From the IMG/VR virus record IMGVR_UViG_3300035210_000151: 64,000 bases of DNA. One strand, written 5' to 3'. The stretch comes from a virus (lineage: Duplodnaviria > Heunggongvirae > Uroviricota > Caudoviricetes). The notes beneath the pieces are model-generated. The model ran no database searches. It saw only the letters and a list, made by a program, of their open reading frames with translations, and had not been told where the DNA came from. Positions 1 through 64,000 of this stretch are shown one piece after another (position 1 is the stretch's first letter; each line of letters opens with the position of its first letter). A program made the translations under genes and the position numbers.

Positions 1-4
1 AATT

Positions 5-688
5 ATGGAAGCCTTGAATACATTGGTTAATGATAATTCAGGTATTAATCATTATGATCCTAATCAAAGTCAATTTAAAATGGAATTTGAATTAACTCAT
101 GTCCCTCTTATTAGTCAATATAAAATAGCTGATGGAATTGATCATTACTCTTACCGAATAGATTATGAACATATTATACATGAAGAAAATTATACTGGAT
201 TTAATGATATTCCAGAAGTAAATAATATGACTCTTATTGAAAATAATACTTTCATTAATCCAACAATGGCCCGTTATTTTTCAGTTAGTATTTATATGAA
301 TTATGATGCAGACGAAAATTATACATCAAGAAAAAGGAGTTATCAACACGTCTCAGATACAACCGAAAATTCAGAATCAAGAGATATAATGCTTTCTAAA
401 GTGGAAGAAGACTACCCAGAAAGAGCTAAATTTACTCAGGGTGTTAGTTTTATAATGCGAAATATAAAATTTGCTGGTAAATTAAATGTTCCTAAAGTCA
501 TTACCATTTGGAACGAAAATTCATCTGAATTATTTCCATGTCATTTATATTCAAATGAGTTAATTCAAGGTTATAAAGAATCTCCTGATACCGTTATCAA
601 TAATGATGAGTATAGTTTGCAATATTACTGTTTAAAACTACCTAATTATAATGATTATATTGGTAATTTAAAAATATTGTTTGATTAA
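5..688 (+). CDS. hypothetical protein (may be 5'-truncated by window edge)
   Basis: 227-aa ORF, no recognisable motif. Confidence 0.7.
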   Translation: MEALNTLVNDNSGINHYDPNQSQFKMEFELTHVPLISQYKIADGIDHYSYRIDYEHIIHEENYTGFNDIPEVNNMTLIENNTFINPTMARYFSVSIYMNYDADENYTSRKRSYQHVSDTTENSESRDIMLSKVEEDYPERAKFTQGVSFIMRNIKFAGKLNVPKVITIWNENSSELFPCHLYSNELIQGYKESPDTVINNDEYSLQYYCLKLPNYNDYIGNLKILFD

Positions 689-773
689 CCATTCGTAGCA
701 AAATAATAAAATAGCTTGTTGTATAGGGCTATTTTTGTTATAATAGTATCACTAAATTACTGAGGTGTTTCTT

Positions 774-1235
774 ATGAACTCACAACAAAGTGGTATGATG
801 ATGGCATGTGGTCTGTTAGCCCTCATGATCTTATGTATGTTTTCAGTTTGTATTTCTTTTTTCATTTTTGCCATCTTTGGATTGCAAGAATCCTCACTTG
901 GCCCGCTTATGCTTGGTAGCATGGTAGGACTCATTAGTCTATTGGTTTATATGTTTAAACGCGATGACAAAAAATTTGAGCAAGAACAAGTGCAATCTCA
1001 ACTTGACTATGAACTTCACTGGCAGAAACGTAATTTGGTTAATCTCGCAACTGATTTTGATGATAGCCGCAAAAATATTGCAGAACGATTTAAACAAGCA
1101 CAAATCAAACAAGACAGAGAAGCAAGAATTAAAGCTCGCAGGCTAAATGATGGCTACGATGATGGCGATGATTGTTGTTATTATGCGGATGAAATGTGTT
1201 GCTCGGCAGATGATCCAAGTTACATGGACGATTGA
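774..1235 (+). CDS. membrane protein, 2 TM, acidic Cys-containing tail
   Basis: RBS GAGGTG at 762-767, ATG 774; two hydrophobic segments; TATAAT at 739-744. Confidence 0.75.
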   Translation: MNSQQSGMMMACGLLALMILCMFSVCISFFIFAIFGLQESSLGPLMLGSMVGLISLLVYMFKRDDKKFEQEQVQSQLDYELHWQKRNLVNLATDFDDSRKNIAERFKQAQIKQDREARIKARRLNDGYDDGDDCCYYADEMCCSADDPSYMDD

Positions 1236-1317
1236 CACTAGCGTCCAGTAAAGAAATGGTTGTTTTTTTAACTGGTTTAGTGTAGTATAGCATTCCTATA
1301 TTGGGAGTATTATAAGA

Positions 1318-2637
1318 ATGCTAAATAAACTATTAAGTCTACCAAACCAAGACAATAAATATTATGTTTTAGATGCTTTAAGCATTGATCGTGAAGCCGA
1401 ACAGGCTCTTCTCTTTCATCACAATGGAAAACTTGTTATTCTAGGCTTTGCTTATGCGGGCTTTTGTTTTGAAACGATTGATACTATTCCTGAATTTACT
1501 TATGATCCTTTTGAATCAATTGATAACTTCCATCTTATTGAAATCCCTGAATCAGAAGCCCTTTCTTGTTTGCGTTTCTATATGGAAACAGAAGTATCTG
1601 ATAGCACTGTTTACTTACCATCCGGTGTTGAAAAACAATTCTTTATTGATTCCATGCTTTCTTTGATTAATCGTTTTGGTTCTATGATTGGCGAAGAAGA
1701 CAAAGCTTCTTTTGAATGCTTATTGAATAATGTTGAAATAGAACTTCGTGAACCTGTTTCAAAAGGTGATAACGATGGATTTTGTGAATCTGATCATCTT
1801 ATTGTCCCTGACAAATTGGTAGACCTTACCACAATGCCTTATCTTTTCTCTGGTCGTGAAGAAACTCTTAACATGATCTCTTACTATCAAAATTTTGATG
1901 AAAATCTTTCTATGGTTATTTCCAAATCATCAGAAGCTGTTGCTCCTAATGTAGATGGCAATGTGATTGGAGAGGGTGCATCACTTGATGACATTATTAA
2001 ATCACAAAAAGGCATTCGATTTATTATTAATGGTGGCTTTAACCATTATCGTAAAAACTTCTACCAATGGAAGGCCGATGACTTTAACGTTGGTGACCCA
2101 GTTGGTTTGGTTAAAATTAGAGAAAACCTTTTTGAAGATTATATCGACATTAAAGATTATGGCTTTTTGACACAAGAAAATAAAGGTGATTACTGGAAAA
2201 TCACTAATTACGAAAATCTTAACAAGGACTCTAAATACATTTTGGGATGTACACCGTTGTTAATTAATAAAGGTAAAGCCGTTCCTATTTCAGTCGAAGA
2301 CATGATCCCTGTAAAAGAGGGTGAAATCAATCCACCTAGTTTTCTTGGACATGGCATGCAGATTCACCCACGAACAGCAGTCGCTACAATGGGACGAGAG
2401 CTAATCTTTATTGTGATTGAAAATAATGCTGCTGGTACAGGTGGTTGCACACTTCAAGAACTTCAAAATCTTGGGTTAGCGATGGGATTTGATTATATGT
2501 TGAATTTGGATGGTGGAGGTTCATCACAATTTAAGTTTATGACAGATAATGGTTTTATTTCTAACTATGTATTACCAGAAGATCAAAACCGTGTTCTTGG
2601 ACATTCACTTATTATTTTTGATGAAAAATTGAAATAG
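1318..2637 (+). CDS. phosphodiester glycosidase (NAGPA-like) family protein with N-terminal extension
   Basis: Motifs INGGF, HPRTAVA, LNLDGGGSS. Confidence 0.8.
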   Translation: MLNKLLSLPNQDNKYYVLDALSIDREAEQALLFHHNGKLVILGFAYAGFCFETIDTIPEFTYDPFESIDNFHLIEIPESEALSCLRFYMETEVSDSTVYLPSGVEKQFFIDSMLSLINRFGSMIGEEDKASFECLLNNVEIELREPVSKGDNDGFCESDHLIVPDKLVDLTTMPYLFSGREETLNMISYYQNFDENLSMVISKSSEAVAPNVDGNVIGEGASLDDIIKSQKGIRFIINGGFNHYRKNFYQWKADDFNVGDPVGLVKIRENLFEDYIDIKDYGFLTQENKGDYWKITNYENLNKDSKYILGCTPLLINKGKAVPISVEDMIPVKEGEINPPSFLGHGMQIHPRTAVATMGRELIFIVIENNAAGTGGCTLQELQNLGLAMGFDYMLNLDGGGSSQFKFMTDNGFISNYVLPEDQNRVLGHSLIIFDEKLK

Positions 2638-2698
2638 TTATTTTCTTATACATGGTTTTATGCTATAATTGAAGTCAACTTTAAGGAGATATTGCTGG

Positions 2699-3097
2699 AT
2701 GAATAGTGAACTTATCACATTGTCAGATCCTGTAACCCAAGAAAAAAAATCTCAGGATCTTAAAGCTATTTTGGATGGTCAAAATGAAATTGACAGTCAA
2801 AAAATTGCAGAAACCTATCCGTTGGAGAGCCTAACTAATCAGCCATTTATTTTATGGTATTCAAATGATTTTGTTTTTCAAGGTTCCTTTGAAGTCAATA
2901 ATCTACCGGGGGCTGAACAATATCAAGCATATGCTTATGTTAATTCAACTGATATTGAACTGTTTCTAAGTTCTCGTGAAAGGTCGTTGCAAGATATTAT
3001 TTCTGGTCATTATGTAATGCATGTAGCAGTTACTCATGATATCAATAATATTGACCCACAGTTTGTCAGTGCTTTATTCATTAAAACAACTTTTTAA
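2699..3097 (+). CDS. hypothetical protein, paralog of 3241-3663
   Basis: RBS AAGGAG; shared YPxxSLxxQxFILW, GAxxxxAYxxV, ALFIK. Confidence 0.75.
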   Translation: MNSELITLSDPVTQEKKSQDLKAILDGQNEIDSQKIAETYPLESLTNQPFILWYSNDFVFQGSFEVNNLPGAEQYQAYAYVNSTDIELFLSSRERSLQDIISGHYVMHVAVTHDINNIDPQFVSALFIKTTF

Positions 3098-3131
3098 TTT
3101 ATTTAAGGAGTGGTTTTATTTATAAATATAT

Positions 3132-3167
3132 GGGACTAAGGTTTTTCTAACTTAGTTCCTTTTTTTT
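3132..3167 (+). terminator. intrinsic terminator
   Basis: GGGACTAAG...CTTAGTTCC stem followed by T run. Confidence 0.65.
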
Positions 3168-3182
3168 AATTAATCTTTTATC

Positions 3183-3211
3183 TTTACATTTAGACTGTTT
3201 TTTGATATAAT
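3183..3211 (+). promoter_or_regulatory. sigma70-type promoter
   Basis: TTTACA-17-TATAAT with TG extension. Confidence 0.7.
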
Positions 3212-3240
3212 CAAGGTCTAATTTTCAGGATCTCTACTCT

Positions 3241-3663
3241 ATGACCAACCCATTATCAGGCTGTTCAGAATCACTTAATCTGGTTACGAGATTGAAAAAT
3301 GTTTTGGATTATCAAAATAATATAATTCGAAAACAAATCGAAGACCACTATCCATTCTCCAGTCTGAGCGAACAAGATTTTATTTTGTGGTGTGTTAATG
3401 GGGCTGTCTATCATGGTGCATTCCAACCCCGTGAAATTGCTGGAGCCGCAAAATTTAAAGCCTATGATTTTGTTGACGCCGAATACATTACTGCATTCTT
3501 TCAGCAACAAGAAACCAATAACCCCTATGAATCAGAATTGCCCGCCATTGCTACTGGTGATTACTTTATGTTTGTTCGGGTTAACGCTGATAGTGAGCTT
3601 AATAGTAAAGATCTTGATATTATGTATGCTTTGTTTATAAAATCACCCATTGAAGTTAATTAA
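3241..3663 (+). CDS. hypothetical protein, paralog of 2699-3097
   Basis: 140-aa ORF; shared motifs with upstream gene. Confidence 0.75.
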   Translation: MTNPLSGCSESLNLVTRLKNVLDYQNNIIRKQIEDHYPFSSLSEQDFILWCVNGAVYHGAFQPREIAGAAKFKAYDFVDAEYITAFFQQQETNNPYESELPAIATGDYFMFVRVNADSELNSKDLDIMYALFIKSPIEVN

Positions 3664-3672
3664 GGAGTATTT

Positions 3673-4002
3673 ATGTCTTTCATGTTAGATGACACTATTG
3701 AGATTGAAATGTCGTTTGTAGAAAAACGTAATAGAGGCACTAAGAAATTTGAATGTTACCTTGAAGTTACAGTTTCTCCTGATGCTGACTGCCCTTGTCA
3801 GATGATTTATCCTCTTGGAGACACTTGGGCTAAAGTGAAAAAGCATTATCCTGCCTTTACTGATATTATGCAACAGATTCATGGTCTTCATGAAATTTGT
3901 CGGGAACTTAATCAAATTCGAATCCTTAGTATTGATGGTGACGAAGGTCTATATGATCAAAACATTGATGAATGGAACAACAACTTACAGGATAACGAAT
4001 AA
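3673..4002 (+). CDS. hypothetical protein
   Basis: RBS AAGGAG; operon with neighbours. Confidence 0.7.
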   Translation: MSFMLDDTIEIEMSFVEKRNRGTKKFECYLEVTVSPDADCPCQMIYPLGDTWAKVKKHYPAFTDIMQQIHGLHEICRELNQIRILSIDGDEGLYDQNIDEWNNNLQDNE

Positions 4003-4367
4003 TGTCATGGTCAATTGATTTACAATATAACTCATTGAAACTCAATGAAGCAGCGATTAATGCTCTGTTTGAATATAGAGCAGACAATTATGATGATGAT
4101 ATTGATTATGTTGTCGATGAAGATGGCTATATACTGTTTAACCCAGATGATATGGAACACATGGATTTCTTGTGGGATCATGCAGTTCAAGACATCATCA
4201 CTTTGAATGGGTGTTCTGGTACCGTTATTTTCAGTTCCAGTGAAGGTGACAATAAAGGCCAATTCTGGGGCTGGGTGTTCACACCTGAACTTATTGATGT
4301 TCTTGATAAAAAACAATCATTGAAATTCCTTGCGGATAACGATGAAAGTCCACACAAAGGAGCTTGA
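4002..4367 (+). CDS. hypothetical acidic protein
   Basis: TAATG translational coupling with upstream gene. Confidence 0.75.
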   Translation: MSWSIDLQYNSLKLNEAAINALFEYRADNYDDDIDYVVDEDGYILFNPDDMEHMDFLWDHAVQDIITLNGCSGTVIFSSSEGDNKGQFWGWVFTPELIDVLDKKQSLKFLADNDESPHKGA

Positions 4368-4370
4368 AAT

Positions 4371-4730
4371 ATGCAGCATTATTTAAATTATGGTTATGGT
4401 TTCCCATCTTCTATTTTGACGGAAGAAGAATTTGATCGTGTAATGGATCAGAATTTTTACGATTATGACACTAAAAAATACAATTTGAGTTGTGTATCAT
4501 TTACAGAAGATGAATGCACTCGTGGTTGGTCTTGTATTGTTCTGTATCCAATTGGAGAAGTTAACTCACCTGCTAAAATGCTTACACTTTCTGAAATCAA
4601 TACAATGGCTGCAAAATATGGAACCATTTCCAATGAACGGAAAGAAAAGTTTTTAGAAGTATTAGAAACTGCTGGTTTAGGGCATTATGTTGATAAAGTT
4701 GAGTTAGTGTTCTATTCAGATAATTATTAA
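4371..4730 (+). CDS. hypothetical protein
   Basis: RBS AAGGAG; 119 aa. Confidence 0.75.
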   Translation: MQHYLNYGYGFPSSILTEEEFDRVMDQNFYDYDTKKYNLSCVSFTEDECTRGWSCIVLYPIGEVNSPAKMLTLSEINTMAAKYGTISNERKEKFLEVLETAGLGHYVDKVELVFYSDNY

Positions 4731-4739
4731 GGAGAGTTT

Positions 4740-4766
4740 ATGCAAGAAGAATATGAAGGTCTTTAA
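4740..4766 (+). CDS. putative minigene, 8 aa (MQEEYEGL)
   Basis: AAGGAG RBS, ATG...TAA, then terminator; resembles 5461-5487. Confidence 0.4.
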   Translation: MQEEYEGL

Positions 4767-4781
4767 ACAATATTAATTGAT

Positions 4782-4808
4782 AGCCACTTTACTGTGGCTT
4801 TCTTTTTT
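4782..4808 (+). terminator. intrinsic terminator
   Basis: AGCCAC...GTGGCT stem plus T-rich tail. Confidence 0.65.
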
Positions 4809-4854
4809 GTAAAAAATAATGTATACTTGCTTCATTAACTATTAAGGTGAACAA

Positions 4855-5379
4855 ATGATTAAAATGAAAATGACTGTTAGCGAAGTGGTCACTGTTGTTG
4901 ATAACTTTATTAAACACTACCTCTCTTTTGAACAACGCACTAATGACAGGTATGAACTGGAACGTGTGATCCCTAAAATTACCAACCAGACTGCAGTGGC
5001 AGCTCTTCAAAAAGAGATTAACCACATTAAGCAAGAAGAAGACACCATTGGAATCAATCACCAGTTGCTTATTCAACAACTTGTTGAGTATATTTTCCAT
5101 AACGATTTCCGTAAAAATTTGCTGGTAATCGAAACCTATTTTGATACTCAATCTTATAGAAATAGTTCGGGTGGTTATGATGACTTTTTCTATTTCGTCT
5201 TCACGGGTGAGCTGGGTAAACCTTTGTATGACATCATGACATTGAGTTCTTACTATGAATTTTATGCCAATGATAAGAAAGTTCCTGAAGAAAAACAATT
5301 GAGCAATAAGATGAGTTACCAAGAATTTGCTAGTGTTGTTAATAAATACTATATTGGCGAAGGGGAGCCGTTGTCTTAA
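4855..5379 (+). CDS. hypothetical protein
   Basis: RBS AAGGTG; 174 aa. Confidence 0.75.
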   Translation: MIKMKMTVSEVVTVVDNFIKHYLSFEQRTNDRYELERVIPKITNQTAVAALQKEINHIKQEEDTIGINHQLLIQQLVEYIFHNDFRKNLLVIETYFDTQSYRNSSGGYDDFFYFVFTGELGKPLYDIMTLSSYYEFYANDKKVPEEKQLSNKMSYQEFASVVNKYYIGEGEPLS

Positions 5380-5399
5380 TGCTTGGTTGACTGTTTTGC

Positions 5400-5428
5400 T
5401 TTACATCTAACCACTATCTTGTTATAAT
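5400..5428 (+). promoter_or_regulatory. sigma70-type promoter of minigene unit
   Basis: TTTACA-17-TATAAT with TG extension. Confidence 0.7.
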
Positions 5429-5460
5429 ATACAGGTAACATTCTTGAAAGGAGATATCTA

Positions 5461-5487
5461 ATGAGAGAAGAAGACCACGGATTCTAG
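5461..5487 (+). CDS. putative minigene, 8 aa (MREEDHGF), or small RNA
   Basis: Own promoter, AAGGAG RBS, ATG...TAG, terminator at 5497-5524. Confidence 0.5.
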   Translation: MREEDHGF

Positions 5488-5496
5488 AATCCACTT

Positions 5497-5524
5497 AAAA
5501 AAGCCACTTCGTTGTGGTTTTTTT
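5497..5524 (+). terminator. intrinsic terminator
   Basis: AAAAAAGCCAC-TTCGTT-GTGGTTTTTTT. Confidence 0.7.
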
Positions 5525-5543
5525 GTGCTTAAAATTTGAATAC

Positions 5544-5566
5544 AAAAAAGAGGCCGAAGCCTCTTT
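5544..5566 (-). terminator. intrinsic terminator (UUCG loop)
   Basis: Minus strand GAGGC-TTCG-GCCTC-TTTTTT; near-identical to 7271-7294. Confidence 0.8.
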
Positions 5567-5583
5567 CTTTATTTTGTGTCCAG

Positions 5584-7212
5584 TTAACTGGCAGCTTTCA
5601 CTTTTTGTAGTACTTCTTCATCATAGTATTCTTCAAATACTTTTTCCAAAGCATCCTTGCAAGCGATAGCTTCCTTGTCATCAGGGTTTTTAATCGCCCA
5701 GTCCATCAAATAAACAGCCATCTCGAAAACAACTTTACGCCATTCTTCTGGTAAATCTTTTGGCAGGTGGAACAAGAGTGAACTTGAACCAAATGCAAAA
5801 GCTCGTTCTGATTGCAATGGGCTGTAATCATTTTCAGCTTCATTCGGATCGTAGTCTTTTAATACGTTTTGACCATCTGTAAAGGTTTTGCCATTCCAAC
5901 CAAACCCTGTCCCCATACAAGTAAACAAATAATGCAATGCTGCCGAACGACTGTTAGAAAAACCAGTGGTCATACTACGAATGAAATATTCAGGGGAATT
6001 GATATCCATATCGGTTAAAACCAATACATCTCGATTAACACCATATTCCTCAGTCATCAGACTGTTACTGTAACTCAGTTCAAATGCCAATGAGTTAAAT
6101 TCCATGTAATGAGCTGTCATGTAACCTTTTTCAGAGTCATAAACCAAATCGTTGGTAGCAGTTTCAAATTCTTCCAGCAAGAGATCAACACTTTTACGAT
6201 AACCATCCGCATTAAATTCAAATGGATAGTCATATTGATTGGCATATTTGGCATTAGTAAAGTCTTGTAGGTATTCTGCCACATTGAAGACTGTGTTATC
6301 ATCTTCATCAATATCAGCCATATCATGAATACGTTCCATCCAATCTTCATTGATACGCATTGTATTCCAAACTTTGAGCACGTTTGTTTTAGTATTACGA
6401 GCGACCAAAAACATGTTGTTCTGGCTGATATAGACGTTGCCTTGAATATCACCTTTTTCAACATAGTAAAGGAAGTTGTCCATGTCGTTCGATTCAACTT
6501 CGTTATCAATATCATGACCATTTTCTTTCAATATATTAAACGTTTGCATCATTTCGAGCCGCATAACACTTTCAAGTTCTGGAAACCGAACCGCAGAATC
6601 ACCCAACATGAAAATGTCAATTAGCATGTTTGATTCAGTTGGTCGAATAAGCCCAAGTTGTTTACTGATAAAGCCAAACAACAGCCACCCTAACTGACGG
6701 TCAATACAGTAGGCACCATCATAAGTAATACCCATTACTGTTTCTTCATAAGACGATTCATCTTCTGCATTCAGTAGAGAAACATCTTCTTGAATAAACT
6801 TTTCAATGATAGCTCTGACCGCCACTTCATCAGCTTTTGGGTCATCACTTAGCATGATAGTTAGATCTTTTTTATCAAAGTGCTCATAAATCGAAGGCAC
6901 TCTTCCTGTCATTTTCTTTTTGATGACAAATTCACCCATCGAAATTTTTGCAACATAATCACCATTTGGCAGCGTAAAGCTTAGTTTTGTTTTATTAAAG
7001 TCACTCATGTCCATATCAGGCATATCGGGCAGGCTTAGACCCGCAAACTTTTTACCAAAATCTTCGTCTTCTAAAACGATGTTGGTGATACCTGCTTGAC
7101 GTTGAACACCCGTACCGTCATCAAAGTTAGGTTGACCGATTCCTTGAAGTACCTTGCGGATAATTTCAAGTGTTGGCTTTTTGTCGATAGGTCGTGCAAA
7201 CAAATTCATCAT
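5584..7212 (-). CDS. large acidic hypothetical protein, paralog of 21800-23323
   Basis: Shared PxFDxGTG, KQLGxI, NGHDxxNExxxNDMDNFL, QNNMFLxAxNTxTxVLKxWNT. Confidence 0.85.
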   Translation of the reverse strand: MMNLFARPIDKKPTLEIIRKVLQGIGQPNFDDGTGVQRQAGITNIVLEDEDFGKKFAGLSLPDMPDMDMSDFNKTKLSFTLPNGDYVAKISMGEFVIKKKMTGRVPSIYEHFDKKDLTIMLSDDPKADEVAVRAIIEKFIQEDVSLLNAEDESSYEETVMGITYDGAYCIDRQLGWLLFGFISKQLGLIRPTESNMLIDIFMLGDSAVRFPELESVMRLEMMQTFNILKENGHDIDNEVESNDMDNFLYYVEKGDIQGNVYISQNNMFLVARNTKTNVLKVWNTMRINEDWMERIHDMADIDEDDNTVFNVAEYLQDFTNAKYANQYDYPFEFNADGYRKSVDLLLEEFETATNDLVYDSEKGYMTAHYMEFNSLAFELSYSNSLMTEEYGVNRDVLVLTDMDINSPEYFIRSMTTGFSNSRSAALHYLFTCMGTGFGWNGKTFTDGQNVLKDYDPNEAENDYSPLQSERAFAFGSSSLLFHLPKDLPEEWRKVVFEMAVYLMDWAIKNPDDKEAIACKDALEKVFEEYYDEEVLQKVKAAS

Positions 7213-7270
7213 TGAGAATACCTCTGTTAATTAGATGGATATTATATCAAAAATCATAAATAATTACAAC

Positions 7271-7294
7271 AAAAAAGAGGCCGAAGCCCCTTTT
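7271..7294 (-). terminator. intrinsic terminator (UUCG loop)
   Basis: Minus strand GGGGC-TTCG-GCCTC-TTTTTT. Confidence 0.75.
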
Positions 7295-7302
7295 CATTTT
7301 TG

Positions 7303-8130
7303 TTATTGTGTGTAAACGTTTAGCTTTCTAGCAATAAACGCATATTCTTCTACACGTTGTTCAGCGGCTTCATCAGGACTGGCTTCATGCCATTTCATGA
7401 AATCACAAAACAAGGTTTTGGTCAGATTGATGAACAGATCCTTTTGTTCATTGGAATATTCACCATTGTTAAATTTTAGGTACATGGCAGTATCTGCATC
7501 CGCTGGCATATCATCATTGTCTTCAAAGTCTTCCATATCGGCTTCATCGTCATCTGATTGGCTAGTTGAGAACCATTTGTAGACAACAGTAGTCAACATA
7601 TAATGAGCGGTTAAATCGTCAATAAATGCACCGCATGGAACGTTTAGAATATCTTTTGCAGTAATTGTATCTGGAATATCAAAGTCCATATAAGTATCAT
7701 GGTGGAACATCAATAAAGATTCATTGTTCTTCAAATTCCAGACAGACACCACAGGTGGATTACACTCTGCTGGATAGGCGTTTTGTTTCGTATGCTTGAT
7801 GATATAGGCTTCAAGTTCTTTTTCAGATTGTTCGATGAGTTCTTTCTGCCCATACAGAATACGACCACAAATGTAATCAGCACCAAAGAAGACACCTTCG
7901 TCATAATTGAGTGGTAGCATATACAGTTCTTTATCAATATCAACAGTGACATCAAGACCAGCAACACCATCAAGATCGCGGTTAGTTGTCAGGATTTTAA
8001 AGCTATCAGGAGCTGGCATTTTGTTACTTTCTGGAAAGGTGAGTACACCACTTAACCAACTTACGGGAGAACCACTACCATCGGTCAGGGATTTGTTATC
8101 ATTGATACGCAGGATATAGTCTTTACTCAT
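7303..8130 (-). CDS. hypothetical acidic protein
   Basis: 275-aa ORF with GGAG RBS. Confidence 0.8.
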   Translation of the reverse strand: MSKDYILRINDNKSLTDGSGSPVSWLSGVLTFPESNKMPAPDSFKILTTNRDLDGVAGLDVTVDIDKELYMLPLNYDEGVFFGADYICGRILYGQKELIEQSEKELEAYIIKHTKQNAYPAECNPPVVSVWNLKNNESLLMFHHDTYMDFDIPDTITAKDILNVPCGAFIDDLTAHYMLTTVVYKWFSTSQSDDDEADMEDFEDNDDMPADADTAMYLKFNNGEYSNEQKDLFINLTKTLFCDFMKWHEASPDEAAEQRVEEYAFIARKLNVYTQ

Positions 8131-8211
8131 GTGATATTCTCCAATTATTTAATTGTTGCCATTATAACATAATAAGTTAATTTTGTCTCTTTTTTGTTGA
8201 ATACTTTATTA

Positions 8212-9957
8212 TTAAGATTGTTCTTCAATATTTTTAACCGCTAGATTTTTATTAATTAATTTGATAAATCTGTTAACATTTTCTTGGTTAATATGTGTAT
8301 CATCTTTTTGGTGAGCGGTCACGTATTCACCTTTTTTATTTAAAGAAATACCAATCATTGACGACATGGAATTTGATTTTTTGCTAAAATCATAAATGAA
8401 ATATTGTTTACCTTCATTTTCTGTATATTTATTAAATAGTGAATTACTGTAACAAATACACCATGAGGATGAACCCAACATAACACTCTGTAGGTAGTTT
8501 TCAATTTCACAAATCAATAGATTATTTTGTGTCATATAATTATTAATATTATTTCGTTTAAATTTATCAATCATAGCATCAATGGTAAATCCATCAAAAA
8601 TATCAATTTGTTTTTGCAATGCTTTATTTAAATCAGATGAAGTTTTAAACAACGCAATTTTTTTACCGATTAAACTTTGTAATTGATTTTCCGTTACCTT
8701 CATGTCCATTAATGTCTTGAACAGTTTTAAGCTCGTTTCATCATATAAATGTTTATACTTATTACTGATGATACTGTTTGTATATTTATTTAATTTATGA
8801 TTATTAACGATTTTTAGCATGTTATCAAAAATCTTTTCAAGATCCTCTATTGTTTGTTCAATTAAGTTGAATCCTTCCAATTTAAGAATGTCTTTGTTTT
8901 CCAAATAATAATTACAGAAATCAATAACAAATAAACAATTATTGTTTTTAGTCATTGATTTTAATTTCTTTAACACATAAGGATGTTTATGTAATTTATC
9001 ATGTAGGAGGTCATTACAATATTCATTGATGTAAACGAATAGTTCTGTGTTATCTGGTATTGATGTAAAACTCTCGCCATGTTCAAGTAATACACTGTTA
9101 TCATTAAAAAAATGCAGTATGCGATTATTTTTTAAATTGATATTAAACGACCAATGCTTATTTTTAATAATATGCTCATGTTTATCAATATTATTGTAGC
9201 GTAGTGGAATCGCCAAGTGAGATTGATTCATAGCTGACCATACATGTCTTATAGTCTTTTCATAAAGATGAGAAAACTCGACACGAATCAATTCACAAGT
9301 TTCAATAATTTTATTTTTACTCATAAATTCTTGAATATTCCGAAAGCCTACTTTATTGATCAGATAACTTTTATTTTTAATTAATTTAAGTAATTCTTTT
9401 ACATGGCTATCAATATTAACATCAGGAGATTTTCGTGCAAACGCACTAATATCTTGTGAATACTTTAAAATAATATCTAGTTCTTCACGGACAATATCTA
9501 GATTATTAAGTTTTTCTAGTCTTTTTAAGTAGCGTTTGATATTTTGAATATGTTTTTTAAAATATTTGGACGCATCGAACTCATCACTAAAAATCTGCCA
9601 TTTTTCTAACGCTAGACGTATATTATTGTCCACTATTTCTGGATTATAATGTCTATCTAGTTGTATGAAAGTTTGATAAATTATAGAATCAAGTGAGTTA
9701 ACTTGTCCTATGTCATAATATTTTAAAAATGTTTTTCCATCCTTAATATTATGAAATGTCTCATTAAATCTCAAAAAAATAAGATCGTATTTTCTGTTGA
9801 AATCATGGCTGTAGATGTTTCCAGTAGTAGATAGACCTACACGGAATAAAAATTTATCAAAATTTTCATAACCAATGAATGAACTATTATTGATAGGGAT
9901 TTCAGCCGTATAAGTTTCATAGGCTGCCATTTTATCTAAAATATCCTGCTCGGTCAT
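8212..9957 (-). CDS. LGSSSWCI-domain family protein (PcfJ-like by inference)
   Basis: C-terminal domain shared with 26936-28834 and 28964-30907; RBS GAGGA supports start at 9957. Confidence 0.75.
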   Translation of the reverse strand: MTEQDILDKMAAYETYTAEIPINNSSFIGYENFDKFLFRVGLSTTGNIYSHDFNRKYDLIFLRFNETFHNIKDGKTFLKYYDIGQVNSLDSIIYQTFIQLDRHYNPEIVDNNIRLALEKWQIFSDEFDASKYFKKHIQNIKRYLKRLEKLNNLDIVREELDIILKYSQDISAFARKSPDVNIDSHVKELLKLIKNKSYLINKVGFRNIQEFMSKNKIIETCELIRVEFSHLYEKTIRHVWSAMNQSHLAIPLRYNNIDKHEHIIKNKHWSFNINLKNNRILHFFNDNSVLLEHGESFTSIPDNTELFVYINEYCNDLLHDKLHKHPYVLKKLKSMTKNNNCLFVIDFCNYYLENKDILKLEGFNLIEQTIEDLEKIFDNMLKIVNNHKLNKYTNSIISNKYKHLYDETSLKLFKTLMDMKVTENQLQSLIGKKIALFKTSSDLNKALQKQIDIFDGFTIDAMIDKFKRNNINNYMTQNNLLICEIENYLQSVMLGSSSWCICYSNSLFNKYTENEGKQYFIYDFSKKSNSMSSMIGISLNKKGEYVTAHQKDDTHINQENVNRFIKLINKNLAVKNIEEQS

Positions 9958-10131
9958 GAAAAAATCCTCTATTAATAGCATTTGATTATAGCATAACGTC
10001 TATTTTTTCGCAACAAAAAGCAATCCCGATATCTTCTTTATACCTATATTTATGTTTATTTATACAATCAATTTTGTTTGTTTAATTCTTAAAAAATGCT
10101 ACACTACTATTAATAATAATAAGTAAAACTA

Positions 10132-11076
10132 ATGATAGAACAAAAATTATTCAAATGGATTGGCGGTAAAAAGTGGTTATCAGACAACTTGAACTCTGTA
10201 TTTGGCGAAGCTCTTGCTAACAAACAAATAGATACCTATATAGAACCTTTTGCGGGTGGTCTAGGTTCATTCCTCTATACACTTGATACACTTAAACAAG
10301 GTGGCATTCAAAAAGCTATTCTGAATGATGTTAATTCGAATATCATTAATCTCTATTCCAAAATACAAAAAGAAGATAATTTGAAACCTTTCTTTAACTT
10401 GTATTGGAAGTTAGAAAAGGATTATCAATCCCAAGTCACTAAGGGAGCCAGAGATCTTCACTACATAAAAGACAAAGATGCCTTGAAAACGGAACTACTT
10501 CCAGCTAAGGTGTTTTTTGAAGGTGTTCGTAGAGATTACAATACCTTGAAAGGTTCCGATGGTTTACAACGTACTGTTATGTTTCTATTTCTTATGAAGC
10601 ATTCTTTTAATGGTCTTTACAGGGAGAATAGCAAAGGTGACTGTAATTCACCATTCAACTGGAAACAAGGCGTATTTGATAAAGATAAGACGTTCAGCAC
10701 CTTCCAAACCTATAACAAGGTGTTCAATTCATTCAACATCTCTTTTGAGAATAAAGATGTGTTCCAACTCATTGAAGAACATAAGGCTAATAAAGCCAGT
10801 TCACTCTTCTATTTTGATCCACCTTACCTTAACGAAGGTACAACGGGTGAGAACAAGTATGATAAAGACCACTTCACCCGTGACCATCAAGTGAGATTAT
10901 TAGAAGTTTACAAGAATTTGGACAATGTGGTTTTCAGTAACCATTATTTGGAGTTATTTAAAGACTTCTGTAAAGATGAAGGTTTTGAGTATCAAGAGAT
11001 TCTTCGAAACAACGTGATGAACCCAAAATCTACTGAAAACACTAAAATATCAGAAATTCTCGCAGCAAAATTCTAA
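10132..11076 (+). CDS. dam: Dam/D12-class DNA adenine methyltransferase (orphan)
   Basis: FKWIGGKK, YIEPFAGG (motif I), FNGLYRENSKG, FDPPY (motif IV). Confidence 0.9.
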   Translation: MIEQKLFKWIGGKKWLSDNLNSVFGEALANKQIDTYIEPFAGGLGSFLYTLDTLKQGGIQKAILNDVNSNIINLYSKIQKEDNLKPFFNLYWKLEKDYQSQVTKGARDLHYIKDKDALKTELLPAKVFFEGVRRDYNTLKGSDGLQRTVMFLFLMKHSFNGLYRENSKGDCNSPFNWKQGVFDKDKTFSTFQTYNKVFNSFNISFENKDVFQLIEEHKANKASSLFYFDPPYLNEGTTGENKYDKDHFTRDHQVRLLEVYKNLDNVVFSNHYLELFKDFCKDEGFEYQEILRNNVMNPKSTENTKISEILAAKF

Positions 11077-11081
11077 ACATC

Positions 11082-11110
11082 TTGTCATCTTCTTAATATT
11101 TTGCTATAAT
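11082..11110 (+). promoter_or_regulatory. sigma70-type promoter
   Basis: TTGTCA-17-TATAAT with TG extension. Confidence 0.7.
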
Positions 11111-11136
11111 CGGCATTATATTTTGAGGATGATATT

Positions 11137-11841
11137 ATGATTTCAGTTGAGGGCTGGGTAGAGCGTAAAGATAAACGCATTGAATTTTTCAATAACAATC
11201 GTAAAGTCATTTCAGCTATGGTTCAAAAAGCTCATCGTGTAAATTTAATGCCAGAAGCTATCACCCTTGCCAGCAATCATGACATTTTTGGGGGCAGTTT
11301 CTTTTCTGATGCCGTTTTCAATAGTTGTGCCTATATTGCTAAAGTCAGTAAAGATGAATTAGCTTTTTACAGAACGATTTACAAACATTCCCAACACAGC
11401 AATAATAAATGTTCGTCTCCACTAAAAATTGAAACAACTCTGAAAAACGAGTATTTTCGTCAATATTGTGACCGTGTGCTGGCGGTATTTTCAACGTTTT
11501 ATGAAGAAGTGAATATCGTTTGGATTACTTCAGGTGAAATTGAAGGTGATGTCACTAGTTTTTTTAGCAAATTTGTTACACCAAGCTATAAGATTAATGA
11601 CAACTATCTCAAATTTGTGGGTGAACGACCACGCTATAAAAAATTTGATAATGTTCCTGATTTCCTTAACATTAATGAATTTAATTTCATGAACAACGAT
11701 TCTGATTATTTCATGAATACTTTTTTTGATAGATTTAACACCCGAATTATCCCTGATGAACCTGATCTTAAATTAAATAAGGATATGGATTTACAGACAT
11801 TGAAAGATAGGTTGACGCTTATTTCTATGGTAATGATTTGA
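11137..11841 (+). CDS. hypothetical protein, MxxI C-terminal motif; paralog of 11861-12547
   Basis: Ends LTLISMVMI; shared ELxFxRxxYxHS and FYExVxIVWI. Confidence 0.8.
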   Translation: MISVEGWVERKDKRIEFFNNNRKVISAMVQKAHRVNLMPEAITLASNHDIFGGSFFSDAVFNSCAYIAKVSKDELAFYRTIYKHSQHSNNKCSSPLKIETTLKNEYFRQYCDRVLAVFSTFYEEVNIVWITSGEIEGDVTSFFSKFVTPSYKINDNYLKFVGERPRYKKFDNVPDFLNINEFNFMNNDSDYFMNTFFDRFNTRIIPDEPDLKLNKDMDLQTLKDRLTLISMVMI

Positions 11842-11860
11842 ATCATTATTAGGAGGTTAT

Positions 11861-12547
11861 ATGTTTATGCTTGATGGTTATACAGAAGAAGCTGATACTG
11901 ATGAGCGTTTTAGGTTTCTTTATAATGAATCCAATCTTAACTTGATTACTCATTTTATTGAGAACGCACATAACATTCAATTACCCCGTGATGGCATTGT
12001 TATTGATGAAAATGATGATATTTTAGCTATTGATTACTTTGATAACAGAACTTTTAATAATCATGTCACTGTTGCTAATGTTAGTCCACGAGAACTTTCA
12101 TTTTTTAGATCTGTTTATCGACATTCAATATCACAAGAAAAAATCAGTATTGACTATAAACCTAAATACTTTTCAGAATATTATGAAAGAATAATTGCTG
12201 TTTATTCTAACTTTTATGAAGATGTTGAAATTGTGTGGATTAGCAATGGTCAAATTGAAAATAATACTAATAATGATGTAATGCCAACCTATAATATTCA
12301 AGATAACATTTTAAAAATTATTGGTATTAATCCACGCTATAGTGTATTTAAAGATATTCCTTATTTTATTCAAATGAATGAAATCAATTTTAATAATAAA
12401 AGTGGATCGGATAACTTTTTGGATCTTTTCTTTGAACGCATTAATCAACACGTAATACCAAAAAATGTTGATATTGAACTTCATAGATTAACTGACATTG
12501 ATACATTGAACGAGCAGCTTGTTCTTATTTGTATGTGTATTGTTTAA
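11861..12547 (+). CDS. hypothetical protein, MxxI-type C-terminal motif
   Basis: Ends LVLICMCIV; RBS AGGAGG. Confidence 0.8.
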   Translation: MFMLDGYTEEADTDERFRFLYNESNLNLITHFIENAHNIQLPRDGIVIDENDDILAIDYFDNRTFNNHVTVANVSPRELSFFRSVYRHSISQEKISIDYKPKYFSEYYERIIAVYSNFYEDVEIVWISNGQIENNTNNDVMPTYNIQDNILKIIGINPRYSVFKDIPYFIQMNEINFNNKSGSDNFLDLFFERINQHVIPKNVDIELHRLTDIDTLNEQLVLICMCIV

Positions 12548-12629
12548 TATTAAAATATAATTTTCTTTTAATAAATTGACTTATTTTATTGTTGATGTAA
12601 GATGCTCATACAAAAAAATGGAGATTATA

Positions 12630-13268
12630 ATGAAAATTAAATTAGGTAGCATTGCTAAAGTAGTTTATCCACTTATTTTAGGCTGGTCTATTTTCTTTTT
12701 GTGGCGAGTTTCAACTATTGAACAAATAGTTAAACCTATGTATTGGCCTTTTTTGATTGGTATCATTTTAAGTCTTTCTATTCTTATTGGTTTTTTCTTT
12801 TTTGGTGGATTATTTGCTGTTGATTCTCGGAAAGACAAACTAAAATACCTTTCATTACTTGCCATTTCTTTTGGAGCATCAAGCATAGCTCTTATTCAGT
12901 ATACAGATAATTCAATATATGAAGGCAGGTATGCTAATTTGGAAGATTCGATTCACTATTTTAATAAAAACAAAAATTATCTAACCAGTAAGCCATATGC
13001 TGAATTTTTGCAGGCAAAAGAATCATTAGACGTTACTAAATTAAAAGAATACACAAAAAGTATTGATAACCTTATCAGCATCGACAAAAACCTTTCAATG
13101 ACACTGGTGCTAGTCAAAGAAACTGTAACTAGTTTCAATATTAACTATAAATTTAATGAAATCAATTCAGATAACTTTGTTTCAAAAACTGAATACAATG
13201 CATTTAGAGATTATATTTTAGAACACTCAAAAGGAAATGAACGAGTCGCTTTGGTAATGGCTCATTAA
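12630..13268 (+). CDS. membrane protein (3 N-terminal TM)
   Basis: GGAG RBS; three hydrophobic segments then soluble domain. Confidence 0.75.
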   Translation: MKIKLGSIAKVVYPLILGWSIFFLWRVSTIEQIVKPMYWPFLIGIILSLSILIGFFFFGGLFAVDSRKDKLKYLSLLAISFGASSIALIQYTDNSIYEGRYANLEDSIHYFNKNKNYLTSKPYAEFLQAKESLDVTKLKEYTKSIDNLISIDKNLSMTLVLVKETVTSFNINYKFNEINSDNFVSKTEYNAFRDYILEHSKGNERVALVMAH

Positions 13269-13378
13269 AATCTTTCGATATTAAATAGAAGACTGTCTGA
13301 CAGTCTTTTTTATTTTCAGTGTCCTTGTTTAATTCAATAAATAGAGTATTATTTATAGATGTAATCATCGGAGCTTTA

Positions 13379-13828
13379 ATGTTTTTAATATTTGTTATTG
13401 CCATATTGATATGGTTGTCAACAATATGTGTTATCAATTTAAATCGTAACGTTGTCGCTATTAATGATAGACATTCTCACAAAGTATTGTTTAAACAAGA
13501 TAAGTTTTTTTTCAAATTGCCTTATCCTTTACAAATTGTTGAACAACGGATATCGCTGGATGTGATATCTATCAATAGGTATCTTCAAATAGGGGGTGTA
13601 GATTTTGATTTTAACTGTCAATATCAAATCGTAGATGCACAAGTAGCCTACTTTAAACTTGCCGATTTTGAAGAGTATTTTCTTGAATTGTTGACTAACT
13701 TCATTATTCAGTCATTTGAAAAGGAAATAGAGAGTAAAGACGATAAAGAGATATATGTTAGAGATAAATTAACAACGGCATTAGGCCGATATGGATTTAA
13801 TGTCATTCAGTTAACGTTTAAAAAATAA
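13379..13828 (+). CDS. SPFH/band-7-like membrane protein (short, divergent)
   Basis: N-terminal TM; FKLPYP, QYQIVD, YGFNV patterns typical of SPFH. Confidence 0.55.
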   Translation: MFLIFVIAILIWLSTICVINLNRNVVAINDRHSHKVLFKQDKFFFKLPYPLQIVEQRISLDVISINRYLQIGGVDFDFNCQYQIVDAQVAYFKLADFEEYFLELLTNFIIQSFEKEIESKDDKEIYVRDKLTTALGRYGFNVIQLTFKK

Positions 13829-13852
13829 AAAACCAGCACTAGCTGGTTTTTT
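13827..13852. terminator. bidirectional intrinsic terminator
   Basis: AAAAAACCAGC-ACTA-GCTGGTTTTTT between convergent genes. Confidence 0.75.
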
Positions 13853-14297
13853 CTTCTGTTTTGTAATGTGTCATGTCTTTCGGCTTAGCTTTTATTTTTT
13901 CTATCATTCCATCACTTTCAAGAATAATGTAATTAATTTTTTTTCTATAGTCTTTAATACTTGCCCTTATTGAAAAAAAGATTAGTGGAGTTAACACTAT
14001 GAATAAAAAATCTAAGGGTACTGATAACATAACCCCAAAATCCGCCGTTTTATTAATAATTGAATAATACAATTCTTTTAACGTAGCGTCTTCTAAAACC
14101 ACATTCAAGTTCATGGCGACGAAACCTAACAAGCCGAGCCAAATACCGAGTATGCACTTTGTATTATTAATTAGCACTTCATATTGCTCAATTAATTGTG
14201 TTCCTTTATAAAGATAGTTTTCGCCGTCATGTGTAGTGGCTTTGAAAACAGTTTCTTTATTTGGTATTTTTTTGTGTACATCTATTTTACTATACAT
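13839..14297 (-). CDS. membrane protein (2 TM)
   Basis: GAGG RBS; two hydrophobic segments. Confidence 0.7.
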   Translation of the reverse strand: MYSKIDVHKKIPNKETVFKATTHDGENYLYKGTQLIEQYEVLINNTKCILGIWLGLLGFVAMNLNVVLEDATLKELYYSIINKTADFGVMLSVPLDFLFIVLTPLIFFSIRASIKDYRKKINYIILESDGMIEKIKAKPKDMTHYKTEEKTS

Positions 14298-14307
14298 ATA
14301 TTTTTCC

Positions 14308-15141
14308 TCATGTTATGTTTAACGCCATTAATTCTTTCATTAAATCTTCCAGTGGAGCTAAATAAGTCCCAGAACCATTGAAACAGTTATATTCAACAAT
14401 CTCTATTGAACCGTTATTCAGCAATGCCAAATCCATCGTAAATACCTTATCAGGTTGATATGCTTTTGCAAGTTCAACAGCCATTTTTTGAACTTCTTCA
14501 GGAATATCTACTGAAGCATTTACTTCTTTATTAAGCATATAACGAGAACCTGTGACGACACGATCACTGACTACGAAGAAACGGTACTCAGAATGAATAT
14601 TCTTTACCTCAGCGATTAAGGTTGGTTCACTTTTCCAGTGAGGCATGTAACTACCCTTCATCAAGAAGTCATAGATAGTTGTTCCCACAGGAATAATGCC
14701 ACCAATGTAACCTTTTAAATCACTGGTAGGTTTGATAAATACTTCTCGATCAAATGTTCTATCCAAGTTATCAGCCAAATTAATGACATCACCAGAACCA
14801 TTCAGCAAGGGCAGTCCAAGGTTCTTGTAATACTTTTGGTCAAACTTGTCAGCATCTTCGTAAAAAAAGGCAGTTTGATAAGTGCTAGCATGTTTTTGAT
14901 ACAGTTCTTCACTGCCAAAATGTTCTGGTGTGAGTTCTTTACTCAACTTCAATGCTTTAATCGTAGCGAATGCAATGTAATCATTGTTCACAAAATTATC
15001 AGGCAAGTTGTCAATAAGATTCGTAGTGCTATAAATGGAATAGAAATGATATTCCGCACCTACATGCTTCAAGGCGTTCATATAGTTCATCAGTTGATGG
15101 TTTTGCATGGATAGTTGCATGATAAATTTGTTCATTTTCAA
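14308..15141 (-). CDS. ATP-grasp protein (R2K/DUF4343-like)
   Basis: VFIKP, EYRFFVV, FTMDLA, IVEYNCFNGSG motifs. Confidence 0.8.
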   Translation of the reverse strand: MKMNKFIMQLSMQNHQLMNYMNALKHVGAEYHFYSIYSTTNLIDNLPDNFVNNDYIAFATIKALKLSKELTPEHFGSEELYQKHASTYQTAFFYEDADKFDQKYYKNLGLPLLNGSGDVINLADNLDRTFDREVFIKPTSDLKGYIGGIIPVGTTIYDFLMKGSYMPHWKSEPTLIAEVKNIHSEYRFFVVSDRVVTGSRYMLNKEVNASVDIPEEVQKMAVELAKAYQPDKVFTMDLALLNNGSIEIVEYNCFNGSGTYLAPLEDLMKELMALNIT

Positions 15142-15245
15142 TACTCTTCTATAAGGTCTACTATTATACCTTATTTAGAAGAAAAATACTATACTTGACG
15201 ATTTTAATATTTCGTCTATTATGATTACTTAAAAAGGTGATTACA

Positions 15246-15755
15246 ATGTCAAACCATAATAACAAAGAATCATTTTCAGAAAAATTAAAACGATGGGAAG
15301 AAGAAAGAAAGTCGAGAGTAGAAAGAATCAACTCTCAAGACATTCCAAAATCTAGTCAAAAGGCTAGCATTATTATTCATGTTTTTTCTATTGCTGCCAT
15401 TTTCTTATTAGCTCAAACTAATATGAATAATAACTGGTTAGAATTATTTATGTGCTTTTACTTGACCGTAGCTCTGATCTGGATGGCTCACCATTATCGA
15501 GATAGAACGCATGTGCCGACTCAGAAAGCCACACGAGTGATTCTTTTAGCCACAGTGTTTGGTTTGGCACTTGGTTTTGGTACTTACTACACGCCTGTTG
15601 GGGAGTCGTTAGAAAGAAAACAATTCGATACATTTTTTGAAAATAATAAAGCATTAGTTGGTCAAGAATATTATGATATGTATATTAAAAACAAAGACAA
15701 TATAGACGAACTTAAAATATTAAGAAAACGAATACATGATGATTTAGCCATATAA
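15246..15755 (+). CDS. membrane protein (3 TM)
   Basis: AAGGTG RBS; three hydrophobic segments. Confidence 0.75.
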   Translation: MSNHNNKESFSEKLKRWEEERKSRVERINSQDIPKSSQKASIIIHVFSIAAIFLLAQTNMNNNWLELFMCFYLTVALIWMAHHYRDRTHVPTQKATRVILLATVFGLALGFGTYYTPVGESLERKQFDTFFENNKALVGQEYYDMYIKNKDNIDELKILRKRIHDDLAI

Positions 15756-15756
15756 C

Positions 15757-15783
15757 AAAAAAAGCCTATTGGATAGGCTTTTT
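15757..15783. terminator. bidirectional intrinsic terminator
   Basis: AAAAAAAGCCTAT-TGG-ATAGGCTTTTT. Confidence 0.75.
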
Positions 15784-15800
15784 GTTTATCTTTATTTTAA

Positions 15801-16175
15801 TTAGAATTCAATTGCTGTTAGGTTTTCATAAGATTTTTCTAACATTGTTAAGGTAATAACCTTAGAACTATCAGAAGGATCTTTATAAATAATGGCTAGA
15901 TCTGAATGACCACCACCATCATAATAAAAACCCTCTCCGTTTTCAACCAGTGGATAATCAAACAAATAAGCAGTCACCAGTTTAATTTGATCATCTCGCA
16001 AGATGCGATCACTTACCACTTTTTTAACCATATTACTGGCTTTGTAGTTCAGTTGTTTTCCATCAATAAGCATTTCACTTGAGTGCTTAACAAATTCAAC
16101 GTTATCTAATGTGCTCAATAGCTTGCCTGACTTGCTGAAGATGAACAGCGAACCAAAATCATTTTTAATACTCAT
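15801..16175 (-). CDS. hypothetical protein
   Basis: GGAG RBS before ATG at 16175 (MSIKND). Confidence 0.7.
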   Translation of the reverse strand: MSIKNDFGSLFIFSKSGKLLSTLDNVEFVKHSSEMLIDGKQLNYKASNMVKKVVSDRILRDDQIKLVTAYLFDYPLVENGEGFYYDGGGHSDLAIIYKDPSDSSKVITLTMLEKSYENLTAIEF

Positions 16176-16309
16176 TATTATATCTCCATAGCATAATTGA
16201 CATCGAGTATACACAAAAATGTCTTTGTAGTCAAAGGATATCAAAGCATAAACACATTGACACGGTTTTGTTTTCTTGATAATCTAGTGAGCGGTATTAA
16301 GGAGAGACG

Positions 16310-16528
16310 ATGAAGAAAATAAAGATTTACGACGACTGTGGTCGAAATTCAGATTACACCTGTACAGCTATCTATGAAGATGACTTCATCATCTTGGCTC
16401 TTATTGACGAAGTGGAGGCGGATGGCTATTTAACCGAAGCTGAACGTAGGGTTGTTATTAACAAAGAAAATAGACAAGTTCTTTTCTACAATAACCAATT
16501 CTATTATATGGAAAAAGAAAGCACATAA
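16310..16528 (+). CDS. small hypothetical protein
   Basis: TTGACA promoter and AAGGAG RBS. Confidence 0.7.
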   Translation: MKKIKIYDDCGRNSDYTCTAIYEDDFIILALIDEVEADGYLTEAERRVVINKENRQVLFYNNQFYYMEKEST

Positions 16529-16547
16529 ATTAACCAGAGGATACATC

Positions 16548-17240
16548 ATGATTAAACAAATTATAGCAATGGCCGCAATAACACTTTTAGCTGGATGTTC
16601 CTTTTATCCTGTATCAAAAGAAACTAAAACATCCGTCACTGATATTGTGCCTATTTATGGGGAATATAAGCCTGTTACTTATTCACAAACGATTATCGAA
16701 GAACTTGTTGATGCCGATAAGAACGTTAACCATGTACCAGTTAATGTTATGAGTGGAGCAACGTACTGGAAGGAGGGTTATTATGTTGTTCCTAATATTT
16801 TCGTTGATGAAAAAAAATCGTGTGTTGATTGTCTCGTTACCTTTGTGAAAGCTGAAAATATTGATCGGAAACAAGGCATTACTGATAGCAAAATTGAATG
16901 GCGAGAACGACAAGATGGGGAATATACGTTCAGTGGCTGGATTGGTAGAAATGGTGTGACATATTATTCTTATATTATTGATATGGCTCAACCTGTAACG
17001 GGTGCTAAATTTGTTCAAAACCGCAATACTGTCATTGATCCTATGACTAGAACAATTCATGTGGGCAGTGTAACACCTGCTGGTATTATGGCTGGTGCTC
17101 CTTTGTTTTCAGTCGATCAGAAGATTATTGGCATGACAATGACGTTCGACAACCTTACGATTGACTCAAAAAATACAGTATATATTTCAAAATCGGAAAT
17201 TGAAAAAGATTGGGCTATATTCCAAAAAAGCATTAAATAA
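16548..17240 (+). CDS. lipoprotein with degenerate trypsin-like protease motif
   Basis: Lipobox LLAGC; GIMAGAPLFSVDQKIIGM resembles GxSGxPL but lacks the Ser. Confidence 0.6.
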   Translation: MIKQIIAMAAITLLAGCSFYPVSKETKTSVTDIVPIYGEYKPVTYSQTIIEELVDADKNVNHVPVNVMSGATYWKEGYYVVPNIFVDEKKSCVDCLVTFVKAENIDRKQGITDSKIEWRERQDGEYTFSGWIGRNGVTYYSYIIDMAQPVTGAKFVQNRNTVIDPMTRTIHVGSVTPAGIMAGAPLFSVDQKIIGMTMTFDNLTIDSKNTVYISKSEIEKDWAIFQKSIK

Positions 17241-17340
17241 AAAATAAAGCTATCACAATAACGCTGTTTATCTTGTATAAATGGCGTTTTTTGTGTATAA
17301 TAGGTTCTATTATTTAATTAATTTACATTGGAGTATCTAC

Positions 17341-18042
17341 ATGACTGACTATCGTAACGCTGAAACGCTTGAAGAGTTAACGATTTTGAAAGAAAATTTC
17401 AAACTAGCCACGGTAGAAGAACGTGATATGTTTACCCGTTATCTTGATCAAACTCTACCTGCAGAAGAATTTATTAGTAATGGTGGTTTTGAACTCTTTG
17501 TAAGGCTTGGCTACTTTATTCCTAATGTTCCTAGTATTAATGCTATCATTGGTTCTTATGAAGATTTTGGCATTAAAGCTGAGCCGTTGAAAGGAACAAG
17601 CTGGCATACGCCTACAATGGTTGCTATTAACCATGATGGTGTTCAATATGGCCTTGATGAACGAGGAAAATATTTTCTTGATAATGACAAGAAAACGATT
17701 GAAAATACTATTTATCAATTTCAATTAATCAGTACTCACTATCATCAGCGTGTGAAAGAAGTGTATGATTATTTGAAAACCAAGACTAGTGATGATATTT
17801 GGGCGATGGTGAGTGGTGGGCAAGTATTTTTTGGTCACAAGGATGGTTATATTGCTATCCTTTACTTTGATTCTGGTGATTATGTCAAACTAGGTGTTCA
17901 AGATGATAAAAAGGCATTAAAAATTAGCACGAAAAAATATACGTTGGCGGTACAGTTTTCTAAAAACAACCATTATTTTCATAAACACACTCTTAAAAAT
18001 TTTAAAATTCAAAAAAGTGATTGTGAAAAAAATAAATATTAA
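17341..18042 (+). CDS. hypothetical protein
   Basis: GGAG RBS before ATG at 17341. Confidence 0.75.
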   Translation: MTDYRNAETLEELTILKENFKLATVEERDMFTRYLDQTLPAEEFISNGGFELFVRLGYFIPNVPSINAIIGSYEDFGIKAEPLKGTSWHTPTMVAINHDGVQYGLDERGKYFLDNDKKTIENTIYQFQLISTHYHQRVKEVYDYLKTKTSDDIWAMVSGGQVFFGHKDGYIAILYFDSGDYVKLGVQDDKKALKISTKKYTLAVQFSKNNHYFHKHTLKNFKIQKSDCEKNKY

Positions 18043-18061
18043 TTAAAGAAAGGTTTTTAAT

Positions 18062-18616
18062 ATGAATAAATACGAACCAGAAAAAAAAGAACTTGATATA
18101 TCATCCACAGCGTTATATTGCGGATTAGCAGTAATCTTGGTATTTGCTGTATTAGGCGGATTAATGTTCTTCCATCTTGAAGTCTTTAATTTTATTGGCA
18201 TGGTTATTGTTGGTTTTTGTTCTGGTATTGCTGCTTTTATTGGTTTTGTTTTTCAAGTAACGAAACCACTTAATGAAAGCGTTGGTGCTTATCTTTGCTA
18301 TCTATTGTTAGCTATTTCTATGTGGGCCTACTGTGTTCATCATAAGATATATGATTGGTTCGAGGCTTCAAAGAAAAGATGGCTACTGACACATCGCTTA
18401 TTCTATGTTTTATTCCTTATTTCAACAATTTTTGTTATTTATTTTCACTTCTCAATACGAAGTGATAGTTACACGCCAACTTATCTAATGCTATTCTTTT
18501 TTGCTAGTATTTGTTTTAAGATATATGTTGTTTGTCAACAAAGCGATCATAGACCTAGTTCATTTGAAATAGAACACACAGAATACATGAAAAAAAGAGT
18601 TCGAGGCGAACAATAA
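18062..18616 (+). CDS. polytopic membrane protein (about 5 TM)
   Basis: Multiple hydrophobic segments. Confidence 0.75.
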   Translation: MNKYEPEKKELDISSTALYCGLAVILVFAVLGGLMFFHLEVFNFIGMVIVGFCSGIAAFIGFVFQVTKPLNESVGAYLCYLLLAISMWAYCVHHKIYDWFEASKKRWLLTHRLFYVLFLISTIFVIYFHFSIRSDSYTPTYLMLFFFASICFKIYVVCQQSDHRPSSFEIEHTEYMKKRVRGEQ

Positions 18617-18628
18617 ATTTAGCCTATT

Positions 18629-18655
18629 AAAAAACTACTTCGGTAGTTTTTTTTT
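18629..18655 (+). terminator. intrinsic terminator (UUCG loop)
   Basis: AAAAAACTAC-TTCG-GTAGTTTTTTTTT. Confidence 0.8.
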
Positions 18656-18723
18656 GTTTCATCCTATTTGACAAGTTATATTCAAAATGTTATTTTGTCC
18701 TTAATTTAATATATAAAAATAAT

Positions 18724-20166
18724 ATGATTAAGCGAAAAAGTAAAAGTATCGAAACTGAACATAAAATAAACCTTCATCGTCATTTCACAATGAGTGAATA
18801 CCTTGCCCTACACAATACTGAGGATTACAACATTGTTGACTGCAATAGTCTTGAAGTTAACAGAGAATCTTTAGTCAGTTTTATTGACGATTACTTATTA
18901 AAAAAATATACTCAAGTCATTGATAATAAATTAGCCATAGCTTATGGTGTGGATAAAAAATATTCTTATTTTGATTTGTTTGAATATGTTCTTAATGTCA
19001 ATAAGCTTGTCCATCATTCAAAGATTTATTTCATTAAAGAACTAGGTTTTAGAGAGCTTTATTATGCTTTAAAGAACTTTAATGAAGTCTCTACTTACAA
19101 AGAGGGGATGTTTTTTGAATTGGGCTACAAAATTCATAAAGGTTTGATTAAATATAATGAAGTTTACAAAAACATTCAAGAGATTGTTATTCAAGAAGCT
19201 CAGTTAAGACGGGACAATAAAGTATTGCTTTCCACAATGACCATTCCAGACATGAATGAAGCAGAGATTGAGGCTGTGTCTAATCGTTCGCTACCGATTG
19301 TCCTCCCTGATTTAAATAATACCTATAACGACCATTTAAACTATCTTAATGATGACACAAAGAAAAAGTCTCTTCAATCATCAAAGATTCTTCATGCTAA
19401 TTCAAAATTGAAGTCTACTATTCTTGGATATAAAGAGAAAAAAGGCTTCTTTGGCAACGACACCAGCTATCTGGTTGAGAAGGCTCCCTTCACTGGTTTT
19501 ATGTATGGCAGTCATTATCATAGTAGCGGATACTTTCAAAACTTTATGTATCAATCCATTTTTAACAAAAAAGGATTTATCTATTTTAATTTTGGATCAA
19601 CTGGTATGGAAACCTATATTAATCATTATGCGTATACCTTTAACGTCATAGATGAAGTTGTTTATGTGTATCATGGCACCCAAGAATTTTATGACCTTGA
19701 TTTAAATGCAATGATTAGAAATAATAAAATCGTGGTTATTCAATTTCCTAATACTGAGCGTGTTTCTGATAAACTTGTCTTGGAAGGTTACAAGGATTTC
19801 GACAATTTAATTTCAAGCATTACTATTGATAGTTCTTCTGATTATCCTTATTCTATCTTTCTAGGATTCCCAGACAGATATCCTAAAAACTTTTATGATA
19901 GTTTAGATAAATTATCAGATCTAAAAAATCTTGGTTATAGCAGCCTTGTCGTTATAAATCATGTTGATAACGATCCTTTATTAGTGGCTTCTTTTGATTA
20001 TATATTCCTATTGAGAGTTAACGAACCCTCTAAGTTCTTAATGGCTTTATTAAATGGGCAGAAATTTAGCGTAAGGGATGTTGTTAGCATGGAAGATGAC
20101 CATTTTTATTTTTATGCTAATGGCACAACAGATGGTCAATATTATACAGGGCTTCGTTTTCTTTAA
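18724..20166 (+). CDS. degenerate DotL/IcmO/TrbC-like coupling-protein ATPase homolog; paralog of 41037-42578
   Basis: GFIYF, MIRNNKIVVIQFP, IFLLRVNEP, FSVRDVVSMEDDHFYFY follow DotL motif order; no intact Walker A/B. Confidence 0.55.
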   Translation: MIKRKSKSIETEHKINLHRHFTMSEYLALHNTEDYNIVDCNSLEVNRESLVSFIDDYLLKKYTQVIDNKLAIAYGVDKKYSYFDLFEYVLNVNKLVHHSKIYFIKELGFRELYYALKNFNEVSTYKEGMFFELGYKIHKGLIKYNEVYKNIQEIVIQEAQLRRDNKVLLSTMTIPDMNEAEIEAVSNRSLPIVLPDLNNTYNDHLNYLNDDTKKKSLQSSKILHANSKLKSTILGYKEKKGFFGNDTSYLVEKAPFTGFMYGSHYHSSGYFQNFMYQSIFNKKGFIYFNFGSTGMETYINHYAYTFNVIDEVVYVYHGTQEFYDLDLNAMIRNNKIVVIQFPNTERVSDKLVLEGYKDFDNLISSITIDSSSDYPYSIFLGFPDRYPKNFYDSLDKLSDLKNLGYSSLVVINHVDNDPLLVASFDYIFLLRVNEPSKFLMALLNGQKFSVRDVVSMEDDHFYFYANGTTDGQYYTGLRFL

Positions 20167-20226
20167 AATGGGTTTACATTCTAATGGCATTTTAGTATAC
20201 TAGGTTATTCACTAGGAGAAATTAAT

Positions 20227-20523
20227 TTGAAAACTAAAAAGAATCTGTTCGCAGCAGTTGTTATTGGCATGGCGTTGATGGTTCCTGTTGTGGCACAGGC
20301 TGATATTGCTACCACCTTGGCTATTCACGCTGCAAAATCATATGCAGAAAAAGCTATTCAAGATCCTGTTATGCAGTCACAAATTATTGAAAAAATTAAA
20401 AATGATCCGGGTCTGAAAGATCGCCTTGTTGCGGGAATTAAGAATGTTATTGCTGATCCTAAATATGCCGCACACCGAGAAAAAGCGATTGCATTTCTTT
20501 CTAATGTTCAGCAAACAAAATAA
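20227..20523 (+). CDS. small exported protein
   Basis: TTG start, AGGAG RBS; signal peptide ending AQA. Confidence 0.75.
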   Translation: MKTKKNLFAAVVIGMALMVPVVAQADIATTLAIHAAKSYAEKAIQDPVMQSQIIEKIKNDPGLKDRLVAGIKNVIADPKYAAHREKAIAFLSNVQQTK

Positions 20524-20570
20524 TTCAGTAAATTAATAGGAAGCTTATTCAATCAAGCTTCCTAATTTTT

Positions 20571-20837
20571 TTAATGTTTTAATAATGCACATTTAGTATT
20601 TTTAGATAATACCAAATTAGAAATATCGACCACTTTTGATCCCACTTCTCGCCAGTTATTTTCAACTGCTATTTTTCTGACAGTGGTTTCAAATTGTGAT
20701 AATTCATCTTTATTGAGCATCATTTCAATTTCATTGGTGTCATTGATGTAATACAATGTGCCATCATGTTCATAAGTCCTAAAACTTAACTTATCATCTT
20801 TGTCTACGAATAATCGTAAGGAAACATACTTATTCAT
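20571..20837 (-). CDS. hypothetical protein
   Basis: AGGAGG RBS; 88 aa. Confidence 0.7.
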   Translation of the reverse strand: MNKYVSLRLFVDKDDKLSFRTYEHDGTLYYINDTNEIEMMLNKDELSQFETTVRKIAVENNWREVGSKVVDISNLVLSKNTKCALLKH

Positions 20838-20997
20838 AGCTACCTCCTAATAGTTTTTATTAATAATATCATAAAAAATAGAAAAATATATAGTGGCATT
20901 CTATCTTCTGGCTGAGTGGTATATTCTTCAAAACTTTAACCTTGTATATTTTTGTGTTTTTTGCTATACTGCTTGTCTAATTTAAAAGGTATCTATT

Positions 20998-21735
20998 ATG
21001 TCTAATTTTCTTAAAATTTTTGTTCGCAATGACCTGAAAATGCGAAAAGGTAAGATGGCCGCTCAATCCGGTCACGCTGCCATGAAGCTTTTCTTTGAGG
21101 CTATGAAAAAAAGCCACACCCGTATGACATTGCTAGCAAAACAAAAAGCCGAATTCTTGGAGTTCTTCAGTAACCCAGTGGTTGAAATTGTTATGGTTAA
21201 AGACGAAGATGAACTTCATGCTATTTTAGCTCCACTGGCTCCTGTGTCTGTCATCGTAGATAATGGTCGCACTGAGTTTCATGGTGTTGCAACCACTACC
21301 TGTGCTGCACATGGTATTTTCACACCTTGTGATTTGACCGTGATGAATGTACCTCAGACTTACGGTACCGAAATTAAGTCCAAGCAAATCTTTGTATTCA
21401 ACAAAGACAAACCACTCAGTAAAGAGAAGGCTTGTCAGCAAGCCGTGATTTCTTGCTTGAAGTTGCTGTATAATCAAATGTTGGATGATGAAGATGGTAA
21501 TAAGTATTTTGACATCACTCAGAAGAATGCATTAACTGACTGGATTATGAATGCTTTTGCTAAAATTGCATTGTCTACCAAGACGATGGATGAATTAGAT
21601 GAAGTTGAGCGTCAATTGAAGGCGTCTGGTTTTGTGGTCGAACGCATTGTTGATGATGGTAACGATTGTTTATGTGTGTCGCCACAATACCCTGATGACA
21701 TTGACCCTATTACACGTCACCTGTCGTTGATTTGA
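20998..21735 (+). CDS. pth2: peptidyl-tRNA hydrolase Pth2 family, tandem two-domain form
   Basis: VRNDLKMRKGKMAAQSGHA and DNGRTE; second repeat ends IDPITRHLSLI. Confidence 0.8.
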   Translation: MSNFLKIFVRNDLKMRKGKMAAQSGHAAMKLFFEAMKKSHTRMTLLAKQKAEFLEFFSNPVVEIVMVKDEDELHAILAPLAPVSVIVDNGRTEFHGVATTTCAAHGIFTPCDLTVMNVPQTYGTEIKSKQIFVFNKDKPLSKEKACQQAVISCLKLLYNQMLDDEDGNKYFDITQKNALTDWIMNAFAKIALSTKTMDELDEVERQLKASGFVVERIVDDGNDCLCVSPQYPDDIDPITRHLSLI

Positions 21736-21799
21736 ATTGAAATACGAGCATTATAATGGTATAATGCTCACCTAATTTAGTCTTTTAAGGACATTCTTC

Positions 21800-23323
21800 A
21801 TGAAATCTTTTAATGCCGGTTTGGAAGCAGATACAGTTGTAAAAATCTTTGAAAAAATCATTGTGGGTATGTCAAAACCAGATTTTGACGAAGGCACTGG
21901 TATCGCTCAACGTGCTGGGCTTACAAATTTTGATTATAAAGATCGTAGTTTCTCTAAGGATCTATCTTTTGATTCTATTTATGGTCATGTAAAGATTGAA
22001 ATTAGAATGTTTCAGGTCAAAGTCGAACTTAAACCAAGCCTTATTGAAGAAAAACTTGACATTGAAGGTCGAGCGGCTTTTTCTTGTGCGGTTTCTGACG
22101 ATTTCAATGATGTTGATTATAATAATGTTTTGGCAGTTCTTAATAAAATGGGTAAAGAAGACCCTATTACTTTTAAGATTAATGGCATGATTGGTGGGGA
22201 CACTTATCGCACCGTTATCAATGCTTGGGATGATTCCTTTACCACTAGCCATCGTGAGCTGACTGATTTGTTGGTCAATATCATTGGTAAACAGTTAGGT
22301 TTCATTACTTCCACAGAGGCTAATATTTTGAATGATGCGTATTGCCTTGGTAACGAGCCTCTCCATCGTGAGCACTACACTCAGCTTCTCATTCCACACT
22401 TTGAAACATTGTTTACTGCTTTGAAAGACAATGGACATGATGCTGAAAACGAATTTGATTTTAACGACATGGACAATTTCCTTCATTACATTGAGAGTGA
22501 AGATGAGACGGTTCGTGGCGTAGTTTTACAAACTCAGAATAATATGTTCTTGTTTGCTAAAAACACAGATACAGGTGTTTTGAAAATTTGGAATACCATT
22601 TTACTGCGTGAGTATAATGAAAGTGATGTATTTGATAAAGTCGAAGACGGTGTATTTGATGGAGCAGCATATCTTTCACCTATGTTGTTCTCTATGTTTG
22701 GTGAACGCTATGAATACCCTTGTGAACTTGAAGGCTCTGCATATCGTAAACTGCCCAGCACACTGATTGAATCGTTTGACGAGTATAATGCTCATTTGAT
22801 TTATAGTTCTGACGAAGGTTTCTATCCATTGCAAGGTCATAAAGCTCAGCGGGCGTTTGATGAAATTGATTGGGCTAGCGAAGTATTGGGTGATGAATAT
22901 GCGATTGAACCCGCAATTATTAATCAGAGTGCCATTGATTATAAGTCTCCAACCTATGTCATTCGCAAACTGACATCAGATTCATTTACCACAGATCGTG
23001 TAGCTGCGTTGATTAGGTTATTCACTGTGATGAGTGGTGATTATCATTGGGACGGAGAAGGTTTTGTTGATGGCTCTAACTACATTGTTAATCTTGACGA
23101 AAACGAATATGAAAATAAGTTAGTAAAAATCAACCGGGAATGTTTCTTGTTTGGTAAATCTTGCATTATCTTTAACCTGCCACAAAATATTACTCCCGAA
23201 TGGCTTGAAGTGGCTCGTGAGTTTGTAGGTCATTACAAAGAATGGGTCGATAATCATGATGACAAAACTTCTGCTGAATATTTAGAAGCAAAAGGTCGAT
23301 TGGATGAGCTTGTTACTATTTAA
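21800..23323 (+). CDS. large acidic hypothetical protein, paralog of 5584-7212
   Basis: Shared blocks across full length. Confidence 0.85.
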   Translation: MKSFNAGLEADTVVKIFEKIIVGMSKPDFDEGTGIAQRAGLTNFDYKDRSFSKDLSFDSIYGHVKIEIRMFQVKVELKPSLIEEKLDIEGRAAFSCAVSDDFNDVDYNNVLAVLNKMGKEDPITFKINGMIGGDTYRTVINAWDDSFTTSHRELTDLLVNIIGKQLGFITSTEANILNDAYCLGNEPLHREHYTQLLIPHFETLFTALKDNGHDAENEFDFNDMDNFLHYIESEDETVRGVVLQTQNNMFLFAKNTDTGVLKIWNTILLREYNESDVFDKVEDGVFDGAAYLSPMLFSMFGERYEYPCELEGSAYRKLPSTLIESFDEYNAHLIYSSDEGFYPLQGHKAQRAFDEIDWASEVLGDEYAIEPAIINQSAIDYKSPTYVIRKLTSDSFTTDRVAALIRLFTVMSGDYHWDGEGFVDGSNYIVNLDENEYENKLVKINRECFLFGKSCIIFNLPQNITPEWLEVAREFVGHYKEWVDNHDDKTSAEYLEAKGRLDELVTI

Positions 23324-23363
23324 ATAAGGCCGGAAAGGGCTTTGTTTTACTTATGAGGTTATT

Positions 23364-24152
23364 ATGGATATTTCAGAAAAAACAGCCGCTACAATTAATG
23401 ATATTTTCAACAATACTAATGATCCTTTGAATCTAGAATGTCTTAAAGATCCTCTTGTATATCGACAACCTGCACTTAAAGGTGAATATCCTAATTTAAT
23501 TACACATGAGATCCATCACTGCCAGTCATCTTTTGATAACTTGCTACATCTGGCAAGTGAGCGTTTTTATAATGTTAGAGACAGAAACTTTTTAAGTAGT
23601 GATATTTGTTACTTTTTAAACATGTATTTTCAATATGACTATAAACCATTTTTGTTTGTTAAAAATTTTGGATTCTATAAAATAGTGGTTGTTGTCAAAC
23701 CTTTACAGCGAATTGAATCTGATCTTGTTAAAACAGAATATTGTATAGTTGCTAAGCTTCTACTTGATGCAGATAATCAACTGGTTAAACATGCTGATAA
23801 ACCCGTTATTCTTTTATTTGAAGAAAATTGTCAACTCTTTAAATTCTTTAAGTTTCACGAAAACTACTATACACAGATATCGTTAGATAGCTTTGATCAG
23901 TTATCAAATTATTCTGTTGTGTGTAAAAAATACGATCATAGCATTATCGGTAGATCTTATTACAATCATTATTCACTAGATTTCATCCCTGTTAATCGTT
24001 TCCAATTTCGAATAAAAGATAAAGACTATTCATTCGATGTTCTTTTGAACTATGATGATGATTTTAAAAATTACACACTAGAAGAACTCATTAAACACAT
24101 GGCAACACTGGATAAAGAGCACATTGACTTATTAGCGATGTATTTGATATAA
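23364..24152 (+). CDS. hypothetical protein, MxxI C-terminal motif; paralog of 24180-24962
   Basis: Ends IDLLAMYLI; shared YPNLxTxxIxxC, FVKxFxxxKIxVV, AKxLLD. Confidence 0.8.
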   Translation: MDISEKTAATINDIFNNTNDPLNLECLKDPLVYRQPALKGEYPNLITHEIHHCQSSFDNLLHLASERFYNVRDRNFLSSDICYFLNMYFQYDYKPFLFVKNFGFYKIVVVVKPLQRIESDLVKTEYCIVAKLLLDADNQLVKHADKPVILLFEENCQLFKFFKFHENYYTQISLDSFDQLSNYSVVCKKYDHSIIGRSYYNHYSLDFIPVNRFQFRIKDKDYSFDVLLNYDDDFKNYTLEELIKHMATLDKEHIDLLAMYLI

Positions 24153-24179
24153 TAGACTACTTTGTAAAGGTGATTGACC

Positions 24180-24962
24180 ATGAATACAGACGATATTACT
24201 AATCCAACTGCAATAGCTACTGAAGCTGTTGAGTTTGATATACAATATCCTAATTTGTTTACATATGATATTGCGAATTGCAAACAGACATTTCCTAATT
24301 TGTCATTACTGCTCGATCAAGGTTTTAAACCCGTCAAGTCGGTAAGTGATGAAATTATTGATCTTTTCAAACGGGATGAGCTTTTCTTAAATTTACAAGT
24401 CTCTCAAAATGTCTTTGTTAAAGAGTTCGATTATTTTAAAATCATGGTGGTTCTTTCTATTGCTCCATCAAGAGTTGAATTCCCAGACTTATTGCCAACC
24501 AATAATCATCCTTACTACATTCTTGCTAAGGTGCTTCTGGATAAACATGATAATCTTTTAAAAAAACTTGAATATGATCTACCTTCGATGACATTTTATC
24601 GTAAAGAAGGCGGTATATCATCAAATAGAAGCAATGTTATTCTAGACAGTTATTATACTTTCTTTGATACTCATTATGCAGTGACAGATATTGAAGAATT
24701 TGATCACTACAATTCTAAGTATTATTTTGTTTTCAGAGAATACAATCATAACATTATTGCGACCGCTGTTCACTGTGATTCAGCGATTGAACTCATTAGT
24801 TTGAAAAACAGCACATTTTACATGAATGGGATAGTGTACAATCCCGATATTTTGTTTGAAATTGAAGGCACCGTAAAAGGTAGCCATTTTAGAGATTATC
24901 TTGATTGTCGAATTTCGATGACACAAGATAAGCTTGATTTGTTAGCCATGACCATGATATAA
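24180..24962 (+). CDS. hypothetical protein, MxxI C-terminal motif
   Basis: Ends LDLLAMTMI. Confidence 0.8.
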   Translation: MNTDDITNPTAIATEAVEFDIQYPNLFTYDIANCKQTFPNLSLLLDQGFKPVKSVSDEIIDLFKRDELFLNLQVSQNVFVKEFDYFKIMVVLSIAPSRVEFPDLLPTNNHPYYILAKVLLDKHDNLLKKLEYDLPSMTFYRKEGGISSNRSNVILDSYYTFFDTHYAVTDIEEFDHYNSKYYFVFREYNHNIIATAVHCDSAIELISLKNSTFYMNGIVYNPDILFEIEGTVKGSHFRDYLDCRISMTQDKLDLLAMTMI

Positions 24963-24984
24963 TCACAAAAATTTGGAGTCTAAA

Positions 24985-25635
24985 ATGAATATTAACGAAA
25001 TGTTTGATAAAGTTAAAGAGCGTGCCTATTCCATGTTTGGCTTAGAAAAAATCAGTATTGATCCTGCATTCTTCTCAAAATTTGATGACGAATTTAAAAA
25101 TAGTGAAGTTTTTAATTCTTTTATGACTCAGACTGGAAATTCATTTACCTATGTGACTGATCGTCTAACTGACCCCGTTATTCAGCCTATTGTTGAATCT
25201 TACTTTGTATTTTGTCGAGAAAAGTTTGAATCGCTTTCTATTGATGATCAAGTAGACTTGGCTGCAGAAACTTTTTTGAAGAATCTTAGTTATTATCGAG
25301 GTTCAAAGCTTCATGGTGTTCTTGATGGCGTTAGGAAAGAACTGTTCATGTCAGATATTGAAACATTGTTTGATGGCGACTATTATGCTGATGTCGTCTT
25401 TGCTATTGGCGGTCACTTTCAAAAAGCTGTCAACATGAAAGATATTAAATCAAATTTAAAGAAAGAAATCGCTAGACTTCGTGATGGTAAAAAAGTGGCC
25501 TATCTGATTCGTGAGCAACATTGTTTTAAATATATGACATGTGTTGATGCCATTTTTAAGGTTGCGGCACTTAAAAAAGAAATAAAAACGATTAAAATCA
25601 AACATGGAATTATAGAAATTAAAGAAGACCTTTGA
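24985..25635 (+). CDS. hypothetical protein
   Basis: GGAG RBS before ATG at 24985. Confidence 0.75.
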   Translation: MNINEMFDKVKERAYSMFGLEKISIDPAFFSKFDDEFKNSEVFNSFMTQTGNSFTYVTDRLTDPVIQPIVESYFVFCREKFESLSIDDQVDLAAETFLKNLSYYRGSKLHGVLDGVRKELFMSDIETLFDGDYYADVVFAIGGHFQKAVNMKDIKSNLKKEIARLRDGKKVAYLIREQHCFKYMTCVDAIFKVAALKKEIKTIKIKHGIIEIKEDL

Positions 25636-25705
25636 GAAATCAGAGGTTTTTCACTTTTAAAAACTAGAAAATATGCTATTATTTTAATATAACATTAGAG
25701 TAAAC

Positions 25706-26485
25706 ATGGATATTAAATCATTTTTAGAACATAAAATTTTAACAGATCTCGATTTTGTGAAGCAATCTATTGAAAATTATTCATCTCAAACCGTTTGGCA
25801 TGCTATTGATGAGAAACACATTACTCAAATTCTAGACAACATGTCATTACAACCTTTTACAGCACAACGTTACTGGGAGAATGGTCAGCGTTATAAAGAT
25901 GATCATCCAGAATATGAAAACAGTAAATGGATGTACGGTTGGAGCATGACCAGAAAGAAAGAATATGCAATGGGATGGAATTCTATTGTTGTTGAATTAG
26001 ACCTTGATAAGATTAAAGAACAATTTGAAGTTAAACCATTCGCTTGGAATTTCCTCTTTAAACACAAAACTGATAATCGTAAAGAACACGAAGAATTTGT
26101 TATTGCTCACTATGGTAAAGAAAGTATTCCAGAAATGAAACAAGCAGACCTTGATCGAGATGTTCTTATTGGTGAATTAGAAGACAAACTCTATTCGTTA
26201 ACTAATGATGATGAGAAAGCAAAGTTAAAAGCTGAAATAGATGAATTGTATGATGTTCCTACTTGGTATAAGCGTTGGGATACTTGTTATGGTAAGAATC
26301 TTGATTTAAAGAGTTGTTTGAAAGGTGTTTATATTTCACAAAGCTCTCTGGAAATATTTGGTGCTGATCATCCTGCTTTCAAACGTGTTATGGAAGATCC
26401 TTTGTATAAAGGTATATTTGTATCACCTAATGACAAAGCTAAGCAAAAAGAAGAACAGAAGAAAACTAAGACATTAAAACCATAA
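25706..26485 (+). CDS. putative ADP-ribosyltransferase-fold protein
   Basis: VWHA ... GWSMTR ... EHEEFVI arrangement; basic tail KKTKTLKP. Confidence 0.45.
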   Translation: MDIKSFLEHKILTDLDFVKQSIENYSSQTVWHAIDEKHITQILDNMSLQPFTAQRYWENGQRYKDDHPEYENSKWMYGWSMTRKKEYAMGWNSIVVELDLDKIKEQFEVKPFAWNFLFKHKTDNRKEHEEFVIAHYGKESIPEMKQADLDRDVLIGELEDKLYSLTNDDEKAKLKAEIDELYDVPTWYKRWDTCYGKNLDLKSCLKGVYISQSSLEIFGADHPAFKRVMEDPLYKGIFVSPNDKAKQKEEQKKTKTLKP

Positions 26486-26505
26486 GTCGCTTAGGCGGCT
26501 TTTTT
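26484..26505 (+). terminator. intrinsic terminator
   Basis: AAGTCGC-TTAG-GCGGCTT plus T run. Confidence 0.7.
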
Positions 26506-26560
26506 GTTGACTTTACTTTTTTTGTTTTTGTGTTATTTTCTTATAAAAGAGGATATTATC

Positions 26561-26911
26561 ATGAGAATGCCATCATTACGCTTAAATGTTCCACAAGACA
26601 CTGTATTTCCAGAATCTCAACCATTGAGTGTATGGTTAGAACAAATCATGTATTTGACTAAGACTTATGGTGAAGACATGGTATTATATGTTGTCTCAGA
26701 AGAACCTGTCTTATTTAAACTCTCTACCCATGCTAATTTTTCTATGGATCTTGAACAAAAGAGCATTCCTGACGATGTTGAAATGACATTGAAGCAATGG
26801 AAAGAAGGTTTGAATAGACTCATTCACAAATATTCAGAAGATACGCTTCTATACCCTGTTTCAGAAGGGAAAACACTTGTGTTTTATATTTCCCCTATTA
26901 AACGAGATTAA
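26561..26911 (+). CDS. hypothetical protein with internal two-fold repeat
   Basis: LxxWxExxxxLxxxYxEDxxLYxVSE occurs twice; GAGGA RBS. Confidence 0.75.
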   Translation: MRMPSLRLNVPQDTVFPESQPLSVWLEQIMYLTKTYGEDMVLYVVSEEPVLFKLSTHANFSMDLEQKSIPDDVEMTLKQWKEGLNRLIHKYSEDTLLYPVSEGKTLVFYISPIKRD

Positions 26912-26935
26912 TCGTATCAATAATTACTATGAGTA

Positions 26936-28834
26936 TTAAGAAATACTCATTCTTGCTGTTCTATTAACAGTGTCTTTATAATTAACTTCATTGACCACTT
27001 CATGAGCATATTCAAGTGTTTCATCTGACGATTCAACTTCGTCATCATTTTTGTAATGGGCGGCATAATGCTCACCATCAATATCTATAGTAAAACCTAT
27101 CATGGACTCATTATCAGCGGATTCTTTTGAAAAATCAAAAAGGAAGTATTGTTTATTACCACCATCCGTATAACTGTTGAAATACGATTCATCTCTTACG
27201 ATACACCAAGAACTACTACCTAAAAGTTTGCTTTGTTCATAGTCTTCTATTTGAACAATTAAAATATCATCGGATTGGCTCATAATTTTCACGCCCGCGT
27301 TTTCAGCTTTGTTTAAAACGGCATCCATTGTGAAATCATTAAAGGAATCTAAAAACTTTTTTAAGCCTTCATTGAATTCTTCTGGTGTTTTGTAAGCGGC
27401 TATTTTCTTGCCTATATAATTTTGAAACACATCTGTCTTTAATTTTAAATCGTAAATGTTTTCAATTATTTTATAGGATTCATCATTATAAAGGTTCATG
27501 TATTTATTACTGGCTATACTGTGAGCAAATAGTTGAACTTTGTGGTCTTTTATCTTTTTGTTCATTTTGTCATCTAAGTCTTCAACCGCTCTGTATTTAT
27601 CTGGTTTAATAAGTTCTGACTTCTCGTATTCAGCTTTAATATCAAAAGGCTTACTATTAAAAAAATCTAAATTTGTAGAATATGTGTTAACAGCAACAAG
27701 AAGCTTACCTAAATTAATTAAAGAGTTTTCTCTTTTAAAAATATCAATAAAATTCTTGGCAACTGTTGGGTTTTTCTTAAATACATTTCTGATATGCTCA
27801 GCTACAATGGAGTCTTTTAAAGAATGTAGTTGTTTTGATGTAAACACATCGGCATAGGTGTTATCACTTTTTTTCATAACCACACTTCTATCAGAGAACA
27901 ATATAATTTCTTTTATTTTACTATGATTAAATTCCATGACATTTTTTATACCTTGTTCTTCTAATGTCTTCTCAGTAATTTTTTCATTTAAGAAAGTTGT
28001 AATATCTTTTGCTACTGGTTTTGATTGATTTTCAATCATGAATGTATCGGCTAGTTTAAGTGGAATACCCGCGTCTCTCAATTTTATAAAAGCTTCTATA
28101 TTTTCTTTGTTAAGCCTATCCACATAATCTTCTATAATTGAATAATTAAATAAATTTGGTTCTTTTAAAGTCCTATTGTTTTCAAATATTCCAGACTCTT
28201 CATCAATAAATTTTTTCATTGCAGCTAAATCTTCATTGGTATCTATGTTATTATCATACTCAATGAAGTCATAGTTCCTTATATTAGGATCGATTTCTTT
28301 TACAGTCTTTTTCATTGCATGAACACATTCTTGAATTGCTAAATCCCATGTATTTACAGCATCTTTTTTCTTTTGAAGATGGTTTTTGATGTTTGTTATT
28401 TTTGGGTCGTTTTTATATTCTTCTAATATACGGCCTATATTGGTTAAATTGTCTGTAATGTCTATATTATGTTCTTCAGCGAATAACTTTATTTTTTCGA
28501 TGTGTCTTGTTATTTTTTCTGGGAATAGGTTGATACTTCTTTCACTTTCTTCTAGGTGTAATTTTACCCAATGGGCTGATACTGTATTATTATCGAATAA
28601 ATTAAATCTGCCATCGACTTTTCTTGTTCTCATCATGCTATATAGTTTTTCAATGTACATGTCGTGAGCTTTTTTATTTCTGAATAAATCTTGATAACCA
28701 TAGCATACTGTGGGTTCTGGGGTAGGATGTCCTACAATTTGACGTATTTTAATGGAACCAGAAAATTGATTAACAAGTGGAGCGAATTTTTTTTCTATTG
28801 ACATAATATAATTAATTTGGTTTCTATCTTTCAT
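26936..28834 (-). CDS. LGSSSWCI-domain family protein
   Basis: SNKYxxLY, IGKKIA, LGSSSWCI, QYFxxDF, AHYKND. Confidence 0.8.
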   Translation of the reverse strand: MKDRNQINYIMSIEKKFAPLVNQFSGSIKIRQIVGHPTPEPTVCYGYQDLFRNKKAHDMYIEKLYSMMRTRKVDGRFNLFDNNTVSAHWVKLHLEESERSINLFPEKITRHIEKIKLFAEEHNIDITDNLTNIGRILEEYKNDPKITNIKNHLQKKKDAVNTWDLAIQECVHAMKKTVKEIDPNIRNYDFIEYDNNIDTNEDLAAMKKFIDEESGIFENNRTLKEPNLFNYSIIEDYVDRLNKENIEAFIKLRDAGIPLKLADTFMIENQSKPVAKDITTFLNEKITEKTLEEQGIKNVMEFNHSKIKEIILFSDRSVVMKKSDNTYADVFTSKQLHSLKDSIVAEHIRNVFKKNPTVAKNFIDIFKRENSLINLGKLLVAVNTYSTNLDFFNSKPFDIKAEYEKSELIKPDKYRAVEDLDDKMNKKIKDHKVQLFAHSIASNKYMNLYNDESYKIIENIYDLKLKTDVFQNYIGKKIAAYKTPEEFNEGLKKFLDSFNDFTMDAVLNKAENAGVKIMSQSDDILIVQIEDYEQSKLLGSSSWCIVRDESYFNSYTDGGNKQYFLFDFSKESADNESMIGFTIDIDGEHYAAHYKNDDEVESSDETLEYAHEVVNEVNYKDTVNRTARMSIS

Positions 28835-28963
28835 TGTATCATATTTTTGTTATTAAAAAAGAACATTAATTATTCATTTTCTGTTTCCGTTAAAATAGAT
28901 ATCTATTGATTCTAGTTTGTGTTTTGTGGTAAAATAAGACAACTTTTTAATGAGTATTTCCTT

Positions 28964-30907
28964 ATGTATATGACTCCAAGCTGGACTGGTTTAACTCTCT
29001 TAGAACATATGGTATTTCCTGCCATCTTTCAGCATGAAATGGAAACAAGGACTAGAGTTTTTAATCCTAATGCTCAATTATCCAATATTTCGGATGTTTA
29101 CTGTTGCATGGGATTATATTTGGATTCTATTCATGACACTGTAAAATATCAGACATCTTCGGTGTATAAAGAATACATGGAATTGGATATGAATTCAGAA
29201 AAATTTAAGTCAATTCGAGCCTTTGTCAATGGAGAAGAATTATTTTCATTTAAAAAAGAACCAAAATTAATAAAAAATATTTTTAAAGGGCATGAGTTTG
29301 AAAATATCTTTATGGTAAATGAACTTCAGGCTGAAACTCGACAGCTTATGAACTTGATTCGGTCAATAATGTCTCTTTCAATGAATAATTTTGTTGATTA
29401 TTGGGAAAATGTTATTGCTCCATCAACGTCTTATGACATCAACAAAGAACTTAAAATTTTGCGTGAAATTTCTGATAAATACTTTACATCAATTGAATAT
29501 CTTTCTCTTTATAATCTGATTTCAGAATCAAATGAATATACATTTCATGATGGTTTTTTTGACAAGAACACTGTGAAACGTGCTGCTGTTCATGAAAAAT
29601 ATAAAATGTTCTTCACTCGTGTTTTTAATATTTTCAATGGTGGAAAAATTGGAGATCGTTTTGATCTTACATCCTTTAAAAATGATATTGGCATCATTCA
29701 ATCCACATTGCTGTCGTTAACTAATAAGTATCCAACACTTTTTAACGCTTTAAACATTCAAGAAATTCAGGCGATTCAATATATTGATTCAAATCATTCT
29801 GTTAACGCAACAATGGACGAAATGGATAATTTTCCTATACTCGCTAAATATTCACCATCCAATGGTCAATACCGTTCAATGATCTTCTTTTACGACCATT
29901 CAGTGTTAGCACAACGTCATATAAATGGGCCGTTTGAACTTTTTTATGACTACAAATCAATTCCATCACTTGTGAATGAAGCGTTCTATCAACATTTAAA
30001 AAATATGACACGGAAATCACCTACCATTTCAAAATACTTTTTGGCGGGTTACAAGACTTTGTTTGACTATTATAATGAAAAAGATAAAAAATCTCCATAT
30101 TGCCGAAATCTTCTTGTAGGCTGTAATCACACGCTTAGAGATTATTATGAACATGAGAACATTTTAAAAGTAAACAATTATAATATTCTTGATGTGTTTG
30201 ATAATCATGACGACTATGATCAATGGTGTGAACGTGTAACTGATAAAATGTATATGGTTATTAAAAACCATGCCATTAATAAATACTCAAAATCATTATT
30301 TAGTAATAAGTATCGTCACCTTTATTCAGATAGTCTGCTGACTATTTTTAATGAACTGTATAGGTTGAAAATCCCATGCAGTTACATTCAGGATACTGTT
30401 GGTAAAAAGATGGCATCATTTAATACGCCTGATGAGTTGTATGCAGCACTTGAAAACATGCTCAACTTGTTAGACAACTTCTCATTTGACATGGTGATGG
30501 ACAATGTGAAAAAAGTTAATGCTGATGTTATATCGAGCGAGGATAATAAATTGTTAATTAGAATAAACACCTTTGAACAATCCACATTGCTGGGAAGTTC
30601 TTCATGGTGCATTTCTCGTGAAGAAAGTCATTTTTTAAATTACACGGTAAACAACAACCAACAATATTTTATGTATGATTTTAATAAACAATCAAGAGAT
30701 AATGATTGTATTATTGGTTGCACATTGGGATCTAATTTGAAATTAAAAGTGGCACATTACAAAAATGACCAAGAAATTTATGAAGATGAATCTATTGATT
30801 ACATTATTAAGAAAGTGAAAGATTATAAAAAAGAATCTATGGTTAGTCTTAATTTTATTCAAAAAATAACTAATGTTGCAAAAAAGTCAGTGAACGTATT
30901 TCAATAA
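28964..30907 (+). CDS. LGSSSWCI-domain family protein
   Basis: Same C-terminal domain; divergent from 26936-28834. Confidence 0.8.
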   Translation: MYMTPSWTGLTLLEHMVFPAIFQHEMETRTRVFNPNAQLSNISDVYCCMGLYLDSIHDTVKYQTSSVYKEYMELDMNSEKFKSIRAFVNGEELFSFKKEPKLIKNIFKGHEFENIFMVNELQAETRQLMNLIRSIMSLSMNNFVDYWENVIAPSTSYDINKELKILREISDKYFTSIEYLSLYNLISESNEYTFHDGFFDKNTVKRAAVHEKYKMFFTRVFNIFNGGKIGDRFDLTSFKNDIGIIQSTLLSLTNKYPTLFNALNIQEIQAIQYIDSNHSVNATMDEMDNFPILAKYSPSNGQYRSMIFFYDHSVLAQRHINGPFELFYDYKSIPSLVNEAFYQHLKNMTRKSPTISKYFLAGYKTLFDYYNEKDKKSPYCRNLLVGCNHTLRDYYEHENILKVNNYNILDVFDNHDDYDQWCERVTDKMYMVIKNHAINKYSKSLFSNKYRHLYSDSLLTIFNELYRLKIPCSYIQDTVGKKMASFNTPDELYAALENMLNLLDNFSFDMVMDNVKKVNADVISSEDNKLLIRINTFEQSTLLGSSSWCISREESHFLNYTVNNNQQYFMYDFNKQSRDNDCIIGCTLGSNLKLKVAHYKNDQEIYEDESIDYIIKKVKDYKKESMVSLNFIQKITNVAKKSVNVFQ

Positions 30908-30928
30908 GGATATATGCATGTTTGCATT

Positions 30929-30960
30929 AAAAAAGCCTATCCGAAGATAGGCTTTCTTTT
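30929..30960. terminator. bidirectional intrinsic terminator
   Basis: AAAAAAGCCTATC-CGAA-GATAGGCTTTCTTTT. Confidence 0.8.
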
Positions 30961-30970
30961 GTATTCTCAG

Positions 30971-32425
30971 TTATTGAATTATCTTCACTGGTATTGTGTA
31001 GCCATCAGCGTTGTACACTCGTAAGTTACTTGGTTTCAAGTCTTCAAAGGATTCGACACCACAGGAGTGAGCAATACCAATAAGGTCTTTCATCATGTTC
31101 TTGTGGTAGTTGTAAACACGAACAGCTTTTATTTCTGGGTCAAGTCCCTTGGTGTAACGTCTATCATGCGTTGTAATACCAGTAGGGCATGTGCCTTTGC
31201 TGCATTTCATTGCTTGAATACAACCAAGAGAGAACAAGAAGCCACGAGCAGTACTCACTGAATCAGCACCCATTGCGTAAGCCCAAGCCGCTTCAATAGG
31301 CGTAATCATCTTACCACTCACAATCACTTTTATTTTGTCTCTTAATTTGTAGCGTTCTAGGGCATTAATCACGATAGGCATAGAGTCTTTCAATTCAAGC
31401 CCCATTGCCATCAAATGAGCCATTGGAGCAGCACCAGTACCACCTAAGCTGCTGTCGATGGTAATAAAGCTTGGGCAATAGAAATGACCTGTCACAGCAT
31501 CTTTCTCCATTTTCTCTTTAATCTTGTTTAACAACAAGCTGATATCTTCTGGATCGCCTACCACTAATTTGATACCTGTTGGTAGATTGGATTCTTTTTG
31601 AACCGTATAAATCAAGTCCACTAGATCACTGAGGTTGGTACCATCAACGTGAGCATTCGGGCTGATTGAGGCTTTGCCTTTTTCAATTCCACGAATTTCA
31701 GCAATTTCAGCCGTCACTTTTTCTGCAGGAAGAATACCACCTTTACCCGGCTTAGCACCTTGGCTGAGTTTTATCTCTATCATTTTTACATTGTCAATCA
31801 CACTTAAATCTTTCAATTTCTGGATGTTCAAGGTTTTGTCTGGATTACCAACGCCATACTTTGCGGTACCGATTTGAAACACGATATCTGCACCACCTTC
31901 GATGTGATGTGGTGATAATGCACCTTCACCTGTGTTCATCCAACCACCGGCCATTTTGATACCACTGCTTAATGCTAATACCGCTTCTTTTGATATAGCT
32001 CCATAACTCATACCAGAAATGTTAAATCTGGATTTGGAGATGTATGGATTCCCCATGTGTTCACCAAAGATCAAAGGTTTGTTTATGTGTACATCTTTCA
32101 TGTAAGGGAACATGGAATGTACGAAAACATGGTCACCCTCTTTACTTGGTTTTGTAGATCCAAATGAATAGTTTAAAGCATTGTTTTTTGAAGCTTTGTA
32201 CACATACTCTCTTTGACTTCTGTTGAAAGGAAGTTCTTCATGATCTTGGGTAATGATATACGGCCTGATGAAATGACCCCAGTGTTCGAACAACCAACGT
32301 CCACGGGCTAAAATAGGGAAGTTTCTTCTTAACGTATGCTTTGTTTGGAATTTGTCAACCATATACAGTATCACTAAACCAATCACCACTAAACACACAA
32401 TCCCTGCCAACACATTGCTTAACAT
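30971..32425 (-). CDS. FMN-binding glutamate synthase family protein (stand-alone, YerD-like)
   Basis: SGMSYGAIS, NTGEG, EIKLSQGAKPGKGG, Fe-S motif GCIQAMKCSKGTCPTGI; N-terminal TM. Confidence 0.9.
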   Translation of the reverse strand: MLSNVLAGIVCLVVIGLVILYMVDKFQTKHTLRRNFPILARGRWLFEHWGHFIRPYIITQDHEELPFNRSQREYVYKASKNNALNYSFGSTKPSKEGDHVFVHSMFPYMKDVHINKPLIFGEHMGNPYISKSRFNISGMSYGAISKEAVLALSSGIKMAGGWMNTGEGALSPHHIEGGADIVFQIGTAKYGVGNPDKTLNIQKLKDLSVIDNVKMIEIKLSQGAKPGKGGILPAEKVTAEIAEIRGIEKGKASISPNAHVDGTNLSDLVDLIYTVQKESNLPTGIKLVVGDPEDISLLLNKIKEKMEKDAVTGHFYCPSFITIDSSLGGTGAAPMAHLMAMGLELKDSMPIVINALERYKLRDKIKVIVSGKMITPIEAAWAYAMGADSVSTARGFLFSLGCIQAMKCSKGTCPTGITTHDRRYTKGLDPEIKAVRVYNYHKNMMKDLIGIAHSCGVESFEDLKPSNLRVYNADGYTIPVKIIQ

Positions 32426-32550
32426 TAATCTAATCTCCTTATAATGTAATTAGCTACATTCTAGTCCTGAAATATTTTATTTCAAATGGTATTCTATTTA
32501 TTTTTTTGATACCGCTTATCGAAATTTATCTAATTATTTCAAAACTATTA

Positions 32551-32595
32551 TAATGCGTATCTACCTCTTTTTTAAGGAATTATTTTTTGACGCCA
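32551..32595. repeat. conserved intergenic element, copy 1
   Basis: TAATGCGTA-N9-TTTTTAAG-N6-TTTTTTGACGCCA; second copy at 40914-40963. Confidence 0.55.
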
Positions 32596-32696
32596 TATTT
32601 TTAGAAATATTTTGAGAATTGAAAACTATTGACGGCACATTTCTGACATTGACTATTTGTGAAAATAGTGTATCATTTGCTTAACACGGAGAAACT

Positions 32697-32927
32697 ATGA
32701 AAAATATGGAAGAAGCCCAGTTTAAAAGGAAAATATCGCTATATGCTATTTTATTTTACATCACTGTTGCAGCCTTAACAGTATTATTAACTGTATCTGT
32801 CAATATATACAGCATAAATATCTTAACGGCTATCCCTTGTTATTTAATCTTATCAGCCATTGCTTATTATGGTCATACATTTTTTGCCAAGATGAGAAGT
32901 ATCATTTTCGTTAAAAGAAAATATTAA
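32697..32927 (+). CDS. small membrane protein (2 TM)
   Basis: GGAG RBS; hydrophobic. Confidence 0.7.
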   Translation: MKNMEEAQFKRKISLYAILFYITVAALTVLLTVSVNIYSINILTAIPCYLILSAIAYYGHTFFAKMRSIIFVKRKY

Positions 32928-32999
32928 CACTATCAATAGAACCACCTTGACTTGACTGCTTAAATTATTGTATACTCCAATCAATTTGGAGATCTAATT

Positions 33000-34007
33000 A
33001 TGAGCAGTTTGGCCCATTTTTGTAATCGTATTGGTATTGACAGCCATCTGTTACGAGTTATCAAAAAAGACAATATCCTTTATAACAAAAAAACCGCTGA
33101 ACCTCTTTCTGATTGGGTTATTTTTAATGCTGTCAACAATCCTATTCAAGACAGCTTAATTTTCCATAAATTTAGAGACGATGAAAACTTCTATACAGAG
33201 CCGTATTCATTCGTTGCTAATAATCTTCCGATTATGCCTAGAAATACAATCCATCAAAAGGCTACGAAAGAATCAACGTTCCAACGTCATAATAATCAAC
33301 ATTCAATCATTGTTGACAATCAGCCCTACTTTACGAATCTTTTTAATAAAGCGTGTGAAGGTGTTTCAGATTACAAAATGATTTATCCTTTTGAAGATTT
33401 TGGCAACTTTTCGTTTAGTATTGATTTCAGGTCAGAAGTGCTTACACTAAAACGCATTTCAACCAGTTTGGTCAATCGCTCAAATTTGGATGTGCTAGAT
33501 GCAGATAATTACAGTTATGCAGCTCGTTTGAATTTATATCATGGGGCTAATCAAAAAATGCATTTTTCTCCCCACTACATTACAGACTTTTCAGATGACA
33601 TTAATCGTAAGTTAATGGTTATTAATCATGCTGTTTATGATTTATGGCAAGATTTATCTGATGTACCGGGATTTTTGAAATCGAGTATTTATTCATTTCC
33701 AAATGCTACGCATAAATTAAAAGGTCATTACTTTACTATTACTGACACTGGATCTGGTTTGGATATGAACTTGGATAGCTTTTTCAAATTCACCATCAAT
33801 TTTGAAGCTTCCATGAAGCTAGCAAAACAATTCATCAAACGATATAATAATTATAACGATCCCATTGCGTTACATGTGATGAAGATGCTTAATATTATTA
33901 ATCCAGTTTCTCTTGATTTAATGATGGCACAAGATCTTTATGACTTCTATAATGACATTGAAGCTTTTGAAAATTATATTAAAGTATTTGAAATGACCAC
34001 TATTTAG
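33000..34007 (+). CDS. hypothetical protein, MxxI C-terminal motif
   Basis: Ends YIKVFEMTTI. Confidence 0.8.
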   Translation: MSSLAHFCNRIGIDSHLLRVIKKDNILYNKKTAEPLSDWVIFNAVNNPIQDSLIFHKFRDDENFYTEPYSFVANNLPIMPRNTIHQKATKESTFQRHNNQHSIIVDNQPYFTNLFNKACEGVSDYKMIYPFEDFGNFSFSIDFRSEVLTLKRISTSLVNRSNLDVLDADNYSYAARLNLYHGANQKMHFSPHYITDFSDDINRKLMVINHAVYDLWQDLSDVPGFLKSSIYSFPNATHKLKGHYFTITDTGSGLDMNLDSFFKFTINFEASMKLAKQFIKRYNNYNDPIALHVMKMLNIINPVSLDLMMAQDLYDFYNDIEAFENYIKVFEMTTI

Positions 34008-34019
34008 GAGTTCGCAATA

Positions 34020-34868
34020 ATGTTTGTTATGGAATACCGAAAGCCATTAAGTGAACTGGGACAAGACAGTCGAAAGCTTTGGCTTGAAAAAGATATTGCT
34101 GCCTCGCCATCATTTTTGGTCAATGACCTCTTGAAAATTTTTAATCATCATGATATTACACCTTTCTTTTCAAGATCAACAGGAGTTTCTTTCAAATATT
34201 CAGACAGTGATACATTTCTTATCAGAGATGTAGGACAATTTAATACCTTAACTAAAAAATTGTTAGATCCTCACTTTAAATATGGTATTCGTGATTCGCT
34301 GAATAAGTTGACTCCAAAACTTATGAATATTGATAATTTTCTGAAGCCTGATATGATTTCAGGTTTTTATGACATGTTGTTTGATCGTAGTCGCTATTAT
34401 AAAACAGTAGTGGTTAATCTTAATCCAGCCGCTACAACCATTCATGACATTGACTTTCTGGATATTTATTATGACAGTCATTACAGTTTATTTCCGTCAG
34501 CAAATAAGCCATTTTCTAAAAAAGGACCAACTTATACAAATAGAATAGGTGTTTGGTTTAGAATTTATCTTAAACCAGAAGCATGCAGTTTTTCTGTCCA
34601 TAAAGAAAACATTAACTGTATGGCTCAGCATCCGCTAGATGAAACGGTTCGTGAAGATATTAAACTAACAGACTTGAACAAAAAAAAGACCAGTCAGTAT
34701 TTTGTAAACAGTATTGAATATCATTTTAAATTTCATTATGATGATTTTGATTCAGCACTTATTTTGTATTTGGATTCAAAAAGGGATGAACTATCAAAAA
34801 AACTAGGCTATGAGGTCACAGTTGTTGATCGTCATATGCTTGACCTTATCAATATGACGCTTATTTAA
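34020..34868 (+). CDS. hypothetical protein, MxxI motif; triplet family with next two genes
   Basis: MFxxxYR, WLxxD, RD, LGY; ends LDLINMTLI. Confidence 0.8.
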   Translation: MFVMEYRKPLSELGQDSRKLWLEKDIAASPSFLVNDLLKIFNHHDITPFFSRSTGVSFKYSDSDTFLIRDVGQFNTLTKKLLDPHFKYGIRDSLNKLTPKLMNIDNFLKPDMISGFYDMLFDRSRYYKTVVVNLNPAATTIHDIDFLDIYYDSHYSLFPSANKPFSKKGPTYTNRIGVWFRIYLKPEACSFSVHKENINCMAQHPLDETVREDIKLTDLNKKKTSQYFVNSIEYHFKFHYDDFDSALILYLDSKRDELSKKLGYEVTVVDRHMLDLINMTLI

Positions 34869-34886
34869 AAATGGAGTTAACTTAAA

Positions 34887-35768
34887 ATGTTTGTTAAACC
34901 TTACCGATCTCACGTAACACAAATGAATGGAATGACTCCAAAACTTTGGTTGGAACGTGATCTTAATATGGCTCCACCTAAACTGGTAACGTCATTAAGA
35001 GAGCATTACAGTCGTTTTAATAGTGATCTCCTTCCGGTTTTGAATACAGCAACCAGTGTTTCTTTTCAGTATGCTGATTCTAATGAATATATTGTTAGAG
35101 ATCTTGGTTACGCCAGTATTATTATGAAATCTTTGCTAGATTTAAAGATTACGGGTGGATTTAATAATAAAATAGATTCAATAGTCAATAAGCTGTCACG
35201 TATTGATAAATTTATAGGTGTTAATAAGGGTGGGTTATTTTACCAAATATTAAGTCGTCAAACCTATGTTCGATCAATTGTTGTTGGTTTAAAAAATGGT
35301 GCTGATTGCATTAGTGATATTGAATACGTTGAACTTTGTTATGATAACAAACCAAATATCATTCCTTTTAATAAGCCCATTGCAAAGAAATTTCCAGTAA
35401 GAACTAAACGAACAGGTGTTAAACTTAAACTTGAAGACAATAATGTTGAGAATACTAAAGTTTATAGAACAGGGGTTAAAATACGACTTTATCTGGAACC
35501 CACAATAGCGAGCTATATAGTTAAAAAAGAAAGTGTTAATTGTATTGAAGACATTACATATTTTGACAGTAGAAATCCGGCACAAATGAGTGATTATCTT
35601 TTGGACAGTACAGAACATCATTTAAATGTTTATCATAAAGATGTTGATGATGAATTAGTTTTAGCTTTTCTTGAAGTGAATAAAGAACGATTAAGTCAGA
35701 AGTTTGGTTACACTGTTACACATATAGATAAATCTATTCTTGATATTATTGAGATGGCAATTTTTTAA
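34887..35768 (+). CDS. hypothetical protein, MxxI-type motif; triplet family
   Basis: Ends LDIIEMAIF; internal RTGVK duplication. Confidence 0.8.
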   Translation: MFVKPYRSHVTQMNGMTPKLWLERDLNMAPPKLVTSLREHYSRFNSDLLPVLNTATSVSFQYADSNEYIVRDLGYASIIMKSLLDLKITGGFNNKIDSIVNKLSRIDKFIGVNKGGLFYQILSRQTYVRSIVVGLKNGADCISDIEYVELCYDNKPNIIPFNKPIAKKFPVRTKRTGVKLKLEDNNVENTKVYRTGVKIRLYLEPTIASYIVKKESVNCIEDITYFDSRNPAQMSDYLLDSTEHHLNVYHKDVDDELVLAFLEVNKERLSQKFGYTVTHIDKSILDIIEMAIF

Positions 35769-35830
35769 AGATTGTTTTATTTTGACTTATGTGCTATTAT
35801 TGAGAACGGATAAATTGGGAGCTTAGTAGT

Positions 35831-36691
35831 ATGTTTTTAAAACCTTATCGTCATCTATTGCTAGATGAATCAATTAAAAGTCATGAAGCTTGGTTGCTTA
35901 AAGATATGGATGCAGCTCCACAGAATCTATTACAATCTTTTATCACCCATGTAGAAGCAATCCCTTCAGATACCATAAAATATTTTGTTCGACCTGCTTT
36001 AAAACAAATGGTGAGTGGCAAGAAACCTACTGACATCTCTTTGCAGTTTTCTGGAAATCACGACTTTATTTTACGTGATTTGGCTTTTGGTGAAACTATT
36101 GTCAAATCGCTTTTATCTAAACATATAGACAAAGAAATTAATGAGTATATCAATATTTTTTTTGATAAACTAAATAATGTTGATTATTTTTTAAATGGCA
36201 CGTATAATCGTGATTTTAATAAAAATAACATGCATTATCATAAATCATTTGTTGTGGGACTTAATCAAAAAGCTACTAGTATTGATGATATAGAATATAT
36301 TGATGTCTTTTTTGATAGTAAACACGATGCAATTCCAACCAGTAAAAAATTAAATCTATGTCCAGAATGTGTTAGTCGAAAAGGTATTGCATTGCGGTTT
36401 AATTTAAAATTAACACCATCATCATTTAGAACTAATGAAGAAACTGTTAACTGTAGTTCAGTGGGTGATGGATCTCAATACAACACTATTACTGATTGTT
36501 CTGGTGCTTTTCATAGCACTTATATTCTCAACAGTACAGAATATTATTTTGATATGTATATTAACGATATTGATAATGTCATGATTAGCTACCTTGAAAC
36601 TCATAAAGATGTATTGGCTCAGCGACTAGGTTATATTCCTGATGCTATTGATAAAGATATATTAAAAGTTATTGATATGGTTGTTATTTAA
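35831..36691 (+). CDS. hypothetical protein, MxxI motif; triplet family
   Basis: Ends LKVIDMVVI. Confidence 0.8.
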   Translation: MFLKPYRHLLLDESIKSHEAWLLKDMDAAPQNLLQSFITHVEAIPSDTIKYFVRPALKQMVSGKKPTDISLQFSGNHDFILRDLAFGETIVKSLLSKHIDKEINEYINIFFDKLNNVDYFLNGTYNRDFNKNNMHYHKSFVVGLNQKATSIDDIEYIDVFFDSKHDAIPTSKKLNLCPECVSRKGIALRFNLKLTPSSFRTNEETVNCSSVGDGSQYNTITDCSGAFHSTYILNSTEYYFDMYINDIDNVMISYLETHKDVLAQRLGYIPDAIDKDILKVIDMVVI

Positions 36692-36699
36692 GGATTATT

Positions 36700-37689
36700 A
36701 TGAATCAGATTGAAAAAGAATTATTATTACAATTATTAAATATTGATGAAAAGAATATCAACTACTATTTAAAAAACAACAATGTTTCTCATATGGATAC
36801 AGGTATAGTCGATCTGAGTTTTCTTTTGTATTCTTGTTTGAAATCAGGTTTAACGGATGTTCAGATTGTTTATAATCAAACTACTGATGTTGTAAGTTTT
36901 AAATCATATCTCCGTTCCATAGAAAATATTGATTTTGACCGTTACGAAATTATCAAAAAAGATTTACATCTTTTTTATAAGGGCATTTCTTATGTCATTA
37001 AGGATGCTGGGTTGTATCTTTTTGATGAGCCTACTTATTTACAAATGTCATTGAATGAAAATAACTCAGGACTTCATACAGCTACTTATAGAACTAATAA
37101 ATATATGACTAATGTTGGCCCATCACTTATGTATCGTTTGGTTTATATTGGGTATCCAAAAATAGGTGGATATGTTGATGATGAATTTGATTTCCAGTAT
37201 GAGCATTCTTTTGACGCCCTTGAAGAACTCGATGAAAAAAACTATTTTGTAACAGACGCTCAATTAGATCATAATTTCAAGATCACATCAAAGTATTTAA
37301 CACAAAAGAATTCTAAGAAACTTGATAAAAAATTAAATATTTACAAAGATAGTTTATCTTTAATTACGAAAGGTTCTAAAATCAATGAATATTATTCTCC
37401 AACTAAAAGTAGGATTACTTTTTTCATTAATGAAGATAACGAATTAGATTTCGATCTAAATATGCAATTTAATCATAATCTATATAGCTATTCTGCTTTA
37501 GAGCAAATAGACAAAATTATTAACTACAAGAAACATTTTGAATCGAATTTTTTTATCCATTTTCTATCGTCTTTTGAATCAATTTTTATAGAGTATTTTA
37601 AGAAAAATGATTTTCTTATAGATGTGAGTATTAATTGTGTTGACGATTTATTAAATTATAGAAATTTGATGGGAATGGCTAAAATTTGA
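36700..37689 (+). CDS. hypothetical protein, MxxI motif
   Basis: Ends YRNLMGMAKI. Confidence 0.8.
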   Translation: MNQIEKELLLQLLNIDEKNINYYLKNNNVSHMDTGIVDLSFLLYSCLKSGLTDVQIVYNQTTDVVSFKSYLRSIENIDFDRYEIIKKDLHLFYKGISYVIKDAGLYLFDEPTYLQMSLNENNSGLHTATYRTNKYMTNVGPSLMYRLVYIGYPKIGGYVDDEFDFQYEHSFDALEELDEKNYFVTDAQLDHNFKITSKYLTQKNSKKLDKKLNIYKDSLSLITKGSKINEYYSPTKSRITFFINEDNELDFDLNMQFNHNLYSYSALEQIDKIINYKKHFESNFFIHFLSSFESIFIEYFKKNDFLIDVSINCVDDLLNYRNLMGMAKI

Positions 37690-37786
37690 TTTGAATTCCA
37701 TATTAATATTATTTATGTAGGTTGTTAACTTCTTTTCTTTTGATTAAATTATGCTAAATTACTAGTTAATAACAAAAAATAATGTA

Positions 37787-38575
37787 ATGAAAGCTAAAGT
37801 TGATTTAGATATAGAAGTAAAAAAATATTTCATTATTTTTTTTGAACAGCATTTCTCAATAACGCCCATTTATAAACGTATTGATAAAGAAAATGCTTCA
37901 TTTGAAATCGTTGTGGATAATAATAGTGAACTTTTCATTGTGAAGTATGCAAGCCTATTTGCACAAAAATCAGCTTTACAAATACGTTCGACAGCAAATC
38001 CTGCTTTTCTTGAAAAAGTGTTCAATCTATTATTTGACAATGAACAGATTAATTATAAGCAACGATTATTATTTATCCTTGATAGTATTAATGATGTAAA
38101 TGCTAAATTTAAGTTCTTCAGTCAAATTGATTTAGACAGCACACCATTTTTTTCGTTTAAGTCTTCAATAGATAAAAAAGATAACAGGCTTTATTATAGT
38201 TTGTGTACTAAACGATATTTTAGAATGCAGGTTAATAGTAATTTATATAACGTCACTGAACGAAGTGCTCACTTTTTAACAGGACGGTTTGATTTAGATT
38301 TAAATGTTAAAAACACTCAGATTGAATTTAGATGCCAACTTACTTCAAGTAGTTTAGACGAATATGCGGTTGATAGTGTAATTATGATTACAGTTGCATT
38401 GGACAAATTCGAAAAATCAGTTAAAAGATGTAAGAAGCAAATGATATCTCTTATACTGGATGAGTGTTTTGCTGATATTGTTGCTGACCATGATATCTCA
38501 TTAAAAAAATTGCAGGCCATGTCAGAAGAAGAAATTAAACCTTATGCTGATTTGGTTTATATGTCGAGGATTTAA
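37787..38575 (+). CDS. hypothetical protein, MxxI motif
   Basis: Ends YADLVYMSRI. Confidence 0.8.
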   Translation: MKAKVDLDIEVKKYFIIFFEQHFSITPIYKRIDKENASFEIVVDNNSELFIVKYASLFAQKSALQIRSTANPAFLEKVFNLLFDNEQINYKQRLLFILDSINDVNAKFKFFSQIDLDSTPFFSFKSSIDKKDNRLYYSLCTKRYFRMQVNSNLYNVTERSAHFLTGRFDLDLNVKNTQIEFRCQLTSSSLDEYAVDSVIMITVALDKFEKSVKRCKKQMISLILDECFADIVADHDISLKKLQAMSEEEIKPYADLVYMSRI

Positions 38576-38577
38576 AT

Positions 38578-39366
38578 ATGAAACAATTCTTAAATTTAGA
38601 ATTTCCAAAGATTGGTTTACTCAGCCATATCATGCCACAGTTAAAAGATTATAGACTGGATGAAGAACGTTCGTTTTATGATATTGTACCGAACCGTTTT
38701 AAAGGTAATATTAGACGTTCTTTTCTGAGAATTCATAAAGAAACTCATTACGTCTCTTTCCTTGGCTCAAACCTAGCAGATAAGCTCTTTCTTTTGTCAT
38801 CACTAGATTACCTTCCACTTGATAACAACTATATCTTGGAAATGTTTAATATCATCTATACAGCAGCCGAAAAATATAAAATCTATGACCCACGCAAGAA
38901 CAAGAGTCATCAGAAAAATATATTAAATAGGTTGAACAATAAAAACAAGCTTGAATTTACATCTCGTTTCAAAACTCATTTTGATGTTATTGGCATGTTG
39001 TCGAGTAAAAGAAAATATCGAGATCTTGTGATGAGTAGACAATATCTATTTAACGAACAATGCCAATTAACAGAAGTTTATTTATTCCAATTACCTATTC
39101 CATACCCCGATTCTAATGAGACACTTTTCAATGTAATGATTACGCAATTAAATGGAGTGTGGCATATCAATTGTGAACAAATTAAGCAAAGTCCCGATGG
39201 TTACATTGGCGTTGATTATTGTTTTTCTGATTTAGAATCCTTTTCTTTTTTGATTAACAATGAATTTGCTACTCATTATAAATCAGTGATTAAACATAAC
39301 CTTGATATAGACACTGATGTGCTTAATGAAGATTATGTTTCACTTTTGAGAATGATGGTAATTTAA
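38578..39366 (+). CDS. hypothetical protein, MxxI motif; paralog of 43394-44194
   Basis: PNRFKGN; ends NEDYVSLLRMMVI. Confidence 0.8.
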   Translation: MKQFLNLEFPKIGLLSHIMPQLKDYRLDEERSFYDIVPNRFKGNIRRSFLRIHKETHYVSFLGSNLADKLFLLSSLDYLPLDNNYILEMFNIIYTAAEKYKIYDPRKNKSHQKNILNRLNNKNKLEFTSRFKTHFDVIGMLSSKRKYRDLVMSRQYLFNEQCQLTEVYLFQLPIPYPDSNETLFNVMITQLNGVWHINCEQIKQSPDGYIGVDYCFSDLESFSFLINNEFATHYKSVIKHNLDIDTDVLNEDYVSLLRMMVI

Positions 39367-39370
39367 AGAA

Positions 39371-39583
39371 CTACCACCGAAGTTTTTGTTCTTTTTTAGA
39401 TCTTGCGTAGAAAAATGGTGTCCAAATAAGAAGTAATACACCTAGAAAAGACATTTTGAAGGCTGCAATCCAATCAAAACGAAATCCATTATATTTGGAA
39501 TCAATCCAAGAGCATATAAAGCCTGCACTCAGACCAATTAAAAACCAACAAAGCAGAAATAAACCTATTATGGCAAATGTCAT
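39371..39583 (-). CDS. small membrane protein
   Basis: 70 aa, two hydrophobic segments, operonic. Confidence 0.7.
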   Translation of the reverse strand: MTFAIIGLFLLCWFLIGLSAGFICSWIDSKYNGFRFDWIAAFKMSFLGVLLLIWTPFFYARSKKEQKLRW

Positions 39584-39585
39584 AA

Positions 39586-39828
39586 TTAAGCCCTCTTACG
39601 TTTAGCCACACGTTCTGCAGCCCAATAACCACGGCTCCAGTATTTACGCTTGGTTTTTTCATTATCACAAGCATAGGATGGGGTTGGACTGAGTGGATAA
39701 GGTGTCATGCTGAAATTAGCACCTTGCATGTGATCAACATAGCCTTCAACAAAGTAACGAAGACGATTTTTGATGGCATGTTGATATTTCAGTGATTTGT
39801 ATTTGGACAGACGTTTTTGAATAGTCAT
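39586..39828 (-). CDS. small basic hypothetical protein
   Basis: AAGGA RBS before ATG at 39828; PY...WxRGY pattern. Confidence 0.65.
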   Translation of the reverse strand: MTIQKRLSKYKSLKYQHAIKNRLRYFVEGYVDHMQGANFSMTPYPLSPTPSYACDNEKTKRKYWSRGYWAAERVAKRKRA

Positions 39829-39839
39829 AATAAGTTCCT

Positions 39840-40193
39840 TTAGTCTCGTAGGATGGAGTAGCAAATAAACATTGTCGTTAATTCTATAATGTCTTTTTCA
39901 AATTCTTTACACGTTAACTTCAAATTAAGAGCAGTTTGTCGTTCAAGATCCATTGTAGATAATTCAACACCAGAAAAATTAAAGAACTCCATTGCGTCTG
40001 TCATGTGTGCTAATACTTTGGATGGATTTTCATGTTCAATGCGTTCTTCAAACTCATAAAGTCCCTTTTTAATTAGAAACTCAACATACTCGTTTTCCGT
40101 ATATTTATAGCTAGCACAACCGTTGTTGATGAGTCTCACCAAGTGTTCGTTTGTTTTATATTTTAAAGTGTTCTTCTTGGCTGCATTTGTCAT
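39840..40193 (-). CDS. hypothetical protein
   Basis: 117 aa; first gene of a 3-gene minus-strand unit. Confidence 0.7.
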   Translation of the reverse strand: MTNAAKKNTLKYKTNEHLVRLINNGCASYKYTENEYVEFLIKKGLYEFEERIEHENPSKVLAHMTDAMEFFNFSGVELSTMDLERQTALNLKLTCKEFEKDIIELTTMFICYSILRD

Positions 40194-40265
40194 AATTAAT
40201 GATCTCTAAACAATGTAGCTATTATAGCATCAATGGCGGAAAAATGGAACTGTTTTTTCAGTATT

Positions 40266-40838
40266 TCAAATCAATGCCATTTTTAATACTTTGTCATCTA
40301 TTTCTACGTTTTCTTTTATATCTGTAATAAATCTATGAAATTCTTTTAAATCACTAAAAATATAAAACCGTTGTTGTTCTTCATTGTTTTTTAATACTTT
40401 GTTTAATTGTAGCTTTCCATCATCCATCAATTTAAATAATACAAAAAAATCAGCTTCGACTTGAATGGTGTAAGTATCTTTTGTCAAGTTTACTGAATAG
40501 TTATTTAATTTTCCATAATAGGTAGTGTCTATATTGAGTTTAATCATCTCTAAGAATATATCATGTTTCCTATTTTGAACTTCCTTATAAATATTATCAT
40601 TTAATACTTCAATGTAATCTATAAGTTTTGAATCTCTGTTTTTATTTTCAATTCGATCCGCTATCAGTTTTCTTTTAATTGTTTCTAATTTAAAATCTTC
40701 AAATTCATAATCATAGTCTACCAAACCCATGCTCAACGATAATGAATTGAATTCAATCCCTAAATCTAGATTGGGTATCATTATATATTTTAATGATATA
40801 AATGTATTGTATTTACGACATTGATTTAAAAAATTCAT
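40266..40838 (-). CDS. hypothetical protein, MxxI motif
   Basis: Ends DDKVLKMALI. Confidence 0.75.
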   Translation of the reverse strand: MNFLNQCRKYNTFISLKYIMIPNLDLGIEFNSLSLSMGLVDYDYEFEDFKLETIKRKLIADRIENKNRDSKLIDYIEVLNDNIYKEVQNRKHDIFLEMIKLNIDTTYYGKLNNYSVNLTKDTYTIQVEADFFVLFKLMDDGKLQLNKVLKNNEEQQRFYIFSDLKEFHRFITDIKENVEIDDKVLKMALI

Positions 40839-40913
40839 TTATTTCCCCGTCAATTAATCGCCTTATAATAACAGAAAATTATCAAAATGACAATTGTTTT
40901 TATTTTTTCCCAT

Positions 40914-40963
40914 TAATGCGTAGTTTTATTATTTTTAAGTCTTACGATTGTTTTTTGACGCCA
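40914..40963. repeat. conserved intergenic element, copy 2
   Basis: TAATGCGTA-N9-TTTTTAAG-N11-TTTTTTGACGCCA. Confidence 0.55.
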
Positions 40964-41036
40964 AATAATACATTGACAAAATTCAACACCCATGTAATAT
41001 TTAATTATAATATAATATAAAAAAAGAAGATTAATC

Positions 41037-42578
41037 ATGGATATGAAAGCAGGTATGCTTGAACCAAGGAACATGTATAAGAATTATACACTCAGTCTTT
41101 ATTTAGCCATCACTCCGAAACGTTTGAACGTTACGGGTTTAAATTGTATTGATACTTTGACAGGTATGATTGATAAAGAAGGGGTTTCATCACTTACTGA
41201 TATGCTGGTTAAATTGTATAGCCAACCTGTCAGTCAAAAAATAAAGTCCATTTATGGTGTGGGTCATTATAAAACTTATTTTGATCTTTATGATTTCGCC
41301 ATAAAATCACATAAACACATTCATTTGAACCTTATTGAATTTCTTAAAGAAGAGGGGAAACGTGAATTTTATTATGCCTTGAAGAATGTCAACGAATCCA
41401 TGAACTATAAAGAAGGTGCATTATTTAGCCAACTTTCACTTCTTCACAAAAATAAGCTAACACGGGAAGAATTTTTAATCTGGACGCAAGAAGTTGTTGA
41501 CCGAGAAGCTAAAAATAGACTGCAAAAAGACCTTATTACACGAAGACTTGTACAAGCAGAAGCAAACCATGCCCAAGTTATAAAATCGACCACTGTTTCA
41601 GTCATTATTCCAGTACCTTCTTTTGAACCAAAAAGTTCAAGCTTTAACGATGGTGCTGTGGATGTGAACATTTTAAAAGAACGCAATGAAGCTAGAGCAA
41701 AATTTACATCAATGTTTGCCCCCTACAAAGGTGGTATAGATTTGGTATTAGGATATCAAGAAAAAGGCTTTTTTCAAAAGAAACACAATTGTTTAAATTT
41801 AAATATACACAATAGTCAAGAAGGTATTATTATTGCTGGGGAAGATTCTGGCCCGAAAGAACTGCTACGTTCCTATATCTATCAGTCCATCAGTCAATCT
41901 AGTGGATTATTACTCTTTTCGGCTCTCTCTGATAAGTCTACTTTGACCTATGTGTTTCAGGTAGCTAAACATTTTGATATTGTGGACGATGTGCATGTAT
42001 TCTATTATGGTTCTGATGAGTTATCCACATTGACCATCAATGATTATATTAAATCCAATAAAATTGTATTAATTTTGTATCCAGAATTTCTAGGCACTAC
42101 CAGTAATGAAGAAAATCTTATTAAATGCTATCAAAGTATTAATTCTATTATTTCTAATGTGAGCGTCAGTAATATTAATAAAGGTGCCACAAAGTTTCCA
42201 TTCAATATTTATTTCAATGAACTTTCATTTCCAACTTATATAGGAGAAGAACTTAGAAAATTGATAGCGAACTTATCATGTTTGCATATACACAATGTTA
42301 ACTATTACATTGTTAATGAAAGCTTAACATTACTCTATTCTGAATTTAGTCCAGATATTTTTAATCATATCAAGAATGTCATTATTCTTAATAATGAATC
42401 TGGTAAAGAAATCTGTCAATATTTCGACACTCAAAAATTAAAACCTGCTGACTTTTCAGCATTAGAACCGCTAGAATTTTATTATTTCTCTGAAAATGTT
42501 TTGGTTAATTCTCGTAAATTCAATGGGATTTATATGCCAATTGATATTGATGTAAATCTCGATGATCACCTAAATTAG
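41037..42578 (+). CDS. degenerate DotL/IcmO/TrbC-like coupling-protein ATPase homolog lacking the all-alpha domain
   Basis: IIIAGEDSGPKE (decayed Walker A), QSSGLLLF, DDVHVFYY, NKIVLILYP, PFNIYFNE (decayed Walker B). Confidence 0.6.
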   Translation: MDMKAGMLEPRNMYKNYTLSLYLAITPKRLNVTGLNCIDTLTGMIDKEGVSSLTDMLVKLYSQPVSQKIKSIYGVGHYKTYFDLYDFAIKSHKHIHLNLIEFLKEEGKREFYYALKNVNESMNYKEGALFSQLSLLHKNKLTREEFLIWTQEVVDREAKNRLQKDLITRRLVQAEANHAQVIKSTTVSVIIPVPSFEPKSSSFNDGAVDVNILKERNEARAKFTSMFAPYKGGIDLVLGYQEKGFFQKKHNCLNLNIHNSQEGIIIAGEDSGPKELLRSYIYQSISQSSGLLLFSALSDKSTLTYVFQVAKHFDIVDDVHVFYYGSDELSTLTINDYIKSNKIVLILYPEFLGTTSNEENLIKCYQSINSIISNVSVSNINKGATKFPFNIYFNELSFPTYIGEELRKLIANLSCLHIHNVNYYIVNESLTLLYSEFSPDIFNHIKNVIILNNESGKEICQYFDTQKLKPADFSALEPLEFYYFSENVLVNSRKFNGIYMPIDIDVNLDDHLN

Positions 42579-42651
42579 CCTTTATTTTGTTGCTTTTGCA
42601 GGTGCGATCTGTTAATATGAACAATAAATCGACATTGAGGAATATTGCACC

Positions 42652-43101
42652 ATGCTAAAAAAAATGAAAACCTACCAATTTTTCTTTATCGCTATCATGC
42701 TTGTTATTTGGTCAGCGTTTTCATATACAGCAAATGCTAATAAATATTTCGAAGGCGATTATCATGATTCAACCGTTATAGAAGCCATTTTTGACCCTAA
42801 TGAACAAACAAACCATATGGGTACGTTTACCTTTAAAGACAGTGATGTCGTCATCATTAAGCCTATTGGAAAAGATGTGTTCACTGCTTTCCATAGCAAT
42901 GGTCAAGAACCGCTTGAAGTTTCTTTGTTGATTTCTGAGCAAGAATTACAGATTAAACCAAGTGAAATGATTGTTATTTCTAAATATGTTGGTATTGGTG
43001 CTGCTTTTATTGCTATGCTTTGCTTTATGATTATGATTTTCAGTAGAAACAAAAAAGAAACACCCGAAGAAAAACGTCAAAAACTTAAATCCCGCGTTTA
43101 A
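42652..43101 (+). CDS. membrane protein (N- and C-terminal TM)
   Basis: GAGG RBS; hydrophobic termini. Confidence 0.75.
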   Translation: MLKKMKTYQFFFIAIMLVIWSAFSYTANANKYFEGDYHDSTVIEAIFDPNEQTNHMGTFTFKDSDVVIIKPIGKDVFTAFHSNGQEPLEVSLLISEQELQIKPSEMIVISKYVGIGAAFIAMLCFMIMIFSRNKKETPEEKRQKLKSRV

Positions 43102-43115
43102 ATAGGAGTATTATT

Positions 43116-43346
43116 ATGGTTATGCCTTGCTGCACTCATTGTTACGAAAAATACATTAACGAAGATGGCACTCCTGATCAAGAAGCCATTGAAAAACTTG
43201 AAGCCAAAGATGTTCAAGATCTTAAAGAACACATCATCAAGACCGTTAACGATCCTGATTATGATGCTCGTAAACCTTTGCCACGTTGGCAACCTGTTCG
43301 TTGCACCTGTATCTGCCATACGAAAGGTTTAGTTATTCAACACTAA
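43116..43346 (+). CDS. small Cys/His-rich, possibly Zn-binding protein
   Basis: CCTHC ... CTCICH; AGGAG RBS. Confidence 0.7.
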   Translation: MVMPCCTHCYEKYINEDGTPDQEAIEKLEAKDVQDLKEHIIKTVNDPDYDARKPLPRWQPVRCTCICHTKGLVIQH

Positions 43347-43364
43347 TCAAACCATGTTTATAAT

Positions 43365-43389
43365 AAAGCCTCTTCGTTGAGGCTTTTTT
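43365..43389. terminator. intrinsic terminator (probably bidirectional)
   Basis: AAAGCCTC-TTCGTT-GAGGCTTTTTT. Confidence 0.75.
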
Positions 43390-43393
43390 ATGT

Positions 43394-44194
43394 TTAAATT
43401 TTAATCATTTCTAATAAAAGAAGATAATCTTCGTTATAATCGACTTTTTCTTCATTTAGCCATTTTTTCACTGCAGCTTGGTATCTGTCTAAAAAACGTT
43501 CAGTAAGCGATTTTTTTAAGCATTCTGGATTGGTCACGTCTTCATTGGCTCCATTTTCTGTTTTAGTCAGATAAATCATTGTTTTTTCTTTGTTATGCAA
43601 TATGGATACTGTCATTTTAAAAAGACCTTTCATGGGAAATTCTAAGGTGTGACAAGGCAGAATGGTCAGATCATCAGCCATATAATAATGTTCGCTCAAA
43701 TAAAGCTGTCCATTAATAGATTTACTACGTCCAGTGGTCATTTTACCCACAAGTCCATATTTTAAACCTACTTCAATCTTATCTTGAAGTCTATTCGGAT
43801 TATCTAACCATTTTTCTAATTTTTGGGATGTCTTCTGCATGTTATGATGGTCATAATACTTGTAATAATGAGCGATTTCATACACTGTCTTAAAAGTGTC
43901 TAGAACGAGTTTTTTATTGATAGGTGCTTTATTAAATTTATCAAACAAAACTACTTGTTCTTCTACTGTCCCACCTAATAACATTACCAAACTATCTTCC
44001 CTATCAATGTGAAGGCTTGCTGATGATGGATTGCCTTTAAATTTATTAGGCTTAATGCTGTAGCTGGCAGATGTATAATAGTTATATAGCTCTTGAAATT
44101 CTTCATCTTCTTCTGTCAGCATATAATTGCTAAGATTACTTTTCACGAATTTAAGTAAATCTATTTTTTTAATATTGCACTCGAAATACTTCAT
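43394..44194 (-). CDS. hypothetical protein, MxxI motif; paralog of 38578-39366
   Basis: PNKFKGN; ends NEDYLLLLEMIKI. Confidence 0.8.
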   Translation of the reverse strand: MKYFECNIKKIDLLKFVKSNLSNYMLTEEDEEFQELYNYYTSASYSIKPNKFKGNPSSASLHIDREDSLVMLLGGTVEEQVVLFDKFNKAPINKKLVLDTFKTVYEIAHYYKYYDHHNMQKTSQKLEKWLDNPNRLQDKIEVGLKYGLVGKMTTGRSKSINGQLYLSEHYYMADDLTILPCHTLEFPMKGLFKMTVSILHNKEKTMIYLTKTENGANEDVTNPECLKKSLTERFLDRYQAAVKKWLNEEKVDYNEDYLLLLEMIKI

Positions 44195-44357
44195 GATAAG
44201 TCCTCTTTAAGTTTATTCATTATTAACCAAAAATAGAATAACTCAATATTTAATGTCCACTTCAATTAAAACACCTAATTCATCTTTTTTTAGTAAAAAA
44301 CTTTAAAAGTAAAATAAAATGTGTTAAACTGATCTATCTTAAATCATGGAGATAATT

Positions 44358-45530
44358 ATGAATATCGTATTTGCCGACCATCCCGTTCCAAAAAACATTA
44401 CAAAGTCACTTTTCCTTGCTGGCCCTTCGCCTCGGGAGATTGGGATACTGGATTGGCGACATGAAGCTATTGATTATCTCAAAAGCATCAACTTCCAAGG
44501 CACCATCTTTGTTCCTATTCCAGAAAAACGCTTCTATGGCTCTACTGACTTGCCTAATTGGAACTATCATACTCAGGTAGAATGGGAATGTTTGTGCCGT
44601 GATATTTCTGACACTATTGTCTTTTGGGTTCCACGAAGTATCGAAGGTAAAATGCCCGGTTTCGTGACCAATATTGAATTCGGTGAAGACCTTGCCACAG
44701 GTAAAGTCGTCTATGGCCGTCCACCAGAAGCCGAAAAATGTAAATACCTTGATAAACGTATGACTGATAAAGGTTATCCTGTCTTTGAAACCTTGTCTGC
44801 AACACTTGATCATGTGGCTAAAACGCTGGGTGATGGTTCGTTCCGTAAAGATGGTGAAGTCCATGTCCCATTGTTCATTTGGAAATCAGACCAATTTCAA
44901 AATTGGTATGCTAATTTGCTGGCTGCTGGTAATACGTTGGAGTCAGCTCGTGTCCACAGTCAGGTCACTGTGGGTGATAACCATCTATTTGCGTATGTAT
45001 TGGCCGTTAAGATTTGGGTCGCCAGTGAACGTAGATTGAAAAGCAATGAATTTGTATTCTCACGAAAAGACAGTATCAATGTGTGTATGTATTATAAAGA
45101 CATTGATGACACTAAAATTGTGTTGGTTAAAGAATTCCGTAGCACTGTTAATAACATGGAAGGGTTTGTGTATGAGCTACCCGGTGGAAGCTCTTTCAAT
45201 CCAGAAAAAAATATTGTGTCTATTGTCAAAGATGAACTCCATGAAGAAGTGGGTTTTACACTGGATGATGATACTCGTTTAGTCCATGTAGATACTCGAC
45301 AAGTGGCGGCTACTTTTGCGACTCATCAAGTGCATCTTTATAAAATTGAATTAAATAAATCTGAATATGATTCGATTGTTGCCAAAAAAGATCAGAAGTT
45401 TGGCAACATTGAAGATAGTGAAGTCATCAGTATTGAAGTGGTCAACCTTAAAGAACTCTTTAACAAGTTGGTAGACTTTTCAGTTATCGGAATGATTTTT
45501 TCAAGTATTTTGGAAAATCATAATTCTTAA
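44358..45530 (+). CDS. nucleoside 2-deoxyribosyltransferase-like domain fused to NUDIX hydrolase
   Basis: LFLAGP, QVEWE, IVFWVPR, TNIEFG; Nudix box ELPGG...ELHEEVG. Confidence 0.85.
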   Translation: MNIVFADHPVPKNITKSLFLAGPSPREIGILDWRHEAIDYLKSINFQGTIFVPIPEKRFYGSTDLPNWNYHTQVEWECLCRDISDTIVFWVPRSIEGKMPGFVTNIEFGEDLATGKVVYGRPPEAEKCKYLDKRMTDKGYPVFETLSATLDHVAKTLGDGSFRKDGEVHVPLFIWKSDQFQNWYANLLAAGNTLESARVHSQVTVGDNHLFAYVLAVKIWVASERRLKSNEFVFSRKDSINVCMYYKDIDDTKIVLVKEFRSTVNNMEGFVYELPGGSSFNPEKNIVSIVKDELHEEVGFTLDDDTRLVHVDTRQVAATFATHQVHLYKIELNKSEYDSIVAKKDQKFGNIEDSEVISIEVVNLKELFNKLVDFSVIGMIFSSILENHNS

Positions 45531-45639
45531 ATTATCTTAACGATTAAAGAGCCTTGCCATGCAAGGTTTCTTTTTTTGGCGATATTGATATTTATTTTAA
45601 GAGTGATAAGATATCATTGTTTAAATATGAGGATACTCT

Positions 45640-46320
45640 ATGAAAAAGTCTTTAAGTCTATCAATTGCTGCACTTTCACTTGCTTTATTTTCTGGGCTGG
45701 CTACTGCAGCCTACCCAGCAGGTCCAGACGTTCCCGCTGTTAATAATAAACCTGTTGATCCCACTGTTTGTTTTGAAGATAAAGTAGTTAAAAAAGTGGT
45801 TCCTGCCAATTTGTCTAGTTTTGGTGGATATGCTGTTGATGTTCAGTATGTGAATATTGTACCTAACAACAATTGTCATGTGATGATCAATGATGCAGCT
45901 ATGACACAATTATTTAGCACAGGTAATGTAAGCACCGCATTTTCTTCATTAGGTTCTCAGACTCTCTATGGTAGCTATACTGTGATGGGCGTACCAAGAA
46001 ATGAGAACAATATTCTTTACAAAACTGAATCTAATCACATTATTACTAATAAAAAAGCTGGTGACCCTTCTGATATTTTACGTTTTGAAATGCTTGGCAA
46101 TGATCCAAGGCTAGATACCCGTGATTTCAATATTGTGCTTCGAATGAAAACCTTTACTGGTAAATTAGACCCATATAACAAGCCTATTGTCGATTCATTT
46201 ACTTTTAATGTGTCTGAAACATTCAAAGTAGGTTATCGCAATCATTTCTTATTCAGTAAAAATAATCAACTTATTTATGTGAACGTTTATCCGTTGAAAT
46301 ACCCTATACCGAAAAGATAA
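45640..46320 (+). CDS. exported hypothetical protein
   Basis: Signal peptide MKKSLSL...ATA. Confidence 0.8.
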   Translation: MKKSLSLSIAALSLALFSGLATAAYPAGPDVPAVNNKPVDPTVCFEDKVVKKVVPANLSSFGGYAVDVQYVNIVPNNNCHVMINDAAMTQLFSTGNVSTAFSSLGSQTLYGSYTVMGVPRNENNILYKTESNHIITNKKAGDPSDILRFEMLGNDPRLDTRDFNIVLRMKTFTGKLDPYNKPIVDSFTFNVSETFKVGYRNHFLFSKNNQLIYVNVYPLKYPIPKR

Positions 46321-46341
46321 TTAATCATAAGGAGAATTATT

Positions 46342-46575
46342 ATGAAATACGGCGTTATTTACAATGTATCCATTCATCATGAAGGTGATGAACGAAGTCG
46401 AACAAATCCCGGCCACGGTTATCCAGCTTACACTGAGAATGTGGAAACCTTTAAGTCATTTGAAACTGATGAACTATTAAAGCAGTGGATTGCTAAAAAC
46501 AAAGATAAAACTTATAAAGCTATTCGTTATGAAGAATTAAAAGTAACACTTAAACTCGATGTTGATTTGAGTTAA
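46342..46575 (+). CDS. small hypothetical protein
   Basis: AAGGAG RBS; EGDERSRTNPGHGYP motif. Confidence 0.75.
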   Translation: MKYGVIYNVSIHHEGDERSRTNPGHGYPAYTENVETFKSFETDELLKQWIAKNKDKTYKAIRYEELKVTLKLDVDLS

Positions 46576-46618
46576 TGAAGCAAAACAAAACGAAGCTGCT
46601 CAATTGAGTGGCTTTTTT

Positions 46619-46647
46619 TTGACTATTTTTTAATCATGTGCTATAAT
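46619..46647 (+). promoter_or_regulatory. sigma70-type promoter
   Basis: TTGACT-17-TATAAT with TG extension. Confidence 0.75.
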
Positions 46648-46681
46648 ATCGCATCTTTTACAAAGCAATGAGGCTTAAATA

Positions 46682-47653
46682 ATGAAAAAATTTAGAAGTA
46701 TTGATGGTCTTTCTAAAATCTTCACGATGTTGCGTGCTAACGCAGATTATAAGGGTATTCCACATTCTGAATTGCCTACTCTGAATTTCACAGGTACTGT
46801 AAAAATTCATGGCACCAATGCCGGTATGATTATTGAATCAGCGGACGCCACAACTGTGACAGCACAAGGACGAGATAAAATAGTGACCTTCGATCACGAT
46901 AATGCCGGTTTTGCGGCTTATTGCATGTCATTGACACCAAAGGTCATCCAAGAGATGTATAAAGCCCTTAATCCATCAGGAAAAGGTGTTTTGACTGTTT
47001 TTGGCGAATGGGCCGGTGAAGGCGTTCAGAATAGTGCAGCAGTGGGTAAAGTGCAGAAGCATTTTATTATTTTTGCAGCTCATGTTGATTCTCAATACAT
47101 TACGCTTAATCGTGAGTATCACAACCATGATTACCGTATCTATAACGTATATGAAGTCCCTACTTACAATATTGACATCAACTTTGCTAATCCCGGTAAC
47201 ATCGAAGAAGTGTTGACTGAACTTACTTTGGCTGTTGAAGCTGAATGTCCTTGGGCCTTGCAGTTTGGTGTTTCTGGTATTGGTGAAGGTATTGTTTGGC
47301 ATTTGACCGATGATCCGACTAACTCAGGTTACATTTTTAAAACGAAAGGGCCAAAACACTCTGTTCGTAAAAACCCATCTGCAAAAGCGGCTACTGTTGA
47401 TGTAGAAAAGGTAAACTCGATTCATGAGTGCGTTGATATTATGTTGACTGAAAATCGCATGAAGCAAATGATTAAAGATCACAACATTGAAGTTATTCCA
47501 GAAAACTTCGGTGTGTTCTTGAAGTATGTCTCTATGGATTGTTTGAAAGAAGAGTCGGCTTTGCTGGTTGAGAACAATCTCCTTTGGAAAGATGTCACTA
47601 AATCATTGGCAGTTCGTTGTCGTGAATGGTATTTCAAGAATTTTGAAATTTGA
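46682..47653 (+). CDS. RNA ligase, Rnl2-like family
   Basis: Motif I KIHGTN, FGEW, GEGIVW, FKTKG. Confidence 0.85.
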   Translation: MKKFRSIDGLSKIFTMLRANADYKGIPHSELPTLNFTGTVKIHGTNAGMIIESADATTVTAQGRDKIVTFDHDNAGFAAYCMSLTPKVIQEMYKALNPSGKGVLTVFGEWAGEGVQNSAAVGKVQKHFIIFAAHVDSQYITLNREYHNHDYRIYNVYEVPTYNIDINFANPGNIEEVLTELTLAVEAECPWALQFGVSGIGEGIVWHLTDDPTNSGYIFKTKGPKHSVRKNPSAKAATVDVEKVNSIHECVDIMLTENRMKQMIKDHNIEVIPENFGVFLKYVSMDCLKEESALLVENNLLWKDVTKSLAVRCREWYFKNFEI

Positions 47654-47667
47654 TTTTCTTGATTTGT

Positions 47668-47774
47668 AATTTTCCGTTTTATACCCTTTAATATATTGAC
47701 ACTTATGGTCATTGAGAATTTTACATACAAAAATCCGTTATATTCTGTGATTATTCTCAATTTTCCGTTTTATA
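47668..47774. repeat. 16-bp direct repeat in AT-rich intergenic region
   Basis: AATTTTCCGTTTTATA at 47668-47683 and 47759-47774; CCGTT also at 47735 and 47843. Confidence 0.6.
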
Positions 47775-47980
47775 ATACAAACCAAAGCAAATTATTGTTG
47801 TAAATATCTTAAAATATATAGTGTTAATTATGATGTAAAAACCCGTTATTAAAAATATAAGTAATAAAATTTTATTATCTGTTTATTGTATTAAATTCAA
47901 TAAGTTATTCAAAAATACTTTTATTTTTAAAATCATCATGTTATAATTATTCATCATTTATAAAAAAGAGGATAAAACAT

Positions 47981-48358
47981 ATGGATTGGTTGGTAACAAA
48001 AGGCTTTAAGCATGACAAAAAATCAGATACATTTGTTGAAGATTTAGAAAGTTCAATTATTGGATTATCTGAATTGTCTGGCGATGGTGCGTATGTAGTT
48101 GCAGGCAAGATTGATAAAGAAGCTATTCAGCGAGCAATTGAAAATCAATGTTATCCATACATCTTTAAAGTATTTAATTCAGACGATGATTTGATTGTAG
48201 AGGGGATTTGTGAAGGTATCTCGCCAGCTCCATTACTGTCAATCAACCGTGAGCTTTATGATTTTGATATTGAATACATTCAGTTTATTGAAGATGGTCA
48301 AGTGGTTGATGTTTTGTTGATCGAAGATGAGTTCGATATGTCGATGGAAGAAGATTAA
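47981..48358 (+). CDS. acidic hypothetical protein
   Basis: GAGGA RBS; 125 aa. Confidence 0.75.
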   Translation: MDWLVTKGFKHDKKSDTFVEDLESSIIGLSELSGDGAYVVAGKIDKEAIQRAIENQCYPYIFKVFNSDDDLIVEGICEGISPAPLLSINRELYDFDIEYIQFIEDGQVVDVLLIEDEFDMSMEED

Positions 48359-48400
48359 TCAATAGTTCTTGTTAATGATTTTCGATTGAATACAATCTTC

Positions 48401-48470
48401 TTGATGTCTTAACCGTTTTAGAGTATAATGTAGGCTCAGCTATAAAGCACTGCAGATACTTAAAAACGGT
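48401..48470 (+). promoter_or_regulatory. promoter overlapped by long inverted repeat
   Basis: TTGATG-17-TATAAT; arms 48412-48426 and 48456-48470 (13/15 match). Confidence 0.5.
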
Positions 48471-48532
48471 AAAAAACACCTTATTTAAATCGTTAATGCC
48501 GTTAATCAAACAAAACTATTGAGGTGACTCGA

Positions 48533-48751
48533 ATGGACGATAAAACAGCTAAAAAACTGGTTATGGAGCGGAAGAAGCTTCGTGCAGAGAGTAAAAAACT
48601 GGGTGATAAGCTTTGGAAGACTAACCTTTGTTCACCAGAAGCGGATCGGTATAGAGCACGATTGAAAGAAATTGATGCTATCTTTGCCGAAAAAGGCAAT
48701 CTGTTTCAAGCAGGGTTTGCTCATTTACTTGTCGCTCAGCCACAATCGTAA
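48533..48751 (+). CDS. small basic helical protein
   Basis: GAGGTG RBS before ATG at 48533. Confidence 0.7.
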   Translation: MDDKTAKKLVMERKKLRAESKKLGDKLWKTNLCSPEADRYRARLKEIDAIFAEKGNLFQAGFAHLLVAQPQS

Positions 48752-48822
48752 CGTCTTTTAGTTATAAACAAAAACACCACAGATGTGGTGTTTTTTATTG
48801 TCATTAAATTTAATTTTTTTGA

Positions 48823-49119
48823 CTATCTTTCAAGAGTTACAATGGTAAACTTATCACCGATTTGCTTTTCCAAACAAACCTTTGCCATGTTGACCAGATA
48901 ATCGTAAGCAATGTTCGATTCGTTTGAGGGTTCTTCATCGGATGGTTCCCAATCATGTACATACACAATAGCTTTCAATAATACAATGGTGTGCGGTAAT
49001 ATACCGATTTCCAACAGTTGTTCTTCTGTGCCATTCAAAATGTCATGATCATGATCATTCCATAATGCAAAACCACAACAATAATCTCCGAAGATCCTTA
49101 ATACTGGTTTTTCATTCAT
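48823..49119 (-). CDS. hypothetical protein
   Basis: GAGGA RBS; 98 aa. Confidence 0.7.
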   Translation of the reverse strand: MNEKPVLRIFGDYCCGFALWNDHDHDILNGTEEQLLEIGILPHTIVLLKAIVYVHDWEPSDEEPSNESNIAYDYLVNMAKVCLEKQIGDKFTIVTLER

Positions 49120-49178
49120 CTAAGCTTTCCTCAATAGTTTTAAGGCTACGAATAGCCTTATTTTAAATGTGTATATTG

Positions 49179-49691
49179 TTAGTTATCGTTATGATGGTTG
49201 CTGTGATGATCATGAGAGCTATCATGCCCACCACTATTGCTTGAATCATCAGAAGCCGCATATACAAAGTCACTGTATACATTGCCATCTTTATCCCTTT
49301 TTGCATTACCACCTTGACGATGTTTTGGATCAATGTATTGTGCCATTTTTTGACGCTCATTGTAAATCATTGTATGAAACTCATTTCTTTTTTCTAGAAA
49401 ATTGACACATTTTCTGAGGTGTCTTAAAAGACCACTATCACCTGCCACATCAAATTTATCTGCTGAAAACTTGACTTTCTCTGTAAGTCTATCATAGGTG
49501 ATGGTCAGTTCTTCTTCAAAAGGTGAAAAAATGTATTGATCTTTTGATGGTAAGACCAGTGTTAATACATTATCGTCTAATGTATAGTTAAATGTCAGGT
49601 TTGGATAGATGTTCATACCATAATCAATTCTTAGGATATTCAGGATATGGTTTAATATGTGTTTTTTCTTGAAATAATTAAACATGAGCAT
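49179..49691 (-). CDS. hypothetical protein with Ser/His/Asp-rich tail
   Basis: AGGAG RBS; low-complexity C-terminus. Confidence 0.7.
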   Translation of the reverse strand: MLMFNYFKKKHILNHILNILRIDYGMNIYPNLTFNYTLDDNVLTLVLPSKDQYIFSPFEEELTITYDRLTEKVKFSADKFDVAGDSGLLRHLRKCVNFLEKRNEFHTMIYNERQKMAQYIDPKHRQGGNAKRDKDGNVYSDFVYAASDDSSNSGGHDSSHDHHSNHHNDN

Positions 49692-49747
49692 TAACTCCTA
49701 TAATTTTCTCGATTATAGCATAAAACTATACAAAAAACACCTTAAAT

Positions 49748-50356
49748 TTAACTTAATAAAAAATGAGCAGCTTGTGTATTTTCTTTATTGATTTCTTTAA
49801 CATGGGAAGCATAAGAAATTAGGTTTACTAATTCATGAAATTCAACATTATCAATTTGGACTCCATTGATTCTAAATGTGTTTTTCGTAAATTCATTTCT
49901 TTTTTCTATTAGTATTATTATATCTTCAAATTCCACAGTTAAATAAGATCCAGTTTGATCTTTTCTTAATTTATATTTTCTATCAAGCTTAAAATCACAT
50001 TTGTCCTCTATATCTTTCTCACTTGTTATTTTAATACGATGTAGGCTCATTATTATAAATTCATGGTGTATCTCTGTATCTGCAGCTTGGTTTATTCCTA
50101 ATGAGCCATCAAAACCGGGTAAACAATGTAGGTATTCTTTAAGTTTTAAAGCCTCTTTATTATTATCTGCAAAATTTATTAGACCTTTTAAATTAGAATC
50201 TGCTGGTAATTTGTCTTCATCTGCTAATTCACACATTGCAACCAATAATATTATAGCTCTTCTAACCCACAGATCATCTGGTTCATTATAGTCTATACCA
50301 GAGAAGTCATAAATATTGAAAAGATTTTTTATTTTTATATATTCATTGTATACCAT
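49748..50356 (-). CDS. DotL all-alpha-domain-like family protein, copy 5
   Basis: DLWVRRAI, LKEYLHCLPGF, HHEFIIMSL; GAGGA RBS supports start at 50356. Confidence 0.65.
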   Translation of the reverse strand: MVYNEYIKIKNLFNIYDFSGIDYNEPDDLWVRRAIILLVAMCELADEDKLPADSNLKGLINFADNNKEALKLKEYLHCLPGFDGSLGINQAADTEIHHEFIIMSLHRIKITSEKDIEDKCDFKLDRKYKLRKDQTGSYLTVEFEDIIILIEKRNEFTKNTFRINGVQIDNVEFHELVNLISYASHVKEINKENTQAAHFLLS

Positions 50357-50423
50357 AGTATTAATATCCTCTTTTTTAAGCATACTAGCATTCAAAGAAT
50401 AATTAGCAATATGGATTATGATA

Positions 50424-51041
50424 TTAACGGAGCAAATAGTAAACAGCTTCTATATTTTCTTTGGTTATATTTTTTGTAAATTGTGTATATGAAATAATAT
50501 TGACTAGATTATGCAATTCAATATCGTCTACAAGCGTATCATTTACTCGAAAAGTTTTTTGAAGAAATTCATTTCTTTTTTCTATCTGGACAGTGTAATC
50601 GTTAAAAACTACATCTAAATAAGATCCATCCTGATCTGTTCTTAACGTATATTTACCCAAATGATTTATTGTACATCTATCATTAAGCTCCTGTTCTCTT
50701 TGTTCAGCAAGCCCATTTAAATTCATTTCTACAAAACCATGTTGATTATATGTGCCTGTTGATTGATTAGAACCCAATGAATCTTTATACCCCGGAAGTA
50801 TTTTTAGATAATTTTTTAATTTAACAGCATCTTGATTCTCAGTTATGAATTTTGTTAAATCATCTAAATTTGAACTTTGTGGGTATTTTTCTTTGTAGCT
50901 TAATTCACACATAGATTCGATCAGCATTAATGCACGACTAGACCACATATCCATACCACTGTTGTTGCTAAGAAACGTTTCACCGTAAAAACCACAGATG
51001 TTGGCTATATTTTTTATCTTTATATATTCATTATAATACAT
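50424..51041 (-). CDS. DotL all-alpha-domain-like family protein, copy 4
   Basis: GMDMWSSRAL, LKNYLKILPGY, QHGFVEMNL. Confidence 0.7.
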   Translation of the reverse strand: MYYNEYIKIKNIANICGFYGETFLSNNSGMDMWSSRALMLIESMCELSYKEKYPQSSNLDDLTKFITENQDAVKLKNYLKILPGYKDSLGSNQSTGTYNQHGFVEMNLNGLAEQREQELNDRCTINHLGKYTLRTDQDGSYLDVVFNDYTVQIEKRNEFLQKTFRVNDTLVDDIELHNLVNIISYTQFTKNITKENIEAVYYLLR

Positions 51042-51105
51042 CAGTTAACATCCTCTTTTACAGTATGCTAGCATTAGAATGATAACTTTCAATAGATAGA
51101 TAATA

Positions 51106-51717
51106 TTAACGAAGAAAGTAATAGGCAGCTTCTGTGTTAACAACAGTAGGATCTTTTACAATATTACTATAGTTAATCAAATTAATGAGTTCTTCCATTT
51201 TTATATCTGGGACACTACGGTTATTGACCATGAAATTATGAGGATAGTTAACAGAGTTTCTTTCAATTTTAATCATCACATTTTCTGTCTTTATGTTTAA
51301 TTGTAAACCGTTCTTAATATTTTTTAAGTTCATTTCAATTAAAGAATCGTTGAAATACACACCACCCAAATTTGATTGGTTTCTATGTCTGAAATCATCT
51401 AAACAATGAAGAATGAAACCATGTATTTCATAATCTTTAATGGTTGGTTGTACACCTTCTTTATAATTGGAGATAAAATGATCCATGTATTTTCTTAACA
51501 TAGAAGCTTCTGGATTTTCTTTTATAAATTTAAGAACTGAATCCAAAGCAGCACTTTCAGGATATTTGCCATTATCACCAAGCTCGCACATGGCGTCTAA
51601 TAACAATAGTGCCCTTGATTCCCACATAACATCGTGATCAGCACAAATTAATGATTTTCCATAACAATCATAAATCATGATTAGATTTTTTATTTTAACA
51701 TACTCTTTGTATAGCAT
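51106..51717 (-). CDS. DotL all-alpha-domain-like family protein, copy 3
   Basis: VMWESRAL, MCEL, IHGFIL; ends AAYYFLR. Confidence 0.65.
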   Translation of the reverse strand: MLYKEYVKIKNLIMIYDCYGKSLICADHDVMWESRALLLLDAMCELGDNGKYPESAALDSVLKFIKENPEASMLRKYMDHFISNYKEGVQPTIKDYEIHGFILHCLDDFRHRNQSNLGGVYFNDSLIEMNLKNIKNGLQLNIKTENVMIKIERNSVNYPHNFMVNNRSVPDIKMEELINLINYSNIVKDPTVVNTEAAYYFLR

Positions 51718-51719
51718 GG

Positions 51720-52346
51720 TTAGCTTCTCTCACTGTTAAAAAAAAAGAAGGCTGCTTGTATATTTTGTAAGTTAATCTGTTTAACAAATCTAGCATAGGT
51801 AATAACATTTATCATCTCAGAGAATTTTAAATCTTCAAAGATAACATCATTGATAATGAACGTTTTTTCGTCTAATGCATAATCTCTTTCTATAGTTACT
51901 TTAAATCCTTGTAAATTGACATCCAAAAAATCACTAGTTATTTCATCTCTAAGTATATAGTCAGCATTAAAATCAGGATGACAATTTCCATAAATGTCTC
52001 CCATGTAACATTTTGGCAACCGATGTAGCCCATCACTGTGAAGACTATGATAGGATAATGTTTCCATACATTGTTTTGTTAGTTTTTTATTATATTTGGG
52101 GATGCTTGTTAAATATTCGTTTAATAATCTTGCCTCATAATTTTCATTTGAAAATTTGGTCAGATCACTTAGTTTTGAACTGATAGGATATTTACCAGTG
52201 GCCTCTAACTCGCACATTGCCATTAAGAGTCTTTCACTTCCTTCATACCTTATACTTCCTACCGATTTCTCATCGACAAAAGGTTTTTCGTAGATCTGAA
52301 ACAATCTCATTAAATTTTTAATTTTGATGTATTTTTCAAATAACAT
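51720..52346 (-). CDS. DotL all-alpha-domain-like family protein, copy 2
   Basis: YIKIKN, MCEL, KYP, LNEYLTSIPKY. Confidence 0.6.
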   Translation of the reverse strand: MLFEKYIKIKNLMRLFQIYEKPFVDEKSVGSIRYEGSERLLMAMCELEATGKYPISSKLSDLTKFSNENYEARLLNEYLTSIPKYNKKLTKQCMETLSYHSLHSDGLHRLPKCYMGDIYGNCHPDFNADYILRDEITSDFLDVNLQGFKVTIERDYALDEKTFIINDVIFEDLKFSEMINVITYARFVKQINLQNIQAAFFFFNSERS

Positions 52347-52363
52347 GATTATATTTATCCTTA

Positions 52364-52996
52364 TTATCTTAAAAAGTTATAAGCGACTTGTATATTTTTT
52401 AAATTTAATTCTTTGACAATAGTAGCATAATTAATGAGATTGATCAATTCATTAATCTCAATATCTTCAAACATGATTCCATTGATTTTAAATGATCTTT
52501 TATTAAAGTGATGTAAGTGTTCAACGCTCAAAAGAACGCCATTAGAATTAACATTTAAATAACTACCATCCTTATCTTCTTCAACGTATAAAGAAATGAT
52601 GTTATCCAGTTTGTAGTAAGGTTGAAATTGACTAAACTTATTACTTCTATGTTCAATTTCATTTAATTCAAGCATTGCGAGACGGTGCTGGTAATATGTT
52701 TCTTTGGGTTGGTTACAATAAAGGCTTTCATCATATCCGGGGATGTTGTGTATATAATTGTTTAATTTTTTGGCTTCTGGATTTTCATTGACGAATTTTA
52801 TCAGGTCATTTAAATCTGTACTTTCTGGGTATTTATTTTTGTTTTCCAATTCACAAAAAACAGCCACTAATAATCTACCAATTGTACAATCGTTATCTTT
52901 TTTATTAACTAAAAATATATCATAGTATTTCTTACTGTCATAAAATTTACAAATATCCATTTTGTTTTTAATAGTAATAAATTCATGTTTGTACAT
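52364..52996 (-). CDS. DotL all-alpha-domain-like family protein, copy 1
   Basis: FCEL, KYPES, LNNYIHNIPGY, QH; ends VAYNFLR. Confidence 0.6.
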   Translation of the reverse strand: MYKHEFITIKNKMDICKFYDSKKYYDIFLVNKKDNDCTIGRLLVAVFCELENKNKYPESTDLNDLIKFVNENPEAKKLNNYIHNIPGYDESLYCNQPKETYYQHRLAMLELNEIEHRSNKFSQFQPYYKLDNIISLYVEEDKDGSYLNVNSNGVLLSVEHLHHFNKRSFKINGIMFEDIEINELINLINYATIVKELNLKNIQVAYNFLR

Positions 52997-52998
52997 AA

Positions 52999-53535
52999 CT
53001 ACCTCAATATCGACAATATTTCATTAAATCGTTTATTATCCAGTTTATAATTCAATTTGTAGTTTGAAATGAAAATTTCAAAATCACTGGCCCGTTTAAA
53101 CGTCAGTTTACCTCTGTTCTTTTTCCGTTCTATGAACCCACCCAAATAGCGTATGGTATTAATTTCAGTCAATTTATAATACATTTTATCGCCGTTCTCA
53201 TATTCAATAATGATAATAGCCGTATTCATTTTTATCTTTAATCCATCATAAACAAAATCATGTGCCCGATGTTTTAATAATGACTGCATAAGTTTTTCAT
53301 GTTTTTCTGCTGTTGTCATGTCTAGGTATTTTCTTAACTCTCTATTGTCCACAATGTTGTATGTTTTATCAGACAGCTTAATGAGATCGTCATAACGTAA
53401 CGATTTGGGTGACATGGGATGACTGGTTATCATTTTCATGAATGACCATTCTGCTTTCATATTGATACCGAAGAGTTTCAACACTTCAAAATAGGTCAGT
53501 AAGCTTTTATTTCTTCGGTAACTGTAATCTAGCAT
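52999..53535 (-). CDS. hypothetical protein
   Basis: AAGGA RBS; same operon as the five-gene array; ends ILSILR. Confidence 0.7.
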   Translation of the reverse strand: MLDYSYRRNKSLLTYFEVLKLFGINMKAEWSFMKMITSHPMSPKSLRYDDLIKLSDKTYNIVDNRELRKYLDMTTAEKHEKLMQSLLKHRAHDFVYDGLKIKMNTAIIIIEYENGDKMYYKLTEINTIRYLGGFIERKKNRGKLTFKRASDFEIFISNYKLNYKLDNKRFNEILSILR

Positions 53536-53556
53536 TATGTCATCCTTTAATGTTGG

Positions 53557-54165
53557 TTAAAATTTAATCATCTCTAATACATCTGTTGTGAACTCAGAGT
53601 ATTCATCAATGTTATTCATGTAAGTAAAAATTTCTTCTGATGTATCGAAAAAATAGTTTTTAAAACAGGTTGTTCTCTTTTTATCTTTATTGTAAATATG
53701 AAGCAATCTAAATTTATCTTCATATTTTAATAAGGTGACTTTATGTATACCACATTCAATAACGACAACATCGTCTGAATATTTTACACCCGTGCATTGT
53801 CTAGCCAGTCCTTTGTTGGTAGGAAGTTCAATTTGTATCAGCAAGGCTATAATTTGAATAGTTTCGTCAATAAGCTTGTCATTCAAAATATTGCCTAGAT
53901 TTTGACAAGATGTTTTATTATTTACCGCATCATTGATAATATGGTCAATTTCTCCACCATCTAATACCTTTAATAAATCAAATACAGTTTTATTGAATAA
54001 TCTTTTTGATTCATAAACAGATTCGAAAATAGCAATAGCGAGTAAGGCTTTGTTATTATCATTATTCATCAGATGATCATTTACGATGTTGATATTTTCA
54101 TACCATTTTTCCATCATCTTTTTGAATGCCCCATGATCTTTAATCTTTCTAGCTCTTGTGCTCAT
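53557..54165 (-). CDS. hypothetical protein, MxxI-type motif
   Basis: Ends TDVLEMIKF; GGAG RBS. Confidence 0.75.
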   Translation of the reverse strand: MSTRARKIKDHGAFKKMMEKWYENINIVNDHLMNNDNNKALLAIAIFESVYESKRLFNKTVFDLLKVLDGGEIDHIINDAVNNKTSCQNLGNILNDKLIDETIQIIALLIQIELPTNKGLARQCTGVKYSDDVVVIECGIHKVTLLKYEDKFRLLHIYNKDKKRTTCFKNYFFDTSEEIFTYMNNIDEYSEFTTDVLEMIKF

Positions 54166-54232
54166 TAAGATCTCCATATACAGAATAAAATTTTGTCTAT
54201 ATTATCACATTATCTTAAAAATATCAACTTAA

Positions 54233-54261
54233 TTGACTGTACCTCAACCCTATGATATAAT
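54233..54261 (+). promoter_or_regulatory. sigma70-type promoter
   Basis: TTGACT-17-TATAAT with TG extension. Confidence 0.75.
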
Positions 54262-54290
54262 CCCTATTCAATCAACAGAGTTCATAAACT

Positions 54291-54806
54291 ATGACCGATA
54301 TTCATGGAAATCTTTCTCGTTTAGCCTGCTTTTTTAATGGTTACTATGAGAAGCGTGACGATAAATTTGAGAAAGATGTTATTGCAAGCTATTGCAATGA
54401 TGATATTTTCTGTGGCCTTTTTTTAAGTCATCTTAAAGTTATTGTGCATATTGATGAACGTGGTCGTGAAAGTGTTCCACGTCACCTTGAAAAAGATGAC
54501 CTTGAAACCTATATGTCTATTGTGAATGATTCTTACTTGTATGTTGTTCAGGAGTGTGGTGAGTTCAAACCTTATCATGGTGGTGGTGAAGAAGGTGTTC
54601 ATCTTCCGCATATTGAGAAAATCATTACAAAGAATTTTCCTGCAATATTGTATGTTGATGCTTTAAAAATGATTAAAGAAATCAATGCCATTACTAACTA
54701 TGGTTATTACGAAGTGCATGACTACTACACAGATGATGTCTATTACCAGTATAAGTATATTAAAATTGAAGAATTGATAAAAGTATTGGAGAAATACATA
54801 AAATGA
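54291..54806 (+). CDS. hypothetical protein
   Basis: 171-aa ORF after promoter. Confidence 0.75.
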   Translation: MTDIHGNLSRLACFFNGYYEKRDDKFEKDVIASYCNDDIFCGLFLSHLKVIVHIDERGRESVPRHLEKDDLETYMSIVNDSYLYVVQECGEFKPYHGGGEEGVHLPHIEKIITKNFPAILYVDALKMIKEINAITNYGYYEVHDYYTDDVYYQYKYIKIEELIKVLEKYIK

Positions 54807-55261
54807 GCGACCCTATTGAAGACGAAAAAACTGAAAAAATCAGTAACATCACTGATCTTATTTTTATTTCGCTGGCCGCAGTCGCTTATATGTTTCATGT
54901 ACAATATCCTGCATTGTCGAATTTTTTGGCGACGTTCATTGGTGCTACCTTTATTGTCTTTTGTCTACCTCATTTTTACATGATGTGGCGTGAAAAAACA
55001 GTGCTTAATTATCATTTTTTGAAATACATTCTGACCACTTATGAGCATCGTGTAAGCTTTGTCCTCAGAAACACTATTGTTTATTTTATCTACTATTATA
55101 TTTGGTCGTTCAACCAAAATGATGCCTACTTTATTGGATTGAGCACTGTAGTTGCATTTGATTTGATTATTTTAGCGAATATTATCAGTTCAAGACGTAT
55201 TGAAAAACTAAAGGTTCGTTTTGCGGCCATGCCACCACCTGTCACAACTGAAAAAGAATAA
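54803..55261 (+). CDS. membrane protein (about 4 TM)
   Basis: ATGA overlap with upstream gene; hydrophobic. Confidence 0.75.
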   Translation: MSDPIEDEKTEKISNITDLIFISLAAVAYMFHVQYPALSNFLATFIGATFIVFCLPHFYMMWREKTVLNYHFLKYILTTYEHRVSFVLRNTIVYFIYYYIWSFNQNDAYFIGLSTVVAFDLIILANIISSRRIEKLKVRFAAMPPPVTTEKE

Positions 55262-55278
55262 TTAAATGACAAAAGAAT

Positions 55279-55301
55279 GGAGCTTCGGCTCCTTTTTTTT
55301 T
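55279..55301 (+). terminator. intrinsic terminator (UUCG loop)
   Basis: GGAGC-TTCG-GCTCC plus T run. Confidence 0.8.
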
Positions 55302-55390
55302 ACTTTTTTTCGAAAAAACTTATTTTTGGAATTGAATGAAAAAAAGCTTATGGTACAATGTTTTTTATTAGTTAATAGAAGGAACTTATA

Positions 55391-55987
55391 ATGGCAAAAT
55401 TGTATTTTAGGCACGCGGTAATGAATTCTGGTAAAAGTTTGGCTCTACTTCAAGTAAATCACAACTATGTATCAATCGGTAAAAAAACTGTTTTATTCTC
55501 ACATAAATTAGATGATAGATTTGGTGAAAATGTTATTGCGTCAAGGCTGGGTGTATCGGCTGACAGTGTTGCAGTGTTTGAAGACCTTAATTTATTTGAC
55601 CATGTAAAATCAAGAATTGAAGCGGGTGAACCGATTGCTTGTGTTCTTTGTGATGAAGTCCAATTCTACACAGATCTACAAATAGAACAACTCTCAGACA
55701 TCGTAGACTTCCTTAACGTTCCTGTGATTTGTTACGGTTTAAAATTATCCGCTTTTGGTGAACTTTTTGGTGCAGCTAAGCGTCTAATCGAACTGGCTGA
55801 TGAAATAGAAGAATTAAAGCATGTCTGCTGGTGTGCAAAACGTGCTACCATGATTATTCGTCATGATGAACATGGTAATGTCATAAAGTCAGGTAACCTT
55901 GTTGATGTAGGTGCTGAAAGCAAATATCGCTCAGTCTGCCGAAAACACTGGAAACTTGGTATTTACGAAGCCCCAAAAGACGAGTAA
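55391..55987 (+). CDS. tdk: thymidine kinase
   Basis: MNSGKS P-loop, DEVQF, VICYGL, Zn ligands CWC...CRKH. Confidence 0.95.
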   Translation: MAKLYFRHAVMNSGKSLALLQVNHNYVSIGKKTVLFSHKLDDRFGENVIASRLGVSADSVAVFEDLNLFDHVKSRIEAGEPIACVLCDEVQFYTDLQIEQLSDIVDFLNVPVICYGLKLSAFGELFGAAKRLIELADEIEELKHVCWCAKRATMIIRHDEHGNVIKSGNLVDVGAESKYRSVCRKHWKLGIYEAPKDE

Positions 55988-56044
55988 ACCTTTCAATTTT
56001 CGTTCTCTTATGATATAATGTTGAAAATCTACGGAGAACACAAC

Positions 56045-56872
56045 ATGTCTAAAATGATGCTTGTTAACAAACAATTTCTTGCTGCTGTTTTTGGTTTGAG
56101 CTACCTTGTTAAAGGGAGTAGTTCCAGACATGAGCATCACATTTTGGAAGTGTTGGATCAGCCATATATCTTCAATAGCGATGATTGTGATGAAGATGAT
56201 CCAGAAGTTCCTAATACTTCTTTGGTTGAACAGCCATATGGTTACAATCATTCTAGCCCACAATCTGCTTATGCCGACCTTTTGTCGAAAAACAAGTCTG
56301 TCTTGAATGATAAAATTTCTCGATTTGAAACTGAAAATCTTAAATTTGGTAATAAGGTTCTGTTGCTTCGTCATTCCCTTGGTCTGTTGCCAGAAAGACG
56401 AATGGCGACCATTACTCGTAAACTGAACGAAGTTGAAGAATTTAAAAAGTTGGTTAAATCTACACCTAATTTGAAAGATATTCTTGTTTTACTTGAAGAT
56501 GAATATTACATTGTTGATGGGTTCATCAAACCAAACCAAACGTGTTATGTGTTTGAAAAAGCTCACAGTATTCACTTTTCAAGTGCTATCCATGAAGTGA
56601 CTGCTGTTAAAGTAGGTGTAAACCCCGTTAAAGGTGAGAAAAAAGAAGATAATAAGGTTTACATGAGCATCACTTTGCAAGGTATTAAGGAGCCTAAGCG
56701 TTTTAATATCGTCTGGTCTGATTTCAGTGATTTCAACGGTGATTACTTCAAAACTGGCACTACAGGTCAATTTGTGTTCACTGATAAAGACAAGTGCCTT
56801 GCTTTTGCAAAAGAGATGTTGAGCAAAGACATTGAAAAATTGCAAAACAACATGAATACCCTTACGGTGTAA
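56045..56872 (+). CDS. hypothetical protein, triplet family with next two genes
   Basis: C-terminal FNG...FVFTDKDKCLAFAK. Confidence 0.75.
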   Translation: MSKMMLVNKQFLAAVFGLSYLVKGSSSRHEHHILEVLDQPYIFNSDDCDEDDPEVPNTSLVEQPYGYNHSSPQSAYADLLSKNKSVLNDKISRFETENLKFGNKVLLLRHSLGLLPERRMATITRKLNEVEEFKKLVKSTPNLKDILVLLEDEYYIVDGFIKPNQTCYVFEKAHSIHFSSAIHEVTAVKVGVNPVKGEKKEDNKVYMSITLQGIKEPKRFNIVWSDFSDFNGDYFKTGTTGQFVFTDKDKCLAFAKEMLSKDIEKLQNNMNTLTV

Positions 56873-56940
56873 GGGTGTTTCTTTCATTTTTTATTTAATT
56901 AGTATATAATCCTATCATTCTTAAACTGAGGACTACTCAA

Positions 56941-57684
56941 ATGACTACCAATATCCAGACAGTTCATAGCGTTCCTTCGCATCAATTTTTACATTATTTT
57001 GGATTTCATATTGCCCTCATGAACAGAGGATATGATGGCGAACCTTGCGAGCTGCAGGAAGGCATTGGTAAACATTATGATGACTATGATTGCATTGAGA
57101 AATTTGAAAAGTTGTCAAATGTTGAACATTATCTTAAATTTTATTATAAAGAACGGCTGGATAATTATTCTGCACGATTGAGCAAGATTAAATGGAGCAT
57201 CAGCACTATTTTTAAACAACCTTTTTTTATCTTTGGTTTTTCTCCTAAGTTAAAAAGAAATATCGCAGAACTGAAAACAATTAAGGAACAATATAAAAAA
57301 CTATTGGCTGATCCATTGACATATACGCCCATTAAGAAATTGGATGAACACATTAATGTTCCTAAATATTTAATTGGCGAGCAGGATTATTATTACTATC
57401 CATCGCTTGTGAGAAGTCGGTTGGTTATTCGAAAATTGCACGTTGGTCAACGTATTATTGAAAAAGCTAGTCATTTCCCGCCATACACTCATTGTTTCAG
57501 TTATGATTTTTATGATATTAATGATAAAAACTTCAAATTACATTATTCTTTTTTAAGTCTTTTTACATTTGATGGAATTAAATGGGGTAACGAATTAGGT
57601 AATGATATGTTGTTTCTTTCGGAAGAAGATGCAAAGAATCATGTCACTGAGTTCTACAAAGACCAACTGACTACCATTGCATAA
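56941..57684 (+). CDS. hypothetical protein, triplet family
   Basis: FDG...LFLSEEDAK. Confidence 0.75.
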   Translation: MTTNIQTVHSVPSHQFLHYFGFHIALMNRGYDGEPCELQEGIGKHYDDYDCIEKFEKLSNVEHYLKFYYKERLDNYSARLSKIKWSISTIFKQPFFIFGFSPKLKRNIAELKTIKEQYKKLLADPLTYTPIKKLDEHINVPKYLIGEQDYYYYPSLVRSRLVIRKLHVGQRIIEKASHFPPYTHCFSYDFYDINDKNFKLHYSFLSLFTFDGIKWGNELGNDMLFLSEEDAKNHVTEFYKDQLTTIA

Positions 57685-57777
57685 TTGATATTCAATTCGG
57701 TATGAAAGATGATTAAACTTGTCTTTCATGTCGTCATCCTGTATAATGCAGTCATTAAACTATTTGAGGCTATCATC

Positions 57778-58623
57778 ATGAAAGAGATCGACAACATTCA
57801 AACTCCAGTAAAAGTTGATATCCGTCAAATTCTCAATACCTATGGCTCTCATTACACGGTTAAGCATAATCGTGATAAAAAAACACTTAAACCTATTTTT
57901 GACTTCAAGCTTTCAATTCATGAAGAAATTGGTGAAAAAGATAAACACAACGAATGGGCACACCAGTATGCAACCTTTGATGATGCCTACAAATCAGCCT
58001 GTAATACTGTTGAGGTCATTAAAAGAGATACGTTGACTCAATATGAAGAACGTGAAGCCAGCTTTTCATGGAAATTTCACAAACTCATGTCAAAACTTGG
58101 TCTGCTGAGTGTTCAAGACAACGATGAATTGAAAGAACATGCTTCTATTGTTGCTCAATTGAAAAAAGATATTGAAGACCTTAAAAATAAAACAGCTAAA
58201 TTTGATGTTGTCTTGTTGAATGGTGAATACAATATGCCATCACATATGCCAGAATTGGGTAAAACGTATTACATGCTTAATATTAATAATTTGGCTAACG
58301 TCAAGCTGACACCGATGAAGTTGATTCCAGAAGAAGTTGCCATTTATGACTATCGTGGTTCGAGTAGCAATGATAAGTTCGCTGATCAATTCGACTTTAA
58401 ATTTAGTCATTACTTTGAAGGCCCAAATGGTGAAAGCACTATGATTGACTCTGACCGCTTGGTTCGTTTTAATGGTCAATACTGGAACTTAGGCATCATG
58501 AATTATTATTTGTTTGTTGATGAAAAAGAAGCCTTGGCATTTGCTAAAAAATGTGCCGAAAATAAAGTAGCGGGAATGCAAGCTGAATTGATTGCAATTG
58601 CGGAATCAATGGCTAAGCTTTAA
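57778..58623 (+). CDS. hypothetical protein, triplet family
   Basis: FNG...LFVDEKEALAFAK; GAGG RBS. Confidence 0.75.
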   Translation: MKEIDNIQTPVKVDIRQILNTYGSHYTVKHNRDKKTLKPIFDFKLSIHEEIGEKDKHNEWAHQYATFDDAYKSACNTVEVIKRDTLTQYEEREASFSWKFHKLMSKLGLLSVQDNDELKEHASIVAQLKKDIEDLKNKTAKFDVVLLNGEYNMPSHMPELGKTYYMLNINNLANVKLTPMKLIPEEVAIYDYRGSSSNDKFADQFDFKFSHYFEGPNGESTMIDSDRLVRFNGQYWNLGIMNYYLFVDEKEALAFAKKCAENKVAGMQAELIAIAESMAKL

Positions 58624-58762
58624 TTATACTGTCATAACCCTTAGCCATATTTTGACCGATATGGCTCATTTCATCATAAATTAATGATAACTATTCTTAG
58701 ATTGACTTAATTGCTCATATTTGATATACTTGCCTCATTTAACCAATCAGCAGGTATATCCT

Positions 58763-59218
58763 ATGAGTGTTCAAGTTAACAGTCTTCTTATTTCAACAGC
58801 AGAAATGGTTCAAGATATTAAAAACCTTTTAACCTACGATAGCAATTTTGCCATCTGGACAAAACAAGGTATTAAAAGTCCTGTCTTTATTGTTGATATT
58901 GCCAAACAAGCTGGTTTTAAAGTCTTTGTCATCAATGATATGCGTTATGTAGACAAATTTGAAGCAGATTTAGCAGCGGCAAAACTTGCTGCTCATCCAG
59001 TTGTTGTCGTCTTTCCCAACATTAATAAATTCTTTGATTTTCAATATGCTTATTGGGATGTTTTTATTGAAATGCTGACCCATCGTAAAGTTGGCAATGT
59101 TAAACTGTCTGTAGGTGATTTTATTGTTGCTACTGGCGAGTTGAATAATCAAGGTAATTTTTTCGATACTGTCCCTTCTAAAATTACAGAGCGTTTGCTC
59201 AATTATCGAATTATCTAA
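58763..59218 (+). CDS. degenerate MoxR/AAA+-like protein; paralog of 59295-59828
   Basis: HRKVGNVKL, FIVATGE, ERL match AAA sensor/R-finger region; no Walker A. Confidence 0.5.
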   Translation: MSVQVNSLLISTAEMVQDIKNLLTYDSNFAIWTKQGIKSPVFIVDIAKQAGFKVFVINDMRYVDKFEADLAAAKLAAHPVVVVFPNINKFFDFQYAYWDVFIEMLTHRKVGNVKLSVGDFIVATGELNNQGNFFDTVPSKITERLLNYRII

Positions 59219-59229
59219 ACATTATAGTG

Positions 59230-59258
59230 TTGACGTTGTGGGCCGTATTTGTTATAAT
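59230..59258 (+). promoter_or_regulatory. sigma70-type promoter
   Basis: TTGACG-17-TATAAT with TG extension. Confidence 0.75.
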
Positions 59259-59294
59259 ATGGCCTTAAATCACTAAACCATTAAGGTAAATGAC

Positions 59295-59828
59295 ATGAAT
59301 ACTCAAGTAGAACGTTCGATTGTTTCAGCACAAACTCTGACACCTATTTTGAAGCCATTGATTGCAACCCAGCTTAACTTCCTTGTTTGGTCTAAACAGA
59401 ATGTTGAAATTTATGATGGTATGATTGATGCTGTTTCTCAGGCTGGCTTTTATGTCATTGTACTTAAAAATGTTGCAGACATTGCACGAAAAATTCGTGA
59501 AGCTCAACACAATGCTCTTATTAACGATGAGCCTATTGAATTGATTGATGATGAATTGGTTAATGAAGTTTTGACTGCAAAAGCGGCTGGTAAGAAAGTG
59601 GCTGTTATGTTTCATGAAGTAGAACGTTTCTCAGAGGAAGCATTACTTTTCTTGGCTTTCGCATTAACTGATAAACGCATTGCTCATGTTGAACTCGACA
59701 AAAATGATTTGATTTTTGCCACAGGAAACATGAATGATAAAGGCAATCCAGACTTTCCAGAAAATATTTACCGAAGCAGTCGGTTTGATATGGTATCTGC
59801 ACGTTTTATGAATTACAGATACGAATAA
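59295..59828 (+). CDS. degenerate MoxR/AAA+-like protein
   Basis: VMFHEVER (Walker-B-like), LIFATGN, ARF; no Walker A. Confidence 0.5.
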   Translation: MNTQVERSIVSAQTLTPILKPLIATQLNFLVWSKQNVEIYDGMIDAVSQAGFYVIVLKNVADIARKIREAQHNALINDEPIELIDDELVNEVLTAKAAGKKVAVMFHEVERFSEEALLFLAFALTDKRIAHVELDKNDLIFATGNMNDKGNPDFPENIYRSSRFDMVSARFMNYRYE

Positions 59829-59900
59829 TACTTGTTGATTTTGTGTTAAACTTTTGATACAATAATGGTTCATAAATAGTATTACTACCGAGGATTTAAA

Positions 59901-60545
59901 ATGAAAATTCGTATTCTTTCCGCTGTTCTGTTGGCTGCATCTGTTCTGTTGGGTGGTTGCACAACAAATCCCTACTCAGGTGAAAAGCAAATGGCTAAAT
60001 CTGCCAAATATGGTACCATTGCTGCAGTAACGGGTGGTGTCATTGGTGCTCTTGTCGGTGGTGAGAAAGGTGCTTATATTGGTGCCGGTCTAGGTGCAAT
60101 GACAGGTGGTGGTTATGGCTACTACACTGATGTGCAAGAAAAGAAACTGCGTGAACAAATTCAAGCCAGTAACGCTGAAATGGAGCTGTCTCGAACCAAA
60201 GACAATCGCCTGATGATTACCATGCCGGGTGATATTTCGTTCATGTCGGGTAGTGCTGACATTAATCCATCCAATTATCAAGCTCTCACAGTAATTGCGA
60301 ATGAAGTCAGAACCAACAACATGACCATGATGATTGTGGGTCATACTGACAACACTGGATCTGTCGCATTGAATGACTCACTGTCAAAAGCTCGGGCTAA
60401 TTCAGTGGCGAGTTACATGTATGCCCAAGGCGTTCCATTTGGGGCTGTAAAAACGGAAGGTCTGTCATTCCACCAACCCGTGGCTTCGAATAGCACACCT
60501 GATGGTCGAGCTAAGAACCGCCGTGTTGAAATCATTCTGCAGTAA
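59901..60545 (+). CDS. OmpA-family lipoprotein with glycine zipper (YiaD-like)
   Basis: Lipobox LGGC, Gly zipper, GHTDNTG, LSxxRA, NRRVEI. Confidence 0.9.
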   Translation: MKIRILSAVLLAASVLLGGCTTNPYSGEKQMAKSAKYGTIAAVTGGVIGALVGGEKGAYIGAGLGAMTGGGYGYYTDVQEKKLREQIQASNAEMELSRTKDNRLMITMPGDISFMSGSADINPSNYQALTVIANEVRTNNMTMMIVGHTDNTGSVALNDSLSKARANSVASYMYAQGVPFGAVKTEGLSFHQPVASNSTPDGRAKNRRVEIILQ

Positions 60546-60603
60546 TTCATTCATTTAAAAAGCCTCTTGATAGAGGCTTTTATCATTCTTGTCGAGGTAT
60601 TAT

Positions 60604-61008
60604 ATGAAAGTGGTTAAAGAAAAAAATGGTGATATTAGTGTCATTGATGATGGCAATCCATTGGTATTCGGCTTCCGTCAGTTTTCTAAAACACGTTATT
60701 ACGATGTCCTTAAAGACCAGTTTGACTGCATTGATCAAATGCATATTGGTATGTATTATTATCTGGATGGTGGTTGCGATTATGAATTCAAAGTCGAATG
60801 GATTCTTCAAGGCAACAATGTAGCCGTCTACATTCGTCTTTTTGATGATTGTTGGAAATACATGGATGATATTCTTCCTATTATGAATATGCTCAAATCC
60901 TTTGATGGTAAAGTGCCTACACCTAATGAGTTCAAGGAGAAACTGCTTGCACTTGGTCTTAGTGATCTCAGCATGGCAATGGATACAAACAATAAAAATC
61001 AGGCTTAA
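60604..61008 (+). CDS. hypothetical protein
   Basis: GAGGT RBS before ATG at 60604. Confidence 0.7.
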   Translation: MKVVKEKNGDISVIDDGNPLVFGFRQFSKTRYYDVLKDQFDCIDQMHIGMYYYLDGGCDYEFKVEWILQGNNVAVYIRLFDDCWKYMDDILPIMNMLKSFDGKVPTPNEFKEKLLALGLSDLSMAMDTNNKNQA

Positions 61009-61083
61009 AATCACAAAAACCTTGTCCGAGAGCGGTTTCAATGCTATAATAATCACATATTCAAACACACTAGGAATTTAAAA

Positions 61084-61227
61084 ATGAACGAACTTAACCT
61101 TATCGGCATCGAAGACATTCAATTCATGTGTGATAGCTCAGACACTGCCGCACAAGATATGTTTTCTGTCAACGAACGTGAATTGATGATTGACGATCTT
61201 GAAATTGATGACCTTTGGGCTAAATAA
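61084..61227 (+). CDS. 47-aa highly acidic protein (not in ORF track)
   Basis: Promoter TTGTCC-17-TATAAT (61022-61050), AGGA RBS; MNELNLIGIEDIQFMCDSSDTAAQDMFSVNERELMIDDLEIDDLWAK. Confidence 0.65.
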   Translation: MNELNLIGIEDIQFMCDSSDTAAQDMFSVNERELMIDDLEIDDLWAK

Positions 61228-61300
61228 CAAAATTCCAGATTGCAAAAAACGCTTTGATTTGCTATAATGGCGACACCTTAAAAAGAACGGAGATTGCACC

Positions 61301-61663
61301 ATGAGCAAACTAGAATCCATCAAGCTTGTTACGTCTGACAACAAGGATACTTTCCACAACAGTGGTAAGCGTCAATTGAAAAAGCTCGCCAAATCACTCG
61401 GTTTGACCGATAAAGAGTTTGAAGTGCGTAGCTGCTATGGTGGTCCAGCCGTAGCCGGTGAAGTGATTTTGCATACTGACAAGTTCTACTTGCAGATCTT
61501 TCAAGAAATCGTTAATGCCAAGGGGCTTCGCATCATGTATCGTGATTGCAAAGGTCGCACTGACTACACGGGTGGTCCAAACCGTTACGAGCGTATTGAG
61601 AACATGTTCAGCGAACGGTTCATTGAATCGCTCAAAAAAATGCAGGCCCGTGAACTTGATTAA
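61301..61663 (+). CDS. conserved-type hypothetical protein of mobile elements
   Basis: GGPAVAGEVILH...YRxCKGRxDYTGGPN pattern; GGAG RBS. Confidence 0.75.
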   Translation: MSKLESIKLVTSDNKDTFHNSGKRQLKKLAKSLGLTDKEFEVRSCYGGPAVAGEVILHTDKFYLQIFQEIVNAKGLRIMYRDCKGRTDYTGGPNRYERIENMFSERFIESLKKMQARELD

Positions 61664-61679
61664 ATCTTGTGATTAAAAG

Positions 61680-61701
61680 AAGCCTCTTCGGAGGCTTTTT
61701 T
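61680..61701 (+). terminator. intrinsic terminator (UUCG loop)
   Basis: AAGCCTC-TTCG-GAGGCTTTTTT. Confidence 0.8.
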
Positions 61702-61756
61702 GTGCTTGAAGATTGTTGTAAAAAATGTTATTATATATCTCTAATGAGGATAAATT

Positions 61757-62734
61757 ATGCACCAAAAGAGCCGTTCCTACCAAGACATTCAAACTATTCT
61801 TACTGAACATTTCGGTGACCGTTCAATTAATGCTGGTGACGTTTCACTGGTTGGTTCCGTTTTTGGTAAAGAAGATGTCATTCATCTTATTCATGACGTG
61901 TTAAACAACCCAGAATTGCTTCATAAGGTTGCTAATCGCTCGTACACCCATGCATTAGGCTTCGATAAAATTGTCCTGATGGATTTGCGTAAGGATTCAC
62001 CTGACATCTCACAAAAGACCCAACTACGTCTTCATATTTGGAATCCTGAAAATACTGGTGCTCTCCCTATTGTAGAAGCCTTACATGAACATAGTTTTGA
62101 TTTCGTATCGACGGTTCTCACTGGTCATCTTGAAAACCAACAGTTCCTGTTGAGTCCGCTTTCTAAACGAGAAGAAGCTATTCTGGAAAAACTTCGTGTT
62201 GTTATTACCCAAATCACACCCGACGACTTGAAGTTCATCAATGACCAAATGGAAATTGTTGAAGCCTTGAAACTTTCGGGTGTGGGATCAAGTCAATTTC
62301 ATGATTTGAACATGCATGAAACCATTGATCTTGATAGAATTAATGATTTGACTGGATTCTCTTATAATGAAATATTGCTACTTTGCTCTATTGAAGGTCA
62401 TTATGTCAGCAACCGTATTTCAGGTGAGCGTCAAGCCTACAAGCATGTGCTTAAAGATTATGTCTCATTGACACCCTTCTGTGCGATGAGCCTTGATGAA
62501 GGTGATTCCTACTTCCACCCCTACCAGTTGCCGCATCGTTTGTATTATGACAACAAAATTTTGAACTCAACTATTCTGGTTACCACAGAAGTTCCCTCAA
62601 ACCCAGAAGGTGGTTCATTACAACGACCTACTTATGTTCAAAAAGATGAGCAGAGTTATGACAAGATTGTGTTAACATCTGAATCGTTATCAAAGATCTT
62701 GACTGATTACCTTGATTATTTGGGAACCCATTAA
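61757..62734 (+). CDS. cupin-fold protein with helical insert
   Basis: HALGFDKIVL, LRLHIW, HEHSFDFVSTVLTG, distal PHRL. Confidence 0.6.
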   Translation: MHQKSRSYQDIQTILTEHFGDRSINAGDVSLVGSVFGKEDVIHLIHDVLNNPELLHKVANRSYTHALGFDKIVLMDLRKDSPDISQKTQLRLHIWNPENTGALPIVEALHEHSFDFVSTVLTGHLENQQFLLSPLSKREEAILEKLRVVITQITPDDLKFINDQMEIVEALKLSGVGSSQFHDLNMHETIDLDRINDLTGFSYNEILLLCSIEGHYVSNRISGERQAYKHVLKDYVSLTPFCAMSLDEGDSYFHPYQLPHRLYYDNKILNSTILVTTEVPSNPEGGSLQRPTYVQKDEQSYDKIVLTSESLSKILTDYLDYLGTH

Positions 62735-62803
62735 GAAACATTGAAAAGTCTCCATTCTTGGAGACTTTTGTTATGGTTTGATTGAAAAGTAAATAGGAGT
62801 GTT

Positions 62804-63481
62804 ATGAGATATTGTATAAGCGATCAAGATCGAACTCACATTGACCATTTGAAATCACACATGCCAGCCATTATTGGTGATGAATTAAAAAAAGTGGTAA
62901 AGACCAGTAAGTTTGAAGATACTTATCGAAGCAGAGCTTTTAAAAAACCTGTTATTATTAACAAAAACAATCTCAGTGAAGATTCTTTATTTAAATTAAC
63001 ATTTAGAGAATTTCTTCGTATTGAAAATGGCTCAATTGTCTACACTAAAACACCGAATGATTACATTAATAAGATGATTGATAATGCTATTTTAAAATTT
63101 AATTTATTTAAATCATTTGTATACAAAGAGATAAAGACAGGCAAGCTTCATAGCCCTGATGGTTTCAATACGTTGAAGTTTGATTTAATTTTACATATAC
63201 ATGCCTATGCTGATAGCTATAGCATCATTCAATTGCAAGTTAATTCTTATTATAGCTTGTTGGTCAGGGATTATCAAAAGTTCTATATGTATATCAAAAA
63301 CAAAGAATTCGCCAATAATGCTTATATTGAAATACGCTATGACGCACAAGGCGTTGAACTATCCATTAGTAACCTTAGTCGATTCATTAAAGTGGTTGAA
63401 GAAATTTGGGAATCCCCGTTAGACTTCAATAATTTAAATATATCCGCCATGAAGGCAACGACTGAAATGTTATTGATTTAA
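62804..63481 (+). CDS. hypothetical protein, MxxI motif (variant)
   Basis: Ends KATTEMLLI; AGGAG RBS. Confidence 0.75.
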   Translation: MRYCISDQDRTHIDHLKSHMPAIIGDELKKVVKTSKFEDTYRSRAFKKPVIINKNNLSEDSLFKLTFREFLRIENGSIVYTKTPNDYINKMIDNAILKFNLFKSFVYKEIKTGKLHSPDGFNTLKFDLILHIHAYADSYSIIQLQVNSYYSLLVRDYQKFYMYIKNKEFANNAYIEIRYDAQGVELSISNLSRFIKVVEEIWESPLDFNNLNISAMKATTEMLLI

Positions 63482-63544
63482 TCGTTTGATATTAAATTTA
63501 AAAAATGTTATAATGCGAGACATTATTATTTTGAGGATATTTTG

Positions 63545-64000
63545 ATGAGAATTTTCATTTATGTTATTTTGATTTGTCTGTTGGTCTTATGCATTAGAAA
63601 AATTCGAAAAATGTTGAAAGACAGTCAAGCTATTGATCTGGATGAAGGTCGCAATCCTGTGAGTGGTGGACGTGTTATTGGCATCTTTGCGGGTGGTGCT
63701 TTGATTACAGGTCTGTGTTTGTGGTTTTTCCTGAGTATGGGGACACCCGATCTAGGATCTAAACATAATATTGAAAAATATACATTTAACAATCATGTGC
63801 TTTCTTTCGATGTCCCACAATTCAGAGCCAGTTACGAAGTTTCTTTGCCCTTGTATGTGGATATCAAACCAACTGACAAAGTAGATGTTCGATACTTTGT
63901 TGACAAGGGTCAGTTGAAAAATATTACAGGTGTGTTTGTTAATGGTCAGGCTGTTCATGATGGCAGCTATCAATTAGTTTACAAAGAAATTAAAACACAT
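63545..64000 (+). CDS. membrane protein, partial (runs off window)
   Basis: GAGGA RBS; MRIFIYVILICLL..., second TM, open frame to end. Confidence 0.7.
   Translation, partial: MRIFIYVILICLLVLCIRKIRKMLKDSQAIDLDEGRNPVSGGRVIGIFAGGALITGLCLWFFLSMGTPDLGSKHNIEKYTFNNHVLSFDVPQFRASYEVSLPLYVDIKPTDKVDVRYFVDKGQLKNITGVFVNGQAVHDGSYQLVYKEIKTH

Follow-up and report, generated by a model that had tools for sequence, protein, structure and literature searches.

Known C-terminal docking peptides include the clamp-binding tails of T4 gp43, gp55 and gp33, SSB-Ct and the XB tail of SspB. The SOCS-box and F-box (PRANC) adaptors of eukaryotes and poxviruses, with hundreds of paralogs, combine a variable body with a short terminal helical module that fits into one machine. 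The C-terminal signals described for the Dot/Icm system of Legionella include the hydrophobic end of RalF, an E-block read by DotM and an FxxxLxxxK helix read by LvgA (PMC7251119), and an Arg/Lys cluster at the C-terminus is described for signals of the VirB/D4 type (PMC10025392). The pMEGA plasmids are reported as megaplasmids of Enterobacteriaceae, and the term 'C-terminal' does not occur in the main text of that report (bioRxiv 10.1101/2025.09.30.679422). In the open-access literature searched, we found no description of the protein tail analyzed here.

A sequence-only reading of the 64-kb window (the whole stretch of 64,000 nucleotides analyzed) had proposed that 15 mostly unrelated proteins share a C-terminal signal with Met at -4. 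All 15 ORFs were present with the last seven residues as claimed (Table 1), hydrophobic residues stood at -7/-6 in 14 of them, and the proposed number of about 10 families agreed with our count of 10. Of the 76 ORFs in the window, 18 have Met(-4), the frequency of Met being 2.6% (binomial p~1e-12), and 16 have Met(-4) together with I/F/V/L at -1, against 0.58 expected. The enrichment survived the collapse of blastp paralogs (10 of 60 window families against 0.46 expected, p~4e-11); these window p-values are post hoc, and the real test is replication in related records together with absence from 855 control ORFs. The carriers were AT-rich, as had been noticed (GC 0.299 versus 0.344, p=1e-4), and the same reading was also right that signal peptides are lacking and that recognizable enzymes do not carry the tail: stretches resembling a signal peptide or a TM segment were absent from all 15, and the tail is on none of the Pfam- or PHROG-annotated proteins of the window. 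The ORF at 57709 (...ESMAKL) was rejected as a 16th carrier, since the rest of the motif is absent and it gives no profile score.

Table 1. Tail-bearing ORFs (carriers) of the window, with two DotL-like genes listed for context; positions are those of the window.
Position	Strand	Feature	Length (aa)	Last residues	Remarks
11137..11841	+	carrier	234	LISMVMI	profile score 22.0; paralog of the 11861 ORF
11861..12547	+	carrier	228	LICMCIV	profile score 9.2
18724..20166	+	degenerate DotL/IcmO-like protein, candidate tail reader			by profile; context only, membership not shown
23364..24152	+	carrier	262	LLAMYLI	profile score 18.8; paralog of the 24180 ORF
24180..24962	+	carrier	260 from ATG	LLAMTMI	alternative TTG start at 24174
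33000..34007	+	carrier	335	VFEMTTI	opens an array of 7 carrier genes
34020..34868	+	carrier	282	LINMTLI	same family as 34887 and 35831
34887..35768	+	carrier	293	IIEMAIF	34020 family
35831..36691	+	carrier	286	VIDMVVI	34020 family
36700..37689	+	carrier	329	LMGMAKI	
37787..38575	+	carrier	262	LVYMSRI	weak profile tie to the 38578 superfamily (hhalign 17% and 6.7%)
38578..39366	+	carrier	262	LLRMMVI	structure modelled
40266..40838	-	carrier	190	VLKMALI	
41037..42578	+	second degenerate DotL-like paralog			by profile; context only, membership not shown
43394..44194	-	carrier	266	LLEMIKI	paralog of the 38578 ORF
53557..54177	-	carrier	206	VLEMIKF	profile score 9.1
62804..63481	+	carrier	225	TTEMLLI	poorest match of the 15; profile score 8.5

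Synteny links the window to a 1.86-Mb contig of a plasmid-like, AT-rich element with tRNA arrays; the related contigs measure 1.86 Mb (Ga0308158_10000001) and 1.54 Mb (Ga0247725_1000001), and GC is about 0.27–0.34. Met(-4) was found in 102/531, 45/193, 64/245, 46/395 and 58/258 ORFs of five related records (about 2.3% expected), and in 9 of the 855 ORFs of control loci. A 14-residue profile of the tail picked 9–24% of the ORFs in five element-family records and 0 of the 855 control ORFs; it thus assigns many 'dark' proteins to a single functional class. Roughly a sixth of the element's proteins carry the tail, which is more extensive than earlier claimed; the counts rest on the window, the related records and sampled parts of the 1.86-Mb element. 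An apparent second, Lys-rich class of tails, seen by eye, was discarded, as the pattern was not enriched overall (54/1897 versus 19/855).

No ribosomal or capsid families were found among the proteins scanned (at least 240 aa in the related records; sampled parts of the element), and Pfam and PHROG scans of the sampled parts gave no capsid, terminase or portal families. The DnaK of the element is 66–68% identical to gammaproteobacterial DnaKs. Fragments of these elements are listed as viral in IMG/VR. A megablast search of window positions 10–34 kb against phages gave no matches, the 34020 family was not found in the viral-contig scan, and the GTDB contig scans gave no finds. The GSSSWCI protein had no match in PLSDB or GTDB contigs; among phages it matched two distant huge-phage records, and the tail is absent from their loci. 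Other elements too have GSSSWCI genes but lack the tail, for example the contigs of L131, L129 and L135. The tail profile is a marker of an element lineage that is absent from PLSDB and GTDB representative genomes as searched.

The proposed seven-residue motif was present, and the real motif proved to be longer, with hydrophobic positions at -13, -9, -7 and -6 and an acidic stretch from -15 to -11; a second helix often lies at -30 to -21. The tail is predicted to be an amphipathic helix of approximately 14 residues, and Pro and Gly account for 1.2% of residues within the last 14 positions, compared with 5.7% in the bodies. The terminal residue is I/Y/V/F/L in 363 of 383 carriers, a count for which the profile itself selects, and in 84% of the 315 Met(-4) ORFs, a count free of this bias. 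Of 1493 ORFs, 277 matched the profile exactly at their end; one further residue followed the match in 10 ORFs and two to five in 0–2, and only 13 of 517,367 internal windows scored above 11. Thus, the tail is locked to the exact C-terminus. A search with the tail profile against PDB sequences gave a best E of 0.81.

In 62 homolog pairs with a body identity of 42%, identity was 82% at -1, 69% at -7 and -13, 65% at -10 and 37–39% at -2, -12 and -15; the 98% at -4 is partly circular. Judged from these alignments, the pattern is that of one conserved face. The earlier suggestion that the tag is kept while the bodies diverge was borne out, as Met(-4) was present in 253 of 271 homologs recruited by the body alone; the tail was also retained in the L080 and L081 orthologs of the 24180 carrier, and 44 of 55 matches to the 38578 profile scored above 6 at the C-terminus, the misses being mostly fragments or weak unrelated matches. 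The pN of the tail was 0.14, compared with 0.23 for the body, which, with the free variation of synonymous codons described below, shows that the tail is conserved at the protein level.

It is extremely improbable that the conserved unit is instead DNA or RNA (a repeat, a cassette site or a translational-coupling signal) or a virion-packaging tag. The carrier genes often lie in head-to-tail arrays, as a DNA unit would allow, but synonymous codons vary freely (same codon given the same residue in 0.48 of cases, 0.45 expected), stop codon use is the same in carriers and non-carriers, and the DNA downstream of carriers is dissimilar; the DNA reading is thus already contradicted. Recent swapping of tails at the DNA level was rejected, since the best cross-family match of tail DNA was just 54/75 nt. 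A carrier-specific promoter was likewise dismissed, as the words enriched upstream come for the most part from tail codons of the carrier gene that lies before. The virion-packaging option of the sequence-only reading found no support, since the proteins scanned, which cover part of the element, included no capsid or terminase family.

The 383 carriers fall into at least 140 families. No Pfam match was obtained for 150 family representatives or the 15 window carriers, compared with 94 of 221 non-Met(-4) proteins of at least 240 aa in G001 and G002 (counted from the listing). Eight pairs gave a dN/dS of 0.08–0.31, with dS near saturation, which shows that carrier evolution is fast but purifying, not positive selection. 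We consider it unlikely that the tail is simply a terminal helix passed down within one paralog superfamily, or a few, of extreme divergence, and that it serves in body packing or self-assembly with no outside reader. Such descent would agree with the narrow carrier lengths (median 252 aa, 5–95% range 188–352; CV 0.20 versus 0.65), with a longer common tail (IPSAYDF type) that unites families separate by blastp, and with tandem arrays exceeding the shuffle maxima (23, 25 and 27 adjacent pairs in G002, G006 and G008, against 18, 17 and 16). Several families are also linked by their bodies alone: 14 of 666 body-profile pairs reached at least 5%, against 0 of 276 controls, six of the 14 lying inside one superfamily and three of these by construction. 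The description of the families as unrelated therefore goes too far for some, which are remote paralogs. The remaining 652 pairs were below 5%, and a helix that served in packing would have no need of a Met that is invariant and always equally far from the carboxylate in at least 140 families while every other position drifts.

Two carrier models (pLDDT 93.6 and 91.7) speak against the same explanation. Whether all carriers share one fold had been raised as a check, and the two modelled families differ in predicted topology, namely in strand/helix order and best fold matches; the comparison was by topology, profile and best fold matches, not by direct superposition. The 38578 model has two alpha+beta domains, a long helix (219–242), a loop and the tail helix (251–261), whereas in the other model the tail is the end of a 33-residue helix, and the two family profiles align over the last 15 columns only. 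Since two confident models show unlike topologies with the same terminal helix, the tail would not be merely the last helix of one fold. Both models nevertheless consist of a helix plus an antiparallel meander, and together with the remote paralogs and the narrow lengths this means that common ancestry may explain more than is detectable. The ESM Atlas held nothing informative for 34020 or 38578, and Foldseek of the 38578 model against the PDB gave no match at E<=1e-3. We disregarded the two Foldseek PDB matches of the second model (rmsd 17–19 Å), and the best VIA likenesses, to Med17C (VIA Z 8.9, rmsd 3.6, 109 aligned, residues 79–235) and DNMT5 (VIA Z 6.7, rmsd 3.6, 98 aligned) were close to the background of the tool and were not taken as homology.

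In bacteria, non-polar C-termini act as degradation signals for proteases, among them Tsp, FtsH and ClpXP, and genes for a ClpA/B-type ATPase and several peptidases are present on the element. The tail might accordingly be a C-terminal degron, or a helix in contact with the membrane, that a protease of the host or of the element recognizes, with short-lived carriers. This we regard as quite improbable: known degrons are short, unstructured and tolerant of substitutions and do not call for a helical pattern of 14–30 residues with a fixed Met, and no recognizable regulator or enzyme has the tail.

The tail could also be the translocation signal of a type IVB (Dot/Icm-like) system of the element, in which an adaptor of the coupling complex would recognize the helix and several hundred proteins would be delivered to recipient or neighbouring cells; we judge this rather unlikely. 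DotL-like genes are indeed present (L071:17093 versus IcmO/DotL 6sz9_A, E 7e-11; the window pair, by a profile that includes a G002 protein, versus the same chain, E 2e-8), and PilS and prepilin-type proteins are encoded by the element. A DotL-like query in viral contigs matched only itself. The analogous pMEGA plasmids carry DotM and IcmW according to the supplement of their description (bioRxiv 10.1101/2025.09.30.679422). The carriers are mostly soluble (signal-peptide-like in 13/383 versus 218/1897 others) and acidic at -20 to -8 (21% D/E versus 12%), with a mean net charge of -1.5 over the last 20 residues. Legionella offers a precedent both for a terminal hydrophobic signal and for a C-terminal helix read by LvgA (PMC7251119), and a hydrophobic extreme C-terminus of the RalF type is present in the same 363 of 383 carriers.

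Several observations stand against secretion. Only the diffuse D/E enrichment was seen, EExxE occurring in the last 30 aa of 4/383 carriers versus 28/1897 others, and FxxxLxxxK was not clearly enriched in the last 60 aa (16/383 versus 52/1897). Effector-type domains (toxin, enzyme or eukaryote-like) were found in none of the 165 carriers scanned, and the proteins with polyvalent-type domains (ART-PolyVal, PBECR5) lack the tail and have Lys-rich ends instead. The DotL-like proteins look degenerate, the sampled parts contained no intact core gene of a type IVB system, and TraG-D_C was found in none of the four records G006–G009. For the type IVB option put forward earlier, the DotL-like genes speak in favour, and the results on the two signal motifs and the effector domains against. 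A positive signal of the VirB/D4 type was rejected on the net charge and on a Lys-rich pattern in 0/383 carriers. If the tail were a secretion signal, it would predict a cargo list of Legionella size for a plasmid-type T4BSS.

The explanation that we favour, still tentatively, is that variable recognition proteins bear the tail as a docking helix for a single partner, which the element encodes and which reads the helix inside the cell. The earlier idea that a set of proteins has a C-terminal address of its own is supported in that the tail is enriched after paralog collapse, kept amid body divergence, fixed at the terminus and present on two predicted topologies, and of the four functions proposed earlier, peptide docking to a shared partner agrees best with the data. 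The helix, with Met(-4) and Ile, Tyr, Phe or Val last, would act as the ligand and dock in a pocket of this single reader. If the tails dock into one shared partner, the fast-evolving bodies of approximately 200 residues would serve as interchangeable recognition modules (adaptors or sensors) for one machine, and may bind proteins of the host, of phages or of competing plasmids. The repertoire would descend from a limited set of founders that were duplicated and whose bodies then diverged rapidly. Proteins of the sampled parts that might be the partner are AAA+ ATPases of the ClpA/B and MoxR types, DnaK, the GSSSWCI family with its multiple copies, and the degenerate DotL-like proteins. A type IV coupling complex would equally be one shared partner, and the data allow no clean distinction between it and an intracellular reader. 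If the docking plug is real, there is one machine through which several hundred unknown proteins work. It is conceivable, though doubtful, that a bacterial extrachromosomal lineage of 1.5–1.9 Mb has in this way a system of modular adaptors that would be the prokaryotic equivalent of F-box/SOCS-box proteins, in which several hundred proteins of more than one fold plug through the Met(-4) helix into one machine that destroys, remodels or exports their targets.

The element resembles pMEGA in its megabase size, its low GC and its many tRNAs; both have TnpB, MacAB-TolC and ART-PolyVal, pilin-like and RNase-H-like families in several copies, and many novel multicopy proteins, the two being set side by side by description only. 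The multicopy proteins of pMEGA are described as solenoids for the most part, unlike the two carriers modelled here, which are predicted alpha+beta meanders, and the hosts given for pMEGA are Enterobacteriaceae, whereas the present element comes from peat metagenomes. With the Legionella signals, as described, it shares a short, helical, partly acidic and hydrophobic C-terminal signal, carried by hundreds of proteins that are otherwise unrelated and come from one replicon, as well as DotL-like genes; it differs in the near-invariant Met(-4), the strict terminal register and the lack of E-block or FxxxLxxxK enrichment, and its carriers, at most putative substrates, are uniform in size and without known effector domains. 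The SOCS-box and F-box (PRANC) proteins are a working analogy only, the carriers having no Pfam match, the tail no PDB match better than E 0.8, and the element being bacterial. The docking peptides of the T4 proteins, SSB and SspB are, like the tail, a terminal hydrophobic plug in fixed register on unrelated proteins, theirs being read by one hub; they occur on a handful of well-understood proteins, whereas the tail, with another consensus, occurs on approximately one-sixth of a megabase proteome.

On translating the window, we recovered all 15 C-terminal ends listed by the sequence-only reading, and blastp sorted these carriers (ORFs whose tail has Met four residues from the end, Met(-4), and a hydrophobic last residue) into 10 families, as had been estimated there. 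Met(-4) was found in 18 of 76 window ORFs, compared with 0-5 at each other position of the C-terminal 15 residues and a Met frequency of 2.6%. Met(-4) with terminal I/F/V/L occurred in 16/76 ORFs against 0.58 expected and, after collapsing paralogs, the tail was present in 10 of 60 families (p~4e-11), all these window enrichment figures being post hoc; the 16th such ORF, 57709, does not match the pattern elsewhere. The tail codons were varied and the DNA 3' of the carriers was dissimilar; that the tail is a DNA feature, or a virion tag, is scarcely credible.

A search with the multicopy GSSSWCI family, named by its motif, led to IMG/VR records G001 (437 kb) and G002 (181 kb) and to metagenome contigs of 1,859,102 (Ga0308158_10000001), 1,539,155 (Ga0247725_1000001), 677,834, 604,313, and 520,353 bp, the first two being very large AT-rich replicons of the element family. 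The results showed that Met(-4) is present in 102/531 ORFs of G001 and 45/193 of G002, and in 64/245, 46/395, and 58/258 ORFs of the related records G006, G007, and G008, where ~2.1-2.5% is expected. A 14-position profile of the tail gave a distinct upper mode, with 277 of 1493 ORFs and none of the sampled internal windows scoring >6. Profile-called carriers numbered 85/508 in G001, 45/189 in G002, 43/193 in further loci sampled from the 1.86-Mb contig, 18/143 in those from the 1.54-Mb contig and, with one 20-kb piece of each record in the training set, 46/245 in G006, 34/395 in G007, and 48/258 in G008. The total with the last three was 383 carriers in 2280 ORFs; extrapolation from these non-randomly sampled loci would put each replicon at some hundreds of carriers. 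Controls were 63 loci (855 ORFs) from other large phages and from distant sequences with GSSSWCI- or DEDDh-like genes; the profile called none of their ORFs, and Met(-4) was present in 9/855. The huge phages LR745206.1 and LR756502.1, unrelated controls, carry their own repeated termini on many ORFs (N-terminal MKYLKxF; C-terminal R-D/E-x-K-L-x-x-I-L).

Among 315 Met(-4) ORFs, the last residue was I (52%), Y (14%), F (7%), or V (6%), preceded by E/K/D/S at -5, L/V/I at -7 (87%), L/I/F at -9, D/E/N/S at -11, L/F/T/I at -13, and E/D at -15. Carrier tails had hydrophobicity maxima at -1, -4/-3, -7/-6, -9, and -13 and were depleted of Pro and Gly, a pattern that fits, and leads us to predict, an amphipathic helix. 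The register was strict: the profile matched at the exact terminus in 277 cases, with one extra residue in 10, and with more in 0-2. Across 62 pairs of homologs whose bodies are 42% identical, positions -1, -4, -7, -9/-10, and -13/-14, and also -25, -28, and -30, were conserved, suggesting a helix-loop-helix end in many families. The tail was kept while the bodies diverged, Met(-4) being present in 253 of 271 homologs found by body alone; in most of the others the tail was shifted or had degenerated to I/A/F at -4. Codon identity at identical tail residues (0.48) equalled that given by codon bias (0.45), and comparison of tail DNA showed no recent swaps between carriers. We conclude that the tail is a genuine feature, found throughout the element and selected at the protein level.

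Carriers had a median length of 252 aa (CV 0.20 vs 0.65 in other ORFs), and SP-like starts (13/383 vs 218/1897) and TM-like stretches (30/383 vs 303/1897) were rarer than in other ORFs. Neither a Pfam (E≤0.01) and PHROGs search of the 15 window carriers nor a Pfam search (1e-3) of 150 representatives of the 176 non-window families gave a match, whereas 94/221 non-Met(-4) proteins matched Pfam at the different cut-off of 1e-5. Relative to L080, a locus of the 1.86-Mb contig, dN was 0.19-0.46 for carriers and 0.02-0.52 for neighbour genes, and dN/dS, with dS near saturation, 0.08-0.31 and 0.03-0.27. Carriers are genuine, selected genes, mostly evolving faster.

By blastp, the 383 carriers formed 186 body families; HMMs merged 156 families into 140 in the set of 277 that preceded it. 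The assertion that families share no other visible similarity overstates the case for some of them. Body profiles linked 14/666 carrier pairs at ≥5% and 0/276 control pairs (six of the 14 lie within the superfamily of ORF 38578, three of those by construction), and an extended IPSAYDF-type tail unites families that blastp keeps apart, which argues against full independence. One gene of G002 (L078:17353-18831) joins a whole 34020-type carrier to a 215-aa domain that in G001 has a gene of its own, which shows body and tail moving together.

Searching 1.84 billion proteins with the 38578 profile found 55, of which 44 had the tail. In the 38578 model (70 sequences, pLDDT 93.6), two alpha+beta domains precede a long helix (219-242), from which a loop leads to the tail helix (251-261); the model's top structural matches were middling and most end ahead of the tail. 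The largest carrier family (31 sequences, absent from the window; pLDDT 91.7) was modelled as a helix followed by an 8-strand meander and then a helical end, the tail lying inside the 33-residue last helix, with weak structural matches that differ from those of 38578. The two profiles have only their last 15 columns in common. A single fold for all carriers had been a concern; the two models differ in topology, suggesting that at least two topologies bear the tail, although both are helix-plus-meander and were compared in topology and profile. That the tail is a structural relic seems improbable.

An invariant Met, a single conserved helical face, and a set distance to the chain end in many fast-drifting families would befit a ligand for one pocket. 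The uniform size and lack of enzyme or toxin domains suggest that carriers are recognition modules rather than classical effectors. On these grounds we tentatively favour an intracellular adaptor/sensor repertoire that would dock through the tail on one element-encoded machine. A type IVB secretion signal is a less likely reading: DotL-like genes are encoded, and the tail has an acidic stretch and a hydrophobic last residue, but the motifs EExxE (4/383 carriers vs 28/1897 others) and FxxxLxxxK (16/383 vs 52/1897), as given in parts of PMC7251119, are not characteristic of carriers, and it is the ART-PolyVal and PBECR5 proteins that have Lys-rich ends; positively charged T4SS signals are described in PMC10025392. 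A degron is more doubtful still. All such readings pooled, it is quite probable that some shared partner, whatever its nature, reads the tail. Candidate hubs are included in the table.

Other termini also recur. The five-paralog array has its own conserved C-terminal helix with an aromatic/Leu/Arg ending, lacks Met(-4), and had no Pfam match. The GSSSWCI family has ~70 copies over the fetched loci, often with a ~540-aa partner family next downstream; at least four K/R in the last 12 residues were found in 34/68 of its proteins, compared with 15% of other non-carriers, possibly a second tail class, of basic character.

Features of the window and related loci (L, individual loci)
Feature	Location	Strand	Description
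Five-paralog array	window 49748-52996	-	203-215 aa, 29-47% identical
GSSSWCI family	window 8212-9981, 26936-28834, 28919-30907		~600 aa, multicopy
DotL/IcmO-like coupling-protein paralogs	window 18724-20166, 41037-42578; L071:17093-18616		degenerate in look; outside any T4SS cluster
DEDDh (RNase-H-like) paralogs	L046:834, L046:6308, L052, L054, L055, L065, L068		at least 8 in G001
tRNA arrays and a tRNA with anticodon CTA	L074:3614-5500, L078:8104-10247, L059:19058-19924, L066:5947-6020		arrays grouped by amino acid
Candidate hubs	L047:10-2076, L056:6517-8853, L092:6201-8408		large Prok-RING_4/TerD-like proteins, MoxR AAA+ with DUF2201/VWA partners, ClpA/B ATPase

The literature searched, with subscription journals outside its reach, held no description of the Met(-4) tail; C-terminal docking and secretion signals are already a known kind. 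'C-terminal' is never used in the main text of the pMEGA paper (10.1101/2025.09.30.679422), the supplements of which were searched for six gene names only.

A 9-kb stretch of the window was present, at a fraction of 0.49-0.99, in eight peat metagenome runs, all of one year, of which two may be its source. The window is syntenic gene for gene both with L080 (orthologs 41-96% identical) and with L081. G002 is apparently part of the 1.86-Mb contig, since L109/L113 share matches and tails with L019/L005. A related protein lies on an ENA contig of 1,858,324 bp, and PLSDB and GTDB scans did not contain the element family. G001 and G002 encode several aminoacyl-tRNA synthetases, GatAB, DnaK, ClpA/B ATPase, PilS, ART-PolyVal, PBECR5, TnpB, and multicopy DEDDh proteins; MacAB-TolC and prepilin-type proteins occur in further related loci. 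Capsid, RNA polymerase, and ribosomal families were absent among the scanned proteins of ≥240-280 aa, which cover part of the replicon. The tRNA arrays hold 11 Leu, 6 Ala and 3 Arg, and Ser/Tyr tRNAs; a further tRNA has the anticodon CTA and is possibly an amber suppressor. The DnaK shares 66-68% identity with its gammaproteobacterial counterparts, and we infer a plasmid-like element of a Gammaproteobacterium, which may itself merit description. Its gene and tRNA content resembles that of the pMEGA megaplasmids of Enterobacteriaceae, as far as portions of that paper and supplement rows (PMC12633466) describe them, and the DEDDh paralogs of G001 recall the multicopy RNase H families of pMEGA2/3. 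The 1.86-Mb contig is larger than the 1.58 Mb reported for pMEGA.

Follow-up and report, generated by a model that had tools for sequence, protein, structure and literature searches.

A tandem gene array encoding shortened, free-standing homologues of the DotL all-alpha domain on a likely giant plasmid

Introduction

In type IV coupling proteins the all-alpha domain (AAD) lies between the Walker A and B motifs and is tied to substrate choice. Binding roles have been shown for the AADs of TrwB, X. citri VirD4 and H. pylori Cagbeta (PMC7434980, PMC8740702, PMC12624023); the isolated VirD4 AAD of X. citri binds the XVIPCD domains of effectors (PMC8740702) and that of Cagbeta binds CagZ (PMC12624023). 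The specificity role that the first-pass annotation of the present locus assigned to the AAD in general is documented for the VirD4/TrwB type, while in DotL itself substrates are described as being captured through its C-terminal tail together with IcmSW and DotM instead of through the AAD (PMC7280309, PMC8740702). Among large replicons, the pMEGA plasmids of Enterobacteriaceae combine low GC, a size above 1 Mb and many tandem multicopy gene families with a Dot/Icm-like type IV secretion system and its coupling protein (bioRxiv 10.1101/2025.09.30.679422). No mention of free AADs was found in the text of that preprint, although its supplementary tables may list the array family described below, and no description of natural free AADs was found in the literature searched, which mostly excluded subscription journals.

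Here we analyse an array of AAD-like genes in a stretch of 64,000 nucleotides (the window). The element that carries it, likely a giant plasmid, shares the low GC, megabase size and tandem multicopy families of pMEGA, but its contigs measure 1.84-1.92 Mb against up to 1.58 Mb there, and no near DNA match was present in E. coli complete genomes. The array domain aligns over residues about 4-117, including MW..RA and LPGY...QHG, with the AAD of DotL/IcmO (PDB 6SZ9, 7OVB) and of plasmid DotL/TrbC-type proteins. The array AAD differs from that of DotL/IcmO in its reduced length, in its fusion to a beta-meander/helix domain without kinship to DotL, and in occurring in multiple copies of variable number; unlike TrwB, X. 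citri VirD4 and Cagbeta, whose AAD is part of the ATPase, it stands free.

Organization of the array

The five tandem paralogs of about 205 aa reported by the first-pass annotation were all recovered as ORFs. Inspection of the reading frames gives five intact genes of 202-210 aa at 49748-52996, all on the minus strand and 29-47% identical pairwise (E 1e-24 to 1e-63), with a probable further member and two related intergenic stretches:

Copy 1: ORF 49748-50395, likely gene 49748..50356, minus strand, 202 aa, AAD-like domain plus beta-meander/helix domain
Copy 2: 50424..51041, minus strand, 205 aa, the most DotL-like copy
Copy 3: 51106..51717, minus strand, 203 aa
Copy 4: 51720..52346, minus strand, 208 aa, missing in related strains (runs X9 and X12)
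Copy 5: 52364..52996, minus strand, 210 aa
Probable sixth member: 52999..53535, minus strand, 178 aa, strongly diverged, 2 bp upstream of copy 5
Intergenic copy A: 50357..50423, minus strand, sigma70-like TTGCTA-16-TG.TAGTAT (50409-50382) and AAGAGG before copy 1
Intergenic copy B: 51042..51105, minus strand, TTGAAA-16-TG.TAGCAT (51092-51065) and AAGAGG before copy 2

The likely start of copy 1 is the ATG at 50356, preceded by AAGAGG. ORF 52999-53535 is probably a sixth, diverged member, being found by the N-domain profile at E 1.2e-4 among 108 ORFs and by hhalign at 59% over 57 columns; it is much better conserved between elements (84%). The profile search gave no support for ORFs 53557 and 40266 as further members. 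Upstream of the copies the sixth member is followed by 53557-54177, which was considered as the toxin gene of a poly-immunity array and has no Pfam or PHROG match. Dozens of hypothetical genes with no relation to the array surround it, and Pfam matches are absent from 63 of 72.

Direct reading of the two intergenic strings reveals motif blocks common to both, in keeping with the earlier observation that this DNA is duplicated. They look like a duplicated promoter and ribosome-binding site, a layout that for stretch B recurs before gene 10001 of L002, a locus with conserved synteny that lies on a contig of 1.86 Mb and of which 20.6 kb were compared. The site in A was read by eye and scored below the promoter-scan threshold, while that in B was listed by the scan, in which promoter-like sites of the window are no more numerous than in shuffles (34 versus 38.5).

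Copy number differs between relatives, with five copies here, four in two other runs (X9, X12), whose contigs join 51722 to 52361 so that copy 4 is missing, and three in L002, from which copy 1 is absent by blastn. These differences uphold the tandem amplification that had been proposed. Copy 5 groups with L002 8676-9305 at 99/95 support and the copies as a whole form a star from one ancestor, in a tree that leaves nine of its 17 inner branches open. The array genes evolve fast (49% to the nearest L002 copy), as do some unrelated neighbours (41-50% for 4 of 16 against L002). Among paralog pairs dN is 0.44-0.69 against dS of 1.2-2.6 in eight of ten, the other two being saturated; as judged from these substitution rates, amino-acid change in the array genes is constrained. 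No signal of positive selection among the copies was obtained, with dS near saturation.

Homology to the DotL all-alpha domain

Profile comparison and structure prediction together confirm the N-terminal domain as a shortened homologue of nearly the whole DotL/IcmO AAD. The array profile matches DotL in hhalign at 96.8% (E 2e-10, 111 columns), query residues 4-114 corresponding to DotL 203-352, and DotL is the top PDB sequence match of both the 5-row (E 0.0045) and the 18-row profile (E 7.2e-5). Conversely, when the 205 frames of the window are searched with a profile built from 28 DotL proteins, copies 2, 1 and 5 come out on top, copy 1 at E 4e-4. The DotL likeness first noticed by eye is thus above chance by profile ranking, hhalign and PDB search, and extends beyond the two motifs then recognized to almost the entire AAD (DotL 203-352).

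The AlphaFold2 model of copy 2 is compact (mean pLDDT 90), with a helical domain at 3-119, strands at 130-171 and helices at 176-204. Against 48,161 PDB chains its best match is DotL 7ovb_A (84 residues aligned, rmsd 3.6, 29% identity) at Z 6.9, below the structure tool's own caution level of 8, the next being 3.8. The weaker rows TrwB 185-295 (Z 3.8) and Cagbeta 336-478 (Z 3.1) both fall on AAD regions. The relationship holds in the profile-profile and PDB structure comparisons, but Foldseek alone found nothing at E <= 0.001 for the whole copy 2 model in PDB or BFVD; its top rows, COMMD proteins, were dropped at TM 0.15.

The likeness is unevenly kept. The motifs quoted by the first-pass annotation are present in the alignment, but only copy 2 has LPGY...QHG in full, the motif being worn in copies 3-5. 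Both DotL signature motifs are retained in copy 2, L002 10001, P0007, P0008 and P0011 and eroded in copies 3-6; in pairwise comparison the DotL matches of copies 3 and 4 are marginal (E 0.25 and 0.005). Relative to 27 DotLs the array AAD is about 17-30 residues shorter, with an anchor spacing of 67 versus 84-97. Among plasmid matches 14 of 16 are annotated as coupling-type ATPases and two carry no annotation. A search of 1.8 billion proteins gave 17 matches, no full-length DotL among them, and a search with residues 1-115 for longer fused forms gave 0 of 94 candidates, which is weak evidence. Hit H74 (Photobacterium) was a chance match and H75 a full-length DotL. Two further proteins, P0019 and P0021, each consist of two AADs in tandem; their genomic context was sought and not found. 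Relatives of the array were not found in GTDB genomes, viral contigs or annotated phages by pattern-based, non-exhaustive scans, no RNA data set was listed as carrying the sequence, and against PHROGs the five copies gave just one weak 44-residue match (E 0.003).

The array proteins lack the Walker A/B nucleotide-binding domain, aligning to DotL 203-352 only and having no RecA-like core in the model; by alignment the membrane anchor and long tail of DotL are absent too, nothing outside the AAD being matched. The separate beta-rich C-terminal domain described earlier is supported by structure prediction as a well-conserved beta-meander/helix unit unrelated to DotL, its profile matching 0 of 28 DotLs. 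The ending motif proposed for it does not extend to copy 4, which ends FFFNSERS. No clear match to a known fold was seen for the predicted domain: the fold search, made within the whole model, returned only YbjN/chaperone- and RWD-like rows at Z <= 3.8, and the sequence profile against PDB reached E 0.15 to Ctf19. As a module of M-x-x-I-tailed neighbours it was rejected, no non-family ORF among 108 scoring better than E 0.05.

Predicted ATPase-fold relatives without an AAD

Two other genes of the window, to which the first-pass annotation had pointed, proved to be AAD-less, Walker-degenerate relatives of coupling ATPases:

41037 protein: 41037..42578, plus strand, 513 aa, helical N-terminal part and DotL/VirB4-like ATPase fold with degenerate Walker A/B, without AAD
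18724 protein: 18724..20166, plus strand, 480-aa paralog of 41037 with the same inferred architecture

The model of 41037 (pLDDT 74) matches VirB4 (Z 18.5), DotL (Z 17.5) and Cagbeta (Z 17.1), which places in it a predicted RecA-like core of the VirB4/VirD4/HerA/FtsK superfamily. Its residues 234-512 align to DotL 104-584 (229 residues aligned), and the gap at the AAD position, about DotL 197-364 (L029 numbering), is closed by a short loop. An AAD-less DotL profile scores it at 18.7 bits versus 3.0 for the best shuffle, and hhalign gives 84% with the AAD-less DotL versus 14% for DotL with its AAD retained; language-model features link the protein to TrwB_AAD_bind clusters (0.91). The Walker positions read GEDSGPKE and FNELS and are similarly altered in 16 of 16 rows of alignment A7. 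The protein is under strong constraint (dN 0.19, dS 2.0), no membrane anchor was detected in its model, and pattern-based, non-exhaustive scans did not find it in GTDB or plasmids. Protein 18724 is 26% identical to 41037 over 479 columns (E 4e-39) and scores 12.5 bits against the AAD-less profile. Modelling for 41037 and sequence for 18724 thus predict a mirror image of the array, proteins that keep a DotL-like ATPase fold, its Walker motifs broken, but lack the AAD. With two DotL derivatives beside the array in the window, the element appears to have reused dotL more than once.

A free AAD on a Pseudomonas megaplasmid

The Pseudomonas megaplasmid pMPPla107 (L034 1450-2352) encodes a 300-aa free-AAD protein without ATPase, for which no description was found in the literature searched. 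Like the array products it is a DotL-type AAD on a Dot/Icm megaplasmid, but its AAD occupies residues 140-244, with other segments on either side, and nothing in it matches the array C-domain. It has a distinctive 11-residue stretch in common with that plasmid's own DotL.

Discussion

We tentatively favour, at somewhat under an even chance, the view that the array products are soluble docking modules tuning a putative type IVB system of the element itself. The element would have duplicated part of its own dotL, yielding free AADs that became joined to a small beta-meander domain, with neither ATPase motor nor DotL tail. Expressed from the duplicated promoters, the copies would bind substrates or subunits of the coupling complex, different copies perhaps having different partners, since residues of the core are kept and the surface motifs shared with DotL vary, and would tune what the transfer machine recruits, or when. 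An AAD on its own is able to fold and bind, as those of X. citri VirD4 and Cagbeta show. Intact frames under constraint, whole-copy gain and loss between strains, the repeated reuse of dotL and the recurrence of AADs free of the motor in pMPPla107 and as the double AADs P0019 and P0021 support docking modules. Against them count the lack of dot/icm core genes in the window and in the 20.6 kb of L002, the description of DotL substrate capture through tail, IcmSW and DotM, a structural Z below the tool's caution level together with the empty Foldseek search, the absence of full-length DotL from the 17 protein matches, the faint DotL likeness of copies 3 and 4, and the frequency of tandem multicopy families on megaplasmids (bioRxiv 10.1101/2025.09.30.679422).

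A rather unlikely but serious alternative is that an ancient capture from dotL supplied the AAD, which has since become a general-purpose helical module for binding or structure in a fast-evolving family and plays no part in coupling; host-protein binders, anti-defence factors and secreted cargo are examples. The eroded motifs of copies 3-6, the shortened AAD, the setting of unrelated hypothetical genes and a conserved C-domain without kinship to DotL fit such a scaffold, whereas the five proteins that retain both signature motifs, and the recurrence of free AADs with another partner domain on another Dot/Icm megaplasmid, do not.

It is doubtful that the copies are decoys, each sequestering substrates or the relaxosome from its own particular co-resident plasmid of DotL/TrbC type, or poisoning that plasmid's coupling hexamer, like fertility-inhibition factors. 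Gain and loss of copies in accordion fashion, and the depth of divergence between them, would suit a conflict system, the AAD gives substrate specificity in conjugation (PMC7434980, citing Whitaker 2015), and PifC and Osa are mobile accessory genes that inhibit rival coupling proteins (PMC5696584); by analogy the array possibly works like them. None of the five copies matches a Pfam or NCBIfam family, which does not exclude a new type. However, on pMPPla107 the free AAD is similar to the DotL of the plasmid itself, an indication of self rather than rival; a star from one ancestor is unlike capture from different plasmids, and positive selection gave no signal (dS near saturation).

Quite improbable is a coupling protein taken apart into a variable set of free AADs, acting as 'specificity heads', and a pair of pseudo-ATPase cores that lack such a head, the parts pairing up in trans among themselves or with an intact DotL. 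Its narrower form, in which free AADs dock onto 41037 and 18724 as modular, non-catalytic coupling subunits of exchangeable specificity, is slightly more so. The span missing from 41037 contains the array span (203-352) and the gene types are syntenic in L002, but the genes lie 7 kb and 30 kb away on opposite strands, 41037 closes its AAD gap, lacks a detected anchor and the Walker consensus, and is conserved while the array turns over quickly. That the copies are neutral remnants left by a broken dotL and multiplied by chance is scarcely credible and, despite their loss in some strains, largely refuted by the selection signal in the sequences, every frame being intact with dN well below dS, the predicted fold confident and compact, and promoter-like and ribosome-binding motifs kept in two elements with near-saturated synonymous sites.

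If true, the taken-apart coupling protein would amount to one secretion machine with an exchangeable, evolvable substrate range, and copies that dampen I-type plasmid transfer would add a new type to the natural inhibitors of conjugation. The role of the AAD in DotL-type coupling proteins is poorly defined; five natural, soluble AAD variants predicted to fold well, with their headless counterparts and the independent free AADs of pMPPla107, make the question of what the DotL AAD binds directly testable.

Organization of the array

The first-pass annotation had described five tandem paralogs of about 205 aa separated in part by duplicated intergenic DNA, and both observations hold. The five ORFs encode proteins of 202-210 aa in head-to-tail order on one strand; pairwise identities are 29-47% and the alignment spans the full length. 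No copy matches a Pfam or NCBIfam family. By direct reading of the sequence, the spacers upstream of copies 1 and 2 have in common a TTG-16-TGnTAnnAT layout as well as AAGAGG; this layout also lies ahead of the corresponding gene of L002, a syntenic locus on a 1,859,102-bp contig. A promoter scan listed one of the array spacer sites, with promoter-like sites overall no commoner than in shuffles (34 vs 38.5).

Features of the array locus
48770-48795: hairpin of 11 pairs lying between convergent genes, with A and T runs on its flanks, by its sequence a likely two-way terminator
49179-49691: ORF (170 aa) with a His/Asp/Ser-rich tail, directly downstream of the array, missing from L002 along with copy 1 (blastn)
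49748-52996, minus strand: array, copies 1-5 by rising coordinate; start of copy 1 most likely ATG 50356
50424-51041, minus strand: copy 2
52999-53535: probable sixth family member, from its match to the array N-domain profile (E 1.2e-4 among 108 ORFs; hhalign 59%); 84% identical to its L002 counterpart, far better conserved than the array copies

A shortened DotL all-alpha domain

When PDB sequences were searched with a profile built on the five copies, DotL, the type IVB coupling protein, came out as the top match (E 0.0045), and a profile of 18 family members finds it at E 7.2e-5. Copy 2 searched against 72,556 plasmids retrieved 16 records at E <= 1; of these, 14 carry an annotation as coupling-type ATPases and two carry none. 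In the reverse search, a profile of 28 DotL proteins placed copies 2, 1 and 5 at the top of 205 window frames. The N-half profile of the family scored 28/28 DotLs (E 3e-11 to 4e-3) and the C-half profile none of the 28. Profile-profile alignment paired query 4-114 with DotL 203-352 across 111 columns and gave 96.8%. The AlphaFold2 model of copy 2 (pLDDT 90) has helices up to residue 119, five strands at 130-171 and two helices at 176-204. Among 48,161 chains its best match was DotL 7ovb_A (rmsd 3.6, 84 aligned, 29% identity; Z 6.9, below the search tool's caution level), with residues 9-117 superposing on chain 223-352. The next rows had Z 3.8, one being TrwB 185-295, and Cagbeta 336-478 followed at Z 3.1; TrwB's all-alpha domain (AAD) is defined as G184-G297 in PMC7434980. 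Foldseek with the same model returned nothing significant, and no full-length DotL was among the 17 matches to the family in 1.8 billion proteins. Taking sequence, profile and structure evidence together, for and against, we regard descent of the N-domain from an AAD as very probable. The proposed shortening is borne out by two signature motifs 67 residues apart vs 84-97 in 27 DotLs, as is a separate beta-rich C-terminal domain by the strands and the C-half result; the suggested profile and structure comparisons favoured DotL, and only the Foldseek part gave no support.

Two ORFs, 41037 (41037-42578, plus strand, 513 aa) and 18724 (18724-20166, plus strand, 480 aa), are paralogs with 26% identity. 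With the AAD columns kept, 41037 scored low against DotL (hhalign about 14-15%), and it had no sequence match in the PDB. Against a DotL profile minus those columns it reached 18.7 bits, unbroken across the junction, with hhalign climbing from 14% to 84%; 18724 reached 12.5 bits, and the best of 400 shuffles 3.0 bits. The predicted structure of 41037 (pLDDT 74) matches VirB4 (Z 18.5), DotL (Z 17.5) and Cagbeta, with identity peaking for DotL at 18% (229 aligned between model 234-512 and chain 104-584). Walker A and Walker B are degenerate across the whole 41037 family. The N-terminal part (41037-41560, residues 13-172) is confident and all-helical in the model and was barely probed by the fold search. 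The element thus carries both halves of a dissected DotL, the array being AADs without a motor and 41037/18724 motor folds without an AAD.

Evolution of free AADs

The 17 protein matches comprise 10 full-length members, four fragments, one distant member (P0020) and a pair of proteins with a tandem double AAD, P0019 and P0021. These last (262-274 aa) consist of two DotL-type AADs and nothing else; a search for their genomic context found none. Contigs of 1.84-1.92 Mb carry close relatives of the array and neighbouring proteins, and the best-matching runs for the region are peat metagenomes, two of them perhaps being the source itself. Copies are gained or lost as whole units, because L002 has three and, in two of the four runs compared over the region (X9, X12), long contigs link 51722 to 52361 and so omit copy 4; the earlier proposal of tandem amplification agrees with this turnover. 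Identity to L002 is 49% for copy 2 (nearest copy), 74% for 41037 and 96% for thymidine kinase, and four of 16 neighbouring proteins diverge as much as copy 2 (41-50%). Only the tips of the family tree are resolved.

In the Pseudomonas megaplasmid pMPPla107 the family profile found two places, a full-length DotL and a 300-aa protein (L034 1450-2352, minus strand, near 499.7 kb) with an AAD at 140-244 and no ATPase. This protein does not match the array C-domain; it closely resembles the plasmid's own DotL, sharing a distinctive stretch. By these sequence comparisons, therefore, free AADs had several origins and became joined to different partner domains. The DotL of a Pseudomonas plasmid (L001 4849-7944) has an insert of roughly 150 aa at residues about 144-294 that splits Walker A and resembles an intein; DotL frames at L003-L008, L011, L012 and L019 are longer in a similar way and probably carry it too.

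The element carrying the array

Nine of the 72 window proteins scanned have Pfam families, accessory types throughout, a set resembling that of a megaplasmid or jumbo phage. The window has no tRNA genes and a GC content of 27-41%. The best plasmid relatives of its thymidine kinase (identity < 50%) are mostly on 0.6-1.3-Mb replicons, and the source is likely a megaplasmid.

Pfam matches and C-terminal tails in the window
1318-2637: NAGPA
10132-11076: Dam-type methylase
14308-15141: R2K ATP-grasp
20998-21735: PTH2
30971-32425: FMN glutamate-synthase-like
44346-45530: deoxyribosyltransferase-like fusion
46682-47653: RNA ligase
55391-55987: thymidine kinase
59901-60545: OmpA lipoprotein
11137-12547, 23364-24962, 33000-39366, 40266-40838, 43394-44194, 53557-54177: examples of M-x-x-(x)-hydrophobic tails

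Such tails end 16 of 80 window ORFs, mostly as M-x-x-I behind a D..L..L helix (loose in two), and could be a shared export or docking signal; the array C-domain profile matched none of these ORFs. Three large proteins (8212-9981, 26936-28834, 28919-30907) have a common C-terminal region that contains the motifs LGSSSWCI and Y..A.H.K.D, and two acidic proteins of 500-540 aa (5584-7212, 21800-23323) have visibly similar N-termini and internal motifs; none of the five has a Pfam match.

Possible roles

According to PMC8740702, PMC12624023 and PMC7434980, VirD4-type AADs bind substrates or regulators, in isolated form too; PMC7280309 and PMC8740702 describe DotL substrate capture via its tail, IcmSW and DotM. 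Our leading, still tentative, reading is that the array proteins would act as soluble docking modules tuning the element's own putative type IVB machine, the copies having diverged toward different partners; the data establish ancestry, architecture, constraint and turnover, and each binding step we infer. Somewhat less likely is an unrelated reuse of the AAD fold. Decoys against other plasmids, by analogy with PifC and Osa (PMC5696584), seem unlikely, and reassembly of the AADs in trans with 41037/18724 is more doubtful still. A relic is very improbable, the paralogs being under constraint (dN 0.44-0.69, dS 1.2-2.6; two of ten pairs saturated).

A literature search for an earlier description of a free-AAD array found none. 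The covered parts of a preprint on the Enterobacteriaceae pMEGA megaplasmids (bioRxiv 10.1101/2025.09.30.679422) report many tandem families and do not mention a free AAD; this family may be contained in its supplementary tables. The array is real and, within the literature searched, undescribed. Because they have no ATPase, its proteins are not coupling proteins; they place a known domain in a new architecture.
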